A stretch of DNA of 64,000 nt from Guillardia theta CCMP2712 (Eukaryota; Protista; Cryptophyta): assembly GCF_000315625.1 (NCBI RefSeq), contig NW_005434597.1, positions 113,912 through 177,911 of the forward strand, given 5' to 3'. The position numbers were made by a program, and so were the translations under genes. A model generated the notes under the pieces. It was not told the DNA's origin and ran no database searches. It worked only from the letters and a program-made list of their open reading frames with translations. Below, piece after piece: positions 1 to 64,000 of the stretch. Numbering within the stretch: position 1 is the first letter of the stretch; the number at the start of each line of letters is the position of its first letter.

Positions 1-551
1 GCACCGAGAGAAATCCGTGACCACCGGGTCGCGCTGCTGTCTGTTTCAGATTACTTTGTTCGCTGCATTGTGTTATTCGTGTGGTCGAATGTTATGTCCA
101 ATATCCTACTGAGTTAAGCACCCACACTACACGACACAGGACAGGAGAGGAGAGGAGAGGAGAGGAGAGAGAGAGAGAGAGGAGAGGAGAACAGAGGAGA
201 ACAGAGGATATGAAAGTACAATAGAGAGGAGGAAGAGTATTGGGAGTAAGTTGCGGGATGAGGTTGGTTTGGGTGGCTAGGCACATCTGGGGAAAATTAT
301 GACAAATGGCATACAAAATGGGACATTCAGATGCGGTAGGGATATCCCAGGATGTCAAGAGAGGACTTGATGAAGAAAGGATTCAAAGATCTTATCTGAG
401 AAGTGGATTGTGGTTTTTACCAGCTTCCCTTCAGAGTTCAATATCCTCCCCTCCCCCTTCCTCATGAGCAAATTGACATGACACCATCCTGTATCCACGT
501 GTCACTCGACATTCATTCTGTTCAATCCCATGTCTGACGCTTTTGCACAGC

Positions 552-1810
552 ATGAACATGTCGTCTCCTGCATCACGATCCACTGCGACGCAGCAACACG
601 AGCAGGTCTTGACTCCTCGTCCTGATCGTCCCATTCACCACACCACAGTCCCCCATCAGGGCGGCTGCGCAGCTCTCCCTGTGGAAGAACATCTTGTACT
701 CTGCGGCAGGAGGCGTGGCAGGTCCTCTTGTGTGTTAGAGGGGGGATGGGGGTTGTTGAGCCGTGGGACGCAGGAGCGACCGCCGTGTACCCGCTGGATC
801 TTGCTAAGACGCAGCTCCAGATGGATCACACGGGAAAGTTCAAGGGGCTCGGGGACTGCTTCATGACCATCTTCAAGGAGGGAGGAGTCGGTGGCCTCTA
901 CCGTGGTCTCCCTGCCAACGTGATCGGCATCATGCCGGAGAAGACGATCAAGTTGGCCGGCAACGACTTCTTCCGCAACCTGTTTAAGGTCTGCCGCTTC
1001 CGCTCTCCCCCAGCCGCTCACTGCGTGCACAGGTGGATGACCCTACTGTGTATCCCAAGGGAAACATCATGCTGGAGGGAGCTGCTGGAGGCCTCGCGGG
1101 AGCTTGTCAGATCGTCGTCACTACCCCCATGGAGATCACCAAGATCCGCATGCAGATGTACAAGCCCGCCCCGGGCGAGACGGTGAACCAGATGGCGATC
1201 CTCTCCAAGATGGTGCGCGAGATGGGAATCACGTGCGTTGCCTGCTGCGTCTCGTCCGCGTCTGACGCTCCAGCCCTGCAGTGGGATGTACAAGGGAACT
1301 TTCTCGACCTTCATGAGAGACTGCCCCTTCTCCATCGTCTACTTTTCCCTCTACGGCATCTTCAGAAGAAAGCTCGTTGATGACAAGGGCGCAATCAGCA
1401 GTACGCAATCAGCATTGGGGTTCTTCTCTCCTCACCTGCTCCTGCAGGCTCAGGAGCTCTTATCGCCAGTACCTGCGCTGGTGTCGTCGCTGCAAGCGGG
1501 TCGACTCCCCTGGATGTATGCTGTGCTCCAGCCTCCTCCTCCTGTGACTCGCCCTCTTCAGGTGATCAAGACTCGCCTTCAAGCTGCTCCTGCTCCCGGC
1601 GTCGAGCCGTACAAGGGCTGGCTCCCAACGGTGTGTGAGGAGAGGAGGGAGGAGGAGGAGGAGCTGATGGGTTCACAGGTGGCAAGGATCGCTCGGGAGG
1701 AGGGCGCGATGGCTCTTTTGAAGGGTGTTGGACCGCGTACCATCATCATCAGCCCTCTCTTCGGCATTGCGCTCATGGTCAAGGAGACGCTGGCTCGCAT
1801 CTGGCCTTGA
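552..1810 (+). CDS. Mitochondrial carrier family (SLC25) protein, glutamate or aspartate/glutamate carrier-like; multi-exon
   Basis: Splicing short GT-AG introns (e.g. 606-648, 722-773, 989-1032, 1233-1280) gives three Px[DE]xx[KR] signatures: [20 protein letters not shown] and PLD|VIKTRLQ. Also [21 protein letters not shown] and [10 protein letters not shown]. Stop TGA ends at 1810. Confidence 0.9.
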
Positions 1811-4246
1811 GCGCAGTGAGAGGAAAGGAGGACCGGGGAGGACGGAGATGGTGTGAGTTGGGGAGACGCGAGGCCGACACGTGTCTGCTAGCATTTACAC
1901 TTGATATGTACATGAAGAGCACGTGGCTCATGCGACATGCGCGTCTGCTGTTCGAGGAGAGAGTGGTGCGAAGGGGCTGAGGAAAGTCAAAGGAAGTACC
2001 AAAACACGGACAGCACCTGCTGCTCTGCTCCGTCCCCTCCACCTCCTTGAGAGGCTGCAGCTCGACCGCGTCCCTGACAGGCGTCAGACGCCGATCAGCT
2101 CAAACTTTCCTTCCTCTCACCGGCCGAGGTCTCCCATGGACAAGCCGTCTGTCCTAACGATGCCGAGAGGAAGGCTGAAGGGAGCAAAAGATAAGAAAAG
2201 GTGGTGGGGGAGAAAATTCAGAGACAGAGACAGAGCGATGGCAGGCGAGCAAGAGGAGGTGAAGAGAAATCGGAGACACGAGAAGTAGAACTTACAGCCA
2301 GTATGCCGGATTGTCTCCCATGACAGACTGCGTGTTTCTATACCATCCCACGTCGTACTTGTGCGTTACCTTCACCTGTTGCCTGTCAGTGGAAACCTTG
2401 TGCCTACCACCGCAATGCCTTCTTCTTGCTGTTGCGATTCTTAGAGGCAATGGAGTCAAGTTCGTAGTTCTCTGTCGCCGTCCTGCTCTGCCCTCAGAAA
2501 AGAGCAGGGGCAGGGGCAGGGGCAGGGGCAAGTGCAGGGGCAAGTGCAGGGGCAGGGGCAGCAGTAAGCGGACGAGGACGAGGAAGAGGAAGAGGAGCTG
2601 GAGCTGGAGCTGGAGCAGCAGGTACTGACTGATTCTTCAGGATCAAAAATCCATTCCAGATGCACCTGCGGAGGAGGATCAAAAAACCACACAGAGATCA
2701 GCACAAGGAGAAGTGAGGGTCCACTCACAGTCCTCCTTGCTGCCCACAGGCGTCAGAAAAGCCTCACAGGGGAACGACAAGTACCATCATGGAGAGGACG
2801 AGGACAAGGATGAGCATTCCTAGGACGACTCCCATCCACGTGCCGAGCTGCTGGAGCATCAACTGGAGGAGGGTCAGGTGGGAGAGAGGGGAGGAGGAAG
2901 GCAGTGACGTGTTGCTCCAGCACGTGCGCAAGAAATATAAAAGTCATGATCTGTTGAACAGTCAGAAGGAGGGACGTGTGAGCAAGGGACCGCTGAGAGG
3001 TAGAGAGGAGAACTGGATCGCCAGGATCGTAGGAAGAGGACGATAAGGTAAGGAGGAGGAGGGGAACAAGGAGGAAGGAGGAGGAGACAGAGAGGAGGGG
3101 AGAGAAGAAGGGGGAAAGAGGTACCGAGTAGTACAACGAAGTGATAGTTCCGTAGAAGAGAAACCTGGCGGCCGAATCAAATTTCTTCAACTCCCTATCT
3201 CCTCTAACACCCGCACCCCTCCAATCCTCCACTCCCAGCGATCTCCCTCCTCTCACAGGAAGAAAACTTGTGATTCGCTGCCCCAACGCAATTTTGAACC
3301 CACGGGCCTGCGATAGGAGGTGAGATGGAGGAAGGGAGGGGAGAGGAGGACGGAGAATCGAGTCCCTCACAATGATGATCCATCCGGAGCACACACTTGC
3401 CGCATTGCCGACAGTGAGCAGACCTGCTCGTCCCTCAGAGATCCGAGAAGGAGCAGGGGAAGGGAAGAGGATGGGGATGAAGGGGAAGGGAAGAGGAAGG
3501 GGAGGAGCAGCCGTGAACCTGGGTGGACGTTGGATTTTGCATCTCTTGCAGAATTGACTCTGCGAGGATTTGACGCCCTAAGGGAAACAATCACGAGGAG
3601 GAGGAGGAGGAGGAGGAGGAGGAGGTTTTACCCCTTCCTCCTCAAGCTCGCTTGCGATCTCCTTCCTGTTACAGCATCACTCTCCCGCCTTCACCTCTCC
3701 ACGTCCTCGCTCACGGAGGACTCCAATCTCTCGTCACCGTCCCAGGATCACTGAGCCACCTGCGGGTCTGACTGAGGGCGAGGGGGTCGAGGAGGAGAGA
3801 TAGATCAACGTCTTGAGGTAGGAGGCGACCATGAGCGTGATCAGGACGCCGAACAGCATGGCGTGCAGCATCCCGGAGACGCTGCTGTAAGAATACTTGA
3901 TCGGGATGATGGTGCCCTGCCGCTGCCGTCATGACCGAGGAGAAGGAAATGGGAAAGGAGTCAATGGGGGAAGGGAGGTAAAGGGGGAAAGATGTAGAAT
4001 GGAAGGAGGAAGGGGGAAGGGGGAAAGGCGGGAAGATATGAAGGAAGGCAGCACAAGTTGGCAACGGAGAGGAGGGGCGGAGGGAAGGTCAAGGACAGGA
4101 AGAATGGTTTTACGTAGATGCAGATGGTACATGTGACGAGGATGGTGGTAAGAAAGACTTGCAGACAAACGCCAACTGCGAGCAAATCAGGAGGAGGATG
4201 GGAGGGAGCGGAGAGGACCGCAGAAGTCGCCGTCTTCCTCACTCAT
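1779..4246 (-). CDS. DHHC palmitoyltransferase (zDHHC family); multi-exon; both ends uncertain
   Basis: Spliced minus-strand exons read [12 protein letters not shown]...[17 protein letters not shown]|[14 protein letters not shown]. There are hydrophobic TM segments ([14 protein letters not shown]; [18 protein letters not shown]) and a C-terminal [21 protein letters not shown]|LP..DG (PaCCT-like). Start put at the ATG at 4246 (MSEEDGDF). The last exon boundary is ambiguous. Confidence 0.85.
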
Positions 4247-4606
4247 CCCAGCAGTCACAACCTGATGCTCAGGGGTCAGAAGAAGAGTTTGAGGTATAGA
4301 TCCTGAGAGAGCCCCCTCTTGACGAGCAAGAGCAGCATACCCAGAGATGTTCGATTTCAACCCTCCTTCCGCATTACTGCCGTGACCAGAGCACAATCTC
4401 CCCCATTCCGATTCGAGTTATCCTCCCCTTCCTCTCACTCTCCTTATGTCAATCCTCCACTCCCTTCCTTGTCCCTCCTTTCCTTGACCTCTCCTTCTGC
4501 GTGTGTCTGTCTTTCTCCTCCCTTCCACTCGGAACCTCTCTCCGTCCATTGTCTCCAGGACACTCTTCTCCCCCCCTTTCCCTTCATCTCATCCTGCTCC
4601 TTTCCG

Positions 4607-4683
<77 letters not shown>

Positions 4684-4812
4684 TCCTTCTTCTTATCCTT
4701 CTTCTTATCCTTATCCTTATCCTTATCCTTCTTCTTCTTCTTCTTCTTCTTCTTATCCTTCTTATCCTTCTTCTTCTTCTTCTTCTTATCCTTCTTCTTC
4801 TTGTTATTCTTA
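4607..4812. repeat. Compound microsatellite (TCA)n-(TCT)n-(TTATCC)n between the divergent DHHC and ECD genes
   Basis: Directly visible tandem tri- and hexanucleotide runs; they explain the poly-S/H/I/K spurious ORFs. Confidence 0.95.
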
Positions 4813-4993
4813 TTCTCCTTTTCTCCTCCTCCTTCACCACCACTTCCTCTCGCGCAGACGTAAGGAACCGTGCCATTCTGCCGAAAATGCGCCATAAGCA
4901 TTCCTATCTTGATGTCACGGTGTGGCTCGTAATTCGATTTCCGCTCCACACTGCTCCACAAGTGATGAGGGGGGCTCGCAGACACGTCTGGTC

Positions 4994-7936
4994 ATGCCGG
5001 ACCGGGGGGAGCGGTCGCAAGAGATGGAGGAGGAGGAGGCGGACAAGATGACAGTTCAGGTTCTCCTGCTCTACCACCAGACACCTCTTCCTGCTCTACC
5101 ACCAGACACCTCTTCCTGCTCTACCACCAGACACATCTTGTCTCTCCTGCCTTGCTCGGCTATAATTCGCCATGCCTCGAATTCACATCGCCTTCCCCGC
5201 TCCTTCCCCTTTCCTTGTGACCTTGCTATAGCCATCCCCTGCTTTCGTTTCCTGTGTTTTCCTTCCTTCGACTCTTACTGCCTCGTCTGTCTTTCCACCG
5301 AATAACGTCTTGTTACTTGTCCTGTGAAACAATTTATATCCTCTGCGTCACCATGTTGTGTTTGAAGTTACTTCTAGTTTTTCCTCGTGGGGGCTTCCAA
5401 GGACGATGGACATGTTACATACAAGATACAAGACGACGAGGAGAGCTTGCTGGCGGCTCAAGTTCAGCTCAACCGGAGGATCGACGAGCACGTGAAAGGC
5501 TACTTATGGCAGCAAGACGACTTCAGGCTGGAAGTCGCGAATGGCGACCCAGTCACACCCGGGCATCTCAAGGGGACAGTGAGGTATGGGGACAACGTGG
5601 AGGACGAGTGGCTGTGTATCTCCATCATCTTCCTCCTCACCCAGGGGGAGCGAAACTTGATCGCTAGGGTGTGGGACAGTGACGGGGAGATCCTCCTCAT
5701 CGAGAGCGCTGAGAGCCTTCCCAAGTGGCTCGAGCCAGACACAGCCATCAACCGCGTCTTCGTGCATGCTGGTAAACTTCACATCCTCCCTCGTGACATC
5801 CTGCGCGGAGAGGCTCCTTCCTTGAGAGAAGCCCTCCAAGCGCTGCTCCCCTTCTCCTCCTCCTCGAACCCGCCGACACAGGCAGACGAGCCCGTGCAGG
5901 AGAGCTTGCGAGCAAGAATGCGCGGGTACCCTGAGCGAGCGATTAGAGAGTCCCCTCACCGCAGCTTTTGCTTCCTCCCGCTCTCCATCGCCAAGCTGCT
6001 GCAACGTCGACCTCAGCTTCTCTCCGCTGCTGTCCGCTGCTTCTATGCCCGAGGGCCCGAGGACGTAGACGCGGCCTCCCGGCTGGTGCGTTTGTTGCCT
6101 TCCCCGACGTGCGTGAGCGACTTGCAGGAGAAGTTTGGAGGAGGGCAGAGAGGCTACGTGCAAGTTCGCTTCACTCGCTGCCTGTACGCCCAGCTGGTCA
6201 AGCAGACGTTCTTTGCTCCCCGGGGCTTCCAGCTGCCTGACGAGTAAGACCTCCTCCTCCCCCCTTGCTCCTCGTCCTGAGCCTCCTGCAGGAAAGACCC
6301 GACGTTCCGCTGGCACGAGAACGGCATGAAGCTCACGGCAGCCTTCGAGATGCTCTACCGCCGCAACCCCCTGAGGGAAGAGGAGCCGGCCTGCTTCTCC
6401 TCCTCCCTCCCCCTCCCCCTTCAGCAGCCGCCAGCTGCAGGAAGCAGCACACAGGGAGCTGAGCTGCGAGGGCCGCGATGGGAGCGCTACATGCGGTCGC
6501 TGGAGCGGTTTGGATTCTTTGAGGGGGAACGAGAAGGGTCGAAGAAGCATCGAGAGCTCGTTGCTCAAGCCGCTGCCTTCTTCAGCTCGAGCCGTGCTGG
6601 GGGAGAAGGACAGGAGGGTGTTGCCGAGCTGATGGACTGTTTGATCAAGGAGGAAGAGGGGGAGGAAGGGAGAGAGCTGCTGACGTCAAACCCACGTGCC
6701 GAGGAGGAAGATGCTGAAGATTGGCTTGACATGGGGCCCGAGGACCTCGAGAAGTTACTCTCCTCCTCCGCTCACCGGGGACGAGCAACGGAGGAGGTCG
6801 TGGCTGATGATCTGGTGGAGACCATGCAGGGCTTCATGCAGAAGATCTCTTCCTACGAGGGGGCGGAGGACGCAAAGCGAGGAGAAAAGGCGAAAGGGGG
6901 GGAGAAGGCGGGAGGAAGAGAGGAGAAGAACAAGGATGAGGACGAGGACACCAACGGCGCAGGAGTTGGAGATTTGAACGTCGGAAAGTTTCTAAGCGCT
7001 CTCGGGCGGTCACTGGGAGTGGATGAATGGTTGGAAGACGAGGAGGAGGAGGAGGTCATCTTGTATCTTCCGTTTGCTTCTTCCTCATCGCAGCTTCTCA
7101 CAGATGTCAGGGACGAGCGACGAAGACCTTGACTTCGACGAAGACGAGGAGGGCGGGGGAGAAGGAGACCCTGTCACGGGATCGGAGGTTCGGCAAGCAG
7201 AGGAGAGTTGGGAAGGAATGAAGGGGAGGGGAGGAGACGGAGGGAAGAGACGAGGTGGAGAGTGAGGTGGGGAAAGGAGTAAGAGGGAGGGGAGGGTAGG
7301 AGAGGGAGGGGAGGGAGGGAGAGGGAGGGGAGAGGAGGAAAGGGGAGGAGGAGAGGGTGATGGGAGTGCAGGGGCTGGAGGACTTGAGCATGTCGGACTT
7401 GATGCGGCTGATGGACCGGGAGCTCGCGTGGGTCTCGTTCACTCTCGTTGCCGTCCTGACCTGCTAACAGGGGGAGCGAGAATCTTGTGGGAGACTTCGA
7501 GCGGTTCGGAGGAGAGGAAGGGAAGGGAAGAAGTCAAGGTGGGAAGCAAGCCTCCAGTCGCAGCGGCCCTGCCATGAAGGAGGAGGAAGAGATAGTGGAG
7601 GAGGAGGAGGAGGAGGAGGAGGAGGAGCTGCCTTCGGTGAGTTCTTGTCTTCTTCAACGTTTTAGTGACATTCGGTCAAGGTGAATGTGGAACTGAACCT
7701 CGTCAAGAACATCCTGAGCTCGTACCTCCTCCTCCTCCTCCTGCCCCTCACTCACTCACTCTCGCAGGTTCAAAGCTCAAGCTGGAGCTGCTGGCCCTGC
7801 TTCCAACCTCTACGGCCTGCACGGTGTCCGCTTACCGGAGGATGCAGCAGCAGCCGAGGAGGAGGAGGAGGAGGAGGAAGAGGGGCAAGGGGCAGATGCG
7901 GGGGCAAGGGGAGGTCAGAGTAGGTTGCGAGCGTAG
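4994..7936 (+). CDS. ECD: Ecdysoneless homolog (ECD / SGT1-family, PF07093-like); multi-exon
   Basis: YLWQ..F.L, G..RYGDNVEDEW, IARVWDSDGEILLIESAESLPKWLEPD..NRVF, VRFTRCLYAQL, GMKLTAAFEML and C-terminal NLVKNILSS..AQAGAAGPASNL all match the ECD pattern. First exon (MPDRGERSQEMEEEEADKMTVQ) joins FFLVG in frame via intron 5060-5377. Stop TAG at 7934-7936. Confidence 0.88.
5064..5138. repeat. 25-bp tandem repeat (TCCTGCTCTACCACCAGACACCTCT) x3 in ECD intron 1
   Basis: Three near-identical copies read directly from the sequence. Confidence 0.9.
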
Positions 7937-10900
7937 AAGGCGTTGGTCTTGGGATCAAAGTAGAGGCCCTGCTGAGGCATCAGACAGACAAGAAACTTTC
8001 GCATCCTACCAGGGAAGGGTCGTAGATGAGCTCCAGTGATCGCTCTCCAACTGCCAACCCTCCTCCTGCTCCTTCGACTCCTGCTCCTGCTCCTGCTCCT
8101 GCTCCTCCCTCGCCTCCTCCCTTTCCTGCCGCTGTACATCGATGATCATTCGACCTCGCAGCCGTCACTTCCTCTCGCGAGCTCCGGGAGAAAAATCCAT
8201 GCTTGAGGGAGAGCGCGTTTCCTGCTGTCCCCTCCAGAGCAGGAGGAAGAGGAGGACGGGACTCGCATGTGAGGCTCTCGATCAGGCAGTGATCGTCGTC
8301 CTCGGGATTGTAGCCCCTCGGCGCGCCTGCTCCCTCCTCTTCCCTCTCCTCCACCTGAAGCCCCAGCAGCAGCTGCCGGCTGCCCTGCTGTGACTTGGCG
8401 GGACTTCCAGTCTTCACACTAGAGCAGCTGCCCCGGCTCAGCCCCAGCTGGATGCTCAGACTCGTCCTGTACCTCCGCGCATGCTGCTTGTGCGGAGACG
8501 TGGCCTGGAGGTTGTTAGCAGAGGGAGCACAAGGTGTAGGGGGGGGGAGGAGAGGAGAGGAGAGGAGAGGAGAGGAGAGGAGAGGAGAGGAGAGGAGAGG
8601 AGAGGAGAGGAGAGGAAGGAGAAGAAAGGAAGGAGAGGGTACAGGAGACGCAGGTGAGAGAAAGGAAGGGGGGAAGAGGAAGGAGAGAGAACGAAGGGGA
8701 GGACAGGGGGAAGTACCTGGTTTGGTGGCTTCAAAGCATGTATCAGACGTAGAGCTCCTTCTTCCTTACTATCCTCCTTGCTATCCTCCTCCTCCTCCTC
8801 CTCCTCCTCCTCTTGTCTCTTTTCTTCCTCCCGCTTTTGATGATTGATCGATGACGATCTTTTCTCCTCCTCCTTCTCCTCCTCCTTCTCCTCGTCCGTC
8901 TCCACGCAGGCGCCTCCCTCATCTCGCTTGCTACTCGTCTCCTCCTGTTGGTGGTGCAGCACTGCTTCAATGAAGGCACTCTCCGCCACCTTCAGCTCCT
9001 GCAGCGACTTTCGAAGATCGAGCATGCATCGAGCTCTTCCCAGCGAAGCCTCCAAGCTGTTCCTCTCCTCACTCCGAGCCGCTGCTGGGATTTCAGCTGG
9101 GGAGTCAGCTAGGGGGCTAGACGTCTTCGCATCCTGTAAGTCTCATCGTCACTGGAGGCATCGAGAGCTGTCGCCCTCACCAGCTGGATTATCTCCTCCA
9201 CCGCCTGCCGCATCTTCCGCAGCTTCGCGTCCGCTGGCAGCCGCCAACTGTCAGTGTCCTCATGCCAGCCGACAGCAGTGAGGAGGAAGCGACTGCGAGG
9301 GCAGGATGCGATGCGGGTCTTGAAGGCCTTGTTCTGCTTGGGGATGCTGATGGCGAAATTCAGAGCCAGCAAGCGAGATCGACGCGGGGGAGAGGAGGAG
9401 GAGGAGGAGGAGGAGGAGGAGGAAGGAGAGAAGAGGGACGGAGGGAGGGAGGGAGGGAGGAGACAGAGACAGAGGAGGAAGGAGGCTAACCGTCGGTATT
9501 TGACTCGCGAGGATTGGAAAGGACGTTGTCAAAGTACTTGCGCATGAGTCGAAGACAAGCCATGACAAGCGAGTGAGAGTTGCTGAGGAAGAGGCCCCGC
9601 ACGAGTTCTCCTATCTCCTCCTCCTCTTGCTCCTCCATCTCCTCCTTGACTCGCGCTTTCTCCTCCTCTCCTGTCCTCTCCTCTTCACTTCCCTCCTCTT
9701 CTCTGCCTGCGGCACGTACAGTCTCCCGCTCCTCCTCTTGAATTTCCACGACAGCACCTGAAGTCTCCTTCTCATCCTCTGCTTCTTTCATGTCGGAAAG
9801 ATCGAACTGCTTCGCTCTAGGGACCGCTGCTGCGCTAGCGTCTCCTCTCCCCTCCTCCTCCTCCAGCTCTCGCAGACCTCTGCTGGAAGAGAGGTAGCTC
9901 TGCAACAGACCCATTCGCCCCCCGTGAAATTCCCTCCCGTCCTTGAATCCGTTACAAGTGGAAACCTGGCCCTTCTTCGCCGCCGCCTCCCCCACAGCCT
10001 CGCCTTGGAAGCTATTCTCCTTCTCCCTCCTGTCCTCGGAGCTATCTCTCCCCATACTCCGAGGTTTGATATCCTCCTCCTCCTTCTCTTGTGATCGGAC
10101 CGGCGTCATCATCAGCTGCATCTCATCGCTGACCTCGAGCGACTGCTCTAGCATCTTCAGTCGCCCCCGTCGCTTCCTCTCTGACATGGAGGAGCTTCTG
10201 CTGCTGGAGGAGGAGGCAGAGTCAGGAGAGGAGGAGACAGTGGGCAAGCTCGTGGATTCTGCTGTGCTATAGCTGGACGCAGCAGGAAACAGAGCAGGAG
10301 ACTCGGGGAGCTGGAGTGACCCGCTGGACTCGAGGGTGACGGACAACATCCCTAACCTTCCGCGAAACTTTCCATGCGAGCCAGCAGCCGTCTTCATCTC
10401 CTCCTCCCCATGAAAGCTTTCCTGCAGAGGTGACGTCGGAGAGAGAACAGATGCTTGTGCTAGTGCTAGTGCTGGTGCTGGTGCTGGTGCTGGTGCTGGA
10501 GCTGGAGCTGGAGCTGGAGCTGGTGCTGGTGCTGGTGCTGGTGCTGGTGCTGGTGCTGGTGCTGGTGCTGGTGCTGGTGCTGGTGCTGGTGCTGGTGCTG
10601 GTGCTGGTGCTGGTGCTGGTGCTGGTGCTGGTGCTGGTGCTGGTGCTGGTGCTGGTGCTGGTGCTGGTGCTGGTGCTGGTGCTGGTGCTGGTGCTGGTGC
10701 TGGTGCTTGAGCTTGAGCTCTGTCCTTTCCATCCATCTGGGCACTTGCTCGGAGGAGTTGCTCCTGCTCTCTTGCGCGTGCTCGAAGCTCAAGGACTTTC
10801 TTTCTCAGCTCGTCGATGCTCGCGATCTCTTGCTCGAGCTTCTCCTGCTCGTCAGCCTCGATCGAAGTCCCTGGCGTAGCTTGCTCGCTCCTCTCGTCAA

Positions 10901-13383
10901 GGAAGATCGAACCGATCGGCAGCAGCGTGCTCGAGCTCGGAAGCGCCTCGCCCATGGACATACGAAGGTGGGAGGATGATGCCAGAGGTTGAGACTGGGA
11001 GTGAGGAACCTGCTGATGTTGATGAGGTCAGAGAGAAGGAAGAAGGCAAGAGGCAAGTGTAGAGGTAGAGGAGGGAAGAGGAGAAGAGAAACGAAGTGAG
11101 ATTTATACCTGGGAGGAGAGATCGGACATGACGAGGAAACGACTGTCTGAATCCTCTGCCAGGCAGAAATCAGGCGACAAGAAACAACTCTGAGCCTTCA
11201 ACGACTGCTCCATCCAGTTCGTCGACTCTACTCCTCCATCGAGCTCTGGATGCTCATCGACCTCCACTGATCCCCCGGGAAGAGAAGTCGACAGAGGAGG
11301 AGGAGGCGACGGCATGGGAACAGCAACTTCATCTCCCTCTCCGACACCTTCTTCCTCTGCCATTCCTCCGTCTTCGCCCTCCTCCTTGACATTGATCTCG
11401 GGTAGCTGCACATCTACCATCCTCTTCCTCGCGAGATAATGTTCAAGAGCCAGGTCCTCGTCATCTTCTTCACCCTCGTCTACTGCGTCATGCTCCTGCT
11501 CCTGCTCCTGCTCCTGCTCCAGTTCAAGCTCCTGTCCCTCGTCCTCGTTGTCGTCGTCTCTTCCTCCTTCCCTTTCCCCTCCCTGTTCCCCCTCATCGTA
11601 ATTCTCTTCAAGGCGCGTGTCTCGGTCTTGCTTCTGCGTGTACATCGACTCAAAGCTTCCTGGTTCTTTCACAGGCGTCAACCTCTCGTCCTCCATATTC
11701 CCGATGATAAACACTGCATCCTCATTCCCCAGTTTCGCTGCCTTGCGCCACATCACCAGCGCACGCTGCTCGTCCCTCTTCGTCCCGATCCCCTCGTGCA
11801 GACACACACCCACGTTGAACATCGCGTCCGCATCTCCCAGCTCCGCCGCCTGCTCCTCGTCACACCTCTCCTCCTCCTGACAGGCCTTACCTTGGAGTAC
11901 CACCAGCACGCCAGCATCGGGTTCGCTTCCACACCTCTTCCTTCCTCGTAGCACACCCCGAGGTTGAACATCGCGTCCACGTCCTCCTCCTGCGCCCGCA
12001 CCAGCAGCTCCTTGACGCTCCAGCTCGAAGACGCTGGTGCTGGTACTTTGGACGAGGAGGGCAGAGCAGTCTTTTGAGTCACGTCTTTGCTAGAGCTCTC
12101 CCCTCCCTTCACAATCTCAAGCTTTCTTTCCGGGTCACTTCTCTCAGGTAAGGAGCTTTCCTTCTCTATCCTCACCCTTTCACTTCTCTCAGCTAAGGAG
12201 CTTTCCTTCTCTATCCTCACCCTTTCACTTCTCTCATCGTCCTCTGTCCTCACTCTTTCGCTTGCTGAATTCTCTGGAAGCTCTTCAACTGGTCCTTTCT
12301 CATTCAGGATTCCTGTGTGGTGACTGCCGGTAGACACAACACGAGCATCCACCTGCTGCTCAGCCCAGGAGTCTCTATCTCCTCTTCTCCTCTGCGCCTG
12401 GTTCATATGCGCATCATTCTCGATCCTCTCGTGTTGCGCTTCTATGCTCCTTCCCCTCTGATCCTTGCTCTCCGACAATGTCGTGGGCATCGGCGTAAAC
12501 GTTCGGCTGTTTTTGAGAACCTAAGCTAGCAAGTCACTGAGTGGCAGAAGCTCAACGGCTCACCGATCGCCGCGAGCTGGCAGCATCGCTCTCCGCACTC
12601 GAGGAGGGAGAGACTGTTGAGGGAGGGTCGTTGACGTCGAAGAAAGCCGGCCCGCTGACGAGGAACGAAACCTGCAGGTTGTGAGGGACAGCAAAGTTCG
12701 TCCTGCACAAGTACCTTCCTTCCTGGCTCAGGAGAAGATACGAGAAGCTCTTGGCCTCCTCCCACTGCCCAAGGAGGCGCTATCGTCTTTGGTCGTTTCC
12801 AGATATCACCAGCATATGGTTGAGAATGATTGGCTGCCCCTTTGGTCGCCATGACATTTGTGGACCCACGTTGTGATGCCTGAGCATTGTCTGGTCTCTC
12901 TCCCTCTTGATGCAGAGCCCATGGAGGAGCGCTGCTTCCATTGTTTTCATGCCCCTGAGCACTTTCGCGCCTACTACCAGCAGGTCTGATGAGGTTTGCT
13001 TCAGCTTTCTCTCTTGGTGCTTGCGCTACTCTCCCTGCTGGATGCGATGGCGTCCTCGCCTCATCTTTCTCGCCATCATCTCTCTCCTGTCGTCTTGTCG
13101 CAAATCGTCTCCCTTTTCCTCCTTCGCCTTCATCGTAGTCTGTAGCCCATGGCGGCTTCAGCATTCCCGTACCCACATCTCCGCTCGTGCCCACTACGCC
13201 CGGCCCGGAGCCCCTGCCGGAGCCCGGCCGACTGAGTTCGCCTGATTGACTGAGGCGAGCCTGAGATGGCACGCCATGCACATAAGCGAGATTGCTGACA
13301 GCTAGTCCCCGTCCTCCCTCCTCCTCTTCCTCCTCTCCTCCTACTTCTATCCTCCTCTCCTCCTCCTCTCCTATCATCAACAT
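7915..13383 (-). CDS. Large multi-exon protein: PPWA motifs, two Sel1-like repeats, (Ala-Pro)n tract, PUB/PUG domain (apparent 1-nt frameshift), C-terminal YDP..YFDP.T..FY motif; 5' end uncertain
   Basis: Sel1: DVDAMFNLGVCYEEGRGVEANPMLACWWYSK|AAELGDADAMFNVGVCLHEGIGTKRDEQRALVMWRKAAKLG. PUB: LRLMRKYFDNVLSNPRES/KYRR|IPKQNKAFKTRIASCPRSRFLLTAVGW. From the Sel1 region downward, exons join in frame through GT-AG introns (SSQ|VPHSQ..MSMGE; EEIIQL|DAKTSS; PPNQ|ATSPHK; YDPSL|GLYFDPKT). The link to the upstream PPWA exon was not traced base by base. Stop TGA at 7917-7915. Confidence 0.72.
8548..8613. repeat. (AGAGG)n pentanucleotide microsatellite inside an intron
   Basis: Directly visible tandem run. 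Confidence 0.9.
10459..10716 (-). repeat. Coding hexanucleotide repeat (GCTGGT)n on + strand, giving ~39 Ala-Pro dipeptides on the - strand
   Basis: Directly visible; lies in frame within the 9486-10961 minus-strand ORF. Confidence 0.92.
12137..12236 (-). repeat. Coding 45-bp tandem duplication (ERSERVRIEKESSL[A/P]) x2 plus a partial copy
   Basis: Two near-identical 45-nt units visible in both DNA and translation. Confidence 0.85.
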
Positions 13384-13439
13384 CCTGTACTTGCCGCGCT
13401 CCTACATATCCTGCGCTTGTTCCTCTGCCCTCCTTCATT

Positions 13440-15406
13440 ATGCTCCTTTACTTGGCATTATTGCTGTGCAACACCATGCCGACTGCACAGGCTTTTCTGC
13501 TTCAAGCGCGTCCTATTCTGATACCTGTGGGCTTCAAAGTCAGCTGCTCATTTTCCGGTGGCATCAGAATGTCTGCGAGTAGCAACAGACCGCTGAGCAA
13601 GGCGATCGACCCTTCAAAGCTCCTAAATGGCTTGTACACGGACGATGATGTCCTCATCTCCGACCTAACATCGCGGTCACGTGCCAACTGGGCGAAGGAT
13701 CTTCTTTCAGTCGCGAGCTCTCGAGTTCTCGCGCGTATATCGCAGAGGATGACCATCACAACAGCTTGGGCAGCATACGTCACAGCTCTCATCACCTGGG
13801 GAGATTACCTCGCTCCTCCTTCCTGGGGGAGTTTCACCCAATTCACCGTTCCTGGCTGGCCCCATGAGCTTGTGGGGGCCTTTCTCTCCATCCTCCTTGT
13901 CTTCAGGACTGATCAGGCGTATGACCGCTTCTGGGAGGGCAGGAAGCAATGGTCTTCACTGAACAGTCAATGTCGGAGCATTTCGAGACTAGTGCTGTCG
14001 AACCTGCCTATTGGAATGGCCCAGGAGTTCTTGTCGCTGGTTGCTCTGTTTCCTGTTGCCTTGAAGCAACATCTTCGAGGTGATAGGAACGAGAGAGAGC
14101 TGGCGGCTGTCTTCCACCTGTTCCAACCCAAGAATGTGAAAACCCTGGAGATTGTGTTGGAGTCAAAGAACATGCCCATGACTGTTGTATGGTGTATGTC
14201 TCAGCTATCAGCACCACTAAGAAAGAACAGAGCCTCGCGGATCTTCAACTACGAGGTGTTGTGGGAGGAGATGGAAGAGAAGCTGTCGGAGCTTGCGGAC
14301 ATTGTCAGCCAATGCGAGAAGATAAAGTGTACGCCACTGCCTCTCAGTTACTCCCGGCACACCAGTCGCTTCTTCTCTTTGTTCTTGTTCTCGTTGCCGC
14401 TGGCCCTAGTGAAGGAAACGTCTCCGCTTCTAGTGCCAACTATCGTCCTCACCACGAGTTGGGTCTTGTTCGCCACAGAAGAGATTGGCCACATCATCGA
14501 AGAGCCTTTCGGCACCATCGACAGCAAGTCGGCTGGTCGTCGTACCCAAAGGCAATCTAGCATCATGGTAGATCTCGAGATGTGGCGACTCGTGCTGAAT
14601 TGATCTTGATGTCCAGGATGTCAAGGTCTACTTCGATAAGGTTGACCTCGACGGTGACGGGTTCATTACTGTGCGGGATATCACGGAGATGCTCCCAGAC
14701 ATTGTCGGGATGAGCGTTTCGAGCTCGCAGGTGAGTTCATCACTCTCATGGCAGGGACATAACGGTCTTCAGGCTGAGCAAGTGCTGTCACGCCTGGACC
14801 TAAATGGAGACAGCAGAGTTGATTTCGAAGAATTCCGCCTTATCTGGGCCTTCATGAATGGCAGTCCTAGACTGGACCGGGTGAAAGAAAAATAGCCCTG
14901 CGTGCACGAAGAGCTGATCACTTCTCAGCTCGAGACTCTGCCGTTGAGTAAGTATTGCGATGCGATCCTCCGGGAACTCTTCTATCTGTGGAGAACACAA
15001 CAATGTTCGGTGCTGCAAGAGACCCTAAGCGATGCTCGTCTCGATGAGGACGCGATCAAGCTTCTTGGTTTGGGTATGTTACCAGTATGAAGACAAAGCT
15101 GTTGAGCCATTCGTAGATCCCAATGCAAGTTCTTCAAAACCTGGTGGGTGGGATAGAGCAGCAGTTTGTGCGTGGGCAAAAAATCTGGGCCTGGAGGAGG
15201 CTGCAAGATTGTTGGAAGCCAATGACGTGGATGGCAAGGTGAGGATTACAAAGGACATGAGGCGTCGGTTGTCAGTGATACTCCTGCAGATACTTGTATC
15301 CTTGAACGAAGAAGACTTGATCGAGATGGGCCTTGATTGTCCCAAAATCCGTTCTCGACTTCTGAATTCGATTCCTGAAGGACTAAGACAGAAACAAGAT
15401 TCATAG
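13440..15406 (+). CDS. Plastid-targeted bestrophin-like anion channel (UPF0187 / VCCN / BST type) with inserted EF-hand pair and C-terminal SAM domain
   Basis: Leader MLLYLALLLCNTMPTAQA-F followed by a Ser/Arg-rich transit peptide. Bestrophin motifs LSILLVFRTDQAYDRFWEGRKQW, CEKIKCTPLPLSYSRHTSRF, EEIGHIIEEPFG and LPLSKYCDAI. EF-hand loops DLDGDGFITVRD and DLNGDSRVDFEE. SAM-like WDRAAVCAWAKNLGL..LEANDVDGK|ILVSLNEEDLIEMGL..IRSRLL. Introns at 14568-14616, ~14731-14772, 14881-14928 and two more. Confidence 0.85.
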
Positions 15407-15446
15407 ATGGGGGGATACAAAAGTGCAATATTATGTACAGTAAATT

Positions 15447-17221
15447 TTACACCCAGTCTCCTTCTCGCAGCTTCCTTGGGAGATATTCTTGAGTGAGGTA
15501 TTGGAATCCCTTGCTTGTGAATGCCTCTGCGCAGACCAAGTAAATCCCTCCGAAGCACAACAAGAAGATCATACGAATTTCTGCTTTTTCCTTTCTCGAA
15601 AGCAGAGTTTCCAGCTCCTAAAAAATGTTTCAGTACAAATAATTGAGGCACTCACATTGCACCTTAACCCAAGCTGATCGTTTCTGAATGTAAGGCTTCT
15701 CTTTTAGACTTTCAGCAAAGCTCACGTCGTGGGTGGTCAGTTCCAATCTATTCTTGAAATGTAACCACAAGAAATCCATCATCAATGATTTACCTGCATT
15801 CTCGTGGAACATTGTACTTGTCCAAATCCGAGGGACGGACTCCCAGCCACTTGATATCAGGCGTAGCGAGATTTGCGCTGTCGTGAGACATTGCCTCCGA
15901 ACCTTGCATGTAAACCGAAAGAATCTTCAACCCATGGGCATCACTATCAAACAATCCGAGAATTGGGATCTTGAGAGCATCCTTGACTCTCCTCAAAAAC
16001 ATTCTTGTAGCCAAATCTGCTTCGCCTTTGCCCTGCATGAAGCTGGTAAGATTCGGGAGATGACTGCACTCGTGCCGCAATGACCGTAATTATCACGCAA
16101 GGATAAGTATTGTAGAATCTGTCTTCTGCCAAACGTTGAAAAGCTGCATCTTTCTCAACTAGAAGGATGAATTCTGCTGGCCTGAAAACAAAAGATCACT
16201 AACTGTCAATCAAAACGACACAAATGTGATGAAGACAATCATGTTCATTTACCGGTCATAGTCTGACTTGATGTTTGAGACCCTGTCGAGACGAGCATGG
16301 TTTACACTTCTGAGGGTAGAAAGAAGCAAATCACCGATCCAAAAATGAAGGGATGTTCTTTCCACTCCTTCCCATCTTTGTACAATCAATGAAGTCGTCA
16401 TCATCATTGAACTGCAATCTTCCAACCACAAGTCCTTTTTCAGATGCCGTGACCTTGTAAAGAATAATCCAAAATGAGAACAGCTGCATAGATATGGCAG
16501 AAATAACCTGCAGACTGTGACGAGTACATCCGAACATCAGTGAAAGTTCCTCCAGCACTGCATCACTGTTCTGCTGCTTCTCGAACAGCTTTACATCCGC
16601 ATAGAACAGATCACGTTTTGTGCTGTGAATTGCAAGTGAGAGGAGCTTCGCGGTAGCGCCAGGTGGTGAGGCAATGCACCTGTGAATGTTCTTCTTCGCC
16701 AATTCATGCACCAACTGCATGAGGCGGGTCATCATCGTCGTTCGCCTGAAGGCACATCATCCAAGGACCGTCTCGCAGCTCTCTCTCGCGTACTTGACTT
16801 GAGAGGAATCAGCAAACTGTCGCTTCATGGCCTTGTACTCAAGATAATTCCTATCAAGCTCGGGCACGAACTGGACATTGGTAGCACTGCCTCGCTGAGC
16901 AAAGGTAAACGCCAGACCTGCACATCAATCTGAGGACGAAGGAGAGGCAGAAACAAACATTCAATCATGACAGAGGTCTATACCTCGGCCATCGAGAATG
17001 GAAGCGACAGCCTGGCATGCGACAAGTTCAATGTTCTTCCTGACTTCTTCCGGGCTCTGATCGGACACTTCGAAGAGGTTCGTATATCCCAGCTCCGAGA
17101 CCGAGGAGGCTGCTTGTGAGGACTGTTGGAGGTGGCGGGCAAGAGTTCTGACTTCCTTGAGCGTCTCCTCCATGTCCTCTTGCGACATGTCCGCCGCTTC
17201 CGCTCGCCGCTTCTTGGACAT
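15447..17221 (-). CDS. TOP6A: DNA topoisomerase VI subunit A (SPO11-3 / TOP6A clade); multi-exon
   Basis: [13 protein letters not shown] (catalytic Tyr), [83 protein letters not shown] and [30 protein letters not shown] are diagnostic of plant/algal SPO11-3. Confidence 0.93.
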
Positions 17222-18360
17222 GACCAGGCCGAAAAACGCGGGAAATCCCACCCGTCCAATTAACGTTAAAACAAATAACATTAAATAGTTGAATTATTGA
17301 TAATATTTCAAAAGTAATGTTAAATGCCCCTAACGGTGCTGCCCTCTCCACCCCGCAAACACCAATTTATACCACCGGTAGTAGAGGGAAAACCCACCCT
17401 ACCCTCGAATCATCTCTATCAGCAGTATCGAATTGAAGGTGGGGGTACTCAAACAGGTGGTGGGTACGGGTAAAGTTTGGGGTAGTGTGCCAAGGGGGTA
17501 ATTCGAAACAGGGGTGCAAATCGAAGTGTGGTGGTAGGTTGACGGGGAAAACAGGGGGTAGGGACGACAGGTAACAAAAGGACTACGGGGGTACTGGGCT
17601 TTGGGAGTTGGGGAGGGGGTAGGGGGTGGAGATGGACGGGTTCGATATACCAGTGGGGTACAGTCTTGACTGAAGAATGGCAGGAGACGACGCGAGGGCG
17701 AATGCGGAGGCGGGGGAGAAGGAGGAGGAGGAGGAGAAGGAGGAGGAGATGTGGGAGGAGATCATAGAGATTACAAGATGAAGTTGGATCACGAGATAGA
17801 ATCAGAATGAGATAATGAGCAGAGCGAACAGAGAGAGGAAACTCTGCGTTGGAGGATTGAGAAACAATGAACAAGATGGCTTTCTGTGATATTCAGGACG
17901 CGACGGATGTGGCATGATAGCCAAGATGATTATGAGTGGATGTTCGGATGATTTGTAAGATGGAGTTACGTAGAGCATGGTTTGAACAAGGAGTGCAGCT
18001 GGATTAGGATGTTTTATTCAGCTCCTGAAGATTGTTTTACGACAATGAGACACCGAGGGCACGAGCAATAATTGTAAGAGGAGGATACCAAGTACACGTT
18101 AGTTTGTCCTTGAAAACAAAGGAAGAGGATGTCGCTTGCTAGACAGAAACACAAATTCAGGCAGTGCCCAATGACTGCTCCTCGCCTCCAACGTGCTTCA
18201 CAACGGGCTTATTTGATAGTAGAACTGATGACTTGGTATCGTTCTAGGATGAGGATTATTCGATCCGTCTCCTAGTTCGTGTCTACGATGAGTAGACTAG
18301 GAGGTGCTTGACACTGCACCTTGATCCGTGAGGGTGGCGAGCTCTATAGTACAAATCAGC

Positions 18361-21300
18361 ATGGCTCCGGAGTTGAATTGGAGCAATGAAGAGTGGCGGA
18401 GGTTGCAGACCTCTCTCTTTGCGGTGAGTTTGATCACCATGGTGTCTGTCTGCGGCTGGAAGCACTTTCTGTGAGGTGTGAGAGCTTTTGTACATCGCAG
18501 GTAACAGGCTCGACCAGAATCCGCCTGTCGGAGTTGACGCAGGAGCAATGGGAGCAGGTCTTCTGAGCTTGCTGGTTCCTTCCAGACTCAAGCAGAAACA
18601 CCCTGACAGGTAGTACGTGACACTCGGAGGTCCCGAGAGGACATCGATGCTGCTCTAGACGCGATGCTGAAGCGACAGGTCAAGAAGCCGCTGACCCTTT
18701 CACATGCTGCTTGCTTACACGGTTGCAGGACCTCCCTGGTGGAAGAGTACCTGTCCAGACCACCGAGAGGCTCTTCAGAGAATCGGTTTCTTGTTCCTGC
18801 GTCTGTGCAATCAGCCGCTGACCTTGGGGCTCGTTGCAAGATTCCTTTCCTCCGAGATCTGTTCTCACAGCCAAAGGAGGAAGGGCCTTCGGTGCCCACC
18901 CCGCGGCTCGAGAAGATCCTTCTTGCGATAGAAAGTTTCAACTTTGCCACGTTGCCCTACGATGACCTGTTCTTGGTCTGGGATGTGAGCCCTCCTGCCG
19001 TCTCTTGATCCTGCTGAGCTCGTTGATCCCTGCAGAGGATCGGCAGGAGTCAAGGTCTCATCCGAGGGCACGAGTGCGTGCGCTGCGTTTACTCTGTGCT
19101 GGGTCAGATCACCCACACTCAGGTAAGGCTCCATTTGCCTGCCTCTCTCCTCGCTGCTGTGCTCATCCCTTTGCTCGCGTCCTCCCTGTCACCTGCGTGA
19201 GCTCAGCTTGTCCTGCCTGTTCCTTCCGTTGTTGCCTCTCAGGCTGAGGCTAAAGCCTCTCCCCCTCCTCTCCCTGACGAATGTGTCTGCGATGACATGC
19301 GAGCAGGTGCAACGCATGGACGCATCCGCCCAGAAACAGCACAGGGCATCAGTGACGGAGCACAAGATTCTCAATCCGCCTGCCCGCCGCCATGGTTCAG
19401 ACCGAAATCAAAGTCACTGCAACCAAGGAGGGAGGGAAGAGGCAGGAGGAGGAGGAGGAGGTACATCACACGAAGGCTCCAGGAGGAAATCAGTGGAAGA
19501 GAATGTAAATCGTTCGTGGCAACTGCGTCGAATCAGAGGAGAGGGTGCTGCAGAATTTCCTCCTGCTGCAGCAAAGCGAAGTGAAGGAGGAGGAGGAAAC
19601 GTAGTGTGGACAACGGACAAGCTGAAGGGAGACAACAGCAGTGCTTCACTGAAGCTTGCGCGCCCGTCGTCGGCCAACGCTTCCCAGGTATGCTGTGCAT
19701 GTGGGAAAGGAAGCATCTTACAATCAGATGCAGGCGTCGAGTAGGAATTCTCGTCCGGCGTCAGGTGGAAGCCTGCCGGAGAATGGCAGCAAGGCGACAG
19801 AAGGGATACAAAAGTCCAAGGTGACACGCATGCGCTGGGGAGGACCCGGGGGGGGAGGGGGGGGGAGGGGGGGGGGGGGAAAGGAAAGAAGTCCCGAGGG
19901 TCGAAGGAGGAGGAGTGGAGGAGTGGAGGTGTAAAAGTTGTTGACGTTGAGGAGCAGGTGGAGGATCAGCGTAGCAGTCAGAATGTGACGATCTCATGGA
20001 CTTTTACAAGCCGCTTGACACTGAGATGCTCAGGTGAAGAGGCAGGTGGGAGGTGGGGGGGGGAAGACCAAGGGGTCACCGGATCCGAGCGAGGCAGCTG
20101 GTAAAGATGATTTCCCAGCTGCTACAGAGATTGAGAGAGTGCGTGAAATTGAAGGGTCGGGGAAGGTCGGGGATGATGAGCTGACGACGAGGAACGAGGG
20201 GCACGCGAGCGACGGAGGGAGTGAGGATGAGGCACCTTCATTCTCCTCCAGCTCGTTCTCCGCTGCTGCAGCTGCTGATGGGCAGGGCAACGACGGTCTC
20301 CTGCTCGGGTCCAACGCGCTGTTGGGTGGAGGGAGTGTGGCGTGGTCGAGGAGGAGGCTCCGCGAAGTCTCTTCGGTGGGACAAGAGGGAGGATGCAGAA
20401 CAGCTAAACTCTCCTGCAGGAACGAAGGATGCCAGAGCAGAAGCCGATGCTTCCTGTAGCGAGCGGAAAGGGAGGGAAAGTCTCAGGTGCAGCTAGTGAA
20501 GTCAAAAGAGGAAGAGGAAAGTTATCGACACGGTGGCAGGCCTTGCTGGAGACCCTGAGATCATCTTTAACCTCGGTGGCCCCATCCTCTTCACCGCCCC
20601 TCACAGCCTAAACATCGTCCGAGGAGGAAAGGTGCGCGTGTCCGTGGCGCAAGAGTGAGGGTTGATGAGAGGGCAGGACGGAGAGCGGAAGAGAATTCAC
20701 AAGAGAGAGAAGTTCTCCTCTGAGATCGTTTTGAAGCTTGCCGCCTTCCTCGAACCTTACCTGGGAAAGGTACTGAGAGCCCCTCCTTCTCCTCCTCCTC
20801 TTCCTCCTCCTCCTCACCCTCCTCCTCCTCCTCCTCCTCCTTGCTTCTTCACCTCCTCTCATCTCAGCGCTATGTCCTCGCGTCTGAGGGTTGGGGCCTC
20901 CAGCCGGCCTCCTACATCATCTGGAATCGCATGGTGGCGAGGAAAGGAGACCCTCGGCATCTTGACCCCAACTATCTCACTCAGGTCTGTCTTTGCCTCC
21001 CCCTCCTCTCCTTCCCCCTCAAACGTTTTCGCCTCATTCCCCGACCTCCTGCATGCTATCTTCCCATCCCCTTGGGTCTTCATCGTATCCACTTGCATTC
21101 GTAGTTTGCCTCCTTCGCCGCCTCCTTCCCTCAAGCGACCTCACTCTTCTCCAACTCGACTCCTCCGATATTTCTTCCCCTCATTCCCTTGCGACTCTCC
21201 GCTGACTTGCCTGCTCCTCTGCCTTCCTGCTCTCTCTCTGCTGTTTCTCTTCCTAACTCTGGATGGATCGCTTCCGCAGGCTCAGTCGCCCTTCTCCCCG

Positions 21301-22535
21301 TGGCATCACGCCCTCCATCTCTTCAAGGATCACTGGCGCTCGAGCAGGGAGAAGCTCAACCGAGAGGAGCAGCAGCTCCCGCAGGACAGCAGCGAGAGTC
21401 AGAGAGTTGGAGAGGACAGGAGAGAAATCGCGGGGAGTCGCGCAGTGGGAGAGGAGAAGAAGGAGTCAGCAGGCTCACTCGCGCCACCTGCGCCCATCTT
21501 TCACGTGGATATTCACGGCAAGATGGATCGCAAGGACAACCTCGACTTGGATATCGGTCTGTCGTCGCTGCACAAGAGGACGGGGGAATGAAGTCATGAC
21601 GTTTCCCCAGGCATGGGCCCGATGGAGAATTGCTGGGCTGCAAAGGGAGACTCCGAGAAGCATGCAGAGTTCGTCGCACTCAAAGAGGTGGGGAGAAGAG
21701 AAGACGAGTAGAGGGAGGATGAGGAGAGGGAGAGCGGAGGACGAGGATGAGGACGAGGATGAGGACGCAGACGAGGAGTTAAGAGTAGGGGACGTTTGAC
21801 CATGTTGTGCAGCATCTCGCTTCGGGGATGCGAGAAGCGTTCAAGGGGGTGAAGGGGAAGCATTTTCTGGTGCATGGAAAGATGGTTAAGTTGGAGCAAG
21901 GACACAGATAGGAGTTGACGCGATCTTCAGATGCCCATGACTGTGGAGGAGGATCCGTACCTGAACGCCTACTGGGGGGGAAGGTAAGAACGAGTTGGAA
22001 ACGAAACTTTTCTCAACTTCCAATAGCACATTCGAGACGATCTCACATCAATCTGTCAACCTGAGAATCCCGGTAAAAATCAGCTTTATAGCTGAGATAT
22101 TGCTGATTTTGACTCGTTGTATGTTGTATCGTCTCCACCCTCACTCCCTTGATCGTTTTTCACGTTCTTCTGCAGGCAATCCAACTTGAAATCCCGCTAA
22201 CAATGCGACGAGAGCTTGTTCGCAATGACGATCTCTTCGGGTTGATCTCTCTTCTCTTTCCTTCTTCTTGTCTCCTCTTTGCATCCTCCTCCGCAGCCTC
22301 AACCTCATCAACATCAAAGATTGTTTCTTGTCCTGCTCTCCTTCTTGCTCACTTTCTGATCTTTGCAACTGGGTTGACACATGCATCACTTTCTTGTTCC
22401 TTGTCGCCCCTCCTGATCCTTGGCAGGCGTTTTGCCCTCGCCATCTTCCACTCCTACAAGTACATGGTCAGCTCCTTCAAGAGCTGGGAGGAGGACGCAA
22501 GTTCCTCGCCGCCTGTCTGCGGCTGCGCGCGGTAA
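18361..22535 (+). CDS. Multi-exon gene (possibly two genes): uncharacterised, weakly Myb/SANT-like N-terminus and disordered linker, then an N-formylglutamate amidohydrolase-like Zn-hydrolase domain (~20560-22535)
   Basis: Plus-strand GT-AG introns throughout. Motifs in family order: ILFTAPHS (20584), HKREKFSSEI, DPNY, FHVDIHG, TISHQ, AIQLEIP..MRRELV. N-terminal exons read WSNEEWRRLQ..EQWEQ..RSREDI. Confidence 0.6.
19847..19879 (+). repeat. Poly-G tract in an intron (G-quadruplex-prone)
   Basis: About 30 G residues interrupted by two single A's. Confidence 0.85.
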
Positions 22536-22613
22536 GCGATGAAGAGCACGAAGAGACCTGACGGGGGTGCAGACATCTGACAGGGGAGAGGACGGCTGAG
22601 ATCCGCTCGCAGC

Positions 22614-24197
22614 TCATGCAAGACAGCGAACCTGCCTGCAAGACGCTGGGTGAGGTGACAAGAGGAAGGACATGCGAGGTGACGAAGAATGCAGAGGAGG
22701 TGGAGCTTGCCTTGCGAGAGCTGAATCACCTGGAGCGGACCATTGTCGAGAAACAAATCTAGCGAGAATGATGGGATGGGGCGAACGGGGAGAGACGATA
22801 TGTATATGCATGGATCAGCAATGTTTGTATAGAAAGAAATGTAACTTGCAGTAGGGAACTCGCAGCTTGTCCTCCCTTCACGTAGACCCCCGGTCGGGAA
22901 CATCATGACCTTGTTCTCCCTTGACCTCCTCCACCAAAGTGACTTGTGGTTCCGAAGGAGCAGGTGGAACTCCTTGCGGTGAAGACTTCTCCTCACCTCC
23001 ATGCTCCTCAAGTTCCATCTTCCCTTCCTCTTGTTTCTGCTCCGTCTCCTTCCCTTCATTCACTTGCTTCCGCTGGGCAGCAGCTGGAGAGAGCGTCGTG
23101 CTTTGCTTGTCCGTGGGCATCAACCTCGAGGAAGAGGTCACAGCCTGCCGCTCATGGCGCATCATCACCTCTGACTCATGCGCTCGAGTCTGTCAAGCAC
23201 AGAGTTCATCTTGTGGACGAACATCTGGATACAAAAGCTGAGTTCAAGCACGTCTTTCCTTCTCTTCTCAACCTTCCTTGCCTGCCTGTGCGGCTCTTCG
23301 CCCTCGATCTCGTCGACCTTCAGCAGGAGCTGAGACGTGTCAGTGAGAAGCAGGTGGGGACATGGGTGAGGCGATTGCAGGCAACCTTTTGTGCAGCGTC
23401 ATGCATGAAAGTTGTCAAGCTGAAGATCGTTAGGCCCAGGCGCATCAGGGTCATGATTAGATACCTCAACAGTTTCTTGGGAAGTTCGGCATCGACATCG
23501 AGGCGTTTCACGAGGAGCAGAGCTTCCAGGGCGTTGGCTTGCTGTACAGATCAAGTAAATCATGTGTATGACATGACATCACAACAGGTGAAGATGTGCG
23601 CTCGTCTGAGATGTCCAGTGAGATACTGTACCTCCTCCATCACTATACACTTGCTTCCGATCCGGTCGACAAGATGTCTGAAGACATTGGTGTGAGAGTC
23701 TATGGCCTGGAAGCATCGGCTTACTTGGTCAGCGAGATGGGCTCGACTTCTTGACCCCATGGAAGCCTGCGGTTGCAGTCATCTCTTCCGAGTGCAAACT
23801 CGCCAGGCCTACTGCTCCAGCGTCATTTCAACTCCATCCTGCAGGAAGAGCTTGGAGAGGTCCGCGTTGGGCTCCATAGGAGTAGAGTTCTGTAGTGCGG
23901 TTCAGCTCGCCTTCCTCTCCCACCTTTCTGGTACGTTGAGCAGAATTTTCTGCCTGGCCGGGAGAACTCCCGTAACAAGGAAAACACTTAGCTGGAAAGA
24001 AGCTGGGGACGACTGTCAGCACAAGCTCAATAGCAGAAAGATGATCACCCATGGTGGCCCCGAGATCAAGAAAGACCCGGTGCTTTGACTTCTCATACCA
24101 CAACACCGTGTAGACTACAGCCTGTCTGCACTGTTCACCAAGTCAGCTCCCCCTCAATAGTTGTTTCAATCACTTGTTTGGAAGGCTTGCCCTCCAT
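22614..24197 (-). CDS. Hypothetical helical protein; multi-exon; ends approximate
   Basis: Minus-strand exons bounded by GT-AG (MEGKPSKQ|CRQAVVYTVLWYEKSKHRVFLDLG...; HTNVFRHLVDRIGSK; RLDVDAELPKKLLRYLIMTLMRLGL). No family recognised. Confidence 0.5.
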
Positions 24198-24453
24198 GAG
24201 CTCTTTGGCTTGCTGAAAGAAAGCTTTCATGGCGAAGATCTGTTTTCATGGTTACAGGTTGAAACAGACTGACCGATTTCTAGATTGTCCTATCGTTCAA
24301 ATTCTGTTCTGCTTCCACTTCTCCCACTCCCGCTTCTGCTCTTTCACCGTCCTAGCTGCTTCTCAATATGTCAGCGTCCGCTCCCTCTTTCCTTCCTCCT
24401 CCATCCCCCAACTTCAAGCCATTGCGGCAAACACCACACATGAGCAAAGCAGG

Positions 24454-25030
24454 ATGACTGAGCCGCGGCACCGGGCACTACCCCGGACGGGGGCCCGCCG
24501 GCTATCGGACCGTACTACGCCGGCGGGGGGGCTTGACGGAACCGTGACGGTTCCGTCACCGGGCCGCCGGGGCCCGGGCCGGCCGGGCGGAGAGTCGGAC
24601 CCGGCAGGAGTCACGCTGAGTCAGTGGCCACCAGGCGGCCTTGTAGTGGAACGGCGTCCCCGGTCCATGACCGTACTACGGCGGGCCAGCAATGGCACTC
24701 ACTGAGCCGCCCGGCGCCCGGCGCTCCCGGTCCCCGGCCCGGAGGCGGCGGCTCTGGCCGCTGCCGCAGGCTGCCGCGTGCGGTGGCAGCGGCTCTAACT
24801 TAGTAACTTGACACGGTGCCCGAATTTCGAACGGACCGTCCGGCGCTATGCAGCCAGCCGTTGATGAATAGCCTGAGATCGAGCCCGGCATCGATCTCAG
24901 CGGCGGCAGTGACGGTGAGCCTACTAGGCTACTCAAGGCTGGCCCTAGTGCCGGCCAGGGCCCGCCGGGGCGTCCGGCAATGCTGTCGGAGACGGTCCCG
25001 GGCCGTCACGGTGAGTCCGCCTCGTCGTGT
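24454..25030. other. GC-rich low-complexity intergenic element rich in CCGG/GTGACGG words, with a perfect 12-bp inverted repeat at 24534-24558
   Basis: Abrupt compositional shift and recurrent CCGGG, GCCCGG, GTCACGG/GTGACGG words. TGACGGAACCGT-G-ACGGTTCCGTCA is a perfect hairpin. Confidence 0.6.
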
Positions 25031-25438
25031 AAGCTATAGCAGTCGAACTGGTAGTAACTAAAGTTGCACCTGGTACCTCACAGATCCGAGGAGTCTCGGC
25101 GGTACTAAATTTGTGCAGTACAAGAGCAGATGTTGAGTACTATGTGTACTTCAAGTAAACAAGTGAGTAATTAAATAGTACCACTATTTTAGTACCAGCC
25201 AGTTTCCTGGGGTTAAGCCGAACGACCGTAAGTGCGAAAGGTTACGGCAGGAGGAGAGGGGTGGGGTAGGGGTGGGATGGGGTAGAGGATGAATGAAGAC
25301 CTAGGAAGACTATGAAAGGTTATTATGAAAAGCAGACTCGCCTCAGAACCTTTCCTATCCCTTCACTACCCCACCCTCATAGTTCCTCTCAATGCTCCTT
25401 ACCCGCTCATGCGGGAGTTCAGATAGCAGTCGCCATAC

Positions 25439-28400
25439 ATGCTTGATTTTCATCTGACAACCTCCACTATGCTCCTTCTCTACATTCTCGCATCTTTACT
25501 TCTCTTTCACGCTCAACCTGCCTTTCAGAACAGTGTACAGCATGTAAATCCAAGATGTACAGTAGGTTCTTTCGACTCTACTACATTTGCAAGAGAATTA
25601 CTTCACACATGCGGAGTTCGACGAAATTCCAAATGTAGACAACTTTCAATTGATGCAGACAACATCAATAATGCAGCAGACAGCACTCCTCACACAACGT
25701 TTCGTTACGTTTTTAACGGCACAGTGCCGCATCTTGGTGTAGATCTTGGTAGACCTAAATGGATTCAGAGTATACAAGTCCGGCATATTTCAAAACAAAT
25801 ATCGTCAGGAATTTTGCAAGTTTTTGTTGGAGACGATCCAACTTCATTTCACATCAATCCTATCTGTACTTATAGTAACAGCAACGGAGATGTTTTCAGT
25901 AGAACGCGATTCAATGTTTCAACTACGTATACGATTCCTTGTAACTTGAAAGGGAGATACATATGGCTAGTAATCGCAGACAGCGACCTACGCACGCATG
26001 TTGAAATCGCTGAATTAAGAGTTTTTGGGGGTTGTTCAAAGTGTCCTTCCGGGTATACGACCAACCACAGTGGGGCTGCCAAGCTATCCGATTGCATCCT
26101 GGATTCGGTGAATTTACCAGCTGTATGCAAAGAAGGAGCAAGCGTGCATACCAATGCGATGCAACGAGTAGCACAAATCCTTGCTGCTAGGCCGGCTTGG
26201 GGAGTTTACCACGCCGAAGACTGGGATCCTCACACCAGGACAATATCAGAATCATTCGGTAGGCAGCTGCCGGTAACCAGCAGAGGTGATTTGAGGTATG
26301 AGAAGAAGAAGGGGTTCGGAGCAGATGCACCCATCAGCTCTTTGAATGGCAACATGTCTTCTGCTATGCTGTGGCCTTTTGGAAGTATTCCAAGATCTTT
26401 TACGATATGTGCGGTGACACGATATGCTGGTTCCAATAGAAGGAGGATAATACAAGGATCGACGGATTTCACGTTGGGTCACTACTTCAATGCAGTCGGT
26501 GTATCACATTCACAATCATGGATGACACAGAAGCAGCAGGCTTATTCAAACCCTCTTGATTGGCTCGTGATCTGCACGAAGAATTCCGGGGAAACTCCTG
26601 CGAATGTGAAGGTGTCTTCCTTACATGGAGATGTATTGTCTGTGGGAACCAGCATTGGTGGGGAGGTCTTTGGGAATATGATGATAAATGCTGGTCTCTT
26701 TCCGAATGATTCCAGCGACTTTTCATTTTCACAGGTGTACATATGGGAGCATGGTTTGTCTGCAGACGACATGGAGGCTTTGGTTTATTCTTTGAAATGG
26801 TATCTTTCGCATGGTATTGAATTACGCTATCTTGAATCAGTCTTCAACCCTCAAATAGTCCCTGGATTTGGATGTGATGTACCAGTTTCTTGCCCTTCAG
26901 ATTGGGTTTCAGTTCAGAGTGCCCCCGGCGTTCGTAGTCCCAACCCCCAATCATACCATGAAAGGATAGGAAACGAAGATGCAGAACTCTGTTACCTGCT
27001 CCTGCCATACCAGGGACTGCATAATGTCACAGTATACAATCTGTACTTTCCAAGGGAAATTATGGCAGCAGTGGTTGTCTTGGGTGGAGGTGGGGGTGGA
27101 GCTGCATTCGGTGGAGGAGGCGGAGGAGGAGGTGTCTTGCTGTCGAGATCCTTGCACATCGCGGCTGGCTTTCATTCTGTAACTGTGGGTAGGGGTGGAG
27201 GCGGAGGGGGTTCTGATTGGGCAGAGCCTGGCTGTGGAGGGAGAGGGTTCTCAAGCTCTTTCGACTCGTTCGTTGCAGAGGGTGGAGGTGGAGGAGCCTC
27301 CAGATCTCTACGTGCACAGGTGAAATCCATCGGTCACAACGGTGGGAGCGGGGGGGGAGGCTCGGGAACTCTCAATGCTGGATTGAGCACGCAACGCTCT
27401 TACGAGGGGTTCCTGGTCTTTGGCAACGATGGTGGCTCAGGAACTCTAGAAGATGCTTGCGCAGAAGAACCCCGCTTTTCCCACGGAGGAGGAGGAGGTG
27501 CTGGGGCACCTGGTGCCTCTGGACATTGCTTGCGTGGGGCTGGGGCGGGAGGACGAGGGATAGACGTCTCACCATATGTTGGAAATCGGATAGGGCAGGC
27601 TGGATGGATAGCAGGCGGGGGCGGAGGAGGAGCTCAGAATATGAACGTATCAATGTCAACTGCACAAAATGCCTTTAAGCCTTCAACAAGTCGTGGAGGA
27701 GGCGGAGCAGGAGGATATTTCCAGACATGCACTCCTGGTATATTTGGAACAGGAGGGGGAGGGGGAGGGGGAGGGGGAGGACAGAATAGCGGAGGCTGCG
27801 AGGGAGGTTCAGGGGCTGTCGTTCTCGCAATACGAGGTTCTGCACAGCGAGCTCATGCTGCTGGTGATGCATCTGCAATGCCTGCCCGCTCCTCGCTTCG
27901 TTCTCTTCTTCAGGTGTCGAACTTGGCCAATGCCTCCAACTCATCGGTGGCTGGAGGATCTAGTTCATCGATATCCAACATCTCCAACGCAACCTCAGCT
28001 CCCTCTATTCCTTCTGGGAGTGTGCCTACTACAGATGCAAAGATTACGCTATCAAACTACACTGCAGGCGCTATCACCAATGCATTGATCTCCTTTGCTG
28101 TCCCTCCTACAGCGCCGCTTCGAGAAAACTCTTCATATTTACTTGTTTTGCAGTTTCCAAGGACATTTCGAGTATGCTCCACCACAACGAGACTGGGAAC
28201 TATCTTGATTCCGGCTTCAGATTCCAGCAGTCAAGTCCGTATAGAAAAGGTTCAGGACGTTAGTAATCTGCAAGGATATTATCTTCCATGGTTGAATTAT
28301 TCTCTATTTCAACCCGACAATACGGCATTTTCAAGTGTCATGTACTTTAATCTTAGTGGATCTACAAGCACAAACTCTACACAGTTCATCCAATTTTCCA

Positions 28401-31400
28401 TCCAAGGACTTCAGAATGGACTCTACTCAGGTGATGACTCTCTTGCATGTGATGTTATTTGCCACTGACTGATTGAATTTGCAGGACTCTTTAAACCAAG
28501 TTATGAACAACGGGATTTCTTCGGACTCTTTGTCTTCGAATACCATCCTTATCTGAACTGTCCAGGCTGCATACAGATCATGTTTTATCAACAAGGAATT
28601 AATGATCCTTCATACCCAAATGCGATTCCACTTTACTTTGTTCCGAATTCATTCATCAATGTTTCAACACGACTTGAAGGGCTGAATCTATACATCCAGT
28701 TTCAGTCATCGAGCTGGATTCCTGGCAACGGACGTCTGGAGCTCAATTTGTCTGAGGGTGTTGCCTTTGGCACATCTCATGAAAGCAATAACATCTTGTC
28801 TTATGCTCCTTCATATTGTCCGTCAGAGAGCATAGCGACGCTGGGTTGTGCCATTCAAGGGATTGCTAAGTACAGCAACAAGAACCTCACTGTAACATTG
28901 AACAACGCCTTGGACATTGCAGTTGATTCAACTCTTCTTTTGAATCTCACAGGTGTTGAGACCTTCCTGCCACATACCTGTTCTCTCCCTGGTCCAAGAC
29001 AATTTTGCAGTACGTCTCCAATATCAATACGAGTGTACGAGTCCCCAGCAGCTACGAAGAATTTTCTTGTTGGACAGGCCTATTTGAAGTTGGGTCCGTA
29101 CAATGCTTCGGGAAAAGTTGAAATCTGGCCAAACGTTGCTGGAGCACAGAACGTCTCTATGAATTTTTCGGTGGTTTTGACCAATCCTTACTTCGGCGGT
29201 GATCTCATAAGAGTGTGTGTCCCCAGATATCTGCTAGATGTGACATCATCCGCAAATATATTGTGTCGAGCCCCTTTCGATCTCGATTTGAAAGTCTTCA
29301 AGTCAATTGACTTCTCTTGCTTGAATATCGTGAATCTGAAGCAGAATTTCTCTAGTAGAAAGTTAGATTTCTATTGCTCTGGTTTCGGTTTGAGAAACAA
29401 CAGTGGACCAATCTTCGACAAAATAATGGTTGAAACATTTTCTGAGGGGGTTTACCCAATCGACAAGGGCTACCTTCCTGTAGTTCCCGATCACGTCAAG
29501 TTTGTCGAACTTCAACTGGATCTGAGGGTCAACACCTGGATTTTTAACCTGGTGAATGGTGTTCCAATTTCGAGATTTGCTGAATTTGAAATTTCGTTTG
29601 ATTCAAATTTTGTTATGGGTTCTTCTTTTGCATATTTATCCTTTCAGACTATCAATGGTCCCAAGGCTGAAAGTCTAAACTACACACTCATATCCTCTCT
29701 TGAAAATAGAACGGTACTTTCCTTCAGGCGAACCGAAAATTTTACAATCCCATCCTGGACAAATTTGACAATTCAGGCTGATTTGCTCAACAGAACATAT
29801 TCTATGATTCTGACATGGAATTTTACAATCCTTTCTGATAGAGGGTTGCTGTTGGAACAAGGGATATCAAATACATGGATACCCTATTTTCCAGTGATAC
29901 CTCTCACTATCCGTTCGAATGACTCATCGGCTTCTGCAGCAGCCACTATCACCGCTGTTTTTCCTGAAAAAGTTGTGTTGGACTTTTCTCAGATGGCTGG
30001 GAAAAAGATAGTATCGATCGAGTTCGATCCCTGTTATGACATTCGAGGAGTGCATCTTTCCGTGTCTAATTTTTTTGGATTTGATTTGTCGTTTCCAATC
30101 TACCGAGATCACATCTGGGAATGGAATTTCACAGATACTGACATCTTTCCATTGGCATTTAATGTTGTCATTCAGAGCAACACTGTTGTGGGATATCTGC
30201 AGAGTTCCAAACCGAGTGAATCTCGGAATTCTGTATTTATGCTCCATGCCTGCAAAGAATATTCATTCACCGATTGTCTTCGACCATGTGGTGAACCAAT
30301 ACTCTTTTGTGCTGAGTTAACCACGAACTTTGAAAATTGTACCTGCGTGATGAAGGGGGTTGGCAACAATTCCAACTTTTCGTTCTTGAACTTGGATAAC
30401 CTGAGTATTGCTTTTGCAAACGTTCAAAACCCAGGCACTCTTCAAAAGAATATAAGAACTTTCAACATGAGTATCTATGATAATCTTGGAAGGATCCAAA
30501 ATAGTTCAGAATTTCAGTTGCCATCAACTACTTTTTCGAATTTGCCTGGTGCCTTGTTCAGCGTTGTCCCGGCGGAGGCAAAAGTTCTCTCGACGATTGA
30601 ATTTTCTGGTTTTGCTGTTGGCAGGTGCTTTGCGGGATCCATATCAATCTTTATCCCTGATTCATTTACCCTTTACAACAAGTCGATTGCATTCTTACAA
30701 ACTGCTTTCAACCTATCAAAAACGAATGTTGATAAGCGGATTCAACTCCAATTCAAGCCAGAATTGTATGTGCCATTCAAGGAATACTTGATTGCAAGAG
30801 GGAGATTGTATGATGTCATGACAGAGTATTGGAGCCTTGCAAATGAGCGAGTTGTTCAATTTCAGATGCGACTGGAAGAAACAATTATGAATCAATCTAT
30901 TATTGTCGGTGAGTCAGGAGTTCAAAATATTACACTTCGTTATCCTCCATTCAGGTTCGTGTCCATGCAGATGTTGGGAGATCATGGGATCAACACCTTT
31001 CAATATGTGAATCTTTCAATCAAGTTTTCCTTTTCCAAGATCAATCTGCTCTCAAACACTCGATTCAATATAACTCTTCCAAACAGTCTTTTTCTCAGAG
31101 ATGGCATACGGTCAATCACTATCAGTTTTTTGTGCGGCGGGAACGACTGTTTCATCTCACAAACACACGACATTTTGCTTCGTAACTTGTTCTATACAGC
31201 AAATAGCAATAATGTTATCCTTACATTTGTTCCTCTTATGCCTCTCTACAAACCTTCATATTACACATGCTTAAATGCAGGTCCAGATTTCGACGAGATT
31301 TCATTTGTGATTCCGAATATCTTGCTGTCATATTTCGAACGAGAGGTTGGCGTTGTCACATTAGAATTGCAACAGATGGAATCCCATAATATCAAAATTT

Positions 31401-34400
31401 TGAATCGCACATATTACAACATTAGTGAAATCATTGCGCCGTACATTGTGAAGTCAGCCATCTTGGAGTTTGTTCCTTCTGTGATCAATCAATCGTACAT
31501 TCAAACTTCTTTGGAGGTAAGAAGACCGCTATCTGACAGGGATCGGATTCTTATTGAATTTCCGCTCACGTTTTCCACATGTCCACTGGGGGGATGCAAT
31601 GTAAATCAACTGCGATCGATGAAATTGAATTCATACAGATCGATAAAAGTATCAACGTGGGTCAATGACTCCCAACAGATCTTGCATGTTCAGAATGTCT
31701 CATTTGAGAATGACCAAAAGAGCATTTCCTTCCTCATCGGACAAAATGTGTCTGTAGGGACGAATGTTTCTATCAGAATGGAGGGGTTCGCATTTCCTTA
31801 TGTACCGGCTCCACAAATCCAGTTCTTGAATTTGACGATCTTTGAAGGTTCCTCCAGCAGAGTGATTGGGAGAATAGCATATACCCGTGCCCTTAGTACC
31901 ATTCTACCAAACCCAGGTGCAGCAATGACATATTTGAGCTCAACCATAGCAGGTTCACAAAGTAATTTTTCAATACTGTTTTTGAATTCCTTTACTTATG
32001 GCATGTTTCAAACTATTAACATCACCACGATTTCGGATTTCAAGTTCGACTTTTCGAGGACAGACATCATTGTATTCATCGGGCAATCCAGAATTGATTC
32101 TCTCACTGTTTTTCGAGTGAACCGGGAGGCTCTGTATCTGACTTTCGATGTACAGATAAACACCTATGCGCTTGTCGAAGTGCTTCTCATTGGTGTGTAC
32201 AACCCACCAACTTCTGGGCGCCTGAACAAACTTGCCTTCTCGGTAGCTGACCAAATGTTCTCGAACTACAGCACAAGTGTACTTGAGAATATATTGACGA
32301 CTCCAGGGAATATTTTGGATCCCTCCATGAACCTGTCAAACCATTATCCTGGTCAAGTCGTTGAAATGATCTTGAAATTTACTGTTTCGAATTCGATCCC
32401 TCTACATGGACAACTGGATATTCAGCTGCAAGATATAAACATAAATGCAAATGCCTTGCAGCTTCGAGAAGCATTCTTTCAAGACGTGTTTGGGACAAGG
32501 CGTTTTTTCATTGGAAATCTTACACAGCTTGGACAGAATATTTCAATTACAATTACAAGTTTCCCTCAAAATGAGATCGGAACGAACCTTCCTCAAGGAA
32601 TTCAATCATTCAGTGGAGCAGCCAATTCTCAAGTGATTCCTTCATTCAGCAACGTCACGCTCCGTCTTGACGGCTTGGAAACGTTGCCATACGTTTCTCG
32701 AGTCTTTTTTTCCATCCAAACAAAGCAGTACTTTGGTGATTACATTGACATAGTACATAATGTAGCAGGCTCTCAAATAGTGCCAGGAATTGTTGAAGGA
32801 AACTTCCAGCTTCAGATGCCATATGTTTCAATTTTCACTCCTTTTGCTCTACACCTATTTCCGTCGATCGATTTTGTTTGCGGCTACTCCATTACAATAC
32901 AGTTTCCTCCCTCAATCCAAAACGTAATGTTTACTAACTACAGCAACATTCTTGGAATTATGTGCAATGTGACAGTAAATCAGTCAAATCCACAAACATT
33001 TTACATAAATTCGTACAGACGAATGGAATCGACTTACTCAAGCAATCAAACAATTTTATTCAAAAATTTGTCTTTAATCGGTTATCTCAAAACGCCAAAT
33101 GTGTCTGGAACATACAACAACATCAACATTTCAGTGCTGAGTAGCAATGGAATCCCGATTGACTTAGGACAGGGCACATTAAGTGTAAACTATTCAAAAT
33201 TTACTTCTGTTAGAATGTACGCAAGGTACGACTTTTATCGTGGAGGATTATCTGCAGATACCCTAGGATCAAACTTCCTGACGATTTCTATTCGACCATC
33301 GGTGCCCATTCTTGGCAAAGTTTTGCTGATCCTAGAGCTTCCGATTTGGCTGGCAGCATCCAATCCAAAGCTACTTCAATGCAACTTTGGTCGATGCATC
33401 CACTCTCTGACTCCACTGAACAGTACGACGAATTCATTGCCTTTCAACGCATCTCAGAGCTTCTTCCAACTCGTGGAATTGACTTATGATCCTAGAGTCA
33501 ACATCAGCATAGGCTTCACCTTGAAGTCGTTCTTCATACCTTCCCGCTATGTTCTCCCTGAGCAGTTCTTTGAGATTGCCTTTGGAATAGCGGACCAAGA
33601 GTACAACCTGATACAAGTTGGCACAGCAAGGCTGAACTTGTCCCAATCAAGACTACAGAGGGTTCCGGTGCTGACGGCAGTTGATTACTTGCCACCCCAG
33701 CTTTGGAATAAGTCGACCTGCACGCTTCCGAATGCTGCTTTCTGGCTAAACAATTTCACTGTGAATGAATCTTCCTTCTTTCAAGTATTCTCGTTCATGA
33801 CAAATCAAGAAATTCCAATTTACGGATTTGCTCGAATTGTGATCCCTTTGAATCAATTACGCTTGCTGAATCTATCAACCATTTCGTTCAATTCAACATC
33901 AATGGTAAATTACAGATCATGCTCGTATCCGCTTCGAACTAGATGTGAGGAAAATTTTGGAGAAGCGAATTACTCGTTCACAAATTACTCGCTCAACAAA
34001 GGACTTGAAATTTCCATCCAATTTTTTTCTGAGATTCCAAACGATTCAATTGTGGATATCTTCAATCTGAGCCAGCCATTTCCCTTCGTCAATCCAATAT
34101 ACTCTCAACTTTTCTCAGGAAATTTCTCTGTCTACACTGTCGACAACGTTTTTAATCTCATTGATACCAGTGAGAACTTTGTACCACAATATTGCCAATT
34201 CTCAAATCGTTACACACTCACCTTCACAGAAATTTTAAATGTTTACCTTTGGGATGAACGAGCAAGCTCTCAGCAGTATGATCAGCTCTATGTTCGCAAT
34301 GGGTACCTAGGCGGAAAAGGAGGCTTCTATTTCAACCTATCTTTTCAAACTGGAATTCGAACCAATGAAAAAATTGTGATTTCCTTCCCAAGAGACTTCA

Positions 34401-37400
34401 AGATCAATCAGTCAAATCTCGCTTTCTTTGACAACTGCCTATTGACTTTACAAGGCAATTGTAAGACTCCTGATTTCAAGAAGAAGGTGCCACCACCGAA
34501 TTGCACCAACACCTCCTACACTTGCTCCAACTGGATAGATGTATTCCCTTCTATTTGCAAGCAAAACTGTACGCAATACCAATCCATCGGGAATCGTTCA
34601 TGCACTAACTTCACGTTGCAAAATGGAACAGTTGCAACCTTGTGTACCTCGATCGTCACGAATTACAGTTCATGTGCGATCCCGTACTTTTTTGTGAACG
34701 GATCTGTTTCAAAACTGTGTCACAACATCTCATTTTGTAAGAGTACTTCCTTTTGCTCCCAAGAGATAGTCACTACCAACGTGTCGATATGTACGAATTG
34801 GACGTACTCCAATTCCTCCAACGCTTCACAGGTGTGTAACAGCTGGTCGCAAGTGAATCGTTCGACAACTGTACAGCGTTGCACGTTGACGTTGAACACA
34901 TCTTGCACTTGGTCTTCGAGGTGCTTCGACAACACAAGCAATACGACATGCCAGAACAAGTCTTTATGCACCCAATGGGATGAGACTAACATTACTTACC
35001 CTTGCCCTGAGAATTCTTCTCAGTGCCTTTATGGACCGCTTGAATCATTTAATTACACCTGGGGACTTGTCGAGATTCCACCCAGGAGCACAAACCCACC
35101 TGATCGGTACAATTATTCTCTGAGACAAGCCATTGTAATCACTTATTATGGTAACTTGACGCTCAAAGGTTTCTCGTTCAGTCTTGATGTTTCAAACCCG
35201 CTCTACGGATTAGGATATCCTCCAGATATACATGATCGATACTCATACTTGGTGGTGTTGAAAGGTTTTGATATTGCTGGAATGTATAGCTTTGGCGTTC
35301 AGGAGAGAATAGAGTTTCAAATTCTTGTTCTTCCTCAGTTGCTTAACGTTACAAGCTTGTCGCAGAATACAACAGCAGGGGCTCTTGCTGAGGTTAGGTT
35401 TTCTTTGAATGCCTTGGAATTCCTCTGGCCGAATTCACCACAATTAACCATGCTATTTCCAGCTGGAAGTTATAGTACTAGGTACAGACTAAACACCAAT
35501 CCTGGAGCCGTGATGTACTTAGAGACGTTTGCAAGCTTTAGCCAAGCGATCAATTTATCCGTCCAAGTTTTCAATCCTTTTCCTCATCCCACAATTATCC
35601 AAAGTGGAGTATACACTAACCCGTCATTAACGAATTCCACTAGTCCTCAGCTGTGCGTCAATTTGAATTATTCGTGCTCGGACTGTTTGGCGCCAGCAAA
35701 GTCGTATTCGTATCAACAGCAATATCTGCTGATGGACCTGTCGCATGTTGTCAGCAATGCACAAATTAATACGACCCTGAATGCACTGACGGTCACAGTA
35801 CATGATATTGGAAATCCACTGGAAGCAAATATTCTCCCTGGATATTTCGATTTTACTATATCGGGGGAGTTCTTTAATCAGAGGCAAATCATAGCTAGAG
35901 CCTTTGGTATTCCTGCAGAGCGAACGACTGTGGGAATTCTGACAGTGGATCAAGTTGATTTGATAGAGAATGTTGTGAATAGAGAAACCAGGGTGAATGT
36001 AACAATTTCTTTGTATGGTGTTCTGGCGAACGAAAGCTACCTTGAATTCAGATTAAGTCCACAATTTCCGTTGTACTTGCGCAATGGTACCTTCGTTACC
36101 TTTCTGTTCTTACAGTACGAGATACAGATTGTAAATTACAATCAAGACATACTGCAAATTTTCCTGTCTGATTCTCAGTTGACGGAGATGTACAAAGCCA
36201 TGGAGTACAACGACGCCATTCAATCAAAGATCAGCGTATCCTTCTGTTGTTTGCAAAACCCTCCCCATTATGGATTTTACAATGTTATTCAAGAAATTAG
36301 AGCAATTTCAAACACATCGTATCTTGCAGAATTCCAAGGCAACTCTTCCGTGAAAAATAGATTATTAGAAGACTATCGTACGATGAATATTCAATTGTTG
36401 ATCAATTTGGAAAACAAATCCTCGTTTGGCAAAGGTGGAATCTCCGTGACCATCAAATTCAATCAAACAATCTATGCAGATAGTATTGTCAGTGTTTCTT
36501 TTCCTGTGTCTCCATTCAGTCCCTATCAGCAATACTCCAATGTATTTTACGACGTCCAAACTTTGAGACAATTCTCCGTTTTTGCTCATCTCAATCAGTC
36601 GGTGGAGTCAACATGCCAGAAATACTTAGTTTCCAACTGCCTCGATCCGGTTGCTGCAAACATTAGCATCGTGGAAAGCAATGATCCAGGCACTCTGTCT
36701 TTTCGTTTTGGATCGGATGTCCATCCTTGCCAAGGAAATTGCTCTAATTCTAGTAGTGGCTTGATCGCAATGTCAATTGATGGCAAACTTCAGAATCCTC
36801 GACGTCCTGAGTCAAATTTCCGCTTGAATGCTTCATTATATTTGAAGAATCCATTCAAAGTACAGTTTCTCTCTCCTTTCAAGAATCTTATGGAAATTCA
36901 TTTCCTCACTGGACCACTAACCATAGAAGCCTTTAAAGCACCTTTCACATCCCTTTACTCAAGCAGTCGATTGGCAGGATCGATCACATGGCTTGAGATT
37001 GAATACAGAACAATATCTGGCATGCAAGCTAACACCAAAGACTATATAGAAGTAACACTTCCGAAAGGGTACAAGGCATTGATGAGCACTACCGTTTTCA
37101 ACTCGAATGCCGTTCAAAAATTTTATCCTGGCTCAATATCTTGTTTGAAGACTCCGATATACGCTGAATGTATCAGTTTTGATAATCGGAGCTTCGGATC
37201 GTTGAACATTAGTACCCAAGTCCTAGGTCACACTCGGGGAATTTATGGAACTTTGCAATTGACGAAAGCATCCAACAATTCCCTTATATTCGAGCGTTGC
37301 TCCAACAACTTTGATGTTCCCTTTAACACAACGATTCTGTTTCGATTTGGTCCAGTCGTGAATCCTTTGCCTGCAAGTATCAGCTATTCTGGGAAGACTG

Positions 37401-40400
37401 TTCCTGGAGGAAATTTTGCTATTCAACTCAAGGATCAAAATGATTTCCTGATCGAATACGCACAAATAGCCGCTCCCCCGATATATCCTGATATACTCCC
37501 TAACGTTAATCTGTCTGGAAAGGTTTTCAGACTCAACGGATCTCGATCGAGTTCGATAGCAAGCTTTGAGGTTTCTTTCTTGAGCACATTTGACCTGTTC
37601 GTCGATTATGAAATCCACGTGATGCTACCACAAGGATATTTTGTGGATGTCTTATCGTTCAACTACACTTTATATCAAATGTCTGATGTGATACAACAAG
37701 GTAACTTTGAATCTGTAAACTCGTCTGCTATTCCGCAACAGGATACTTTCTCCGTATTTCTCCGCATCAAGCTTAACAGCTCGGTCCTGTCGATCAGTCC
37801 ATTGATGCTAGCCTTCAACGGCATTGGAATCTCAAGGGGTGGTACACAAGATAGGTTGCACAACTTTTACATTGCGACGACGACAAGCAATTGTCAAGAA
37901 TTCGCAGCATTAGAATGCCCCTATGCTCTGCAGTCAAATTATGCCGTAAATTTGTTTCCGCAAACTCTTCCTGGTGAAATTTACAACCTCAATGTTTCGA
38001 CGAACAGCAGTGCCGCAGGGAATGATGCATTACTGTCTATATCGTTGGAGACTTCAAACCCCTTCCCCGCTAGTGGTATTGTTGATGTTGAATTGCCACA
38101 GAAGTTTGAGATAAGTGGACCTCTTTCAATAAGCTTGCAGAATTTCACGTGCTACACTAGGTGCAATGCTTCCTCCTGCACTTCGTATATACCACCGGTG
38201 GAAATTTCAAACAAAGATTCGATCTCCTTTCAAGTACGATTCGGAAACATGGAAGTCTCTTACTGTAAAAGCGCAAGCCCCATATTTCCTTCTTCCCTAC
38301 AGGTGTACTCAACCAAAGCATCATTGTACGACCCCAACAACGTTGGCATCTTCGTCTCGTTTTCCGTGTTTCCGGTAACTCTCAGGCGGTTCTCGGGCAA
38401 AGATGGAGCGTATTCATTGAAGGTAGAAGACACGCAAGGTTCAATCATAGACCAGGGCAGTATTCCTGCCAACTTCATTTATCCAAACACTCTCTTATTT
38501 GCCTCATCACAGAAACTAAATCAGGCTGCATTTGACTACGTCGGTATAATCTTCCGTTTCCAGGTTTTCAACCCCATACCAAGCGGTGGAATGTTCGCAA
38601 TTCATTTTCCGATAGGATATCATATCCAGCAAGCTAGATTCCTTACAGGTTGGATTGGTTGGTCATTCGAGATTCCAAGCTCTGGTTTTCAACCATCGCA
38701 AATCATTTTAATCAGCAACAACTCAATGTTTATTGCTCCTCCTGCATCCGTGCAGAGTCAAATGTACATCAATATGATCATTGAAAATATAGCTGTGCAG
38801 TCGTACGCAAACGATGGATCTTTTGGCATTTCGACTTATTTATCTCAGAATGTGTCTCTTAATGAAAACGAAATTGACTTTGATTCACAAGTAAGGCTAA
38901 CTGGGTCAGCACCATCCTTGTTGCAGAACGTTTCCATACTCATGAATGGGAAACAAACAGGATTTGAGATTCATTTTTCGAGTGTTGTTCCTATCCAGAA
39001 TCTTTCAACAATAATGTTTTCAATTCCAACCAGTGCACCAGATCCATTTAATGTTACAAGTTTCCAACTTGATGATCAGAGCTTTTGCTCAGACAAAGGT
39101 GGTCAATGTCTGTACGTCAAGAAGTCGAACTTGACACCCTTGATCGTCTCAGCATTTCCTGATGTTGTCTGTCAGGGAACCCGAGAGTTGATAGTCCTGA
39201 TTGGGACGAATTTTGATGGTGCAAATTCCGAGTCTCTCCACTTCTCGCTGGGTAAGTTTGATACCAGTCGTTCGAATAGCCCCTTGAGAATCCATTCAAT
39301 CGTTTCTTCGGATATTCTTATTTTGCAATTGGATTGCACTGGATCGAATCAATCGTGTGTAAACTCAAATTCGTCATTCCAGACAGAGATGCTACGAGTC
39401 TCAACTGATGGAGGAAAACGTTTCTGCGAAAGTACTGTGATGATAACATTTGCATCGCCACATTTAAATTCCTCTGGATTAGAATGTAGCAAACCTATCA
39501 TTTCACCCCTGACGCTGTCGAAGAACTATTTTGCTCTTAATTCAACAGAGGTCCTGGAAATGACAATTTTTTCTCGCAACATCAGTTTGGATGCATCGCG
39601 ACTGAAGTGTGTCTTCTTTTCAAACTACTCTAGCGATACGTTTGTTGGTTTGAATCACGATCCTGCATTGCTCTTTAGGGTGAACGATTCAGGCTTTGAT
39701 GCATTTCTTTACCAAATAAGTTGTGCTTTGCCAAGGGAAGCAAATGAGTATGCTATTGAGGTGGGCGTCTCCCTCAATTCATCACAGTTTCAACGATCTG
39801 GAAAGAAGCTTGCAATTTTTCTTTATGACAAAGTGGAGGAGGTGGTAACACGGCGTATTCAGTTACAAAATCAAGATTACATCTATTTCTTTTCACATCC
39901 TTGGCATCCTGGATCTGATGTGCCTCATTCTCATATAATTCAGGTAGGCACAGACCTTTATGTGATCTCTCGATCAGAGTCTACTACATACAACTGTACA
40001 TTCAAGTACGGAAGCTATGATAAGCGATGTGTTGATACCAAAGCTCGGCATGAACACTTTTTCATTCTACCACAAGGTATATCTGACATCCCCAAAGTGA
40101 AGGTGCAAACACCGCCGTTGGGGTTTCCTGTTCCATCTTCCAACGTTTTCGGCTTTGGAGTATACGATCAAGTAGACCCTGGGTATTCAAGCAAACTGAA
40201 GAACATAAGCTTAGCGCATTGTTTGATTGAAAACTATGGAGGAAGTCGCATTGAAATTCGAGCGCCAGCAGCAATCCTGCCGAATCAACATGTCAAGATT
40301 TCTTTCGAAATATCTGGCATTTTCCCCTTTCCAAATGGCTCCTTTCAATTGGCTGTTTTGACCTCTAACCAAAGTTGTACAACTCCGTGGACATGTTCGA

Positions 40401-43400
40401 TGATCGCAAGGTCGCTAAATGTTAGTGACGTCGTTCTTCAGCCTGATTACTTTCGGCAACCATCTGTGACATCGGAAAATTTCTCAATCGCTTTTAATGG
40501 GTCCTTGACATTCCGAATGATGACTGTGAAATCGATTCCTACATCAAGTGTGATTGGCGTTATTTTACCGAAAGATTTCAGACTTTCTTGGAAATCTGAG
40601 ATATATTCTCAAATTTACACAAGACTGATCCTTGAGAATTCAACAAACAACACCAGTAATCTTTCATGTTCAAATTACAGTGACTTTGCACAAAATTTGT
40701 CCTGCAGCATGTCCACTAACTACTCTGCTAGCAATCAAACAAATGTTCAAAAAACTCAGGAATTGACGGTGAAAGTACCTTTCAATGGGACCTTCACACT
40801 GAAAACATTAGGATCTTTTCTGCCAACTCTTCAGATTTACCCCTTCTCAGCCCTGCCCTCGGCATTAGTTTTCGTGAATAGCACCATTCCGTCTGAGTCA
40901 GTGTTTGAGTTTGTTCTGACTGACGTGGAATTCCCTTGGTACACCTCGTTAGAAGCGTTGAATTCAAGCGTATTTGTAGCCCAAGCATATTTGAACAAGG
41001 CTTTCATAACTCAGTATTCTACCGGATTCCAGTTACAACCATTGAAACCAGGATTAATATCGCACATTAGGATTCAGTCAGAGTCGTTGTATGCAGCTAA
41101 TTTGTTTGCTGTTAATGTTTCATTCCAAATATCAAACGAAATTCTCAACGGATCTTTCAGGGTACAATTCCCCTCCGACTTTCAAGTTCTTCAATACGAA
41201 AATGTTACCTTTTCAATTTATGTTCAGGACACAGATGTAACAAGTGTTTCGAGAGTATCTTTCTTTGATCGGAGATCACTTGATATCAAGTTTGGAATAA
41301 GAATAATTTCGAATTCGAATGTTCGTCTACATATGAGAAACATTCTTGCATCACAATTTGCAGGATCCATTCATGATCTTTATACTGTGAGTAGTTTGGC
41401 AGCCAATGGATATCTTGTAGATCGAGGTGAATATGTCTGTAAAGGTTGCCCATTGGTCGAGTGCTGTCTAAGACCAGGTGTTTTTACATCTGCTGCTTCT
41501 CCCAAGTCTGCTCTGACAACTGGTTCAAGAAATGTTATTCAGGTCCAGCTTTCAACAGCTTTCAAGTGGTCCAAGAATTCGACTCTGAAAATCTCTCTTC
41601 CGATCCACTATTACAGTTGTGACAATCTTACCCGTGGCGAGCTGCTAATTACTCGTCAAGATGGAACCAATCAGTTTTGCGCCATCTCAGTTACATCCGA
41701 CTTAACAAAATCGTGTGCTCCAAATTACATTTCACCGAATTGTAGTCAATTACAACCATTCTGTTTACCCAATTACAATCATGATGTAGTACAGTCAGTC
41801 CAAGTCAAGCTGTTGGATTCTTGTATAAACTTATCCGATGTGAAGCAGTATACTTTTTCGTTGCAGGTCAGGGCTCCGAGCGCAATCTCAAGGTCCGACT
41901 TCTTTGTCTTTGAGTTTATTGATTCCCAATGTTGGTACAATGATACTTCATTGTGTATCAAAAGCGTAATTGATGCGAGAAACCAGTCGTCTCTGGTTGT
42001 GGAATATTCGAACTTGACATCTCCAAGTTTGGTCCTGTCCAACAATATAAGCAATTTCTCTTGTGACAGCTTGTCTGTACAGTTTCGACCGTATATTCCA
42101 GTGCCTGTGAAAGGATATATTTTCATCGACCTGCCGATAGTACTCACGGTAGACACAAGTCTGCAAAGCAATATCAATCTTTCTGTGGACAATAAATCGG
42201 TCGTTTACGACATGAACAGGAAAGGACAGTCAATTTCACTTCGTCTAATCGACACAGACATCTATCAAAACAGTCTAGTCTCGGTGACATTTCTGTGCAT
42301 TCAAAATAGACTGAGTCAGCTCCGACAAGATGTACTTCAGACAAGAACTGCAGATGAAACATTGAATTTCTTCCAAAGAACATACTTGCCAGGTCCCTTG
42401 TTTTTCTCATTTGACACTCACTAACTTTGTTGCAGTGCTGTTGCAATCGCGGCTGTTAAATGGCGCTATACAAGTTCTTTCGATCTGCACTTGTTCAAAT
42501 TATATGCTGTGCCAAGGATCCTGCATAACTTCTGAAGACCGGGTTCGCATAGCTGGTGTCCAAAGTTATCAGATCAACTTGACAGCACCTCAACAGTTGT
42601 TGAATGGCAAGAACTTTGTGAGTGTAGTACTTCCTGCAAGTTTCGACATCTCCAAGTTTTCATTCATCTCGATGGATGTATGGTGTTCTCTAATTCTCTT
42701 GTCTCCACCTCGTATTTCTTGCAGAATCCTTCGTTCAATACCTTCTTATAGCACTGTTTCCGTTCTACTTGGAAACATCATCAGTCCACTTGCATACGAT
42801 CAGAGTGAGGTTTCAGTGTATCTTGAAGACGCAAACAGATATATCATAGCTGCTTTTTCACACAGGTTTCAGATTTATCCAGGCTTGCTACTCAATTATC
42901 AGGCATTCTTCCACAATTTTCCTTTCCCCGGCAGGAGTGTAACTTTGGATCTATCCTTTAATGCCACGTTCCCCGCTGAAGGATCATTCGTCCTGACCCT
43001 CCCCACGTCAATGTATGTCACAAACGCAACGAACAATTTCAAGCTACTGGCAGGTGGCTGCATCAATCAATACAACTTTACTCCTTGGACCCCCTATTCT
43101 CTTATCTCTTATTTCAAGACAAATAGAACATGCATAGGGCGAGTACATTTCGTCTTTGATGTATTTCTGAAGGAAGTTTCCAATGATACACAAATCTTGA
43201 CATCCATGTTTGAGGGAAATGCATATACTGGATCCTTGCTCGGAGAATTTAGTGCTCCCACAAAATATTTCGGAAAAAGTGTAAATATCAGTGAAATTCA
43301 AATTCAACAAAAGATTGGAAGCTGCTCCGATACGGCGGACTGTTTTGTGATAGTCAAAATATTCAATAGCACATCTCAAAACTTTGTTGTGAGCTTGACT

Positions 43401-46400
43401 GATTTGAATTACACCTTTACAATGCCTGTGACTGCGTGCAGATTTCAAAATTGTAGTTATCCTGCGACCGGAGACTTACAACTCGATTTTGGTTATGGGA
43501 TAGTCGACACCAACTCTTCTCATTTGCAATTTCAGTTCAAATACAATGCCATGAATTCCATGAATGACACAAAGAATCTCAACTCGAACACAATCACGTT
43601 TTGTTTGTACAGAAGCAAGCTATTTGCGGGATGTAGTACTGTAAATATTGAAGGCAAACCTCCAAGCCCTGTCATCACAGACCTTTTGCAAACAGGAGTG
43701 GGAATAGTTCGCATTCAACTTTCTCTGGACGACAACTTCACTTACCTTTCTTTGGAGGCCATCGCCTTGTCTGACAACGGATACCAGACGCGAGAAGTTT
43801 TTCCCTGCTGCAGCATAGGACTTGCGGGTTGCTGTCAGCTGCGAAATGTCGAATTGGGAAATCTTTCAGCTGGACAGGTTCGCTTTGCCCTCATTGCTAA
43901 CGGTCTTGCCGGTGCAAGCCCGATCAGCAATTTCTCTTGGTTCTATGTCATAGGGTTGCCTCCCATACCTCAAAACCTAATAGCAGCTTATGTGCAGAAT
44001 AGTTTTGATTTCAACCTGTCTTGGAATCAGATTCCTTTACAAAGCCCGTACTTTCGCTTTTATGAGCTGAGGATCAATGATACTGTGATCAGTCTGCCAA
44101 TTGAGACTACAAGCTATCTCGTACAGCAAGTAGGAAACATTTCAATCATACCAGGCACAGAATATAATATTTCTCTATCAGTGTCCCTTGCGAACCTGAG
44201 CTTTCCTGTTGGTTATCAATCTAGACAAAGTATCAGCGAATTTTTATCCTTCAAGACCCTGTCATACTTGTCCCCACTACCAATTATTCGGTCTTGCCCA
44301 AGTGGACCATTGTCAATCTTGGTGCAGCTGTATTCTTTCTCCTTCATATCAAAGATTACTGCAGAGGTATACGTTTTCAATGAATCTGATCCCTCCATAC
44401 TGTGCTGTGCACGCAGCACATGTTTGATAGATGCAAGCCAACATCTATGCAGCCAATCATGCCCTACTGCACTCGGTTTGGATTTGCAGCAGAGTGTCGA
44501 AAAATTTACCTTGGTAAAATTTTCTGATGAGTTGAATTGGAACTTTTACAATCTATCTCGAGGCTTTTTGTACACGATCATCTTCACGGCATACAATCAG
44601 ATTTCGAGCGTAAGCAGCAATGTCACGGTGCAGGCGATTGACAGGAATATCCCAGCAATCTCAGGTGTATGGTATAATCTAGTCAACATCTCTGGATCCT
44701 TACAGCTGAATATATCCTGGCATGTACCTACCTACCCGATCGACTTTCATACAGAAATTTTGATGAACTCTCGCCGATCATTCTACCTCCCCGTGATACC
44801 ACAACAAAATTCATCTTATACAGACACTGCAGAACAGCAGTACATTCAAACTTACAATGCAAGTGACTTAGATTATACAACCGTAAACGGGAATCATTTC
44901 ATTGTATATTCCAATAGCTTTCACAGTACAACTCACCCTGCTGAGGTTCTAGATTCAATCCTCTGGCAGGTCAGCTACATCTACATTTACAACAGCAGTG
45001 CTGGAAAATTTGCGGGAGCTTGTGCTCTCAATCAATCTTGCTCCTTGTTCATATCGAGCTCAAACGGCAGTTACATGCAAGCTAATTCAACCATCTCAGA
45101 TAATCTCATTTCGACAGGTGCATACCAAGTATTGAATTCTTTTGGTGCAATCAAATCAAAATTTGTCTTTCTCGACCAAGAATCATATCTAGTGATTGTG
45201 AATTCACTTGTTCCCAAGAGCTACTTTTGTTCGCAAAGGAGTGAGACAGGTATATACGGACTTGCGTGCACAGGAAATCTTACATCAAGCATTGATGATT
45301 GCAAATTGAGTTGTCCACAAGAATGCTTTTGCATGCCAGCATTGAAAGGATCCCTGAGTCCAGAGCAGGTTGGTCGAGCCCCAGAGGTGACGCTCTACAA
45401 GTACAACTCTAACTCATCACTGTTTGAATATCATTCTGTCGTGAATCGATTTGCAGAAGCTCAATCTCGACCTTCTGGTGTGGACTTCTTAGATGTGCAG
45501 CTGTGCAACAATAATCTAAATATATCTTGTCGAGGGAGCACAGAAAATTGCTCTTGCAAGAATGTTTCATTTCTCATAGTAACTGACCAGGTAAACGACT
45601 CTGTTGTTTTCTCGTGGGACTCTAATCTTCAACGATTCATCCTTCACCAAACTCTGCGAGGGATTGGGACGGGGTCGGTGGCATCGGTTCATGCGATTAC
45701 GGCTCATGGAATATTCTTGTTCATCCTTAATCAGGGCCAAGTGAACAACACTTCAACAGCGTCGGCTGTGTACAAGTTGAATGGGACCGAATTCATCCGT
45801 GTGTCTTCCTTCCCATCCTACCAGGCTAGTGGCATTTCCCATTTCGCTGTGGGAACCTCTGATTACATTGTTGTATCTAATGGTGGATTGAATTCATCGG
45901 TTGGAAAGAAGTGTACAGGAGTTGTATGTCGAGGCAATCATTGCGCTTGTGATGGCACGGCTGCAGCATGTAATGTTGATGCCTGCCCCATTGTTTATCG
46001 TCTTGAGAATGATTCTCTGATGTATCTCCAAACTTTACAAGTTGCCGATGCGACCTCGGTGGAAACTTTCCATGTAAGGGACTCAGCTTTCGAAACAAAT
46101 CGTGACTACATCATATTTTCAACGAGTCTTGGAGAAGGCTCAGGCGCCGTATACTCGGAAATTTTTATATGGAATACTACTCTGCAGCAGTTTTCTCCAT
46201 TGATCACGTTTTTCAGCGGGCAAGTCACTAGATGGCGGGTGTTTGTGATGGATCAAGCCGTATATTTTGCATCTGCGATTCGTAAACAGTCGAGCCTCAG
46301 CACAGCTTCGTGTCAAGCTCTGAATGGGCTGTGTGCAGTGACCAACAGCATCTGCTTTCATCCCTACGATGGCTCCCCTTGCATTTCCGAAACATGGGCG

Positions 46401-49400
46401 ATGTTTCCACCACAAGACAAGCTTTTTGCCGCACTTTCACCCATCCTCAGGACTGACTCCTGGCCTGCTTATCAACTAGTCTCCATCTTGAATACAAGCT
46501 CGAACTATGCGGTGAAATATCGCCTTGAAGTTGGAGAGGAGTACTCCCTACAACTTCGTGGAGTGAATCTGTTGGGACAAGGCCCGTTATCTTCACCCGT
46601 AGTTTTCACCGCAAAAAAGCTTCCAGAGGCTCGATGGCTTCCTGCAACATACTATCCGAATTTTCAGTTTCAGCTCCATTGGTTTCCGCCAAATTATGAT
46701 CCAGAAATTTCAATCTTGGAGTATAGACTTCAACTGTTTCTGAACTGTGCAGACCAAAGTACTTCGTACAACGCTGTGGCATGTTTACTTGGGGTGAAGC
46801 CGACGTCATGTTGCAGACTTGGAGAGACGTACTATCTTGGAAACGTCACTTCATACCTTCTGTTCCTTTACAACGTAGACATCCATCAAAGAGTAGACTT
46901 GTACCTCTACCCTGTTTTTCAAACTACTCAATATCCCTATATTCAGTATGGGGCCCCTGCTGTAAGCAGTATTTTCACGGTCACGCAGCCGTCAGGGGTG
47001 AGAAACCTAGAAGTTGGTTCAGCTTATGGACGGAATAGAATATTTAGCGGATGGCAGTCTCCTGTGGACTTCGGCATTGGCCAAGATGATCCATTGCATT
47101 TCTCAAAGCAGTATAATCTCATTTTCTTTTACAATCTGACTGTAATTGGTAGTGATGGTACAGAACATGTCCAATGTGTTGCATTAGACGGAACTGGATG
47201 TGATTGTGGAAATCTGCAGAGTTGTTTCCAGGCTGTGCAATTTTTTGTAAATGTACAATTGATTTCTCCTTCACAACAAGGAATATTGAGCTCAGAAATA
47301 GCATATTCCATAAAGGTTTCTATGAAAGTGTCGAATTTTGATGGTATTTTGCTGTTTGATACACCAGTGGCTGAAGGAAGCGTTTGTGCTGAAGAATTCC
47401 CTCTAAGTCCGACCAGCTTATCCGTGAGTAACGACGGGACCGGTAGCTTCACTGCTCATTGGATAGCAGAAGTTAACGGTCCATGTGGAAAGAATTTTAT
47501 TAGCAATTTCCTTCTGCAAGTATCGGACCATGATTACTTTTATCCTATTTATGACCAATATAATTTCACAGATCTCAGTAGCGAGTGTGGAATACTTGGG
47601 CAAGTGACAGGAATATATATATCTTGGCAAGAGCGCACATGGCACTCCCCAGGGTTTGTGGATGGGCACCAGTATCATTTCCGAATCTTTTCACAAAATC
47701 CTTCTGGCACCAGCCTCCCTTCCAACATAGTTTCTATTTTCAAGAGAAATACTCTACCCATAGCTTCTTTTGGAATTCCAGGCACTGAAGTGATCTACCC
47801 AGAGAGCGTATCGCTTCGCTTTACAGTTTGCTTCCCAGAAAATTTTTCAATCCCATACTTGCATGTAAAAGCTTGTCCAATTTCGCTTTGTACTCAGCCT
47901 CTCTACCTACGAATCTGGGTTCAGCAGAATTGTTCTGAATATCGAGTTCTATTTCCAAATCTTGTGAAAGGGACTTTTTACAAGTTTGATATTGTAGGAC
48001 CTTACAAGAGGCCCAGCGATGTTTATTCCAAAACGATCTATGAAAGGAGTGTCGGGCTACCTGGATTGATTGACCCGAACTCTGTGATTGTCTCCAATCC
48101 CTTTGGGAAATCTGGAAGTCTGGAGCTCTCCTGGCTCCCACCTGTGGAGAAAGGGTTGGGCAAGGGAAATGATTTCTTGTTGGTAAATTATTCTGTTTCC
48201 ATGTATACTTCTTTGGACAAACCTCCAAATCAAACAATCATTGTCAGTGCTGTTTACAATGTTTCAGAGCAAATACTCAGTGCAGGTTACAATTTATCAG
48301 AGCAAAATGCGCAAACTGGCACTTCTGAATACACTTCTCAAGGAGTCCTTGATCCAAGATTACGAATCTACTTTAAACTTCCTGTGAATATTTCGGGATT
48401 CAGCGATTCTTACACCAACAATATGAGCCTCTCTGGTAATGGATCCCGTCTGATGAACAAGCATTTTCTGTCTCTAATCGTTGATGGTTTGCTTCCAGGG
48501 CAGACTTATTTTTTCACAATCTCTGCCTCCAATTTCCTCGGGTATGGACCTTCAGTGGGTGTCAAAGGCGAGATATTTGGGAGGCCCAGGTTTCATCCAC
48601 AAGCTCCATCACGTTTCAACGTCGATGGAATGAACGATGCTTTCAGTATGACATGGCATCTAGATCGCATCACCCAAAACTATAGATACCTTGAAACTGT
48701 CTCAGCATTCACACTACAGGTTGAAAATGGTCCTGTCATCAACAATTACACCATTTCCAATCGGACATTTCGATACGGCCTTACTCTTCCTAGAAAGAAC
48801 AAGACCGAACAATTTTGTTTTTCCATGTTTGCTTACAATGAAGTGGGGCGAAGTCCGTCATCCCAAAGAATTTGCTTTAATTCTTCAAATTTTACTGTTT
48901 CAAACTACAACATCTCGAAAGTCTGTAATTACACTGGATGTTTCATAGTTTGGCCGGACTTTCTGAATGTGGAAGCTGGTACGTTGTATGGAGTAGAATT
49001 GGAGTATTGCAGAAAACCATATCCATGGAATTCCTTCGGTAGGTCACCATGGTGTGACACAGAGTTCATTTCTGAGTCATCGTGCAACTTCTCGAATTGC
49101 GCGACAAATCTCTACGGCATATCCCTAGGAGCTTCATTTCCTGTGCGCTATCGGATTTGGAAAAGTGTTTCAAACCTTGGAGTCGAGAGGATTTCTAGTG
49201 AATGGATAAGTGATACACTTTTCTTTGATCCGCTTAACAGCGGAAGTGTAATTTTTACAGGCGTTTCTTTGCAACAAGCATCCCAGAATGCTGTACCACA
49301 ACTCAAGTTGATCGTTGTCGTGAAAAACGTGAGATTCTCTCTCAACACTTCTTTCTTAAAATTGGTGTCAAAGAAGAATTCGTCCAACAGCCTTATTTTA

Positions 49401-52400
49401 AATTCGTCTTCTGTTTCTATACAGGGTAAGACTTTTGACTGGACCCTTTCGACCATCACTTCGATACTTTTACTGAACAGATCTGATTTGGACAATCAGT
49501 ACGTGGGGTTTGTTGGAGACAGTCAAAACGGTTCAGGGGATGCTGTGTATGATTATTTGACGTTTCCATTACGTATCGATTATCCACTCACATATATATC
49601 TTCCATTCATCCATCTGAAGGATTGTTTTATGGGTTTGGAGTCCTCATCGTTGTGCGGGGTGATATTCAATGGAAATCCACTTACCATGTGTACTCCTTG
49701 GATGGATCTACTCAATCTACCCAGATGGACTTGAATGCAAACGATGAGGGGTATGCGGCGTTTTCATTCTTCTCCCCTATGCTGCCTGTTGAATGCGGAC
49801 AATCGTCTGTTACAAAGAGCTTTGTTATCGATGAATTGAGTCTTGAGTTTTCCTTGAAATATCACTCTAGTTGTTCAATGTTTGCATCAAACTTTGTCCC
49901 CAAACAAATGCAGCTCTATAAGCATATTCGTGCAAACTTCTCTTTGTTTAATTACCATAAGAACATTTCAAGCTTCAAAGATTGCAACCTCACTTTTGTC
50001 AACAACTCTATTCTTTGGAAACAGTTTACAAATGTGAGCTTCAATGGAAATGTTGCGGATTGCTGTGGCATGTTGGTAAATCAGAATCGAAGCGAAATCT
50101 TAATGGAATGTCAAATTCCTCCGCTAAAGCATTTTGAGAGTGAGGTTCAAATTGCTATTGATTCTGTGGTCCTGACCAAATTGCCGACTGTCGGGGAGGT
50201 GTTAGTATCTCGTCCATACTTGTCATCCAGTGCATTAGATTTTGATAATTTTGCCAAATTTCTTTATGTACCGGACTACAGAAAGCAGGCAAGCGGGCCA
50301 ATAACGGTCAATGCAACTTTGAACCACTTGGTCATGGAGATAGAAGGGTTTGGAACAGACTTTGCTGGAGTGACAGATTTTGATGTCAGATTTTCATGCA
50401 CAGAGCTTGGATACACCATTAATACCTTTAACCTATCCCTCGTCTTTCAGACAAGCTCAAGAGTACGGCTCACGGGTGCGGTAGACTTCACGAGAACCCA
50501 AGCATGTCTGTACACATTTGCCGTGTCCATTCATGGGTACCTTGCTTCATCTTTGCAGGATTCAGTATTCGTGTTTGGTCCGTCATTCCAGCTGGCAAGG
50601 CCAAACACGTGCATGCCTGCAGTGGTTCGACGGATAGAACCATCCTCTGTCATGTGCAACTATATGCAGAAGGTGGCAGTATTTCTCGAAAATTTTCCAC
50701 AACATTACGATCTATCTGATGTGCACATATCTATCAGAAATCAGACGATGGATTTTGTATTGACGCAGCAGTCATCAGGCATTTCAGTATTTACCATAAC
50801 TGTTCAGTATGTGATTTGTGGATACCAAACTATCAAAATATCAATGCTTTCCCGAAATTGTACTTTCTCGACGTATAGCACCTTGTTTCTTGAGGATCCA
50901 ACCTTGCAAAGCTTTTTGACCGTGGAACCATCCTTCATATACTCACAGAACCAATCGAGTAAAATTTCCCTCAGGTTTGGGTACACATGGACCTCAAGGC
51001 CAGCCGAGTTTCAAATCTTTGTGGGGTCCGAGCGAGTGCAGGACTTTCAGCCAAGCTTGAGTGGCTCTGAAGTCACCCTTGAAGTTTCGATTCCTCCGTT
51101 GAAGGGAGGGCTCAATGTATCGCACATCGTCCTGGTCTCAACAGAAGATGGCTGGACGTACGTGGGGGAGTTGCGAGTGTTGGCCAATCCTCCCGTCCAA
51201 TGCAACATTTGGTCTCTCACAAGCCTTGGGAATCACACTTATTATGCTGTCATCTCTGACCTGCCAGTTGTCACTAATTCCTCCTCCCTTGAAGCATTCA
51301 TTGAAGGCTCCACCAACGGAAGGTCGATTCATGTGTGGGTTGAGGAGAGCTCAATTGTAAGCAATCCCTACACTACCTCGCTGTTGTTTCACGTCAACCT
51401 TGACTATAAGGGCGCACCCACCTCGAACAAGACATACGTGAACTCATTCCCTGCGTTTACCTTGCGGTACAAAGAGCACTTTTGTAAAAGCAACATCAGT
51501 ATAGACATTCCTTCAATGTATGTTATGTCAGCAGTTCACAACGTAAGTTGTTCTTCCGACGAAGCAATTCTGACTGTCAGACACATGCCATTCGTAAATT
51601 CCTTGTATGAAGTCATTGTCTTGAATGCAGCAGGAGATATTTTTGTGCCGAATAATTTGTGGCATGACATGTATGATGCGTCCATTACCTATCTTCAAAT
51701 TCTGCAAGGAATCGCATCGTCAAACAGCATGTTTCATCTGAAAATAAATGGATCGGAAATGTACTCGACATCTTTTCAATCGCAACCTTCGAACAACCTC
51801 TGTGCTGTATATAGGGCTCCTGGGCCGTTTCAGAAGCTAAAGCAAGTCCTTCCCTCGATTGGACCGGCTTCGGGGGGATACCATGTGGCCTTGATGTTCG
51901 AAGGTTCCATTCCTAGACAAGACATCATTCCGAGGGTTTGGTTTGGCAGTACGGAGGCTCAAGTGGTCAACATCTCCTTGCACATGGATGGAAATTTCAT
52001 CATGACGGTTGTTTCGCCTCGTCAAACATCTGTCGGTCTGATAGATCTCAACATATTGCTTCAAGACCAGCGCTTGCAATCACAATTGATACGTAAAAAC
52101 TTCATCTATACCGAAGCTATTACAATGCACGTGATAGCTATCGAGCCTTCCGAAGGTAGGCAATATCAGCCTCTGATTGTACAGATATTTTTGCGAAACA
52201 TTGTAGATACGTCGATAGAGAAATACAGCGTTGTTTTCGGAGAACGGGTTCAGCTCATTCAGAACATAACCTTAATGGCAGAAGACCGAGCAACTTTAAC
52301 CTGCGAAATAGTGCCTTTTTACCCTGAGCTTCAGGTTGGAACAATATATTTCTATGATACTTCCATTCAATCATCATCGGAGTTTTCCTTTCTTGTCAAA

Positions 52401-55400
52401 CCTCATAGCTACATCGAACAACTCGTGCCAAGCACGTCAGTCTCGTACACTTGGACTAAAGTGAGTGTTTTTGCTGAGAACTTTCCATGGGGCACGCTTC
52501 AACTTGATTCCTTGATGGCTCGTGTTGGCGATGGGTTCGTGTATGTCGAGAGTGCCTTGAACATGTCTGAGAGTAAGGCCCTCTTTCAAATCTCGACGCC
52601 TCCTCGTCCCTGCACATTTGAGCTTTGCAAGAGTACTTTGAGTATTGTATCCAGGGATCAGCCTGAGATCTCAATAATTTCTTCTTATCATTACTATGAA
52701 AGCTCCATACCAATAATAGTTGAAATTTCACCCAAGCGCTTGTATTCATCAATGTCCGGAGTTCCAATCTTCGTTACTCTCAGGAATTTTCATTACACAA
52801 GCAATATTGCAGAGCTCAAAGTTTGGTCTCTTCACAACCTATTCACTCTATCAGAAATTTTCTACTCTGATCCCTACACAACCACTTTGAGGCTCAATTT
52901 CTCGTTGGGTAACAATACCATCCAGAGAGAAGAATTGTTCATCCTGCACAAACTATTCTCTGGTATGTTTGTTTCAGCTTTGATCGACATCTATATTCCT
53001 TTGCCCACCATTCTTTCTGTCTATCCAAAAGAGATCTGGAAAGACCAGGAAACTACCGTTGTTCTCATGGTAGAGAACTATCCATACTCCACATCATTCA
53101 TGTTGAGAAATTTTGTATATGAACGCGTGCGGTCGCCAATCCAACCAAGAATATCACTAGGAAGTGTCGTGATATCAAAGTATGACATTTACGAGATCAG
53201 TCAAGGATTCAATAACACTGTCCAACTTTCCTTCACGGTGTTGTTTTCCGCACTGGGACCAAACACCATTCAGATCTCCCACTTTCAAAACCCTTTTGAG
53301 AGCATAACTTCGTTTGATGTGTTCGTGAAAGATTCGAGTGAAGTCTTGTTTAAAAGCTCGGAAGCGTTTACAGTTTTGAGCTGTTGCTCAAAGCTACTCT
53401 TGGATGTTGTCAATGCAGTCCATGCTGCTTCATCTACAGCAATTTTGAACAACAATTATGTTCCATTGTCAACGTTAAAAAATTATGGAGAATATTCCAC
53501 AATTCAACTTGACCTTCCGACAGTGCCAAATGCAGGGATTCACGTGTTGACAATCCTGTCATTCCCACAGATAACACAGGCATCGCTTATCGCAAGGGAG
53601 ATTCCTTTGATCTACATCCAGGGGTGCGACTTGCACTCCTTCTGCACATCTTGGGATATGGTAGTAGGATTGAATGTCAAGACGCTAATTGAACCTTTGT
53701 CTAATTGTGATATCCAATATTGCGATGTTCCTTCAAAGATTCCTGAGCTCAGGATTCTGAGTGTTGAGAAAAGCTATGGTGTAGTGCAAGAAGCGTTTTA
53801 CAACAAGATTGTGGTTGAGAACCTGATTTACATCACTAAAGCAGATGTGTGGGTGAGATGTAATGAGTTGAATATACCCATCGTTCAGGTCTCAGAATTG
53901 CTGGATCAGCGGACTTCTGTGATCTTGCAATATCCTCCTTATCCAGCTAGTCAGACACTCGAATGTTTCATTTCTTCCCAGATTGACATTGAGAGGTCTG
54001 CGTCATTCTCTGTCAACCTTCTTTCGATTTCAGATTTGAACAAGATTACGCTATTACCGTCGCCATGCATTGCAAATGCCCTCACAACCTTTACAGTCTA
54101 CATCGAACACTGGATCTCGTTTGTTCCAGACAGAAAGATTGTCGTGAGTGAGATAAACCATACGCAAGTCATAGAAGCATGGTATGATTATGGTACTCTG
54201 ATAAAACTTCAGTTTGAGTGGTACTGCAGCAATTCCACAATCAATATCTCCCAGAATGGCTCGCATGAACAATTATCCGTCAATCTGCAGGCAATTAAAC
54301 CATATGTGGTTTCGATCTTTCCTAGTGTCGGGCCGGCTGTTACGGAGACAGTTGTTTACCTGACATTGGCATTTCAGAGCGCTTGGATGCCAGCCGTCCA
54401 TCTCAATAGTTCTTATAATCAAAGCTTCACAAATCTGACTGCGATCTCTACAGCTCAAAATGGAATTTTTCTCCAAGTAAGCTTCAAGATGCCGAAGATT
54501 GTTCTTGCTGATGGTTTGTTGTCTGACTCATGGAGAATATTCCTTGAATTCAAACAGGAGAATGAAATCTTCGAGACTCAATTCCTCGTGCAAGACATCA
54601 ATAAGATACCGATCTTTCAAACCATGTCCGATCCCAGTGGAAAAGAGGAGATTCTTTTGTACATGAATGGACCTCGTGACCTTGTAGAAAAGTATTTGGT
54701 GTATGTAGTTGGAAATCAAAATGAGTCAATCTTAGAATTCATACCTATGGGCTCTCAGTATTTCTTCCGTCTTCCAGTTGTCAATTACACCCATTTGAAT
54801 GACCCGGTACCTGTTCAAATTTATGACAGTGCTCAAGCGCTGAACTTAGCTTACTTTGTGTATAAACCAAGGTTTGCCAGTCTGTTGAGTGTCATTCCAA
54901 GCTCTGTGATCATCAATAGAGTTGTCACGGTTACGTTGAACGTCAGCAGTCTTTTCTACGTCTCGAATCGTACGGGCACATTGAGGATACTTGTCGGCAA
55001 TGAAATGGCTCCGGATTGGAAGGTCATCACCTCCGATCATTATTACACCACTCTCAATGTAAGCGTCCCTCCTCTGTCGAATGTTGCCTCAACCTCGGTC
55101 ACCGTTGAAGATTTATTGACGCGACAGTCGTGGTCTACGGAATTCTTAGTAATGGCTGCACCCAAAGTAGTAGAAGTTATTCCGTCTAGAGGTCCAGAAT
55201 CTGGGTTTCAAGTGACGGTGACTGGACAGTACTTTCCCGAAGTCTACGACACTCGAAACGTACAGATACAATGTTCCAACAAGCAAGGGAGAGTGGAAAA
55301 GGTCTTTTGGTCCACCATCTGGTTCACAGCCATATTGGACACTCCCTTGTTGACAGGAAACACCCGAACGAGTTGCAGTTTGTTGCTTCATGGTGGTGTG

Positions 55401-58400
55401 ATCGATCGTTTCAACCTAAGCATATACCAGAACCCCACCGAGCTGTTGAGATCTGATCAAACCGTAGCGATCAATAATACGCTTAGAATTGACCTTGATG
55501 TTCAGAACGCTCCAGAGAGCTCAGCAAATGCCATACTTCAATTGCAAGTATTGAACTCTCAAATGCAGTTGTTGGGTGGCGCAAAGATTCTATCATATGT
55601 TGCTGAAAGCCTGGCGATAGAGCTTCCTCCATTAGACTCCGGGCACTACATTTTGTATTCAAGGCAGCTTAACGCAAGGAATTTACTTCCCTTCGTCGTT
55701 CCAGACCCGTCATCTCCATCCATTACAAGAGTGAATCAAGATGTCGGCTACTCCTTCATTCTGACCCTGAATGGAGCTCCTATTTCAAATGAGTACATTG
55801 TGAAGTGGTCGAATGTGTATGGCACTGTATTAGAAGCAAAACAAGTGAATACTCAAACAAGTTTACATTTATACTTTCCTGCCAGACCTTCCCTTGATAT
55901 TTCTGGAAGTGTATTCGAAGTGTGTTCGAGGCTACAACCAAAATTCCATTACATCATTGGCTATGTTTGGAATAATTGTTTTACCAAACAAGCTGTTCTA
56001 GATGCCCATTTCACAACCATTCATCTTGAAATCTCAGAGGAATGCAAATACGTGGGGTTATCTTCTGATTGCCTCACCCTGTTCGACTTGGATTCGCAGA
56101 TTAGCTTCGGCTCTGGAAGTAAATGTCTCATGGATAATGCTCATACCTTGACAGTCTACCTCGGCTTGGATTCTTCCATTTTGCCTGGACACAAGGGAAA
56201 GCTGTTCGAATATTTGCCACCTATTGCAGACCTGGATGTTGTACAAGTTCCTATTGACTTCGTGGTGACCACAGAAGGTGTTGTCCTGCCGCCTGTTGGA
56301 GAGTTGTGGGGTTCTACTGTCATAGGACCGAATGACATGGCATCCATTGGTTTTGTCGGCCCTTCAATGCGCATTCTTCAGTATGAATGGAGGTTCATAC
56401 CATCATTCAACACTAGTAGTAGCTCACTGCAAGCAACGTTCAACACTTTAATTGGAATTCATGAGTCGACGCTATCAGTGCCAGCATTTCTCCTTGGATC
56501 AGCATTAGAATACATCTTTGAGTTACGAGTGACAAACTTTCATAACAGAAGCAGTTTGTTCCGACATTCTTTGCGTGTCGTTCCGCTGTTTTTTCCAAGT
56601 TTAATTTTGCAGTATCCTTCAATAGCTCAAAATTCAACGAAAGTTGATGTGATCGCAAAGTCATCATGTCAGGGATATAGCTGTATCTTACAGACCCAGA
56701 AGTTGAACTCAATGTCGTTTGTTGTGGAGGAACTTCTGTACCCAATGCACAAGAAATTCTTCTACTCCAATGAAACACTGACATTTCCTTCAGACGGTTC
56801 AATTGCCAATGAGTACAGGATCAAACAAGGAGGGCTGTTCACAATTGATTGGTCTCATTTCGGTTCTATCGATCTCAAACAAGAGGGTGCAAGTGTGCTG
56901 CCTCGGAACTTTGTTAGAAATGGGTATCCGGTGCTAGTCGATGGCAATGGTACTCTGATTCGACTGGAGCTTTGGTATAAATTTGATCTTGCAACTGGCA
57001 TGGTCAATGACTCCAGTGGAAATGATTTCAATGCATCGCTTAGTTACGGCATGAAATATTCAACTCAAGGAATCAAAGGAACGAATTCTGCCATCTTCCA
57101 GACTTCGTTGGATTCGTCTTTGCAAATTTCGATTGACTTGGATCTTCAGCAAAATGTGGGTTACTCCATTGCTGTTTGGATCATGTTCACAGTAAAGTCT
57201 GGGAGAAACAGTGTAGCAATCAACTTCGGGAATGAAGCTGGGACTAGCAGGTTCATCATTGGCAGGTATGAAGACTCTCAGTACCTCATCTTCGGGCTGT
57301 TCTCGGGAAACCGATCCGTGCTGAACCTTACTTCCTTTCCGGGGATAGATGACCAGTGGCATCACTACGTTTTGTCCCTTCTCCCCGGAGCAGAACCCTC
57401 AGGAAACAACTCCGTGACATTATGGATAGATGGGAACGAATATTTCACCTCTCGGACGGTCCCCGAATATGTCAACTTACTTTCAGGTTCCCCAAGGACG
57501 TGGTTCCTAGGCAAGCCTGCACGGTGGACTGACATGTCGTTTGACGGACAAATGGACGACTTGCGTTTGTATAGGCAGCCATTGACCAACTCGCAAGTGA
57601 ATATACTCTTCTACGGGAACTTGTATCATCTCCGCTACTTCTACACAAACCAATCAAACATTGTTGTCAGCAATATTGGAATCTCTCGCCTTCCTGGTTC
57701 CACTGTAGATCAAGAATCATTCCTTGCTTCACTTTCGTCTTCAATCGCTACATCTAGGATAGAGTTCAACTCCACTAGCTCACAATTCGCAGTGAACAGC
57801 TCAAGAATTGCCACGAATCTCAGCTACAGTGCTGAAAGTTATGACTTTCAAGTAGGAATAAGCCGAGCATACTCGCCCTTGTCCTTTCAGCTACCGGGAA
57901 AGATCCGAGTACTGCCAGCAGATGCCCATGCAATCATCCGTGTTGACAAGCCATTGGCTACATCAAAGCATATCATCTTGAACGGCTCACTTTCATATGA
58001 TTCTCAAACGGGTCCGAGCTCTGTTGATTACAATCTCGAATGGAAATGCTTTGAACAATTCTCAAAGTGTCTATTCATGAACGCTCCTTATTCTGGAGCA
58101 GTTTTGAACATATCAACGTTGGCTTTACAACCTAATACACGATATGAATTCGAGTTGCGCGTCAGTACTTCTGATGGCAGAGAATCAAGTTGCTTCGTCG
58201 AAATTCTTGCTGACAGCAATCGCGGTTTGCAATTCTTCACGATCAGCCGAGTGAATTTGAGTGAAGTGTGGGATCGATTCGAAGGCAACGTGAGCATCAT
58301 TCTTGTCGACTCTCAACATCCCGTGCTGAGCCTCAAGGAAGTAGGATACTTCCCTCCTCTACACGAGATGGCCAACTTGATCTCCTTTTCATCATTGCAG

Positions 58401-60554
58401 GCCAACATCGCTTCATTCAAGCTGCCTTTCATCGACGGATATCAAATACAGGTGAAACCTATGAGGTATCGACTTCCCGGACTCCTTACTTCTCTACTTT
58501 TCCTTGATAAATCTCTTACTCAATTGCGACGAGGTGTGTGCAACATTTATGAGGATTCATTCTATATTTCAAACCTCACCGTCCCTGTTTCTGGCATTGC
58601 TGTCGAATGCTCTTCTTTCTATTCCCGAGACGTGCCTTTGACCTACAAGTTTGCCGCTGATCTGAATGGAAAGCAAATGAGCTTCTTGCGCACCTTCGAA
58701 CCCACTTTGGTGTGGTACATCTTTCCTTCAGGAAATCTGCAAATGACTGTCACTGTACAAGATTCCAAGGGTGCAATCCAGCAAGTGAAAACAAACCGTG
58801 TAGCAATCAATGGCTCAAGAACTTTGATAGACATCTCTAGCTACTCAAGCACATTCATTATGGACTTTTGGCTGGTCTCACAGGATTATCAATCTACATT
58901 ACAATACATCTTTGTCGCATGCATTCAAGGGTTGAACTCTGATTCTCTAACAGTCGTGTTACAGTCTTTGAAAGGAATTGCTGGCGTCCTCATTCAGTCC
59001 AATTCCTTTGATCTTGCAGTGTTGGAAGCACTGAATCTTGTTATTGAAACTCAACAAGCATTTGGGATGATTCACTACCAACTTCTTTTAGACTTGTTAA
59101 AGGGAATTTCATATTCTTCTGTGTTGGGCGGTGTTATCACGTTTCAAAATGCTGAGTTGGTGGGAAACATCAGTTCTCAACTTGTTCGACTTAGTCAAAA
59201 ATCTGCTCAGAATCCTGACATTCAGAAATATATTTTGAATGCTGCCATTTTGTTCTTGCAAACTTGCTTCTCCGTGTTAAATTACAGTGATTTAGTCATG
59301 AGTCCATTGTGTAGTTACAGCCCCACAGTCACGACTTGTGTGAGGAATTTGTTTTTTCAAAGCGATTCAGTGATAGACATTGCGCAAGACCAAAAAGCCT
59401 CCATCACGCTGACACAGGAGGTGAACGCGTTCCTGGTCTTCAATTACTTGCCCAACACACAAGGCATGCCAGGATCCATCGTGTCAGGGTTGCTTACGTT
59501 GTCTCTCGTTGACGACAAGGTTACAGGCGCCTGCTCCACCTCTCCTTGTTACTTCGAGCTTGAACTACCAGCCGATGTCTCGCACCTCCCGCCCTCTATG
59601 CAGGATCAGTTCTTTGCTGGTACAGGAGCTGTCTGCGGCACTTGGAACAAGGCAACGGGAGGTGCTTCTTCCAGCAACTGCAATCTCATCTCAACGACGA
59701 GAAGTTTGAACATGTGGGGTGAAAGCACGGGCTACGGTACAGTCAAGTGCATGTGCCGCCTCCAGGATGGAACATTTGCTGCTATCATAAACGCCTCGCA
59801 TACTAAATTTGTTGCTCCGTCGCCCATATCCAACGATGTCTACATGTTGCATTCGGGCAGCAATCTTGCTGTCGACTTGTTCGTTCAGTCCGTGGGGATT
59901 CCAATCATTCACGTGATGGACAACATGGCGCAGGTTGCAATCTCTCCCGAGAAATCCGTCGTTGTGAAAGACTGTGGGTGCTCGTTGTATCAATTCAGGT
60001 ACACAAACTTTCAGTTAAAGACTCAGAATTTTTCTCTAGCCTTCTACCTGATCGATGGCAATGCCACCAGGGAAACCATCTCGCTCTTCGTGCAAGTTCT
60101 CTTCTGCCAGGATGTACTTCTCCCCGGGCAGAACGTGATCGACTTGGCGCAGAGACACCACTTAGATTGGCAAGCTCTTCTTACCCTCAACTCTGAGATC
60201 CTGAACCCCAAAGAGATTTATTTACAGCCACCACGAAGGCTGTGGACCTGCTCAGAAACTTTGCAAGACTGGGGCCACTGTAAGCTCGAAGGGCTCACGG
60301 GGTTTGCCATCTTGCGCATAGGAAAGATCCACCGCATCCATGCTGAGAGACTGCTAGGAGTCATTCACAGCTACCGAGCCTCGTTCACACAAATTGTGAA
60401 GAATAACGTTGGTCGTCTTGGCATCAGTAAGAACATCACAGACTTCTCATCGTATGAATCAATGGTTTTGAATTCAACAATTGCCAACAACATAGCACCT
60501 GAAGGTGAAGAAGTTTGTATCGTCTCTGACTTATCAGATGTTTGTTACGTTTAG
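25439..60554 (+). CDS. Giant (~11,670 aa) secreted multidomain protein, polycystin-1/REJ-GPS-like ectodomain ending in LysM-like domains; exons 25439-28430, 28485-42392, 42436-60554
   Basis: ORFs of 1009, 4614 and 6047 aa join in frame via introns 28431-28484 (GT..CTGAC..GCAG) and 42393-42435 (GT..CTAAC..GCAG). Exon sum 2992+13908+18119 = 35,019 nt = 11,673 codons including the stop. Signal peptide MLLLYILASLLLFHAQPA. Domain motifs are listed in the findings. Confidence 0.88.
28431..28484 (+). other. Intron 1 of the giant gene (54 nt, phase 1)
   Basis: CAG|GTGATG...CTGAC...TTGCAG|G. It removes the in-frame stop at 28466-28468 and restores an open frame into the 28580 ORF. Confidence 0.85.
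42393..42435 (+). other. Intron 2 of the giant gene (43 nt, phase 1)
   Basis: CAG|GTCCC...CTAAC...TTGCAG|TG. Removal shifts exactly from the ORF2 frame to the ORF3 frame (YLP-V-LLQSR). Confidence 0.88.
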
Positions 60555-60621
60555 CTTTGGATAAAAGTTGTTGTTTCGGTGTTCGTGAATAAAAGCTAAA
60601 TCAACCCAAGTCGTCAGCAGG

Positions 60622-60679
60622 TGCTACTCTGTCGCTTAATCATACTTTCATGCTACTCTGTCGCTTAATCATACTTTCA
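60622..60679. repeat. Perfect 29-bp tandem duplication (TGCTACTCTGTCGCTTAATCATACTTTCA) x2 just 3' of the giant gene
   Basis: Two identical adjacent copies at 60622-60650 and 60651-60679. Confidence 0.92.
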
Positions 60680-60897
60680 ATATCAAACAAGTGATCTAAT
60701 TCATAATCATCCGAATAGAGCATTGGTAGTCTACACGTTTAGAGATACACTGTTGTAAATGACAAAGTTTAAGTTAATACTTGACACCCAAACTACAACT
60801 GCGCACAACTTCCTTGTCTACAAATCTAAATCCATGAGAAATCTTCACGTTGACCGCACTTCTTGCAACTCCTCGAAGCAAGACTGATCGCATTCAT

Positions 60898-62106
60898 CTA
60901 TTGAGCTCCCTTCCTACGCTTCACATTAGCTTCTGCAGTCTCCACTGAGCGCTCTTCAGGCGCCCGAGCTTCGGAGGGAGGAGGAGCAGGTGTAGCCTCA
61001 GTGGAAGATGCGGCTTGCTCAGGTTTGACTGAGGAGGGAGGAGGAGGGGCTGTCTTGTCATCTGCAGAACTTTGTCCGGGTCGAGTGCCTTCTACTTTGC
61101 CCTCTCGATTGGACGACTGACCAGCAGCTGAAACTTGAGGTTCTGCGGTAGATGAAGGATCCGACCGGACTGGTTCTGAAGAAGGGCCAGGAGCAGTGAC
61201 AGTGGCCGACGTAAGAGTAGACTCTGATGCTTCTGCCACACTGGCAGCACTGGCACCTTCAGCTGCTGTCGAAGAACCACACTCCTTGCATGCTGTGCGC
61301 ACCTTCCCATGCTGACAGATACTGGAGCCTCCACAATCTTTGCAACGGTTTCGTTCCTTCCCATGCTGGCAGATGCTGTTGCCTCCGCACTCCTTGCATC
61401 TTGAACGAATCCGACGATGTGGACAGATGCTGGAACCTCCACACTCCTTGCACCTTGCACGCTCCCTTCCATGATTACACAAGCTTGAGCCACCGCACTC
61501 CTTACACAGCGAACGTCTTTTGTTGTGCTTGCAGATACTTGATCCGCCACAGTCTTTACAAGAAGCTCGCTGTCTGTTATGCTGGCATATGCTCGTGCCC
61601 CCACATTCCTTGCATAGCGAGCGTCGCTTTGAGTGTTTGCAAATGCTGGACCCTCCACAGATCTTGCATTGAGAGCGCCTTCTATTGTGTTCGCAAAGAC
61701 TGGAACCTCCACATTCTCTACACCTTGAGCGTCGTTTACCATGCGTACATATGCTTGATCCTCCGCAATCTTTGCAACGTGCACGAATCCTCCCGTGTTC
61801 ACAGACAGACAGCTGTTTCTTCCGCGGCTTTCCTTTGCCGTCCACATCCATCTCAGAAGATCCCTCTTGGTTTCCTTGCACACTCTTGGCATTTGGGGAT
61901 GCTATCGTAAGGATGTCCGCCACAGTATCGGGTACCTGATCCTCTTTTACGTTCATGGCGGCAGCGGCGGGAGTGGCGGCGGTGCTGGGAGGAGCATTAG
62001 CCCCCTGCGAAGCAGCTGACGGCAAAGTTGTCTGCAAAGCAGGTGCGGAGCAATCAACCGTCTTGGGAGGGTCTGTCTGAACCTTGTTGTCCATCTCCAC
62101 CTGCAT
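60898..62106 (-). CDS. Protein with ten tandem 18-aa C-x-H-x6-C-x2-C-GGSS[IL] putative zinc-binding repeats, flanked by disordered regions; single long exon
   Basis: Repeats such as CEHGRIRARCKDCGGSSI occur x10 at ~61270-61803. First ATG at 62106 (the ORF opens at GTG 62157). Basic patches KPRKK and KRRK suggest nuclear localisation. Confidence 0.85.
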   Translation of the reverse strand: MQVEMDNKVQTDPPKTVDCSAPALQTTLPSAASQGANAPPSTAATPAAAAMNVKEDQVPDTVADILTIASPNAKSVQGNQEGSSEMDVDGKGKPRKKQLSVCEHGRIRARCKDCGGSSICTHGKRRSRCRECGGSSLCEHNRRRSQCKICGGSSICKHSKRRSLCKECGGTSICQHNRQRASCKDCGGSSICKHNKRRSLCKECGGSSLCNHGRERARCKECGGSSICPHRRIRSRCKECGGNSICQHGKERNRCKDCGGSSICQHGKVRTACKECGSSTAAEGASAASVAEASESTLTSATVTAPGPSSEPVRSDPSSTAEPQVSAAGQSSNREGKVEGTRPGQSSADDKTAPPPPSSVKPEQAASSTEATPAPPPSEARAPEERSVETAEANVKRRKGAQ

Positions 62107-62194
62107 AGCGCTTTGCCCAGCGAGTATGGAAGTGCAAAGTCCTAGAAAGCCCTTCACACCAACCCTTGTTGTTTATGTGATTGAATACCGTCCT

Positions 62195-62240
62195 CTCGCT
62201 CCTCGCTCCTCGCTCTCGCTCCTCGCTCCTCGCTCCTCGT
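62195..62240. repeat. (CTCGCTC)n heptamer repeat
   Basis: About six imperfect copies visible. Confidence 0.75.
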
Positions 62241-62837
62241 TCTCTTACTTATATCCTCCTCTCTTCCTACTTCCTCCTCCTCCTCCTCCTCCTCTGCCTC
62301 TCTCCGTCTAGTCTGCTGCCCTGCCTGGTCTACCCGGTCCTCGGCGACGTATGCTTCCTCTCCGCCAAGGTAGAACGATTGCCCGTTATAAATTCACCCA
62401 CCAGATTCAGCGTTTTCATAAATCAGTATAAACCAGGGGTACATGAATACATTATATTATACGCATGTTTCTGTCACAGTTACTTACTAAATACTTAACT
62501 ATAGCTTTAGAAATGCTAATTTGTTTATTAATTTTCAAATTTTAGTATTCTATTTTCTATTTCATGTTTCATTTTGAACCATGCTGCCAAATTCTCAATT
62601 TTTCTTTTTTGGATCTCTTGTCGCGGTGTTCGCTTGGCAACCAGACGGAGGGGTCGGTATGAGGGTCTAGGTGGTTTTAGGATCTTTATTGGACAGCTCC
62701 TAGGATGCTGTATGTGTCTATGGCTGGGTCCTAGGATAGGTCTAGGAAAGTACCATGGAAGGAGCTGGTCCCTTGCAATACGTTACATCTACGTTACATA
62801 TCTGTTGCATCCGGCGGCGGGTCGCCCGGCCGCGCGC

Positions 62838-64000
62838 TCAAGGCTCCGAGGCCTGGGAGTCAGTGGAAGACTCAACCGACTCGGCATCGGAGACTTCGGG
62901 GGCCGTCAGGGTAGGAGGCGGCAGATGCTTCCTCCTAGTCGCCACGGAGAGTCGAGTCGCGGGCTCCGATTGCTCCGAGCTCGTCTCAGAGCCAACCGAC
63001 TCCGCGATGCTCCCCCCGGCGTCGTCCTCGATGCCATCGCCATGCTCGAGCAAGGGTCTCCTTCTGCCTCGCACGGGAGGAGGCGAGTCATGAGGGGAGG
63101 AAGATGAGGAGGAAGCGTCCTCGCACTCCTCCATCTCCTCCTGCTGCTCTGCAACATGTATCTTGCGAAAGGTTGTCCCTTGTTCTCTCCTCCCGCGCTC
63201 CTGCTCATCTTGACGCCGGACAGCAGAAGCTCTCTCCTCACGCCGTCGCAAGCGACCTTTCAGCGCAGTCTGGATCGTCTTGGCTGCTTCCTGTTGGCGC
63301 GTGACCCCCCTGACAAAGACTCGCCTGCCCTCCTGTTGGTGAGTTGCCGTGACCTCCATCCTCCTCACGAGCCGGAGGGTGCCAGGAAGCTGAGCAGAGT
63401 CGGGGAGACTGCTCTGCACTAGCCGACCGAGGAGAGAGGAGAGCATCGAGGCATCGCGTTTGTCTGCTTGGCGTAGGTCTGGCAAGAAGGTGAGGGAGAC
63501 TACGACAGCTGAGCTGGTGGTCAGCTGCGGCTGGGAGGAGAGGGAGAGATCGGGGCAGAGGAGAGCTTCTTCTTCAAGGACGGCTGAGTCAGGCGCCTTT
63601 TGAAAGAGATGAATTTGATCCTTCGCCCTGCTCCAGTCACTTGCCTTGTCTTCCCCGAGCCCCTGGAGGGCCTGTGAGATCTGAGTTAGCAGCAGCGGTG
63701 GAGCTTGTTTGACGTGCTTGACCGCTACTCGCTCCCTGCCAGCACTGACTGCGCGCGCGACGTCTGCGGTCAGGGATGCGATGAAGTCAGCGAGAGGCTG
63801 AGGAGGAAGAGGAGCGGGGAGGTTCCGGTGCATGACCAGCTTCCCGTCCTCTACAGCCACCTCGTCGAGGATGAGGAGGACAGGAGACGGCGAAAGCTTC
63901 TTCATGCACTGGGACTGCCTCTGACAGATCCTCCAGACGCTAACGACCTTTCCTCGCTCATCGTCGATGTGCAGGTAGAAGTTTCGACTTGGTGGACTGA
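62838..64000 (-). CDS. 3' part of a hypothetical protein with an IQ-like calmodulin-binding motif; runs off the window
   Basis: The frame stays open from the window end (..RNFYLHIDDERGKVVSVWRIC..MKKLSP) to the stop at 62838. Contains AAKTIQTALKGRLRRR (IQxxxxGxxxR-like). Confidence 0.6.
   Translation of the reverse strand, partial: SPPSRNFYLHIDDERGKVVSVWRICQRQSQCMKKLSPSPVLLILDEVAVEDGKLVMHRNLPAPLPPQPLADFIASLTADVARAVSAGRERVAVKHVKQAPPLLLTQISQALQGLGEDKASDWSRAKDQIHLFQKAPDSAVLEEEALLCPDLSLSSQPQLTTSSAVVVSLTFLPDLRQADKRDASMLSSLLGRLVQSSLPDSAQLPGTLRLVRRMEVTATHQQEGRRVFVRGVTRQQEAAKTIQTALKGRLRRREERASAVRRQDEQERGRREQGTTFRKIHVAEQQEEMEECEDASSSSSSPHDSPPPVRGRRRPLLEHGDGIEDDAGGSIAESVGSETSSEQSEPATRLSVATRRKHLPPPTLTAPEVSDAESVESSTDSQASEP

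What the first reader, a model, noticed from the sequence alone, without database searches (positions are those of the whole stretch)
13440..15406. Plastid bestrophin with an EF-hand pair inserted inside the channel domain plus a SAM domain
Seen: after IEEPFG the spliced protein inserts ~90 aa with two EF-hand loops (DLDGDGFITVRD, DLNGDSRVDFEE). It then resumes the bestrophin C-terminal helix (LETLPLSKYCDAILREL) and ends in a SAM-like domain. The N-terminus is a signal peptide + AQA|F leader. Established: thylakoid bestrophin-like channels (Arabidopsis VCCN1, Chlamydomonas BST1-4) carry Cl-/HCO3- for pmf tuning and the CO2-concentrating mechanism; in them EEPF is followed within a few residues by L(P/A)L..C, and I know of no EF-hand or SAM versions. 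Inference: a directly Ca2+-gated thylakoid anion channel that may cluster through SAM polymerisation, for example at the pyrenoid.
Basis: partly seen in the sequence, partly recalled or inferred. Interest (0 to 1): 0.78.

Follow-up and report, generated by a model that had tools for sequence, protein, structure and literature searches.

The report
Cryptophyte plastid bestrophin with built-in EF-hands
This Guillardia theta gene encodes a plastid-targeted bestrophin-type anion channel with a calmodulin-like calcium-binding module in the loop where animal bestrophins bind calcium, plus a SAM tail; the design is real and shared by cryptophyte algae, but no paper found here describes it.

Summary
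Window 13440-15406 (+) is one six-exon gene of about 577 codons. All five short GT..AG introns (42-51 nt) are removed in single transcript contigs from two studies, while a 2011 run whose contigs keep all five introns (taken as genomic DNA) is collinear with the window.

- **Exon 1:** a Bestrophin_2 domain (194 bits), aligning to apple VCCN1 up to IEEPF.
- **Exons 2 and 3:** one EF-hand each.
- **Exon 4:** the conserved LPLxxYC helix (S8).
- **Exons 5 and 6:** a SAM domain.

The genome is Guillardia theta CCMP2712. Its only database model for this gene is a 344-aa stub that reads into intron 1.

About 24 protein clusters share the EF insertion; every named one is a cryptophyte (Guillardia, Hanusia, Chroomonas). 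On a family tree the trait needs one change. An AlphaFold model of the G. theta paralogue places a calmodulin-lobe fold between TM4 and S8. That is the loop holding the Ca2+ clasp in animal bestrophins (PMC9076864).

Ca2+ gating, thylakoid location and SAM clustering remain inference. The closest environmental orthologues have degenerate EF loops. No paper searched describes this architecture. It is a new variant of a known kind.

The parts
13440..14567 (+). Exon 1, 376 codons. It holds the signal peptide (residues 1-18, cleavage after AQA), a transit-peptide-like stretch starting with Phe19, and the Bestrophin_2 core (TM1-TM4) ending in IEEPFG (353-358) plus an 18-residue linker.
   Evidence: Pfam PF25539 at 194.4 bits. 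phmmer to MdVCCN1 7ek1 gives 9.3e-27, query 79-359 against chain 51-319. The transcript contigs are continuous from 13383 to the exon's last base, listed as 14566 with the cut shifted by one.
14568..14616 (+). Intron 1 (49 nt, GT..AG, phase 0). It contains the in-frame stop at 14601-14603 that ends the 344-aa database model.
   Evidence: The joint 14566/14616 (cut +1) is seen in X1 and X4 contigs and is absent from the X12 contig, which keeps all five introns. P0001 reads through into this intron.
14617..14730 (+). Exon 2, 38 codons, phase 0-0: the first EF-hand, loop DLDGDGFITVRD.
   Evidence: Pfam EF-hand_1 3.8e-05 alone; the pair scores 2.5e-10. Collinear with P0009 406-443.
14731..14772 (+). 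Intron 2 (42 nt, GT..AG, in frame and without a stop, but removed in transcripts).
   Evidence: Joint in X1 and X4 contigs. Exons 2 and 3 abut without a gap on P0009 (443/444) and P0006 (355/356).
14773..14880 (+). Exon 3, 36 codons, phase 0-0: the second EF-hand, loop DLNGDSRVDFEE.
   Evidence: Pfam EF-hand_1 1.2e-04 alone. Matches P0009 444-478 and P0034 258-284.
14881..14928 (+). Intron 3 (48 nt, GT..AG, contains an in-frame TAG).
   Evidence: Joint in X1 and X4 contigs. Exon 3 and exon 4 abut on P0034 at 284/285.
14929..15073 (+). Exon 4: the bestrophin S8 helix (LETLPLSKYCDAILREL...) followed by a linker. It ends with one base of a split codon (phase 1).
   Evidence: It matches the (Q)LE.LPL..YC motif of about 90 relatives. 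51% identity over all 48 residues to P0034 285-333. In the paralogue model this helix (403-430) aligns back onto VCCN1 and KpBest.
15074..15116 (+). Intron 4 (43 nt, GT..AG, phase 1).
   Evidence: Joint 15072/15116 (cut +1) in X1 and X4 contigs.
15117..15238 (+). Exon 5: a linker and the N-terminal half of the SAM domain.
   Evidence: SAM_2 profile positions 3-32. Matches P0009 590-614.
15239..15289 (+). Intron 5 (51 nt, GT..AG, in frame and without a stop, but removed in transcripts).
   Evidence: Joint in X1 and X4 contigs. Exons 5 and 6 abut on P0009 at 614/615.
15290..15406 (+). [quoted passage not shown] The 3' UTR runs to about 15451.
   Evidence: SAM_2 profile positions 36-62. The X4 contig ends at 15451.
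13297..13439 (+). The part of the 5' UTR after the last upstream in-frame stop (TGA at 13296). It includes a CT-rich simple tract (13300-13382) that read laying masked.
   Evidence: Upstream stop. Transcript contigs carry 88 (X1) and 125 (X4) further bases upstream of 13383 (table 8).

Best explanation
This is a nuclear gene of the cryptophyte Guillardia theta for a plastid-imported, pentameric anion channel of the Bestrophin_2/VCCN1 type, most likely in the thylakoid membrane.

Its stromal TM4-S8 loop carries a calmodulin-lobe-like pair of EF-hands, and its C-terminus carries a SAM domain.

Proposed working:
- The stromal EF pair binds Ca2+.
- Because it is wired between the last transmembrane helix and helix S8, its Ca2+-dependent opening is passed on to the hydrophobic neck on TM2 (Ala147/Ile151/Phe155 by alignment).
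- This would do what the Ca2+ clasp at the same loop does in animal bestrophins, so Cl-/HCO3- conductance across the thylakoid would follow stromal Ca2+.
- The SAM tail positions or cross-links the channel.

Shown here: gene structure, transcript, domain order, insertion site, conservation in cryptophytes, and the plastid-type leader. Inferred: thylakoid location, anion conduction, Ca2+ binding and gating, and the SAM role.
For: **Gene and transcript.** Five GT..AG introns are removed in single contigs of two independent studies, while the X12 contig keeps them. Exon junctions abut without gaps on transcript-derived orthologues.

**Channel core.** PF25539 scores 194 bits. MdVCCN1 7ek1 matches at 9.3e-27 and KpBest at about 1e-15. 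The family motifs FRT..Y.RFWEGR, PLPLSYSRHTSRF and IEEPFG are present. The neck triad P184/L188/F192 of MdVCCN1 (PMC9076864) aligns with A147/I151/F155.

**EF pair.** It passes two Pfam cut-offs. All side-chain ligand positions (1, 3, 5, 9, 12) of both loops hold D, N, T or E.

**Insertion site.**
- The EEPF-to-LPL gap is 6-30 aa in ordinary members and 92 aa here.
- The AF2 model of paralogue P0009 (pLDDT 87.2) has TM4 at 276-298, the EF pair at 320-388 and S8 at 403-430.
- VIA-align gives Z 26.1 to VCCN1 across 14-432 with 308 residues aligned. The EF pair alone matches calmodulin lobes at Z 13, rmsd 1.2-1.3 A.
- The TM4-S8 loop is where GgBEST1 has its Ca2+ clasp, and the VCCN1 C-terminus is stromal (PMC9076864). 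The clasp is the acidic cluster E300-D304 (PMC5491579).

**Conservation.** About 24 clusters carry the EF insertion; every named one is a cryptophyte. The trait needs one change on the tree, inside a set with 98 SH-aLRT support. Tara Oceans metagenome contigs labelled METAG encode orthologues as uninterrupted ORFs spanning core, insert, S8 and SAM.

**Targeting.** There is a signal peptide, AQA|F, and a basic hydroxylated stretch. Phe at +1 separates plastid from periplastid import (PMC12136025). Full-length relatives P0009, P0013 and P0024 also show a hydrophobic leader followed by Phe.

**Precedents.** Diatom KEA3 carries a Ca2+-binding EF-hand (review PMC11314055). C-terminal extensions direct PtBST3 and CrBST4 to the pyrenoid (PMC11142338).
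Against: - No functional datum exists for any member of this clade.
- Loop 1 ends in Asp rather than Glu at position 12, and loop 2 has Ser rather than Gly at position 6. Affinity may therefore be low or Mg2+-biased (general EF-hand knowledge, not tested). Each EF exon alone is just under the Pfam cut-off (23.4 and 21.8 against 25.4 bits).
- The nearest orthologues P0034 and P0074 have lost the ligands in both loops and give no EF-hand hit. P0003 and P0054 have a degenerate first loop.
- The N-side linker is long, and in the paralogue model it has low confidence (residues 305-313 under pLDDT 50). Mechanical coupling to TM4 may therefore be weak.
- The fold evidence comes from a 53%-identical paralogue, not from this protein.
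- Thylakoid location rests only on analogy with VCCN1 and the green-algal and diatom BSTs.
- No targeting predictor was run.
Confidence: 0.6

Rival explanations
1. The inserted EF-fold domain is mainly structural or a protein-docking module, for example a stromal ring or a binding site for a partner or for the channel's own N-terminus. Ca2+ plays little or no regulatory role, and the channel is gated like VCCN1 by voltage or another stromal signal.
For: Orthologues P0034 and P0074 keep the domain's length and helices but have lost the Ca2+ ligands in both loops and get no Pfam EF hit. P0003 and P0054 have a degenerate first loop. The window's loops each carry one non-canonical position: Asp at 12 in loop 1 and Ser at 6 in loop 2.
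Against: In this gene and in most of the clade, all side-chain ligand positions are intact. The second loop is canonical in 7 of the 9 relatives aligned, and also in this gene. The pair passes the Pfam gathering scores. Keeping intact loops across paralogues only 36-55% identical implies selection for metal binding.
Confidence: 0.22
2. The protein is a plastid channel but not a thylakoid one, for example in the inner envelope. There it would handle Cl-/HCO3- exchange between the stroma and the periplastid space under Ca2+ control.
For: The leader only shows import across the outer membranes into the plastid. Nothing in the sequence specifies the thylakoid. G. theta has at least eight loci matching bestrophin queries, which could be spread over several membranes.
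Against: Every plastid Bestrophin_2 protein localised so far is in thylakoids: VCCN1, Chlamydomonas BST1-4 and diatom BST1-4 (PMC9076864, PMC6708349, PMC11142338).
Confidence: 0.2
3. The EF-hand and SAM exons belong to a separate downstream gene, or the real product is the 344-387 aa protein that stops at 14603. The fusion would then be an artefact of reading the sequence by eye.
For: The only database model of this locus, P0001 (344 aa), stops in intron 1. Introns 2 and 5 are in frame and stop-free, so their removal could not be told from sequence alone.
Against: Single transcript contigs from two studies join all six exons. Transcript-derived orthologues from Chroomonas and Guillardia have the same order. 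Tara metagenome contigs carry it as one uninterrupted ORF. Without exon 4 the bestrophin fold would lack S8 (profile positions 269-288).
Confidence: 0.02

Closest known systems
Plant VCCN1 (thylakoid voltage-dependent Cl- channel; MdVCCN1 structures 7ek1-3) and the algal BSTs (Chlamydomonas BST1-4, diatom PtBST1-4)
   Same: Same Pfam family (Bestrophin_2). The sequence aligns over TM1-TM4 up to IEEPF (9.3e-27). The hydrophobic neck positions and the S8 helix motif LPL..YC are shared. The paralogue's fold matches at Z 26. The protein is plastid-targeted.
   Different: VCCN1 and the BSTs have a short TM4-S8 loop with no Ca2+ site. Here 92 residues, 74 of them a two-EF-hand module, sit in that loop, and a SAM domain follows. 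No similarity was detected to the N-terminal amphipathic and charged helices that VCCN1 needs for activity; the alignment starts at chain residue 51.
Animal bestrophins (BEST1-4), Ca2+-activated Cl- channels with a Ca2+ clasp
   Same: Same superfamily fold (Z about 19-20 to BEST1/BEST2 structures for the paralogue model). A PFG motif ends the last transmembrane helix. A Ca2+-binding element lies immediately after it, in the TM4-S8 loop on the cytosolic/stromal face.
   Different: The animal element is a five-residue acidic cluster (E300-D304) completed by a neighbouring subunit. Here it is a self-contained, roughly 70-residue calmodulin-type lobe. Sequence identity is only about 10-13%. There is no long C-terminal inactivation peptide. 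This is not a member of PF01062-type animal bestrophins; the resemblance is functional and positional, most simply convergent.
Bestrhodopsins (rhodopsin-bestrophin fusions of marine algae, 7pl9)
   Same: An algal Bestrophin_2-type channel (6.5e-13 to 7pl9) that gained a sensory domain in the same polypeptide.
   Different: The sensor there is a tandem rhodopsin fused to the N-terminus (light). Here it is an EF-hand pair inserted inside the channel domain (Ca2+).
Diatom KEA3 K+/H+ antiporter with a C-terminal EF-hand
   Same: A thylakoid ion-transport protein of a red-lineage secondary alga that carries its own Ca2+-binding EF-hand on the stromal side (as cited in PMC11314055).
   Different: An unrelated transporter family. 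The EF-hand is appended, not inserted.

Membership tests
Bestrophin_2 / VCCN1-BST family (PF25539) | Profile match above the curated cut-off | tested here: met
   194.4 bits against a cut-off of 27, profile positions 3-268 of 288 in exon 1. The missing last 20 positions correspond to exon 4.
Bestrophin_2 / VCCN1-BST family (PF25539) | Conserved motifs of TM2 (FRT..Y.RFWEGR), TM3 (P.PLSYSRH.SRF), the end of TM4 (IEEPF) and S8 (LPL..YC) | tested here: met
   All are present in exons 1 and 4. They fall on the invariant and nearly invariant columns of alignment A1.
Bestrophin_2 / VCCN1-BST family (PF25539) | Bestrophin fold, including the return of S8 after the loop | tested here: inconclusive
   Met for the G. 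theta paralogue P0009: Z 26.1 to 7ek3 and Z 24.8 to KpBest, with the aligned range spanning the insert. This gene's own spliced protein was not folded, because the joined step was left out. Only exon-by-exon collinearity with P0009 ties it to that model.
Bestrophin_2 / VCCN1-BST family (PF25539) | Hydrophobic neck triad on TM2 | tested here: met
   A147/I151/F155 align with P184/L188/F192 of MdVCCN1 (alignment; residues from PMC9076864).
Bestrophin_2 / VCCN1-BST family (PF25539) | Homopentamer that conducts anions | not testable with these tools
VCCN1 proper (voltage-gated thylakoid Cl- channel) | N-terminal amphipathic and charged helices (NAH/NCH) essential for gating | tested here: inconclusive
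   The phmmer alignment to 7ek1 starts at chain residue 51, and nothing upstream aligns. Absence of similarity is not absence of such helices.
Animal bestrophins (Ca2+ clasp type) | Acidic cluster (EDDDD) directly after PFG forming the Ca2+ clasp | tested here: not met
   After EEPFG comes TIDSKSAGRR..., which is basic, not acidic. Ca2+ ligands are supplied instead by two EF loops 30-80 residues further on.
EF-hand pair (PF13499 / PF00036) | Two helix-loop-helix units with 12-residue loops holding oxygen ligands at positions 1, 3, 5, 9 and 12 | tested here: met
   EF-hand_7 scores 37.8 bits (cut-off 30) and EF-hand_1 39.6 bits (cut-off 25.4) on 14617-14880. The loops are DLDGDGFITVRD and DLNGDSRVDFEE. 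Caveats: Asp at position 12 of loop 1 and Ser at position 6 of loop 2.
EF-hand pair (PF13499 / PF00036) | Actual Ca2+ binding | not testable with these tools
   Needs ITC, 45Ca overlay or a structure.
SAM domain (PF07647 / PF00536) | Profile match above the cut-off | tested here: met
   SAM_2 scores 26.1 bits against 20.5 on 15119-15403, read with the in-frame intron 5. The two halves match profile positions 3-32 and 36-62.
SAM domain (PF07647 / PF00536) | Self-association or polymerisation | tested here: inconclusive
   The complex job on two copies of the paralogue's SAM (P0009 583-653) scored 0.00. The tool's verdict is 'no answer'.
Cryptophyte plastid bipartite targeting signal | Signal peptide with an A-x-A cleavage site followed by a transit peptide whose first residue is Phe (or Tyr/Trp/Leu) | tested here: met
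   MLLYLALLLC...AQA|F, then 42 residues with 6 K+R, 1 D+E and 8 S+T. The rule is from PMC12136025. This was judged by eye and by counts; no predictor was run.

The most novel reading that the evidence does not exclude
Cryptophytes independently re-invented Ca2+ gating in the bestrophin superfamily. They did so by splicing a calmodulin-type lobe, encoded here by two symmetric phase-0 exons, into the same TM4-S8 loop that forms the Ca2+ clasp of animal bestrophins. Thylakoid Cl-/HCO3- conductance, and with it pmf partitioning or CO2 supply, would then be switched directly by stromal Ca2+ transients. G. theta keeps three such channels with different tails.
Probability: 0.4. Interest if true: 0.8.

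Novelty: new variant of a known kind. Interest (0 to 1): 0.62.

Why it matters
**A direct route from Ca2+ to the thylakoid.** Thylakoid bestrophins set how the proton motive force is split (VCCN1) and feed bicarbonate to the CO2-concentrating mechanism (BSTs). What gates them in vivo is unsettled; even for VCCN1 the structure paper suggests an unknown stromal signal. A natural version with a built-in Ca2+ sensor at the gating loop gives a testable link between stromal Ca2+ signals and thylakoid ion flux.

**A case of convergence.** It is also a clean example of positional convergence with animal Ca2+-activated bestrophins.

**An annotation fix.** All three G. theta EF-bestrophin genes are truncated in public models at or near the EEPFG intron, or by a contig end. 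This hides the architecture from domain databases for the reference cryptophyte genome.

Tried and rejected
- **Joined protein not searched or folded.** Two in-frame intron-retaining references (14617-14880, 15119-15403) served for the EF pair and the SAM domain. The paralogue P0009 served as the structural proxy. The 577-codon length comes from coordinates only.
- **Exon 4 against PDB sequences** gave only chance hits (E 1.6). Its identity as S8 rests on family alignment and the paralogue model.
- **SAM self-association.** The complex job on two copies of P0009 583-653 scored 0.00, which the tool rates as no verdict. It is not evidence either way.
- **Raw-read RNA run X18** gave only 2 reads at about 6% sampling, so it says nothing about ends, strand or expression level.
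- **Origin of the insert in the sister clade.** The Pavlovales-type sister clade has 60-80 extra residues at the same site, but no EF-hand or any Pfam hit even at E up to 1. Whether that is a decayed EF pair is open.
- **Taxon of the environmental P0020 clade.** A third homologue search found no named relative closer than Hanusia phi at 50%. One cluster member is labelled as an archaeal MAG, which I take for mis-binning.
- **Literature.** Nine searches combining bestrophin with EF-hand, cryptophyte, Guillardia, alga and thylakoid found no description of this architecture. The library lacks most subscription journals, so this is not proof of absence.
- None occurred.
Full report
**What is in the sequence.**

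The + strand of 13440-15406 holds an ATG-started ORF that runs to a stop at 14603. Three-frame translation shows that coding potential continues downstream in shifted frames, in five further blocks separated by short GT..AG stretches. I fixed the model as follows.

| Exon | Coordinates | Size |
|---|---|---|
| E1 | 13440-14567 | 376 codons |
| E2 | 14617-14730 | 38 codons |
| E3 | 14773-14880 | 36 codons |
| E4 | 14929-15073 | with E5, 89 codons including one split codon |
| E5 | 15117-15238 | (see E4) |
| E6 | 15290-15406 | 38 codons plus TAG |

By coordinates this is 577 codons. The introns are 49, 42, 48, 43 and 51 nt, with GT..AG ends and about 42-51% GC.

**Is the splicing real?**

Yes. 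Read laying placed Logan contigs of four runs on 13300-15600.

- In runs X1 (organism label A, 2019) and X4 (label B, 2014), one contig each covers 13383 to beyond the stop codon. Each skips exactly these five stretches, all GT..AG once the stated cut offsets are applied.
- The contig of X12 (2011) is collinear with the window through all five. I therefore take X12 for genomic DNA and the other two for cDNA assemblies.
- X4's contig ends at 15451, which gives an approximate 3' end.
- A sixth joint (15526/15575, CT..AC) belongs to a convergent minus-strand gene.

Independent support comes from orthologue collinearity. E2/E3 abut at P0009 443/444, E5/E6 at 614/615, and E3/E4 at P0034 284/285.

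The would-refute condition 'transcripts stop at 14603' is not met for the assembled transcript. Contigs cannot exclude a minor intron-retaining isoform.

**Domains, searched exon by exon by reference.**

- E1 matches Bestrophin_2 (PF25539) at 194 bits, profile positions 3-268 of 288.
- E2 and E3 each give an EF-hand just under the cut-off when alone. Together, read through the in-frame intron 2, they pass EF-hand_1 (39.6 bits) and EF-hand_7 (37.8 bits).
- E5 and E6, read through the in-frame intron 5, pass SAM_2 (26.1 against 20.5 bits). The two halves meet at profile positions 32 and 36, exactly at the intron.
- E4 alone has no Pfam or PDB sequence hit. It carries the (Q)LE.LPL..YC motif that follows EEPF in nearly all relatives.

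**Whose genome.**

The assembly has 87.1 Mb in 669 contigs, and the window is C77:113912-177911. Protein P0009 is 100% identical over its first 330 residues, and 95% over the next 78, to contig C211. Its 90% cluster contains 'GUITHDRAFT_148434, partial [Guillardia theta CCMP2712]' on a contig of 88,395 bases, which is the length at which C211 ends. P0036 (GUITHDRAFT_163984) maps to C49, whose length of 546,097 matches its record. The window is therefore Guillardia theta CCMP2712.

**The insertion is a family trait of cryptophytes.**

A search with E1 found the window's own 344-aa model (P0001), which reads into intron 1. It also found about 24 clusters with Bestrophin_2 plus EF-hand, eight of them with SAM as well. 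Every named one is a cryptophyte:

- Chroomonas sp. CCMP1168 (P0003);
- Hanusia phi (P0008, P0013, the latter in UniRef as 'EF-hand domain-containing protein');
- G. theta (P0009 cluster).

No full-length model of this gene itself turned up in a search whose length limits would have admitted it.

A motif census of 128 retrieved proteins shows 6-30 residues between EEPF and LPL in ordinary members. A Pavlovales-type group has 60-80, and the EF group has 97-152.

On a maximum-likelihood tree of the core up to EEPF (106 rows, quick search):

- the EF-bearing rows lie within one set with 98 SH-aLRT support, together with the Pavlovales-type group;
- the window sits in a 12-row clade (support 99) with P0002, P0003, P0054 and the P0009 group;
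- 'insert against no insert' needs a single change.

Tara Oceans metagenome contigs, one labelled METAG in its record name, encode the closest orthologue (P0153/P0034) and a member of the other EF subclade (P0020). Each is an uninterrupted ORF of 420 or 641 aa that runs across core, insert and S8. That is DNA-level proof of a single gene in other species.

**Where the insert sits in the fold.**

I folded the G. theta paralogue P0009 (residues 85-653) with a 68-row alignment. Mean pLDDT was 87.2.

| Model residues | Element |
|---|---|
| 276-298 | TM4, ending at EEPF |
| 299-319 | poorly defined linker |
| 320-388 | four helices with two short strands (the EF pair) |
| 403-430 | long helix starting at LPL (S8) |

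After S8 come a second EF pair and a SAM bundle.

- VIA-align gives Z 26.1 to VCCN1 7ek3 over model 14-432 with 308 residues aligned.
- It gives Z 24.8 to KpBest over 44-425 with 270 aligned. About 110 residues are looped out and S8 returns to its normal place.
- Residues 317-386 alone match Ca2+/calmodulin lobes at Z 13, rmsd 1.2-1.3 A.
- Foldseek agrees on the bestrophin fold, with TM-score up to 0.81 normalised by target.

The window's exons align collinearly to this paralogue, so the same topology is inferred for it, not shown.

**Why the site matters.**

Hagino et al. 2022 (PMC9076864) state three relevant things:

- the corresponding loop of VCCN1 lacks these residues;
- the VCCN1 C-terminus faces the stroma.

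The clasp is the cluster E300-D304 (PMC5491579). From my own knowledge, it directly follows the N-P-F-G of BEST1.

The cryptophyte EF pair therefore occupies the positional equivalent of the animal Ca2+ sensor, on the stromal face. In BEST1, clasp movements reach the neck on TM2. The neck positions of MdVCCN1 (P184/L188/F192) align here with A147/I151/F155, so a hydrophobic gate is present.

**Ca2+ competence.**

Both loops have oxygen-bearing residues at positions 1, 3, 5, 9 and 12. Two deviations stand out: Asp instead of Glu at position 12 of loop 1, and Ser instead of Gly at position 6 of loop 2.

Across the aligned relatives, the second loop is canonical in all but P0034 and P0074. The first is degenerate in P0003, P0054, P0034 and P0074. 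P0034 and P0074, the nearest orthologues by exon 1 (56-68%) and exon 4 (51% over all 48 residues), give no EF-hand hit at all. The domain is therefore retained even where metal binding is lost. This argues for an additional structural or docking role and tempers the gating model.

**Targeting.**

The first 18 residues form a hydrophobic signal-peptide core ending AQA. Residue 19 is Phe. Residues 19-60 have 6 K+R, 1 D+E and 8 S+T. Phe or a similar residue at +1 is the feature that separates plastid from periplastid import in cryptophytes and diatoms (PMC12136025). Full-length relatives P0009, P0013 and P0024 show the same layout. The upstream in-frame stop at 13296, with no start codon in between, fixes the ATG. 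Thylakoid location is by analogy only.

**Differences from its paralogues.**

P0003, P0006 and P0009 have a second EF pair between S8 and the SAM domain. This gene goes from S8 through a linker of about 45 residues straight to SAM, as do P0034 and P0074.

G. theta has three EF-bestrophin genes:

- this one;
- C211 (P0009), where the contig ends just after EEPFG, hence the 'partial' NCBI model;
- C49, where model P0036 stops 15 residues after EEPFG while P0024-like EF and tail exons lie 1.1-2.8 kb further on in L016.

In this gene the EF module is exactly two phase 0-0 exons bounded by phase-0 introns. That is compatible with, but does not prove, acquisition by exon shuffling. The Tara orthologues lack these introns.

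**Literature.**

Searches combining bestrophin with EF-hand, thylakoid, Guillardia, cryptophyte or alga returned only papers where the terms are unrelated. Reviews note only that VCCN-like genes exist in cryptophytes (PMC5948301).

Relevant precedents:

- bestrhodopsins, as sensor-bestrophin fusions (7pl9);
- the EF-hand of diatom KEA3;
- C-terminal extensions that send PtBST3 and CrBST4 to the pyrenoid.

**Verdict.**

The architecture and its placement make Ca2+ regulation the best reading (about 0.6), but binding, gating, membrane location and SAM clustering are untested, and the one complex job gave no verdict.

It is a new variant of a known channel family. It is present but unremarked in transcriptome-derived protein sets, and mis-annotated in the reference genome.

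Noticed in passing
window 15456-17900 (-), e.g. ORFs 15793-16080 and 16334-16735: A convergent downstream gene encodes Spo11/topoisomerase VI subunit A (TOP6A-Spo11 Toprim 1.6e-29; TP6A_N 2.9e-16). One of its introns (15527-15574, CT..AC on the + strand) is removed in the RNA contigs. In run X1 its transcript is assembled into the same contig as the bestrophin mRNA, so the 3' ends of the two genes lie within a few bases of each other or overlap.
   Followed up: partly
G000:C211:87138-88395 (L001, L004, L012): This is a paralogous EF+EF+SAM bestrophin (P0009, 653 aa from MMETSP transcripts). The genome contig ends just after EEPFG, so the NCBI model GUITHDRAFT_148434 is a 388-aa partial, and the EF and SAM exons are missing from the assembly.
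   Followed up: partly
G000:C49:249500-256500 (L016): The model GUITHDRAFT_163984 (P0036, 466 aa) stops about 15 residues after EEPFG. tblastn with P0024 finds EF-hand and tail exons further downstream (L016 4367-6031). This third paralogue is probably also an EF-inserted bestrophin with a truncated public model.
   Followed up: partly
L018, L019, L020 (Tara Oceans marine metagenome contigs): The closest environmental orthologue (P0153, with degenerate EF loops plus SAM) sits on contigs of 9.9-15 kb. It lies between an ORF with weak PDZ hits in two of the three contigs and an oppositely oriented ionotropic-glutamate-receptor-type ligand-gated channel (PF00060). It is read as one ORF without the introns seen in G. 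theta.
   Followed up: no
window 11106-12490 (-): Two ORFs upstream on the opposite strand have Sel1 repeats (2e-09 and 1.9e-07). They are probably exons of one gene.
   Followed up: no
window 13300-13382: A CT-rich simple repeat (TCC/TCT runs) lies in the 5' UTR or promoter region of the bestrophin gene. Read laying masked it, so the transcript's 5' end could not be placed.
   Followed up: no
window 14888: The contig of run X12 lacks one base in the A-run of intron 3 relative to the window. This is a polymorphism or a homopolymer error, and it lies outside coding sequence.
   Followed up: no
P0027, P0028, P0030, P0035, P0038, P0052, P0059, P0087 (Pavlovales sp. CCMP2436 and Diacronema lutheri where named): The clade grouped with the two EF clades in the 34-row set of the tree has 60-80 extra residues at the same EEPF-to-LPL site, with no recognisable domain. 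It could be a decayed EF pair or an independent expansion of the same loop.
   Followed up: partly

Follow-up and report, generated by a model that had tools for sequence, protein, structure and literature searches.

Three long ORFs within a 64,000-nucleotide window of the Guillardia theta CCMP2712 genome (the whole stretch of DNA analysed here) are enclosed by one transcribed nuclear gene that is spliced twice. The best explanation of the data as a whole, and in our judgement a probable one, is that this single spliced giant gene gives rise to a secreted glycoprotein acting as a fibre of the cell-surface coat. Its mRNA of ~35.1 kb runs from base 25388 to about base 60633 on the + strand and is spliced at two short GT-AG introns. 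The product would be laid out as a lectin-like head (F5/8C-like domain, Cys unit, family-specific 250-aa domain and Gly-rich domain), a DUF2808-like stalk of ~4,800 aa, a central section of again ~4,800 aa with fn3, EPTP and TIG domains, and a C-terminal part with Laminin_G_3, REJ, a GPS-like motif and a degenerate LysM module. The features, in window coordinates, are as follows.

25388-25438, + strand: 5' UTR; transcript contigs start at 25388-25404
25439-28430, + strand: exon 1; codons 1-997 and one further nt, with signal-like peptide and head cassette
25439-25516, + strand: signal-like hydrophobic N-terminus (aa 1-26; hydropathy scan)
25715-25963, + strand: F5/8C (galactose-binding-like) domain, aa 93-175; weak
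26030-26095, + strand: Cys unit of the Ephrin_rec_like type, aa 198-219; 19.5 bits, below the cut-off of 23.1
26156-26923, + strand: conserved head domain, aa 240-495; without Pfam match
27065-27829, + strand: Gly_rich_2 (PF21722), aa 543-797; E 1.8e-14
27977-42367, + strand: array of beta-sandwich units (DUF2808-like), aa 847-5625; the first unit spans the intron 1 junction
28431-28484, + strand: intron 1, 54 nt, GT..AG; skipped by three transcript contigs
28485-42392, + strand: exon 2, 13,908 nt; without Pfam match
38471-38992, + strand: modelled unit, aa 4327-4500; nine-strand beta-sandwich, pLDDT 74.6
42393-42435, + strand: intron 2, 43 nt, GT..AG; overlapping words present in DNA runs, absent from transcript-like runs
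42436-60554, + strand: exon 3, 18,119 nt, ending in the TAG stop (60552-60554)
44832-45899, + strand: EPTP-like region; two weak EPTP matches, 44832-44930 and 45789-45899
47406-47735, + strand: fn3; E 5.3e-7
55161-55298, + strand: IPT/TIG-like; sub-threshold, E 0.006
57123-57599, + strand: Laminin_G_3; E 1.7e-14
57822-58217, + strand: REJ (PF02010); E 3.7e-10
59628-59789, + strand: Cys/Trp motif resembling a GPS, aa 11365-11418; conserved in Hanusia and both paralogs
60114-60227, + strand: degenerate LysM-like segment, aa 11527-11564; aligns with the LysM of the paralog on C234
60555-60633, + strand: 3' UTR; AATAAA at 60588-60593, computed contig ends at 60605 and 60633

The initial annotation had proposed that two introns hide one continuous frame, and this proposal was borne out in every part. 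The ORF coordinates (25439-28468, 28580-42424 and 42411-60554, + strand) were reproduced exactly, and removal of the two introns fuses the ORFs into a frame of 35,019 nt whose sole stop is terminal. The computed product of 11,672 aa and 1.30 MDa agrees with the estimated ~11,670 aa and >1.2 MDa, and both GT..AG introns contain the branch-point-like words that had been described (CTGAC, CTAAC). Transcript assemblies support the two predicted junctions. Transcript-like contigs of 32,616-32,750 nt, obtained from three runs of two studies, all lack intron 1 ('skips 54, GT..AG'); the join of exons 1 and 2 is also present in the JGI model, and a beta-sandwich unit at aa 847-1004 bridges this junction (E 3e-7, iterated HMM). 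Support for intron 2 is indirect: the three transcript-like runs hold a fraction of 0.99 of the words sampled from 40000-45000 but none of the six that overlap the intron, all six of which are present in the DNA runs. Furthermore, homology to the Hanusia ORF ends precisely at intron 2, and both Hanusia ORFs belong to one contig name. The 5' ends of the upstream contigs lie 35-51 nt before the ATG, and two short upstream ATGs (25393, 25410) occur within the 5' UTR, in frames differing from that of the CDS. Computed 3' ends lie 12-40 nt past AATAAA in two runs and at 60510, within the CDS, in the third. That the gene has no further introns rests only on the computed ends of these two of the three contigs, which fall just past AATAAA if nothing more is removed; reads were compared with the gene up to 30800 and over 40000-45000.

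Two other readings of the locus have to be weighed. Genomic stop codons separate the three ORFs, and the public model GUITHDRAFT_143626 (3,285 aa), a truncated and mis-spliced piece which no paper found in our literature search mentions, ends inside exon 2, as would be expected if there were three separate genes. With both junctions spliced, single contigs spanning ~32.7 kb and a Hanusia ortholog whose collinearity extends over 10,000 aa and more, this reading is largely refuted and we regard it as extremely improbable. A different concern arises from the 5' part of the gene, since each of the three big contigs has its start at 27787-27798, while the first 2.3 kb are found in contigs of their own, whose depth is 4- to 40-fold below that of the 32.7-kb body. 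There might be two transcription units, i.e. an abundant 32.7-kb mRNA from an internal promoter near 27.79 kb, whose product would have neither signal peptide nor head, and a rare full-length or head-only transcript from 25.39 kb. However, the break point falls in the Gly_rich_2 domain, at which the assemblies break up, and owing to the many paralogs of this domain and a flagged repeat at 27742-27786, assembly graphs would break at 27.79 kb anyway. Contig depth is moreover a flat mean, coverage of long poly(A)-selected mRNAs falls off at the 5' end, and most of the gap upstream of 27.79 kb is tiled by low-depth contigs, whereas raw RNA reads (X14) have a similar density on both sides. The frame is open throughout, a beta-sandwich domain spans junction 1, and a stalk full of sequons makes little sense without a signal peptide. 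Hence, we consider two transcription units quite improbable and retain the single spliced gene, the expression of which appears strongly data-set dependent.

The product had been predicted to begin with a signal peptide and to be dense in N-glycosylation sequons, and both features were recovered. A hydropathy scan of the whole protein identified aa 11-29 as the sole strongly hydrophobic span, giving a signal-like N-terminus and no membrane span beyond it, and we counted 318 sequons as compared with 136 ± 10 in shuffles. The sequon excess is similar in the Hanusia ortholog and in the largest frames on C85. A signal-like N-terminus, no membrane anchor and an excess of sequons are the sequence hallmarks of a secreted N-glycoprotein, and we infer that the acidic product is probably led into the secretory pathway by its N-terminal signal peptide, carries N-glycans in large number and is without a membrane span.

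Judged by sequence, the giant is one of a few proteins of similarly enormous size that together make up an uncharacterised family. Its Hanusia phi ortholog shares 57-58% identity, two more collinear paralogs of ~11,200 aa are encoded by G. theta on C85 and C234, and a further homolog is carried by an environmental contig. The architecture, which had not been recognised in any characterised protein, is not unique but common to the two paralogs, the ortholog and the environmental homolog. Relatives also help to judge the domains of the head. The F5/8C match stays below the cut-off of 27.8 bits in the giant itself (16.5 bits, E 0.014) but is significant in the homologous head of a paralog on C251 (33.9 bits, E 4.9e-8; 30% identity over aa 11-491). 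The domain at aa 240-495, which has many paralogs in the G. theta genome, had been called LamG-like. It has no Pfam match, and LamG was not confirmed as its identity: hhalign against a Laminin_G_3 paralog profile returned a probability of 2%, and the likeness is limited to a terminal strand motif. Neither a profile of this domain, which matched nothing in the PDB, nor a phmmer search of the head against PDB sequences, which gave Gly/Ser-linker noise only, identified a relative. The proposed Gly-rich domain, in contrast, is clearly recognised as PF21722 (54.8 bits as compared with a cut-off of 24.3).

The stalk had been described as Ig-like repeats. Its units are indeed real beta-sandwiches, yet they are better assigned to an unnamed DUF2808-related family that is found in bacteria, too. 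At E <= 0.01, an iterated HMM detects 12 units within aa 847-5625, eight of them at E <= 1e-6, and in our best explanation the ~4,800 aa of the stalk would consist of some 25-28 highly divergent units of this kind. Pfam searches with exon 2, whole and in tiles, gave no credible match, and an ESM Atlas feature search with its first 900 aa gave unnamed clusters only. Self-BLAST for internal repeats found nothing at E < 1e-3, the best pairs being ~29% identical, which indicates that the stalk was not recently amplified. Pfam DUF2808 (PF10989) matches the unit region of the paralog on C85 (29.1 bits, cut-off 25.3) and, weakly, the unit-bearing proteins P0009 and P0011, while the giant itself has no match at E <= 1; the function of DUF2808 is unknown. 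The unit family, recognised by HMMER with E-values down to 1e-207 for multi-unit proteins, comprises 257 matching library proteins in an exhaustive search, among them unnamed metagenomic giants with up to ~40 tandem units; one unit-bearing protein is bacterial and encoded two genes away from an SLH-domain gene. The giant has in common with bacterial fibrillar or repeat adhesins and with P0005 and P0008, metagenomic giants of 30-40 tandem units, this family of ~130-aa beta-sandwich units as well as a general logic, in which a tandem beta-sandwich stalk carries binding modules at its ends. It differs in being encoded by a spliced eukaryotic gene, in having longer units (~170 aa) that are so divergent that self-BLAST misses them, and in its terminal modules (F5/8C, Gly-rich, REJ and LysM). 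An unnamed stalk unit that giants of eukaryotes share with giant surface proteins of bacteria is thereby defined.

Of the domains that motif recognition had placed further downstream, FN3, the C-terminal LamG and REJ (39.4 bits, cut-off 25) are significant Pfam matches in the giant, and REJ is found in the paralog on C85 as well. This paralog has no Laminin_G_3 match and is ~320 aa shorter over that interval. EPTP and IPT/TIG are significant in the collinear C85 paralog, where the aligned EPTP place scores 1.9e-11, but weak in the giant itself. Pfam did not confirm the assignment as GPS. Downstream of REJ, Hanusia and all three paralogs conserve a C..W..C..C.C..T.A motif, yet this Cys/Trp motif stands alone: Pfam GPS finds nine other domains at or above the cut-off genome-wide and none in genes of the giant family, and the HL-T/S cleavage site is absent from the region, which reads RLQDGT in the giant and PALST or PSLAT in the paralogs. 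For LysM (PF01476), the aligned segment of the paralog on C234 is above the cut-off (21.2-25.1 bits) and a family profile of the region matches the structure 4uz2 (E 0.001), whereas the giant itself gives no match (E <= 10; genome scan). Searches of the tail with phmmer against PDB sequences found nothing, and when homologs of the last 773 aa were sought by shared words, no match in the size range of 425-1,353 aa emerged. AlphaFold2 modelled the C-terminal 543 aa, from a four-sequence alignment, as helices followed by strands at a pLDDT of 39.7, a confidence too low for a fold search.

Among known systems, the polycystin-1/sea-urchin REJ/PKDREJ proteins come close, with a significant REJ followed in the giant by a GPS-like Cys/Trp layout ~470 aa further on, and with a very large extracellular region that contains Ig-like, fn3 and lectin-type domains in the polycystin-1 family as in the giant. 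Unlike this family, the giant has no PLAT, transmembrane segment or channel-like region (no Pfam match to PLAT or PKD_channel, no hydrophobic span after the N-terminus), no Pfam GPS match and no HL-T/S triad, and its last ~250 aa form a soluble tail that includes a degenerate LysM. ADGRV1 (VLGR1) is a giant adhesion GPCR with a LamG/pentraxin-type domain, EPTP repeats, a GPS-type motif, a Calx-beta stalk and a 7TM region. What the giant shares with it is the kit of LamG/pentraxin-type domain, EPTP and GPS-type motif, placed where a very long beta-sandwich array ends; however, the giant is twice as large, its stalk is DUF2808-like instead of Calx-beta, sequence homology between the two is not detectable, and after the GPS-like motif we found neither a transmembrane-like span by hydropathy nor a 7tm Pfam match. 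In the cryptophyte Komma caudata, a secreted polypeptide of high molecular mass self-assembles into a component of the surface periplast, according to a passage in PMC12223506 that cites Perasso, Ludwig & Wetherbee 1997. As described there, it is likewise very large and surface-layer-forming, the same class of product as the giant would be; it belongs to another species and comes without a sequence, so the link is a hypothesis.

As the most likely working model, we infer that the giant would form an extended extracellular fibre with one end on a glycan-bearing cell-surface layer, and would serve the surface coat (surface periplast) in a structural or adhesive role. The LysM/REJ end would be a candidate anchor, which is a guess, and the lectin-like head would be displayed far from the cell. 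Alternatively, the tubular flagellar hairs of cryptophytes, or other cilium-associated fibres, could contain the giant as a structural subunit, in place of the coat of the cell body. Cryptist flagellar hair proteins were still unstudied as of 2017, and stramenopile hair proteins have EGF-like domains (PMC5756292). In structure, the stalk unit comes closest to an oomycete protein cluster with EGF domains (TM 0.67), and an EGF-like motif (A1 consensus) is found in the paralogs together with a match to DUF7949. Chlamydomonas mastigonemes are organised by the polycystin PKD2 (PMC7265326), and the giant has a REJ module. The EGF-like motif is, however, lost at the aligned position in the giant, the oomycete match is that of a generic beta-sandwich and nothing in the sequence is homologous to known hair proteins, so we give this role a low probability. 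Self-cleavage of a GAIN-like domain at the GPS-like motif, which would leave a ~27-kDa LysM stub on the surface and release, or spring-load, a 1.27-MDa fibre, seems very doubtful. The motif's conservation after REJ and the GAIN-like order of helices then strands in the low-confidence C-terminal model would fit such a shed sensor or tether, but the catalytic His-Leu-Thr/Ser triad is missing, Pfam GPS passes over the giant genes, and a model of this quality is unusable. We thus keep the surface-coat fibre as our preferred reading. A bolder and rather unlikely extension would see the giant and its two ~11,200-aa paralogs as high-molecular-mass secreted polypeptides self-assembling into a cryptophyte-specific structure (surface periplast layer or tubular flagellar hairs), with a stalk unit from a family shared with bacterial surface giants, a GAIN-like module in a soluble LysM-tethered protein, and on/off expression between data sets as the mark of a cell-surface switch with life stage or condition.

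A badly fragmented gene model in the reference cryptophyte genome is now corrected, and at least three G. theta genes with ~34-35 kb of coding sequence each turn out to have been chopped by standard annotation. The giant provides a sequence-level candidate for cryptophyte surface structures, and its REJ and GPS-like module, ending in LysM and not in membrane helices, a test case for such modules outside membrane receptors. Other secreted giants that end in LysM are present in the G. theta genome.

The three ORFs that make up the giant lie on the + strand where the initial annotation had placed them, with agreeing sizes, and are joined by removal of two short introns:

25439–28468, + strand: ORF 1, 1,009 aa
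28580–42424, + strand: ORF 2, 4,614 aa
42411–60554, + strand: ORF 3, 6,047 aa
28431–28484, + strand: intron 1, 54 nt, GTGATG...CTGAC...TTTGCAG
42393–42435, + strand: intron 2, 43 nt, GTCCCT...CTAAC...GTTGCAG

Without both introns, the frame measures 35,019 nt, its sole stop is terminal, and it encodes 11,672 aa with a calculated pI of 5.8 and a mass of 1.296 MDa; an AATAAA (60588–60593) follows 34 nt past the stop codon. The fusion had been proposed from the sequence, with transcripts across the junctions suggested as its check. We aligned reads and contigs of one raw RNA-seq run and of three transcriptome-like assemblies from two studies to 24800–30799. Each assembly provides one contig of 32,616–32,750 nt starting at 27787–27798, and all three skip exactly the 54 nt of intron 1, with GT..AG ends. 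Sampled words overlapping intron 2 are missing from the same three transcript-like runs (0/6) versus 6/6 in four DNA runs, and those sampled from 40000–45000 are present at 0.99 in these three runs. The 3′ ends of the long contigs, counted on from the aligned part with intron 2 alone subtracted, fall at 60510, 60605 and 60633, the latter two 12–40 nt downstream of the AATAAA and the first 44 nt before the CDS end. One spliced mRNA is shown, with indirect support for intron 2.

Other contigs account for the 5′ part: some start at 25388–25404, 35–51 nt upstream of the ATG, and short ones tile 27187–27741. The assembly breaks fall within the Gly-rich domain (27065–27829), which has many genomic paralogs, and a flagged repeat (27742–27786) adjoins a break. 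The depth of the 5′ contigs is 4- to 40-fold below that of the long contigs, which fits 5′ loss from a 35-kb poly(A) mRNA and also leaves room for an internal transcription start. Yet the reading frame is open without break across this region, a stalk unit (aa 847–1004) bridges junction 1, exon 1 is also joined to exon 2 in the JGI model, and sparse raw reads of run X14 were found on either side, all of which argue for continuity. Two further ATGs precede the main one in the 5′ UTR, with short frames falling within 25393–25458: that at 25393, reached by just one of three contigs, opens a 21-codon frame overlapping the main ATG, and that at 25410 a 5-codon frame.

Expression appears to be conditional. 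The gene is assembled from three runs, with contig depths of 74–340, and X14 yields 11 reads over 6 kb. Next to none of its words occur in ten other RNA-labelled runs with the same species label (X15–X24) versus 99% in X2–X4, a contrast in which three of the ten runs are very small and zero words in a run is no proof of absence; it may reflect condition- or stage-dependent expression. Among runs X8 and X10–X12, one labelled as a freshwater metagenome contains 57% of the 40000–45000 words and 6/6 intron-2 words. Guillardia theta is a marine alga; the sample may be mislabelled, or the words may stem from contamination or a spike-in.

Within the size range searched, one Guillardia protein alone was matched: GUITHDRAFT_143626 (3,285 aa), annotated as a hypothetical protein of Guillardia theta CCMP2712, which spans aa 241–4072 of the giant with several stretches removed as false introns. 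Exon 3 had no match among Guillardia proteins of 3,321–10,566 aa, and a search of a literature collection for the GUITHDRAFT_143626 locus found no paper in it naming the locus. The underlying DNA is already public; the correct gene model is new.

The G. theta genome (669 contigs, 87,145,349 bases) and other sources contain relatives of the giant:

Hanusia phi ORF 747640-...AAC.2 (EukProt): 4,654 aa, matching aa 1045–5632
Hanusia phi ORF 747640-...AAC.1 (EukProt): 5,676 aa, matching aa 5717–11422
C85:161745–195361, - strand: second giant gene of G. theta, frames of 3,659 + 3,025 + 3,058 + 1,452 aa with gaps of 3–20 nt (loci L027–L030)
C234:4184–37985, + strand: third giant gene, frames of 3,654 + 3,012 + 3,089 + 580 + 965 aa (loci L032–L035)
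C251:737–7852, - strand: head paralog, 2,372-aa open frame, more frames to about 50 kb (loci L037–L041)
L043, 40.6-kb ENA metagenome scaffold: at least four same-strand frames (2,643, 1,928, 2,970 and >277 aa) spaced 67–159 nt

Both Hanusia ORFs share 57–58% identity with the giant, keeping >10,000 aa of frame, and the common number in their names suggests a single transcript contig. In the first, homology ends precisely where intron 2 lies in Guillardia; 23 unrelated residues and the frame end come after it, which fits a putative retained intron at that position. From aa 3961 to its C-terminus, the giant is collinear with both the C85 and the C234 locus (20–28% identity). The C85 giant (21–25% identity) carries 28 stalk units, DUF7949, TIG, EPTP, fn3 and REJ, together with a GPS-like motif and a LysM-like end; the C234 giant resembles it closely. 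The head (aa 20–900) has 27 further matches in the genome. In C251, the cassette shared with the giant (significant F5/8C, then Gly-rich) is found together with a LamG-like domain in a gene left incomplete by about 15 kb of N in the contig; open frames of 5,461 aa (C138) and 3,239 aa (C150) contain other head paralogs. The L043 homolog is collinear and of C85/C234 type, from an uncultured eukaryote (GC 44%). Taken together, the Hanusia ORFs, the two paralogs and the environmental homolog place the giant in an old, fast-diverging family, whose named members are the cryptophytes Guillardia and Hanusia only. The family of three giants in G. theta is new.

Several of the proposed domains of the giant are significant in Pfam:

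aa 543–797, + strand: Gly_rich_2 (1.8e-14)
about aa 7291–7400, + strand: fn3
aa 10530–10688, + strand: Laminin_G_3 (1.7e-14)
aa 10763–10894, + strand: REJ (3.7e-10)

The Gly-rich, FN3, C-terminal LamG and REJ assignments therefore stand. Others are borne out in the paralogs, whereas the giant itself remains sub-threshold: F5/8C (0.014 vs 4.9e-8 at the homologous place in C251), EPTP (0.017–0.029 vs 1.9e-11 in C85) and the IPT repeats (TIG, significant at the homologous paralog site). The LysM-like end has no Pfam LysM match in the giant, but its C234 counterpart is above the cut-off (21.2–25.1 bits) and a four-sequence family profile matches LysM structure 4uz2 (E 0.001). C85 lacks a counterpart of Laminin_G_3 and is about 320 aa shorter over the aligned interval. 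The GPS-like motif, AVCGTW...NC...VKCMCRLQDGTFAAII, is kept in both paralogs as VC..W....W..GC...C.C..(L)..T.A; still, Pfam GPS gave no match on the three giant genes vs nine other genomic GPS domains at or above cut-off, and the HL-T/S triad is missing from the giant's motif. What had been called LamG-like near the N-terminus is a real, much-copied domain of ~250 aa, but it has no Pfam match, and its likeness to LamG is confined to a last-strand motif. Genome-wide, at least nine GPS domains are significant in Pfam, and open frames as long as 4,681 aa carry some of them; of 54 LysM matches with E ≤ 1, 36 reach the cut-off (five just jointly with neighboring matches). G. theta appears well supplied with large proteins of extracellular or receptor-like type.

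Exon 2 had no credible match in Pfam, and its self-BLAST revealed no internal similarity. An exhaustive search with a profile of aa 3961–4847, the ortholog and the paralogs retrieved 257 proteins, most of them via a unit recurring every 130–135 aa, which reaches tandems of about 40 copies in unnamed metagenomic proteins of 5,400–6,400 aa. On a bacterial contig, one unit-bearing protein is encoded downstream of the genes for EF-P and EarP; a gene with an SLH domain is two genes away from it. The iterated unit HMM counts 12 units in the giant (aa 847–5625), compared with 28 for C85, 26 for C234 and 32 for a further giant of Hanusia; given a unit length of about 170–180 aa in the giant, the stalk probably comprises 25–28 units, most beyond detection. 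The unit model (137-sequence alignment, pLDDT 74.6) is a nine-strand β-sandwich with generic PDB neighbors (cohesin, CBM2, integrin calf, pilins; TM ≤ 0.46); the nearest predicted structures are an oomycete cluster with EGF domains (TM 0.67) and DUF7619 secretion cargo of Bacteroidota, and the C85 unit region exceeds the Pfam DUF2808 cut-off. Of the Ig-like repeats initially annotated, the β-sandwich units hold, but they form a DUF2808-related family whose copies escape self-BLAST. This unit and its bacterial relatives are new.

The N-terminal hydrophobic span, the giant's only one, agrees with the signal peptide seen earlier, and the density of N-x-S/T sequons is likewise confirmed (318 observed vs 136 ± 10 expected), and the Hanusia ortholog and the majority of paralog frames are enriched to a comparable degree. 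The giant is thus predicted to enter the ER and to be heavily N-glycosylated. It would form a rod, built from at least about 60 β-sandwich-type domains and reaching far from the cell, with putative carbohydrate-binding-type modules at each end (F5/8C in the head; Laminin_G_3 and LysM in the tail), and its predicted function is that of a surface fiber or coat component. The REJ/GPS-like/LysM end is conserved across the three giants, whose heads differ, and for this reason would be the likelier attachment end. Giant modular extracellular proteins are a kind already known; new, as far as sequence can tell, is a REJ and GPS-like module that has LysM at its end and no membrane span. A polypeptide that is secreted and of high molecular mass reportedly self-assembles into a surface periplast component of Komma caudata (Perasso et al., 1997, by its title, cited in PMC12223506), and a possible link to the giant is a lead, not evidence.

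Follow-up and report, generated by a model that had tools for sequence, protein, structure and literature searches.

A giant Guillardia theta protein in which a REJ-GAIN module is followed by an Ig-like domain, LysM-type units and a stop codon

Introduction

The paper that first described the GAIN domain reports that every eukaryotic example analysed lies immediately before a transmembrane (TM) helix (PMC3321182), and the tethered-agonist and mechanosensing models of GAIN function build on this membrane-adjacent rule. Prokaryotic MAIN proteins are reported to be arranged in the order of signal peptide, adhesion or enzyme domains, MAIN domain and wall anchor, and LysM is absent from the main text of the MAIN preprint (bioRxiv 10.64898/2026.05.12.724683). 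In the literature that we searched, the term "GAIN domain" was paired with neither LysM nor Guillardia in any paper, and nothing relevant was found on Guillardia together with LysM or on REJ together with cryptophytes.

Here we analyze a giant gene of the cryptophyte Guillardia theta CCMP2712, located in a window of 64,000 nucleotides (contig NW_005434597.1, positions 113,912 to 177,911 of the forward strand), to which all coordinates below refer. An initial annotation of this locus had proposed that a polycystin-1-like REJ-GPS module ends there in LysM-like domains in place of TM helices. We describe a eukaryotic family, both conserved and expressed, whose REJ and GAIN domains are followed by LysM-type domains and then a stop, an arrangement that breaks the GAIN-before-TM rule (PMC3321182).

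Results

The gene as a whole occupies 25439..60554 on the + strand (~11,672 codons), with exons at 25439-28430, 28485-42392 and 42436-60554 delimited by open reading frames (ORFs) and by splice sites read from the sequence. Two short GT-AG introns of 54 nt and 43 nt bring the frame back; these upstream introns, and with them a single 11,672-aa product, we infer from splice consensus alone rather than from reads. The 3′ exon lies within a single ORF, 42411-60554, which is open throughout. Sequence and RNA reads place the stop codon TAG at 60552-60554, followed by a 3′UTR with AATAAA at 60588-60593 and poly(A) addition at ~60609 (60552..60609, + strand), evident by non-templated A runs behind 60609 in 25 RNA reads, 16 nt past AATAAA and 55 nt past the stop. 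RNA depth reaches its maximum at 60298-60685, transcript contigs from two runs terminate at 60606 and 60607, and a 6420-nt transcript contig is colinear with the genome over 57000-60607, across REJ, GPS and the tail, ending at 60607. At this 3′ end, neither the RNA reads nor the transcript contigs revealed a splice joint leading to further exons downstream, and the neighboring transcript, 60737-62259, is on the opposite strand. Downstream TM exons were rejected on these grounds; splicing past 60554 into such exons, which the initial annotation had set as one test of its reading, was not seen, and the mRNA is polyadenylated at 60609. The gene model could still be an artefact if the tail belonged to a separate gene or the protein ran on into TM exons, and there is indeed a separately called gene on record (P0032) whose 209-aa product matches the tail identically. 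Against this stand the open frame, the colinear contig, the poly(A) site and the opposite strand of the next transcript, as well as relatives that stop at the same point, making an artefact very improbable.

We then scanned the protein for membrane anchors. Past nt 54882, i.e., in the last 1,890 aa, no 19-residue stretch has a Kyte-Doolittle mean above 1.5, and the hydropathy maximum of the post-GPS tail, 1.47, falls within an Asp-containing beta strand. A glycosylphosphatidylinositol (GPI) tail was rejected, as the C-terminal residues (last 15) are not hydrophobic. The hydropathy scan and the C-terminal residues thus bear out the absence of a TM helix and of a GPI-type tail claimed earlier. 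PLAT, an 11-TM or channel-like part and 7TM gave no Pfam matches, the last 1,890 aa contain no hydrophobic helices, and the mRNA ends at 60609. [quoted passage not shown]

All motifs quoted in the initial annotation were found in frame in ORF 42411-60554 at the coordinates given there, starting at 56382 (YEWRF), 56511 (YIFELRVTNF), 57972 (IILNGSLSYDS), 58029 (YNLEWKC), 58143 (YEFELRVST), 58749 (VTVQDSKGA), 59634 (CGTWNKATGG), 59739 (TVKCMC), 60114 (VLLPGQNV) and 60492 (IAPEGEEVCIV). The REJ domain lies at 57801..58781 (+ strand; Pfam PF02010, E 7.9e-11, 41.6 bits, cut-off 25), a match beyond chance that confirms the REJ assignment and gives the protein the REJ domain of the polycystin-1 family. 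The match itself is partial, spanning 57801-58217 and profile positions 48-200 of 452, and the REJ region probably extends as far as the VTVQDSKGA motif; homologues match the near-full Pfam profile with E 1e-17 to 5e-31. Upstream, a weak REJ/PKD-like unit 1 containing YEWRF and YIFELRVTNF (56376..56576, + strand) is sub-threshold in Pfam REJ (E 0.072, 12.1 bits) and matches the second REJ unit by BLASTP with E 0.023. Between the two lies a Laminin_G_3 (concanavalin-like lectin) domain at 57120..57599 (+ strand; Pfam PF13385, E 7.1e-15, 55.9 bits). The label "polycystin-1-like" is apt for the REJ-GAIN module but not for PLAT, the 11-TM region and the channel part, all of which are absent.

The helical region and the GPS noted earlier together form a GAIN domain, as supported by an AF2 model (m991fa03978fc) and a family alignment of the GPS. 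The helical part, which resembles GAIN subdomain A, occupies 58836..59273 (+ strand) with eight predicted helices at model residues 10-155, and subdomain B occupies 59310..59798 (+ strand), including the GPS motif (59634-59798). The model has the GAIN fold, that is, a helical subdomain A and a beta-sandwich B ending in the GPS strand; in structure comparisons, three of the best four matches are GAIN structures, and the matches to the BAI3 and BAI2 GAIN domains cover model residues 1-330, with a large whole-domain superposition rmsd (14.8) and pLDDT below 50 at model residues 154-245, in subdomain B. A wide VIA-align search with a 581-aa model gave a list dominated by helical repeats. The GPS has its four Cys, a Trp and the C-x-C, with C276, W279, C291, C314 and C316 invariant in alignment A4; the second GPS Trp is missing in the Guillardia protein. 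On its own, this protein gave no match to Pfam GPS, whereas its relatives score 25.1-26.4 bits against a cut-off of 22.5. A GAIN-region profile had no significant match among PDB sequences, ADGRE5 (E 2.8) and BAI3 (E 5.5) both aligning in register. The GPS and LysM of the Guillardia protein, sub-threshold singly, are persuasive only via the aligned family.

At the aligned positions of the cleavage triad, the Guillardia protein has Q-D-G and its Hanusia orthologue E-D-G, while relatives keep H-L-T or H-M-S. Because the GPS triad is Q-D-G and not H-L-T, lacking the H-x-S/T pattern, GAIN self-cleavage is unlikely in the Guillardia protein. Given these triads, GAIN would most likely be uncleaved in both the Guillardia and Hanusia proteins and serve as a rigid connector.

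Downstream of the GPS, an Ig/filamin-like beta sandwich of ~100 aa that the initial annotation does not list (59805..60101, + strand) is followed by a LysM domain 1 with a beta-alpha-alpha-beta pattern (60108..60251, + strand) and a degenerate LysM-like unit 2 (60324..60521, + strand), for which model secondary structure gives beta-alpha-alpha, a low-confidence loop of ~35 aa and beta, before a conserved C..VS..D.C end. The C-terminal order is REJ, GAIN (subdomain A and GPS), Ig-like, LysM, degenerate LysM-like unit and stop. The protein does end in LysM-type units, as had been claimed, but these are not a direct substitute for TM1, because the Ig/filamin-like sandwich sits between GPS and LysM.

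For LysM 1, the Guillardia protein scores 13.5 bits in Pfam (E 0.073) against a cut-off of 20.9, compared to 23.3 and 28.7 bits for aligned homologues, and the family profile matches the LysM effector Ecp6 (4b8v) with E 8.4e-5. From a library of 1.84 billion proteins, a 1000-aa query matched a six-repeat LysM protein (P0013) with E 1.2e-5, and hhalign aligned LysM 1 to the repeats of that protein at 97.5% probability (E 8e-12). A chance resemblance to LysM was rejected on these matches and scores. Tail-model residues 103-150 form the expected E-H-H-E at pLDDT ~85-90. Typical LysM domains have G-D-T where LysM 1 of the Guillardia protein has G-Q-N; LysM 1 of the relatives carries the G-[DEQ]-[TS]-L and N-P-x-I-x-N-P signatures common to sugar-binding LysM such as Ecp6 and SafA. 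For unit 2, the hhalign signal is weak (8% probability with E 0.004, and E 0.0017) yet in register, and its assignment, itself weak, comes mainly from the predicted beta-alpha-alpha-beta pattern (E-H-H-loop-E at tail-model residues 175-240). Of the two LysM-like units claimed, the first is convincing only through the aligned family (the homologues' Pfam scores, Ecp6 and hhalign), and the second is weak by sequence. When the tail model was searched with Foldseek, VIA and the atlas, Ig-domain matches filled the lists, so the LysM fold was unmatched by structure alone. A poor ESM Atlas model of the tail (pLDDT 0.41) had LysM in 10 of its 10 listed neighbors, with a TM-score of only ~0.3, and is a lead only.

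We next compared the C-terminus with its relatives. Homologues that align over its full length exceed the Pfam cut-offs for REJ, GPS and LysM, and the REJ-GAIN/GPS-Ig-LysM-LysM′ cassette is kept, always terminally, by at least seven relatives that are divergent from one another. In 7 of 8 metagenome loci the GPS lies ~260 aa ahead of the stop, which directly follows the conserved end. By sequence comparison, this ending is a conserved cassette of cryptophytes and marine metagenomes rather than the result of an anchor lost on a single occasion. The Hanusia phi orthologue is 62% identical, its best-conserved stretch being LysM-like unit 2 with the end (86% identity versus 60-73% elsewhere), and the tail has five conserved Cys and a highly conserved extreme C-terminus. 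A profile search for homologous proteins added one new fragment only. No relative was found in the viral contigs scanned, which gives no hint of descent from a giant virus.

At the other end of the protein, positions 25439..25525 (+ strand) encode a segment that looks like a cleavable signal peptide, with a short hydrophobic core, LLLYILASLLLF, and an A-x-P-A site (AQPA, with cleavage placed before the following F), as read by eye and from hydropathy. The long ectodomain beyond it is mostly unclassified and contains Gly-rich, FN3, TIG-like and LamG parts.

Discussion

We rate at about even the chance that this is a giant secreted, non-membrane protein held non-covalently on a polymer that contains GlcNAc by its Ig-LysM-LysM′ tail. 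LysM binds GlcNAc polymers such as peptidoglycan and chitin; we know of no GlcNAc polymer on the cryptophyte periplast. LysM homology, strong conservation of the tail and the analogy with bacterial MAIN proteins make a glycan-anchoring function, or binding to bacteria or to the cell's own glycans, plausible. The tail would hold a GlcNAc polymer of the alga's own surface coat, or of bacteria or chitin particles, and would do the job of TM1 in polycystin-1 and adhesion GPCRs, and of the sortase, SLH or wall-binding domains in MAIN proteins. Where relatives have C-x-C-x-H-L-T-x-F-A intact, GAIN would cleave itself, the huge N-terminal part would be held non-covalently on the small anchored tail, and the cleaved domain may be a force-sensitive release point. 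Counting against a glycan anchor are the sub-threshold score of LysM 1 (13.5 bits) with its G-Q-N, and a LysM 2 that is not significant by sequence.

These non-canonical LysM 1 residues and the degenerate LysM 2 would also fit LysM-type folds co-opted for docking onto a membrane partner, e.g., a PKD2-like channel or another receptor, which would make a polycystin-like sensor in two parts that has no covalent membrane anchor. The five conserved Cys and the extreme C-terminus likewise suggest a specific interface, but LysM 1 of the relatives is above the Pfam cut-off and has signatures as in the sugar-binding Ecp6 and SafA, and we consider such docking quite unlikely. The LysM homology of the tail would also fit a reversed orientation, with the tail as a sensing or capturing tip for bacterial peptidoglycan or chitin particles and the N-terminal part or other domains keeping the protein on the cell; its role would then be to tether prey or epibionts or to recognize patterns, and not to anchor itself. 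The N-terminal hydrophobic segment could be an uncleaved signal anchor that tethers the N-terminus. Its short core and A-x-P-A are, however, those of a cleavable signal peptide, and known GAIN and MAIN proteins all have the anchor C-terminal to GAIN (PMC3321182; bioRxiv 10.64898/2026.05.12.724683), leaving the reversed orientation unlikely, if worth bearing in mind.

Under the preferred reading of the tail as an anchor, a broader picture is possible, though we advance it tentatively: eukaryotic GAIN domains would also work away from membranes, in giant secreted cryptophyte adhesins that sit on a glycan matrix via Ig-LysM-LysM′. Members with HLT would shed their ectodomain under force, as proposed for MAIN proteins, members such as the Guillardia protein would have lost cleavage and turned into permanent tethers, and the cassette would be a counterpart of, or an evolutionary bridge between, wall-anchored MAIN and membrane-anchored polycystin and adhesion-GPCR arrangements. 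With natural variants that are cleavage-competent (HLT) and cleavage-dead (QDG), the family is a natural test of GAIN function without a receptor, as a mechanical fuse or a scaffold. It also points to a putative GlcNAc-type ligand at the cryptophyte surface or on bacterial partners.

Among known systems, the polycystin-1 family (PKD1, PKDREJ and sea-urchin REJ proteins) likewise closes a very large extracellular region with REJ and then GAIN/GPS, and has Ig/PKD-like, TIG-like and lectin-like modules upstream of them. Unlike these proteins, the Guillardia protein has no TM helices, PLAT or channel-like part; in place of TM1 after the GPS come ~250 aa (Ig and two LysM-type units), and the cleavage triad is absent. 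Adhesion GPCRs (BAI3 4dlo, BAI2 8oek, CELSR1 8vy2) share the subdomain A and B fold and the GPS Cys/Trp pattern, and relatives of the Guillardia protein have the adhesion GPCR-like C-x-C-x-H-L-T-x-F-A; the Guillardia protein lacks 7TM and hence a receptor for a tethered agonist. Its GAIN domain is not membrane-adjacent, contrary to the rule for the eukaryotic GAIN domains analysed (PMC3321182).

The beta-alpha-alpha-beta fold signature and the N-P-x-I-x-N-P subclass motif of LysM 1 are shared with LysM effectors and receptors (Ecp6 4b8v, SafA 7r1l, plant CEBiP/LYK ectodomains), and Cys flank LysM as in Ecp6. In contrast to these, the Guillardia LysM is joined to a giant REJ-GAIN protein, unit 2 is degenerate with a long insertion, and sugar binding is putative. 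Bacterial and archaeal MAIN proteins (e.g., B. subtilis YfkN) have, as proposed for the Guillardia protein, a signal peptide, a large adhesion part, a GAIN-type domain and a non-membrane anchor; the order is the same, as a functional analogy only, and suggests a comparable release-under-force logic for relatives with intact HLT. MAIN proteins are prokaryotic and anchored by sortase, SLH or wall-binding domains, whereas the Guillardia protein is eukaryotic, with a eukaryotic GPS signature and REJ, autoproteolysis unlikely in this copy, and an Ig and LysM cassette as its candidate anchor.

The giant gene and the 3' end of its transcript

Scanning for open reading frames (ORFs) revealed three long ORFs on the + strand, at 25439-28468, 28580-42424 and 42411-60554, which appear to be joined into one very large gene by two short GT-AG introns read from the sequence. 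The first intron (28431-28484, 54 nt) holds an in-frame stop, and the second (42393-42435, 43 nt) restores the frame, giving an inferred coding sequence of approximately 11,672 codons (25439-28430, 28485-42392 and 42436-60554). The G+C content is 40-45% across the whole 35-kb gene (25439-60554) versus 55-60% in both flanks; the presence of a Hanusia orthologue, together with the lack of viral relatives in a scan of viral contigs, argues against a recent foreign origin of this low-G+C island. The N terminus looks like a cleavable signal peptide, with predicted cleavage between AQPA and F (25439-25540) placing Phe at +1. Phe at this position is a hallmark of cryptophyte plastid-targeting bipartite leaders; here it is probably coincidental, given the Asp, Glu and Cys residues in the sequence after it and the protein length of 11,672 aa. 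The few upstream Pfam matches are Gly_rich_2 near the N terminus (27065-27829, ORF aa 543-797; E 1.8e-14), fn3, and weak TIG and EPTP.

At the 3' end, RNA-seq depth in the 3'-biased run X23 (2026) peaks at 60298-60685, and in 25 reads position 60609 is followed by a run of non-templated A; these runs do not stem from internal priming, since the genome reads GTCGTC at this site. An AATAAA lies at 60588-60593 (+ strand). Transcript contigs from two further runs stop at 60607 and 60606, and one of them, 6,420 nt long, follows the genome colinearly and without gaps from 57000 on. No splice joints were seen at this end, and the next transcript (60737-62259) is on the - strand; the transcripts thus show no splicing past 60554 into transmembrane (TM) exons, a possibility the initial annotation had raised. 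Its claim that the protein lacks a TM helix and a GPI-type tail agrees with hydropathy, by which no TM-like stretch occurs after nt 54882 and the C terminus is not hydrophobic. That this ending is an annotation artefact is largely excluded.

A 2011 DNA contig (run X16, depth 5.9x) carries a 1-nt deletion and a 1-nt insertion in a C run, at 59348 and 59822, which together would leave the GPS out of frame. The transcript contig, at depth 49, has neither change, and both are probably sequencing errors. The intergenic space that separates the two convergent genes contains, immediately after the poly(A) site, a perfect 29-nt tandem duplication (60622-60679). The neighboring gene contains an ORF of 419 aa (60898-62157, - strand) with no Pfam match, and contigs from two runs join its internal repeats (~61380-61713) in alternative ways.

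Domains of the C-terminal region

All motifs quoted in the initial annotation were found where it had placed them, all in frame with the last ORF (42411-60554). A Pfam scan of the last 1,530 aa identified Laminin_G_3 at aa 387-546 (E 7.1e-15) and REJ at aa 614-752 (E 7.9e-11); the first of the proposed REJ-like units (YEWRF, YIFELRVTNF) is only a weak REJ match (E 0.072). In relatives, REJ reaches E 1e-17 to 5e-31 (cut-off 25 bits). The helical region followed by a GPS-like motif gave no Pfam GPS match when the protein was searched alone, but relatives score 25.1-26.4 bits (cut-off 22.5 bits), and four Cys and one Trp are invariant in the GPS pattern of the family alignment. In the AF2 model, which covers 58809-60551 at a mean pLDDT of 61.5, eight helices precede a beta domain; Foldseek matches this model to the GAIN structure of BAI3 (4dlo) at E 3e-5.

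Between GPS and LysM, relatives show a sub-threshold Filamin-like match (cut-off 26.9 bits), corresponding to the Ig-like domain. The first LysM-like unit, LysM1, is below threshold by itself (13.5 bits, E 0.073; cut-off 20.9 bits), yet relatives score up to 28.7 bits, and the family profile aligns in register, including the following Cys pair, with the LysM effector Ecp6 (4b8v; E 8.4e-5) and with SafA (E 0.067). A six-repeat LysM protein was matched at E 1.2e-5 in a single-sequence search, with LysM1 aligning to its repeats at 97.5% probability (hhalign). LysM1 is modeled as beta-alpha-alpha-beta with pLDDT ~85-90 (whole tail model: pLDDT 74.7, pTM 0.74). The second unit, LysM2, called degenerate at first, has the same secondary-structure pattern plus a low-confidence loop of ~35 aa; its sequence similarity is in register but weak (hhalign E 0.004 and 0.0017), making it LysM-like and not a proven LysM. 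The linker, LysM2 and C-terminal end (97 aa) share 86% identity with Hanusia versus 60-73% for LamG, REJ and GAIN; by this measure, no part of the last 1,500 aa is under stronger constraint than the extreme C terminus.

Conservation of the terminal cassette

Only 15 proteins were matched by the last 1,000 aa in an exhaustive HMMER search over 1.84 billion representatives. The best, a Hanusia phi protein of 5,676 aa (62% identity), stops just past the GPS, and a 136-aa Hanusia fragment spans the tail at 81%; a Rhodomonas salina fragment was matched as well. Judged by these hits, the window very probably comes from Guillardia theta or a near relative. The others are metagenomic proteins, ranging in length from 296 aa to at least 1,979 aa, that align along the entire GPS-to-C-terminus stretch; one is the continuation of a TIG+REJ product of 3,479 aa that its contig also encodes. 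Eight further loci came from a metagenome scan, and 7 of them have an ORF with C-x-C-(N/T)-H-L-T-x-F-A ~260 aa before a stop that comes directly after the conserved C..VS..D.C ending. The Pfam matches in relatives and the shared terminal arrangement thus show that REJ, GAIN/GPS, Ig-like domain, LysM, LysM-like unit and stop form a conserved unit and no accident of this gene.

The protein collection, like the ESM Atlas, includes a 209-aa entry (P0032; 59925-60554) that starts at an internal Met and is identical to the tail from there on. The tail was thus severed from the giant gene by at least one gene caller, and the REJ-GPS-LysM architecture may therefore be invisible in databases. Another family member (P0030, cluster of P0014), a partial protein, is deposited under a 'Promethearchaeia archaeon' MAG (MGB1595782.1); the 1,850-nt contig that encodes it is probably eukaryotic and mis-binned.

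A GAIN domain without the cleavage residues and a putative glycan-binding tail

The cleavage-site sequence is C-x-C-N-H-L-T-x-F-A-V in relatives, C-M-C-R-L-Q-D-G-T-F-A-A in the giant protein and C-M-C-R-L-E-D-G-T-Y-A-A in Hanusia; alignments place Q (or E), D and G against H, L and T. Because the established self-cleavage mechanism requires a His base and a Ser/Thr nucleophile, and a latrophilin Thr-to-Gly mutant still folds (PMC3321182), we infer that this GAIN domain folds without self-cleaving. Many relatives, by contrast, probably do self-cleave. GAIN would then serve as a connector in the giant protein and as a force-sensitive release joint in the HLT relatives.

The giant protein is of the secreted type, with no membrane anchor and with LysM-type domains behind GAIN at its end. 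The tail is a putative non-covalent anchor to, or lectin for, a GlcNAc-containing polymer. A reversed orientation, with LysM as the capturing tip, seems unlikely, and co-option of the LysM fold for protein docking somewhat less likely still; a tail that holds to or recognizes such a polymer is the reading we favor.

Comparison with known systems

No paper found by literature search paired the term 'GAIN domain' with either LysM or Guillardia. The REJ-GAIN module is common to the giant protein and to the polycystin-1 family and adhesion GPCRs; the giant protein belongs to neither, since the TM, PLAT and 7TM features were sought in it and are absent. Its cassette contradicts the generalization (PMC3321182) that in eukaryotes a GAIN domain is always directly followed by a TM helix. 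The nearest working analogue is the bacterial MAIN class, prokaryotic GAIN-like surface proteins whose parts reportedly follow the same order as those of the giant protein: signal peptide, adhesion or enzyme domains, GAIN-like domain and wall anchor (bioRxiv 10.64898/2026.05.12.724683).
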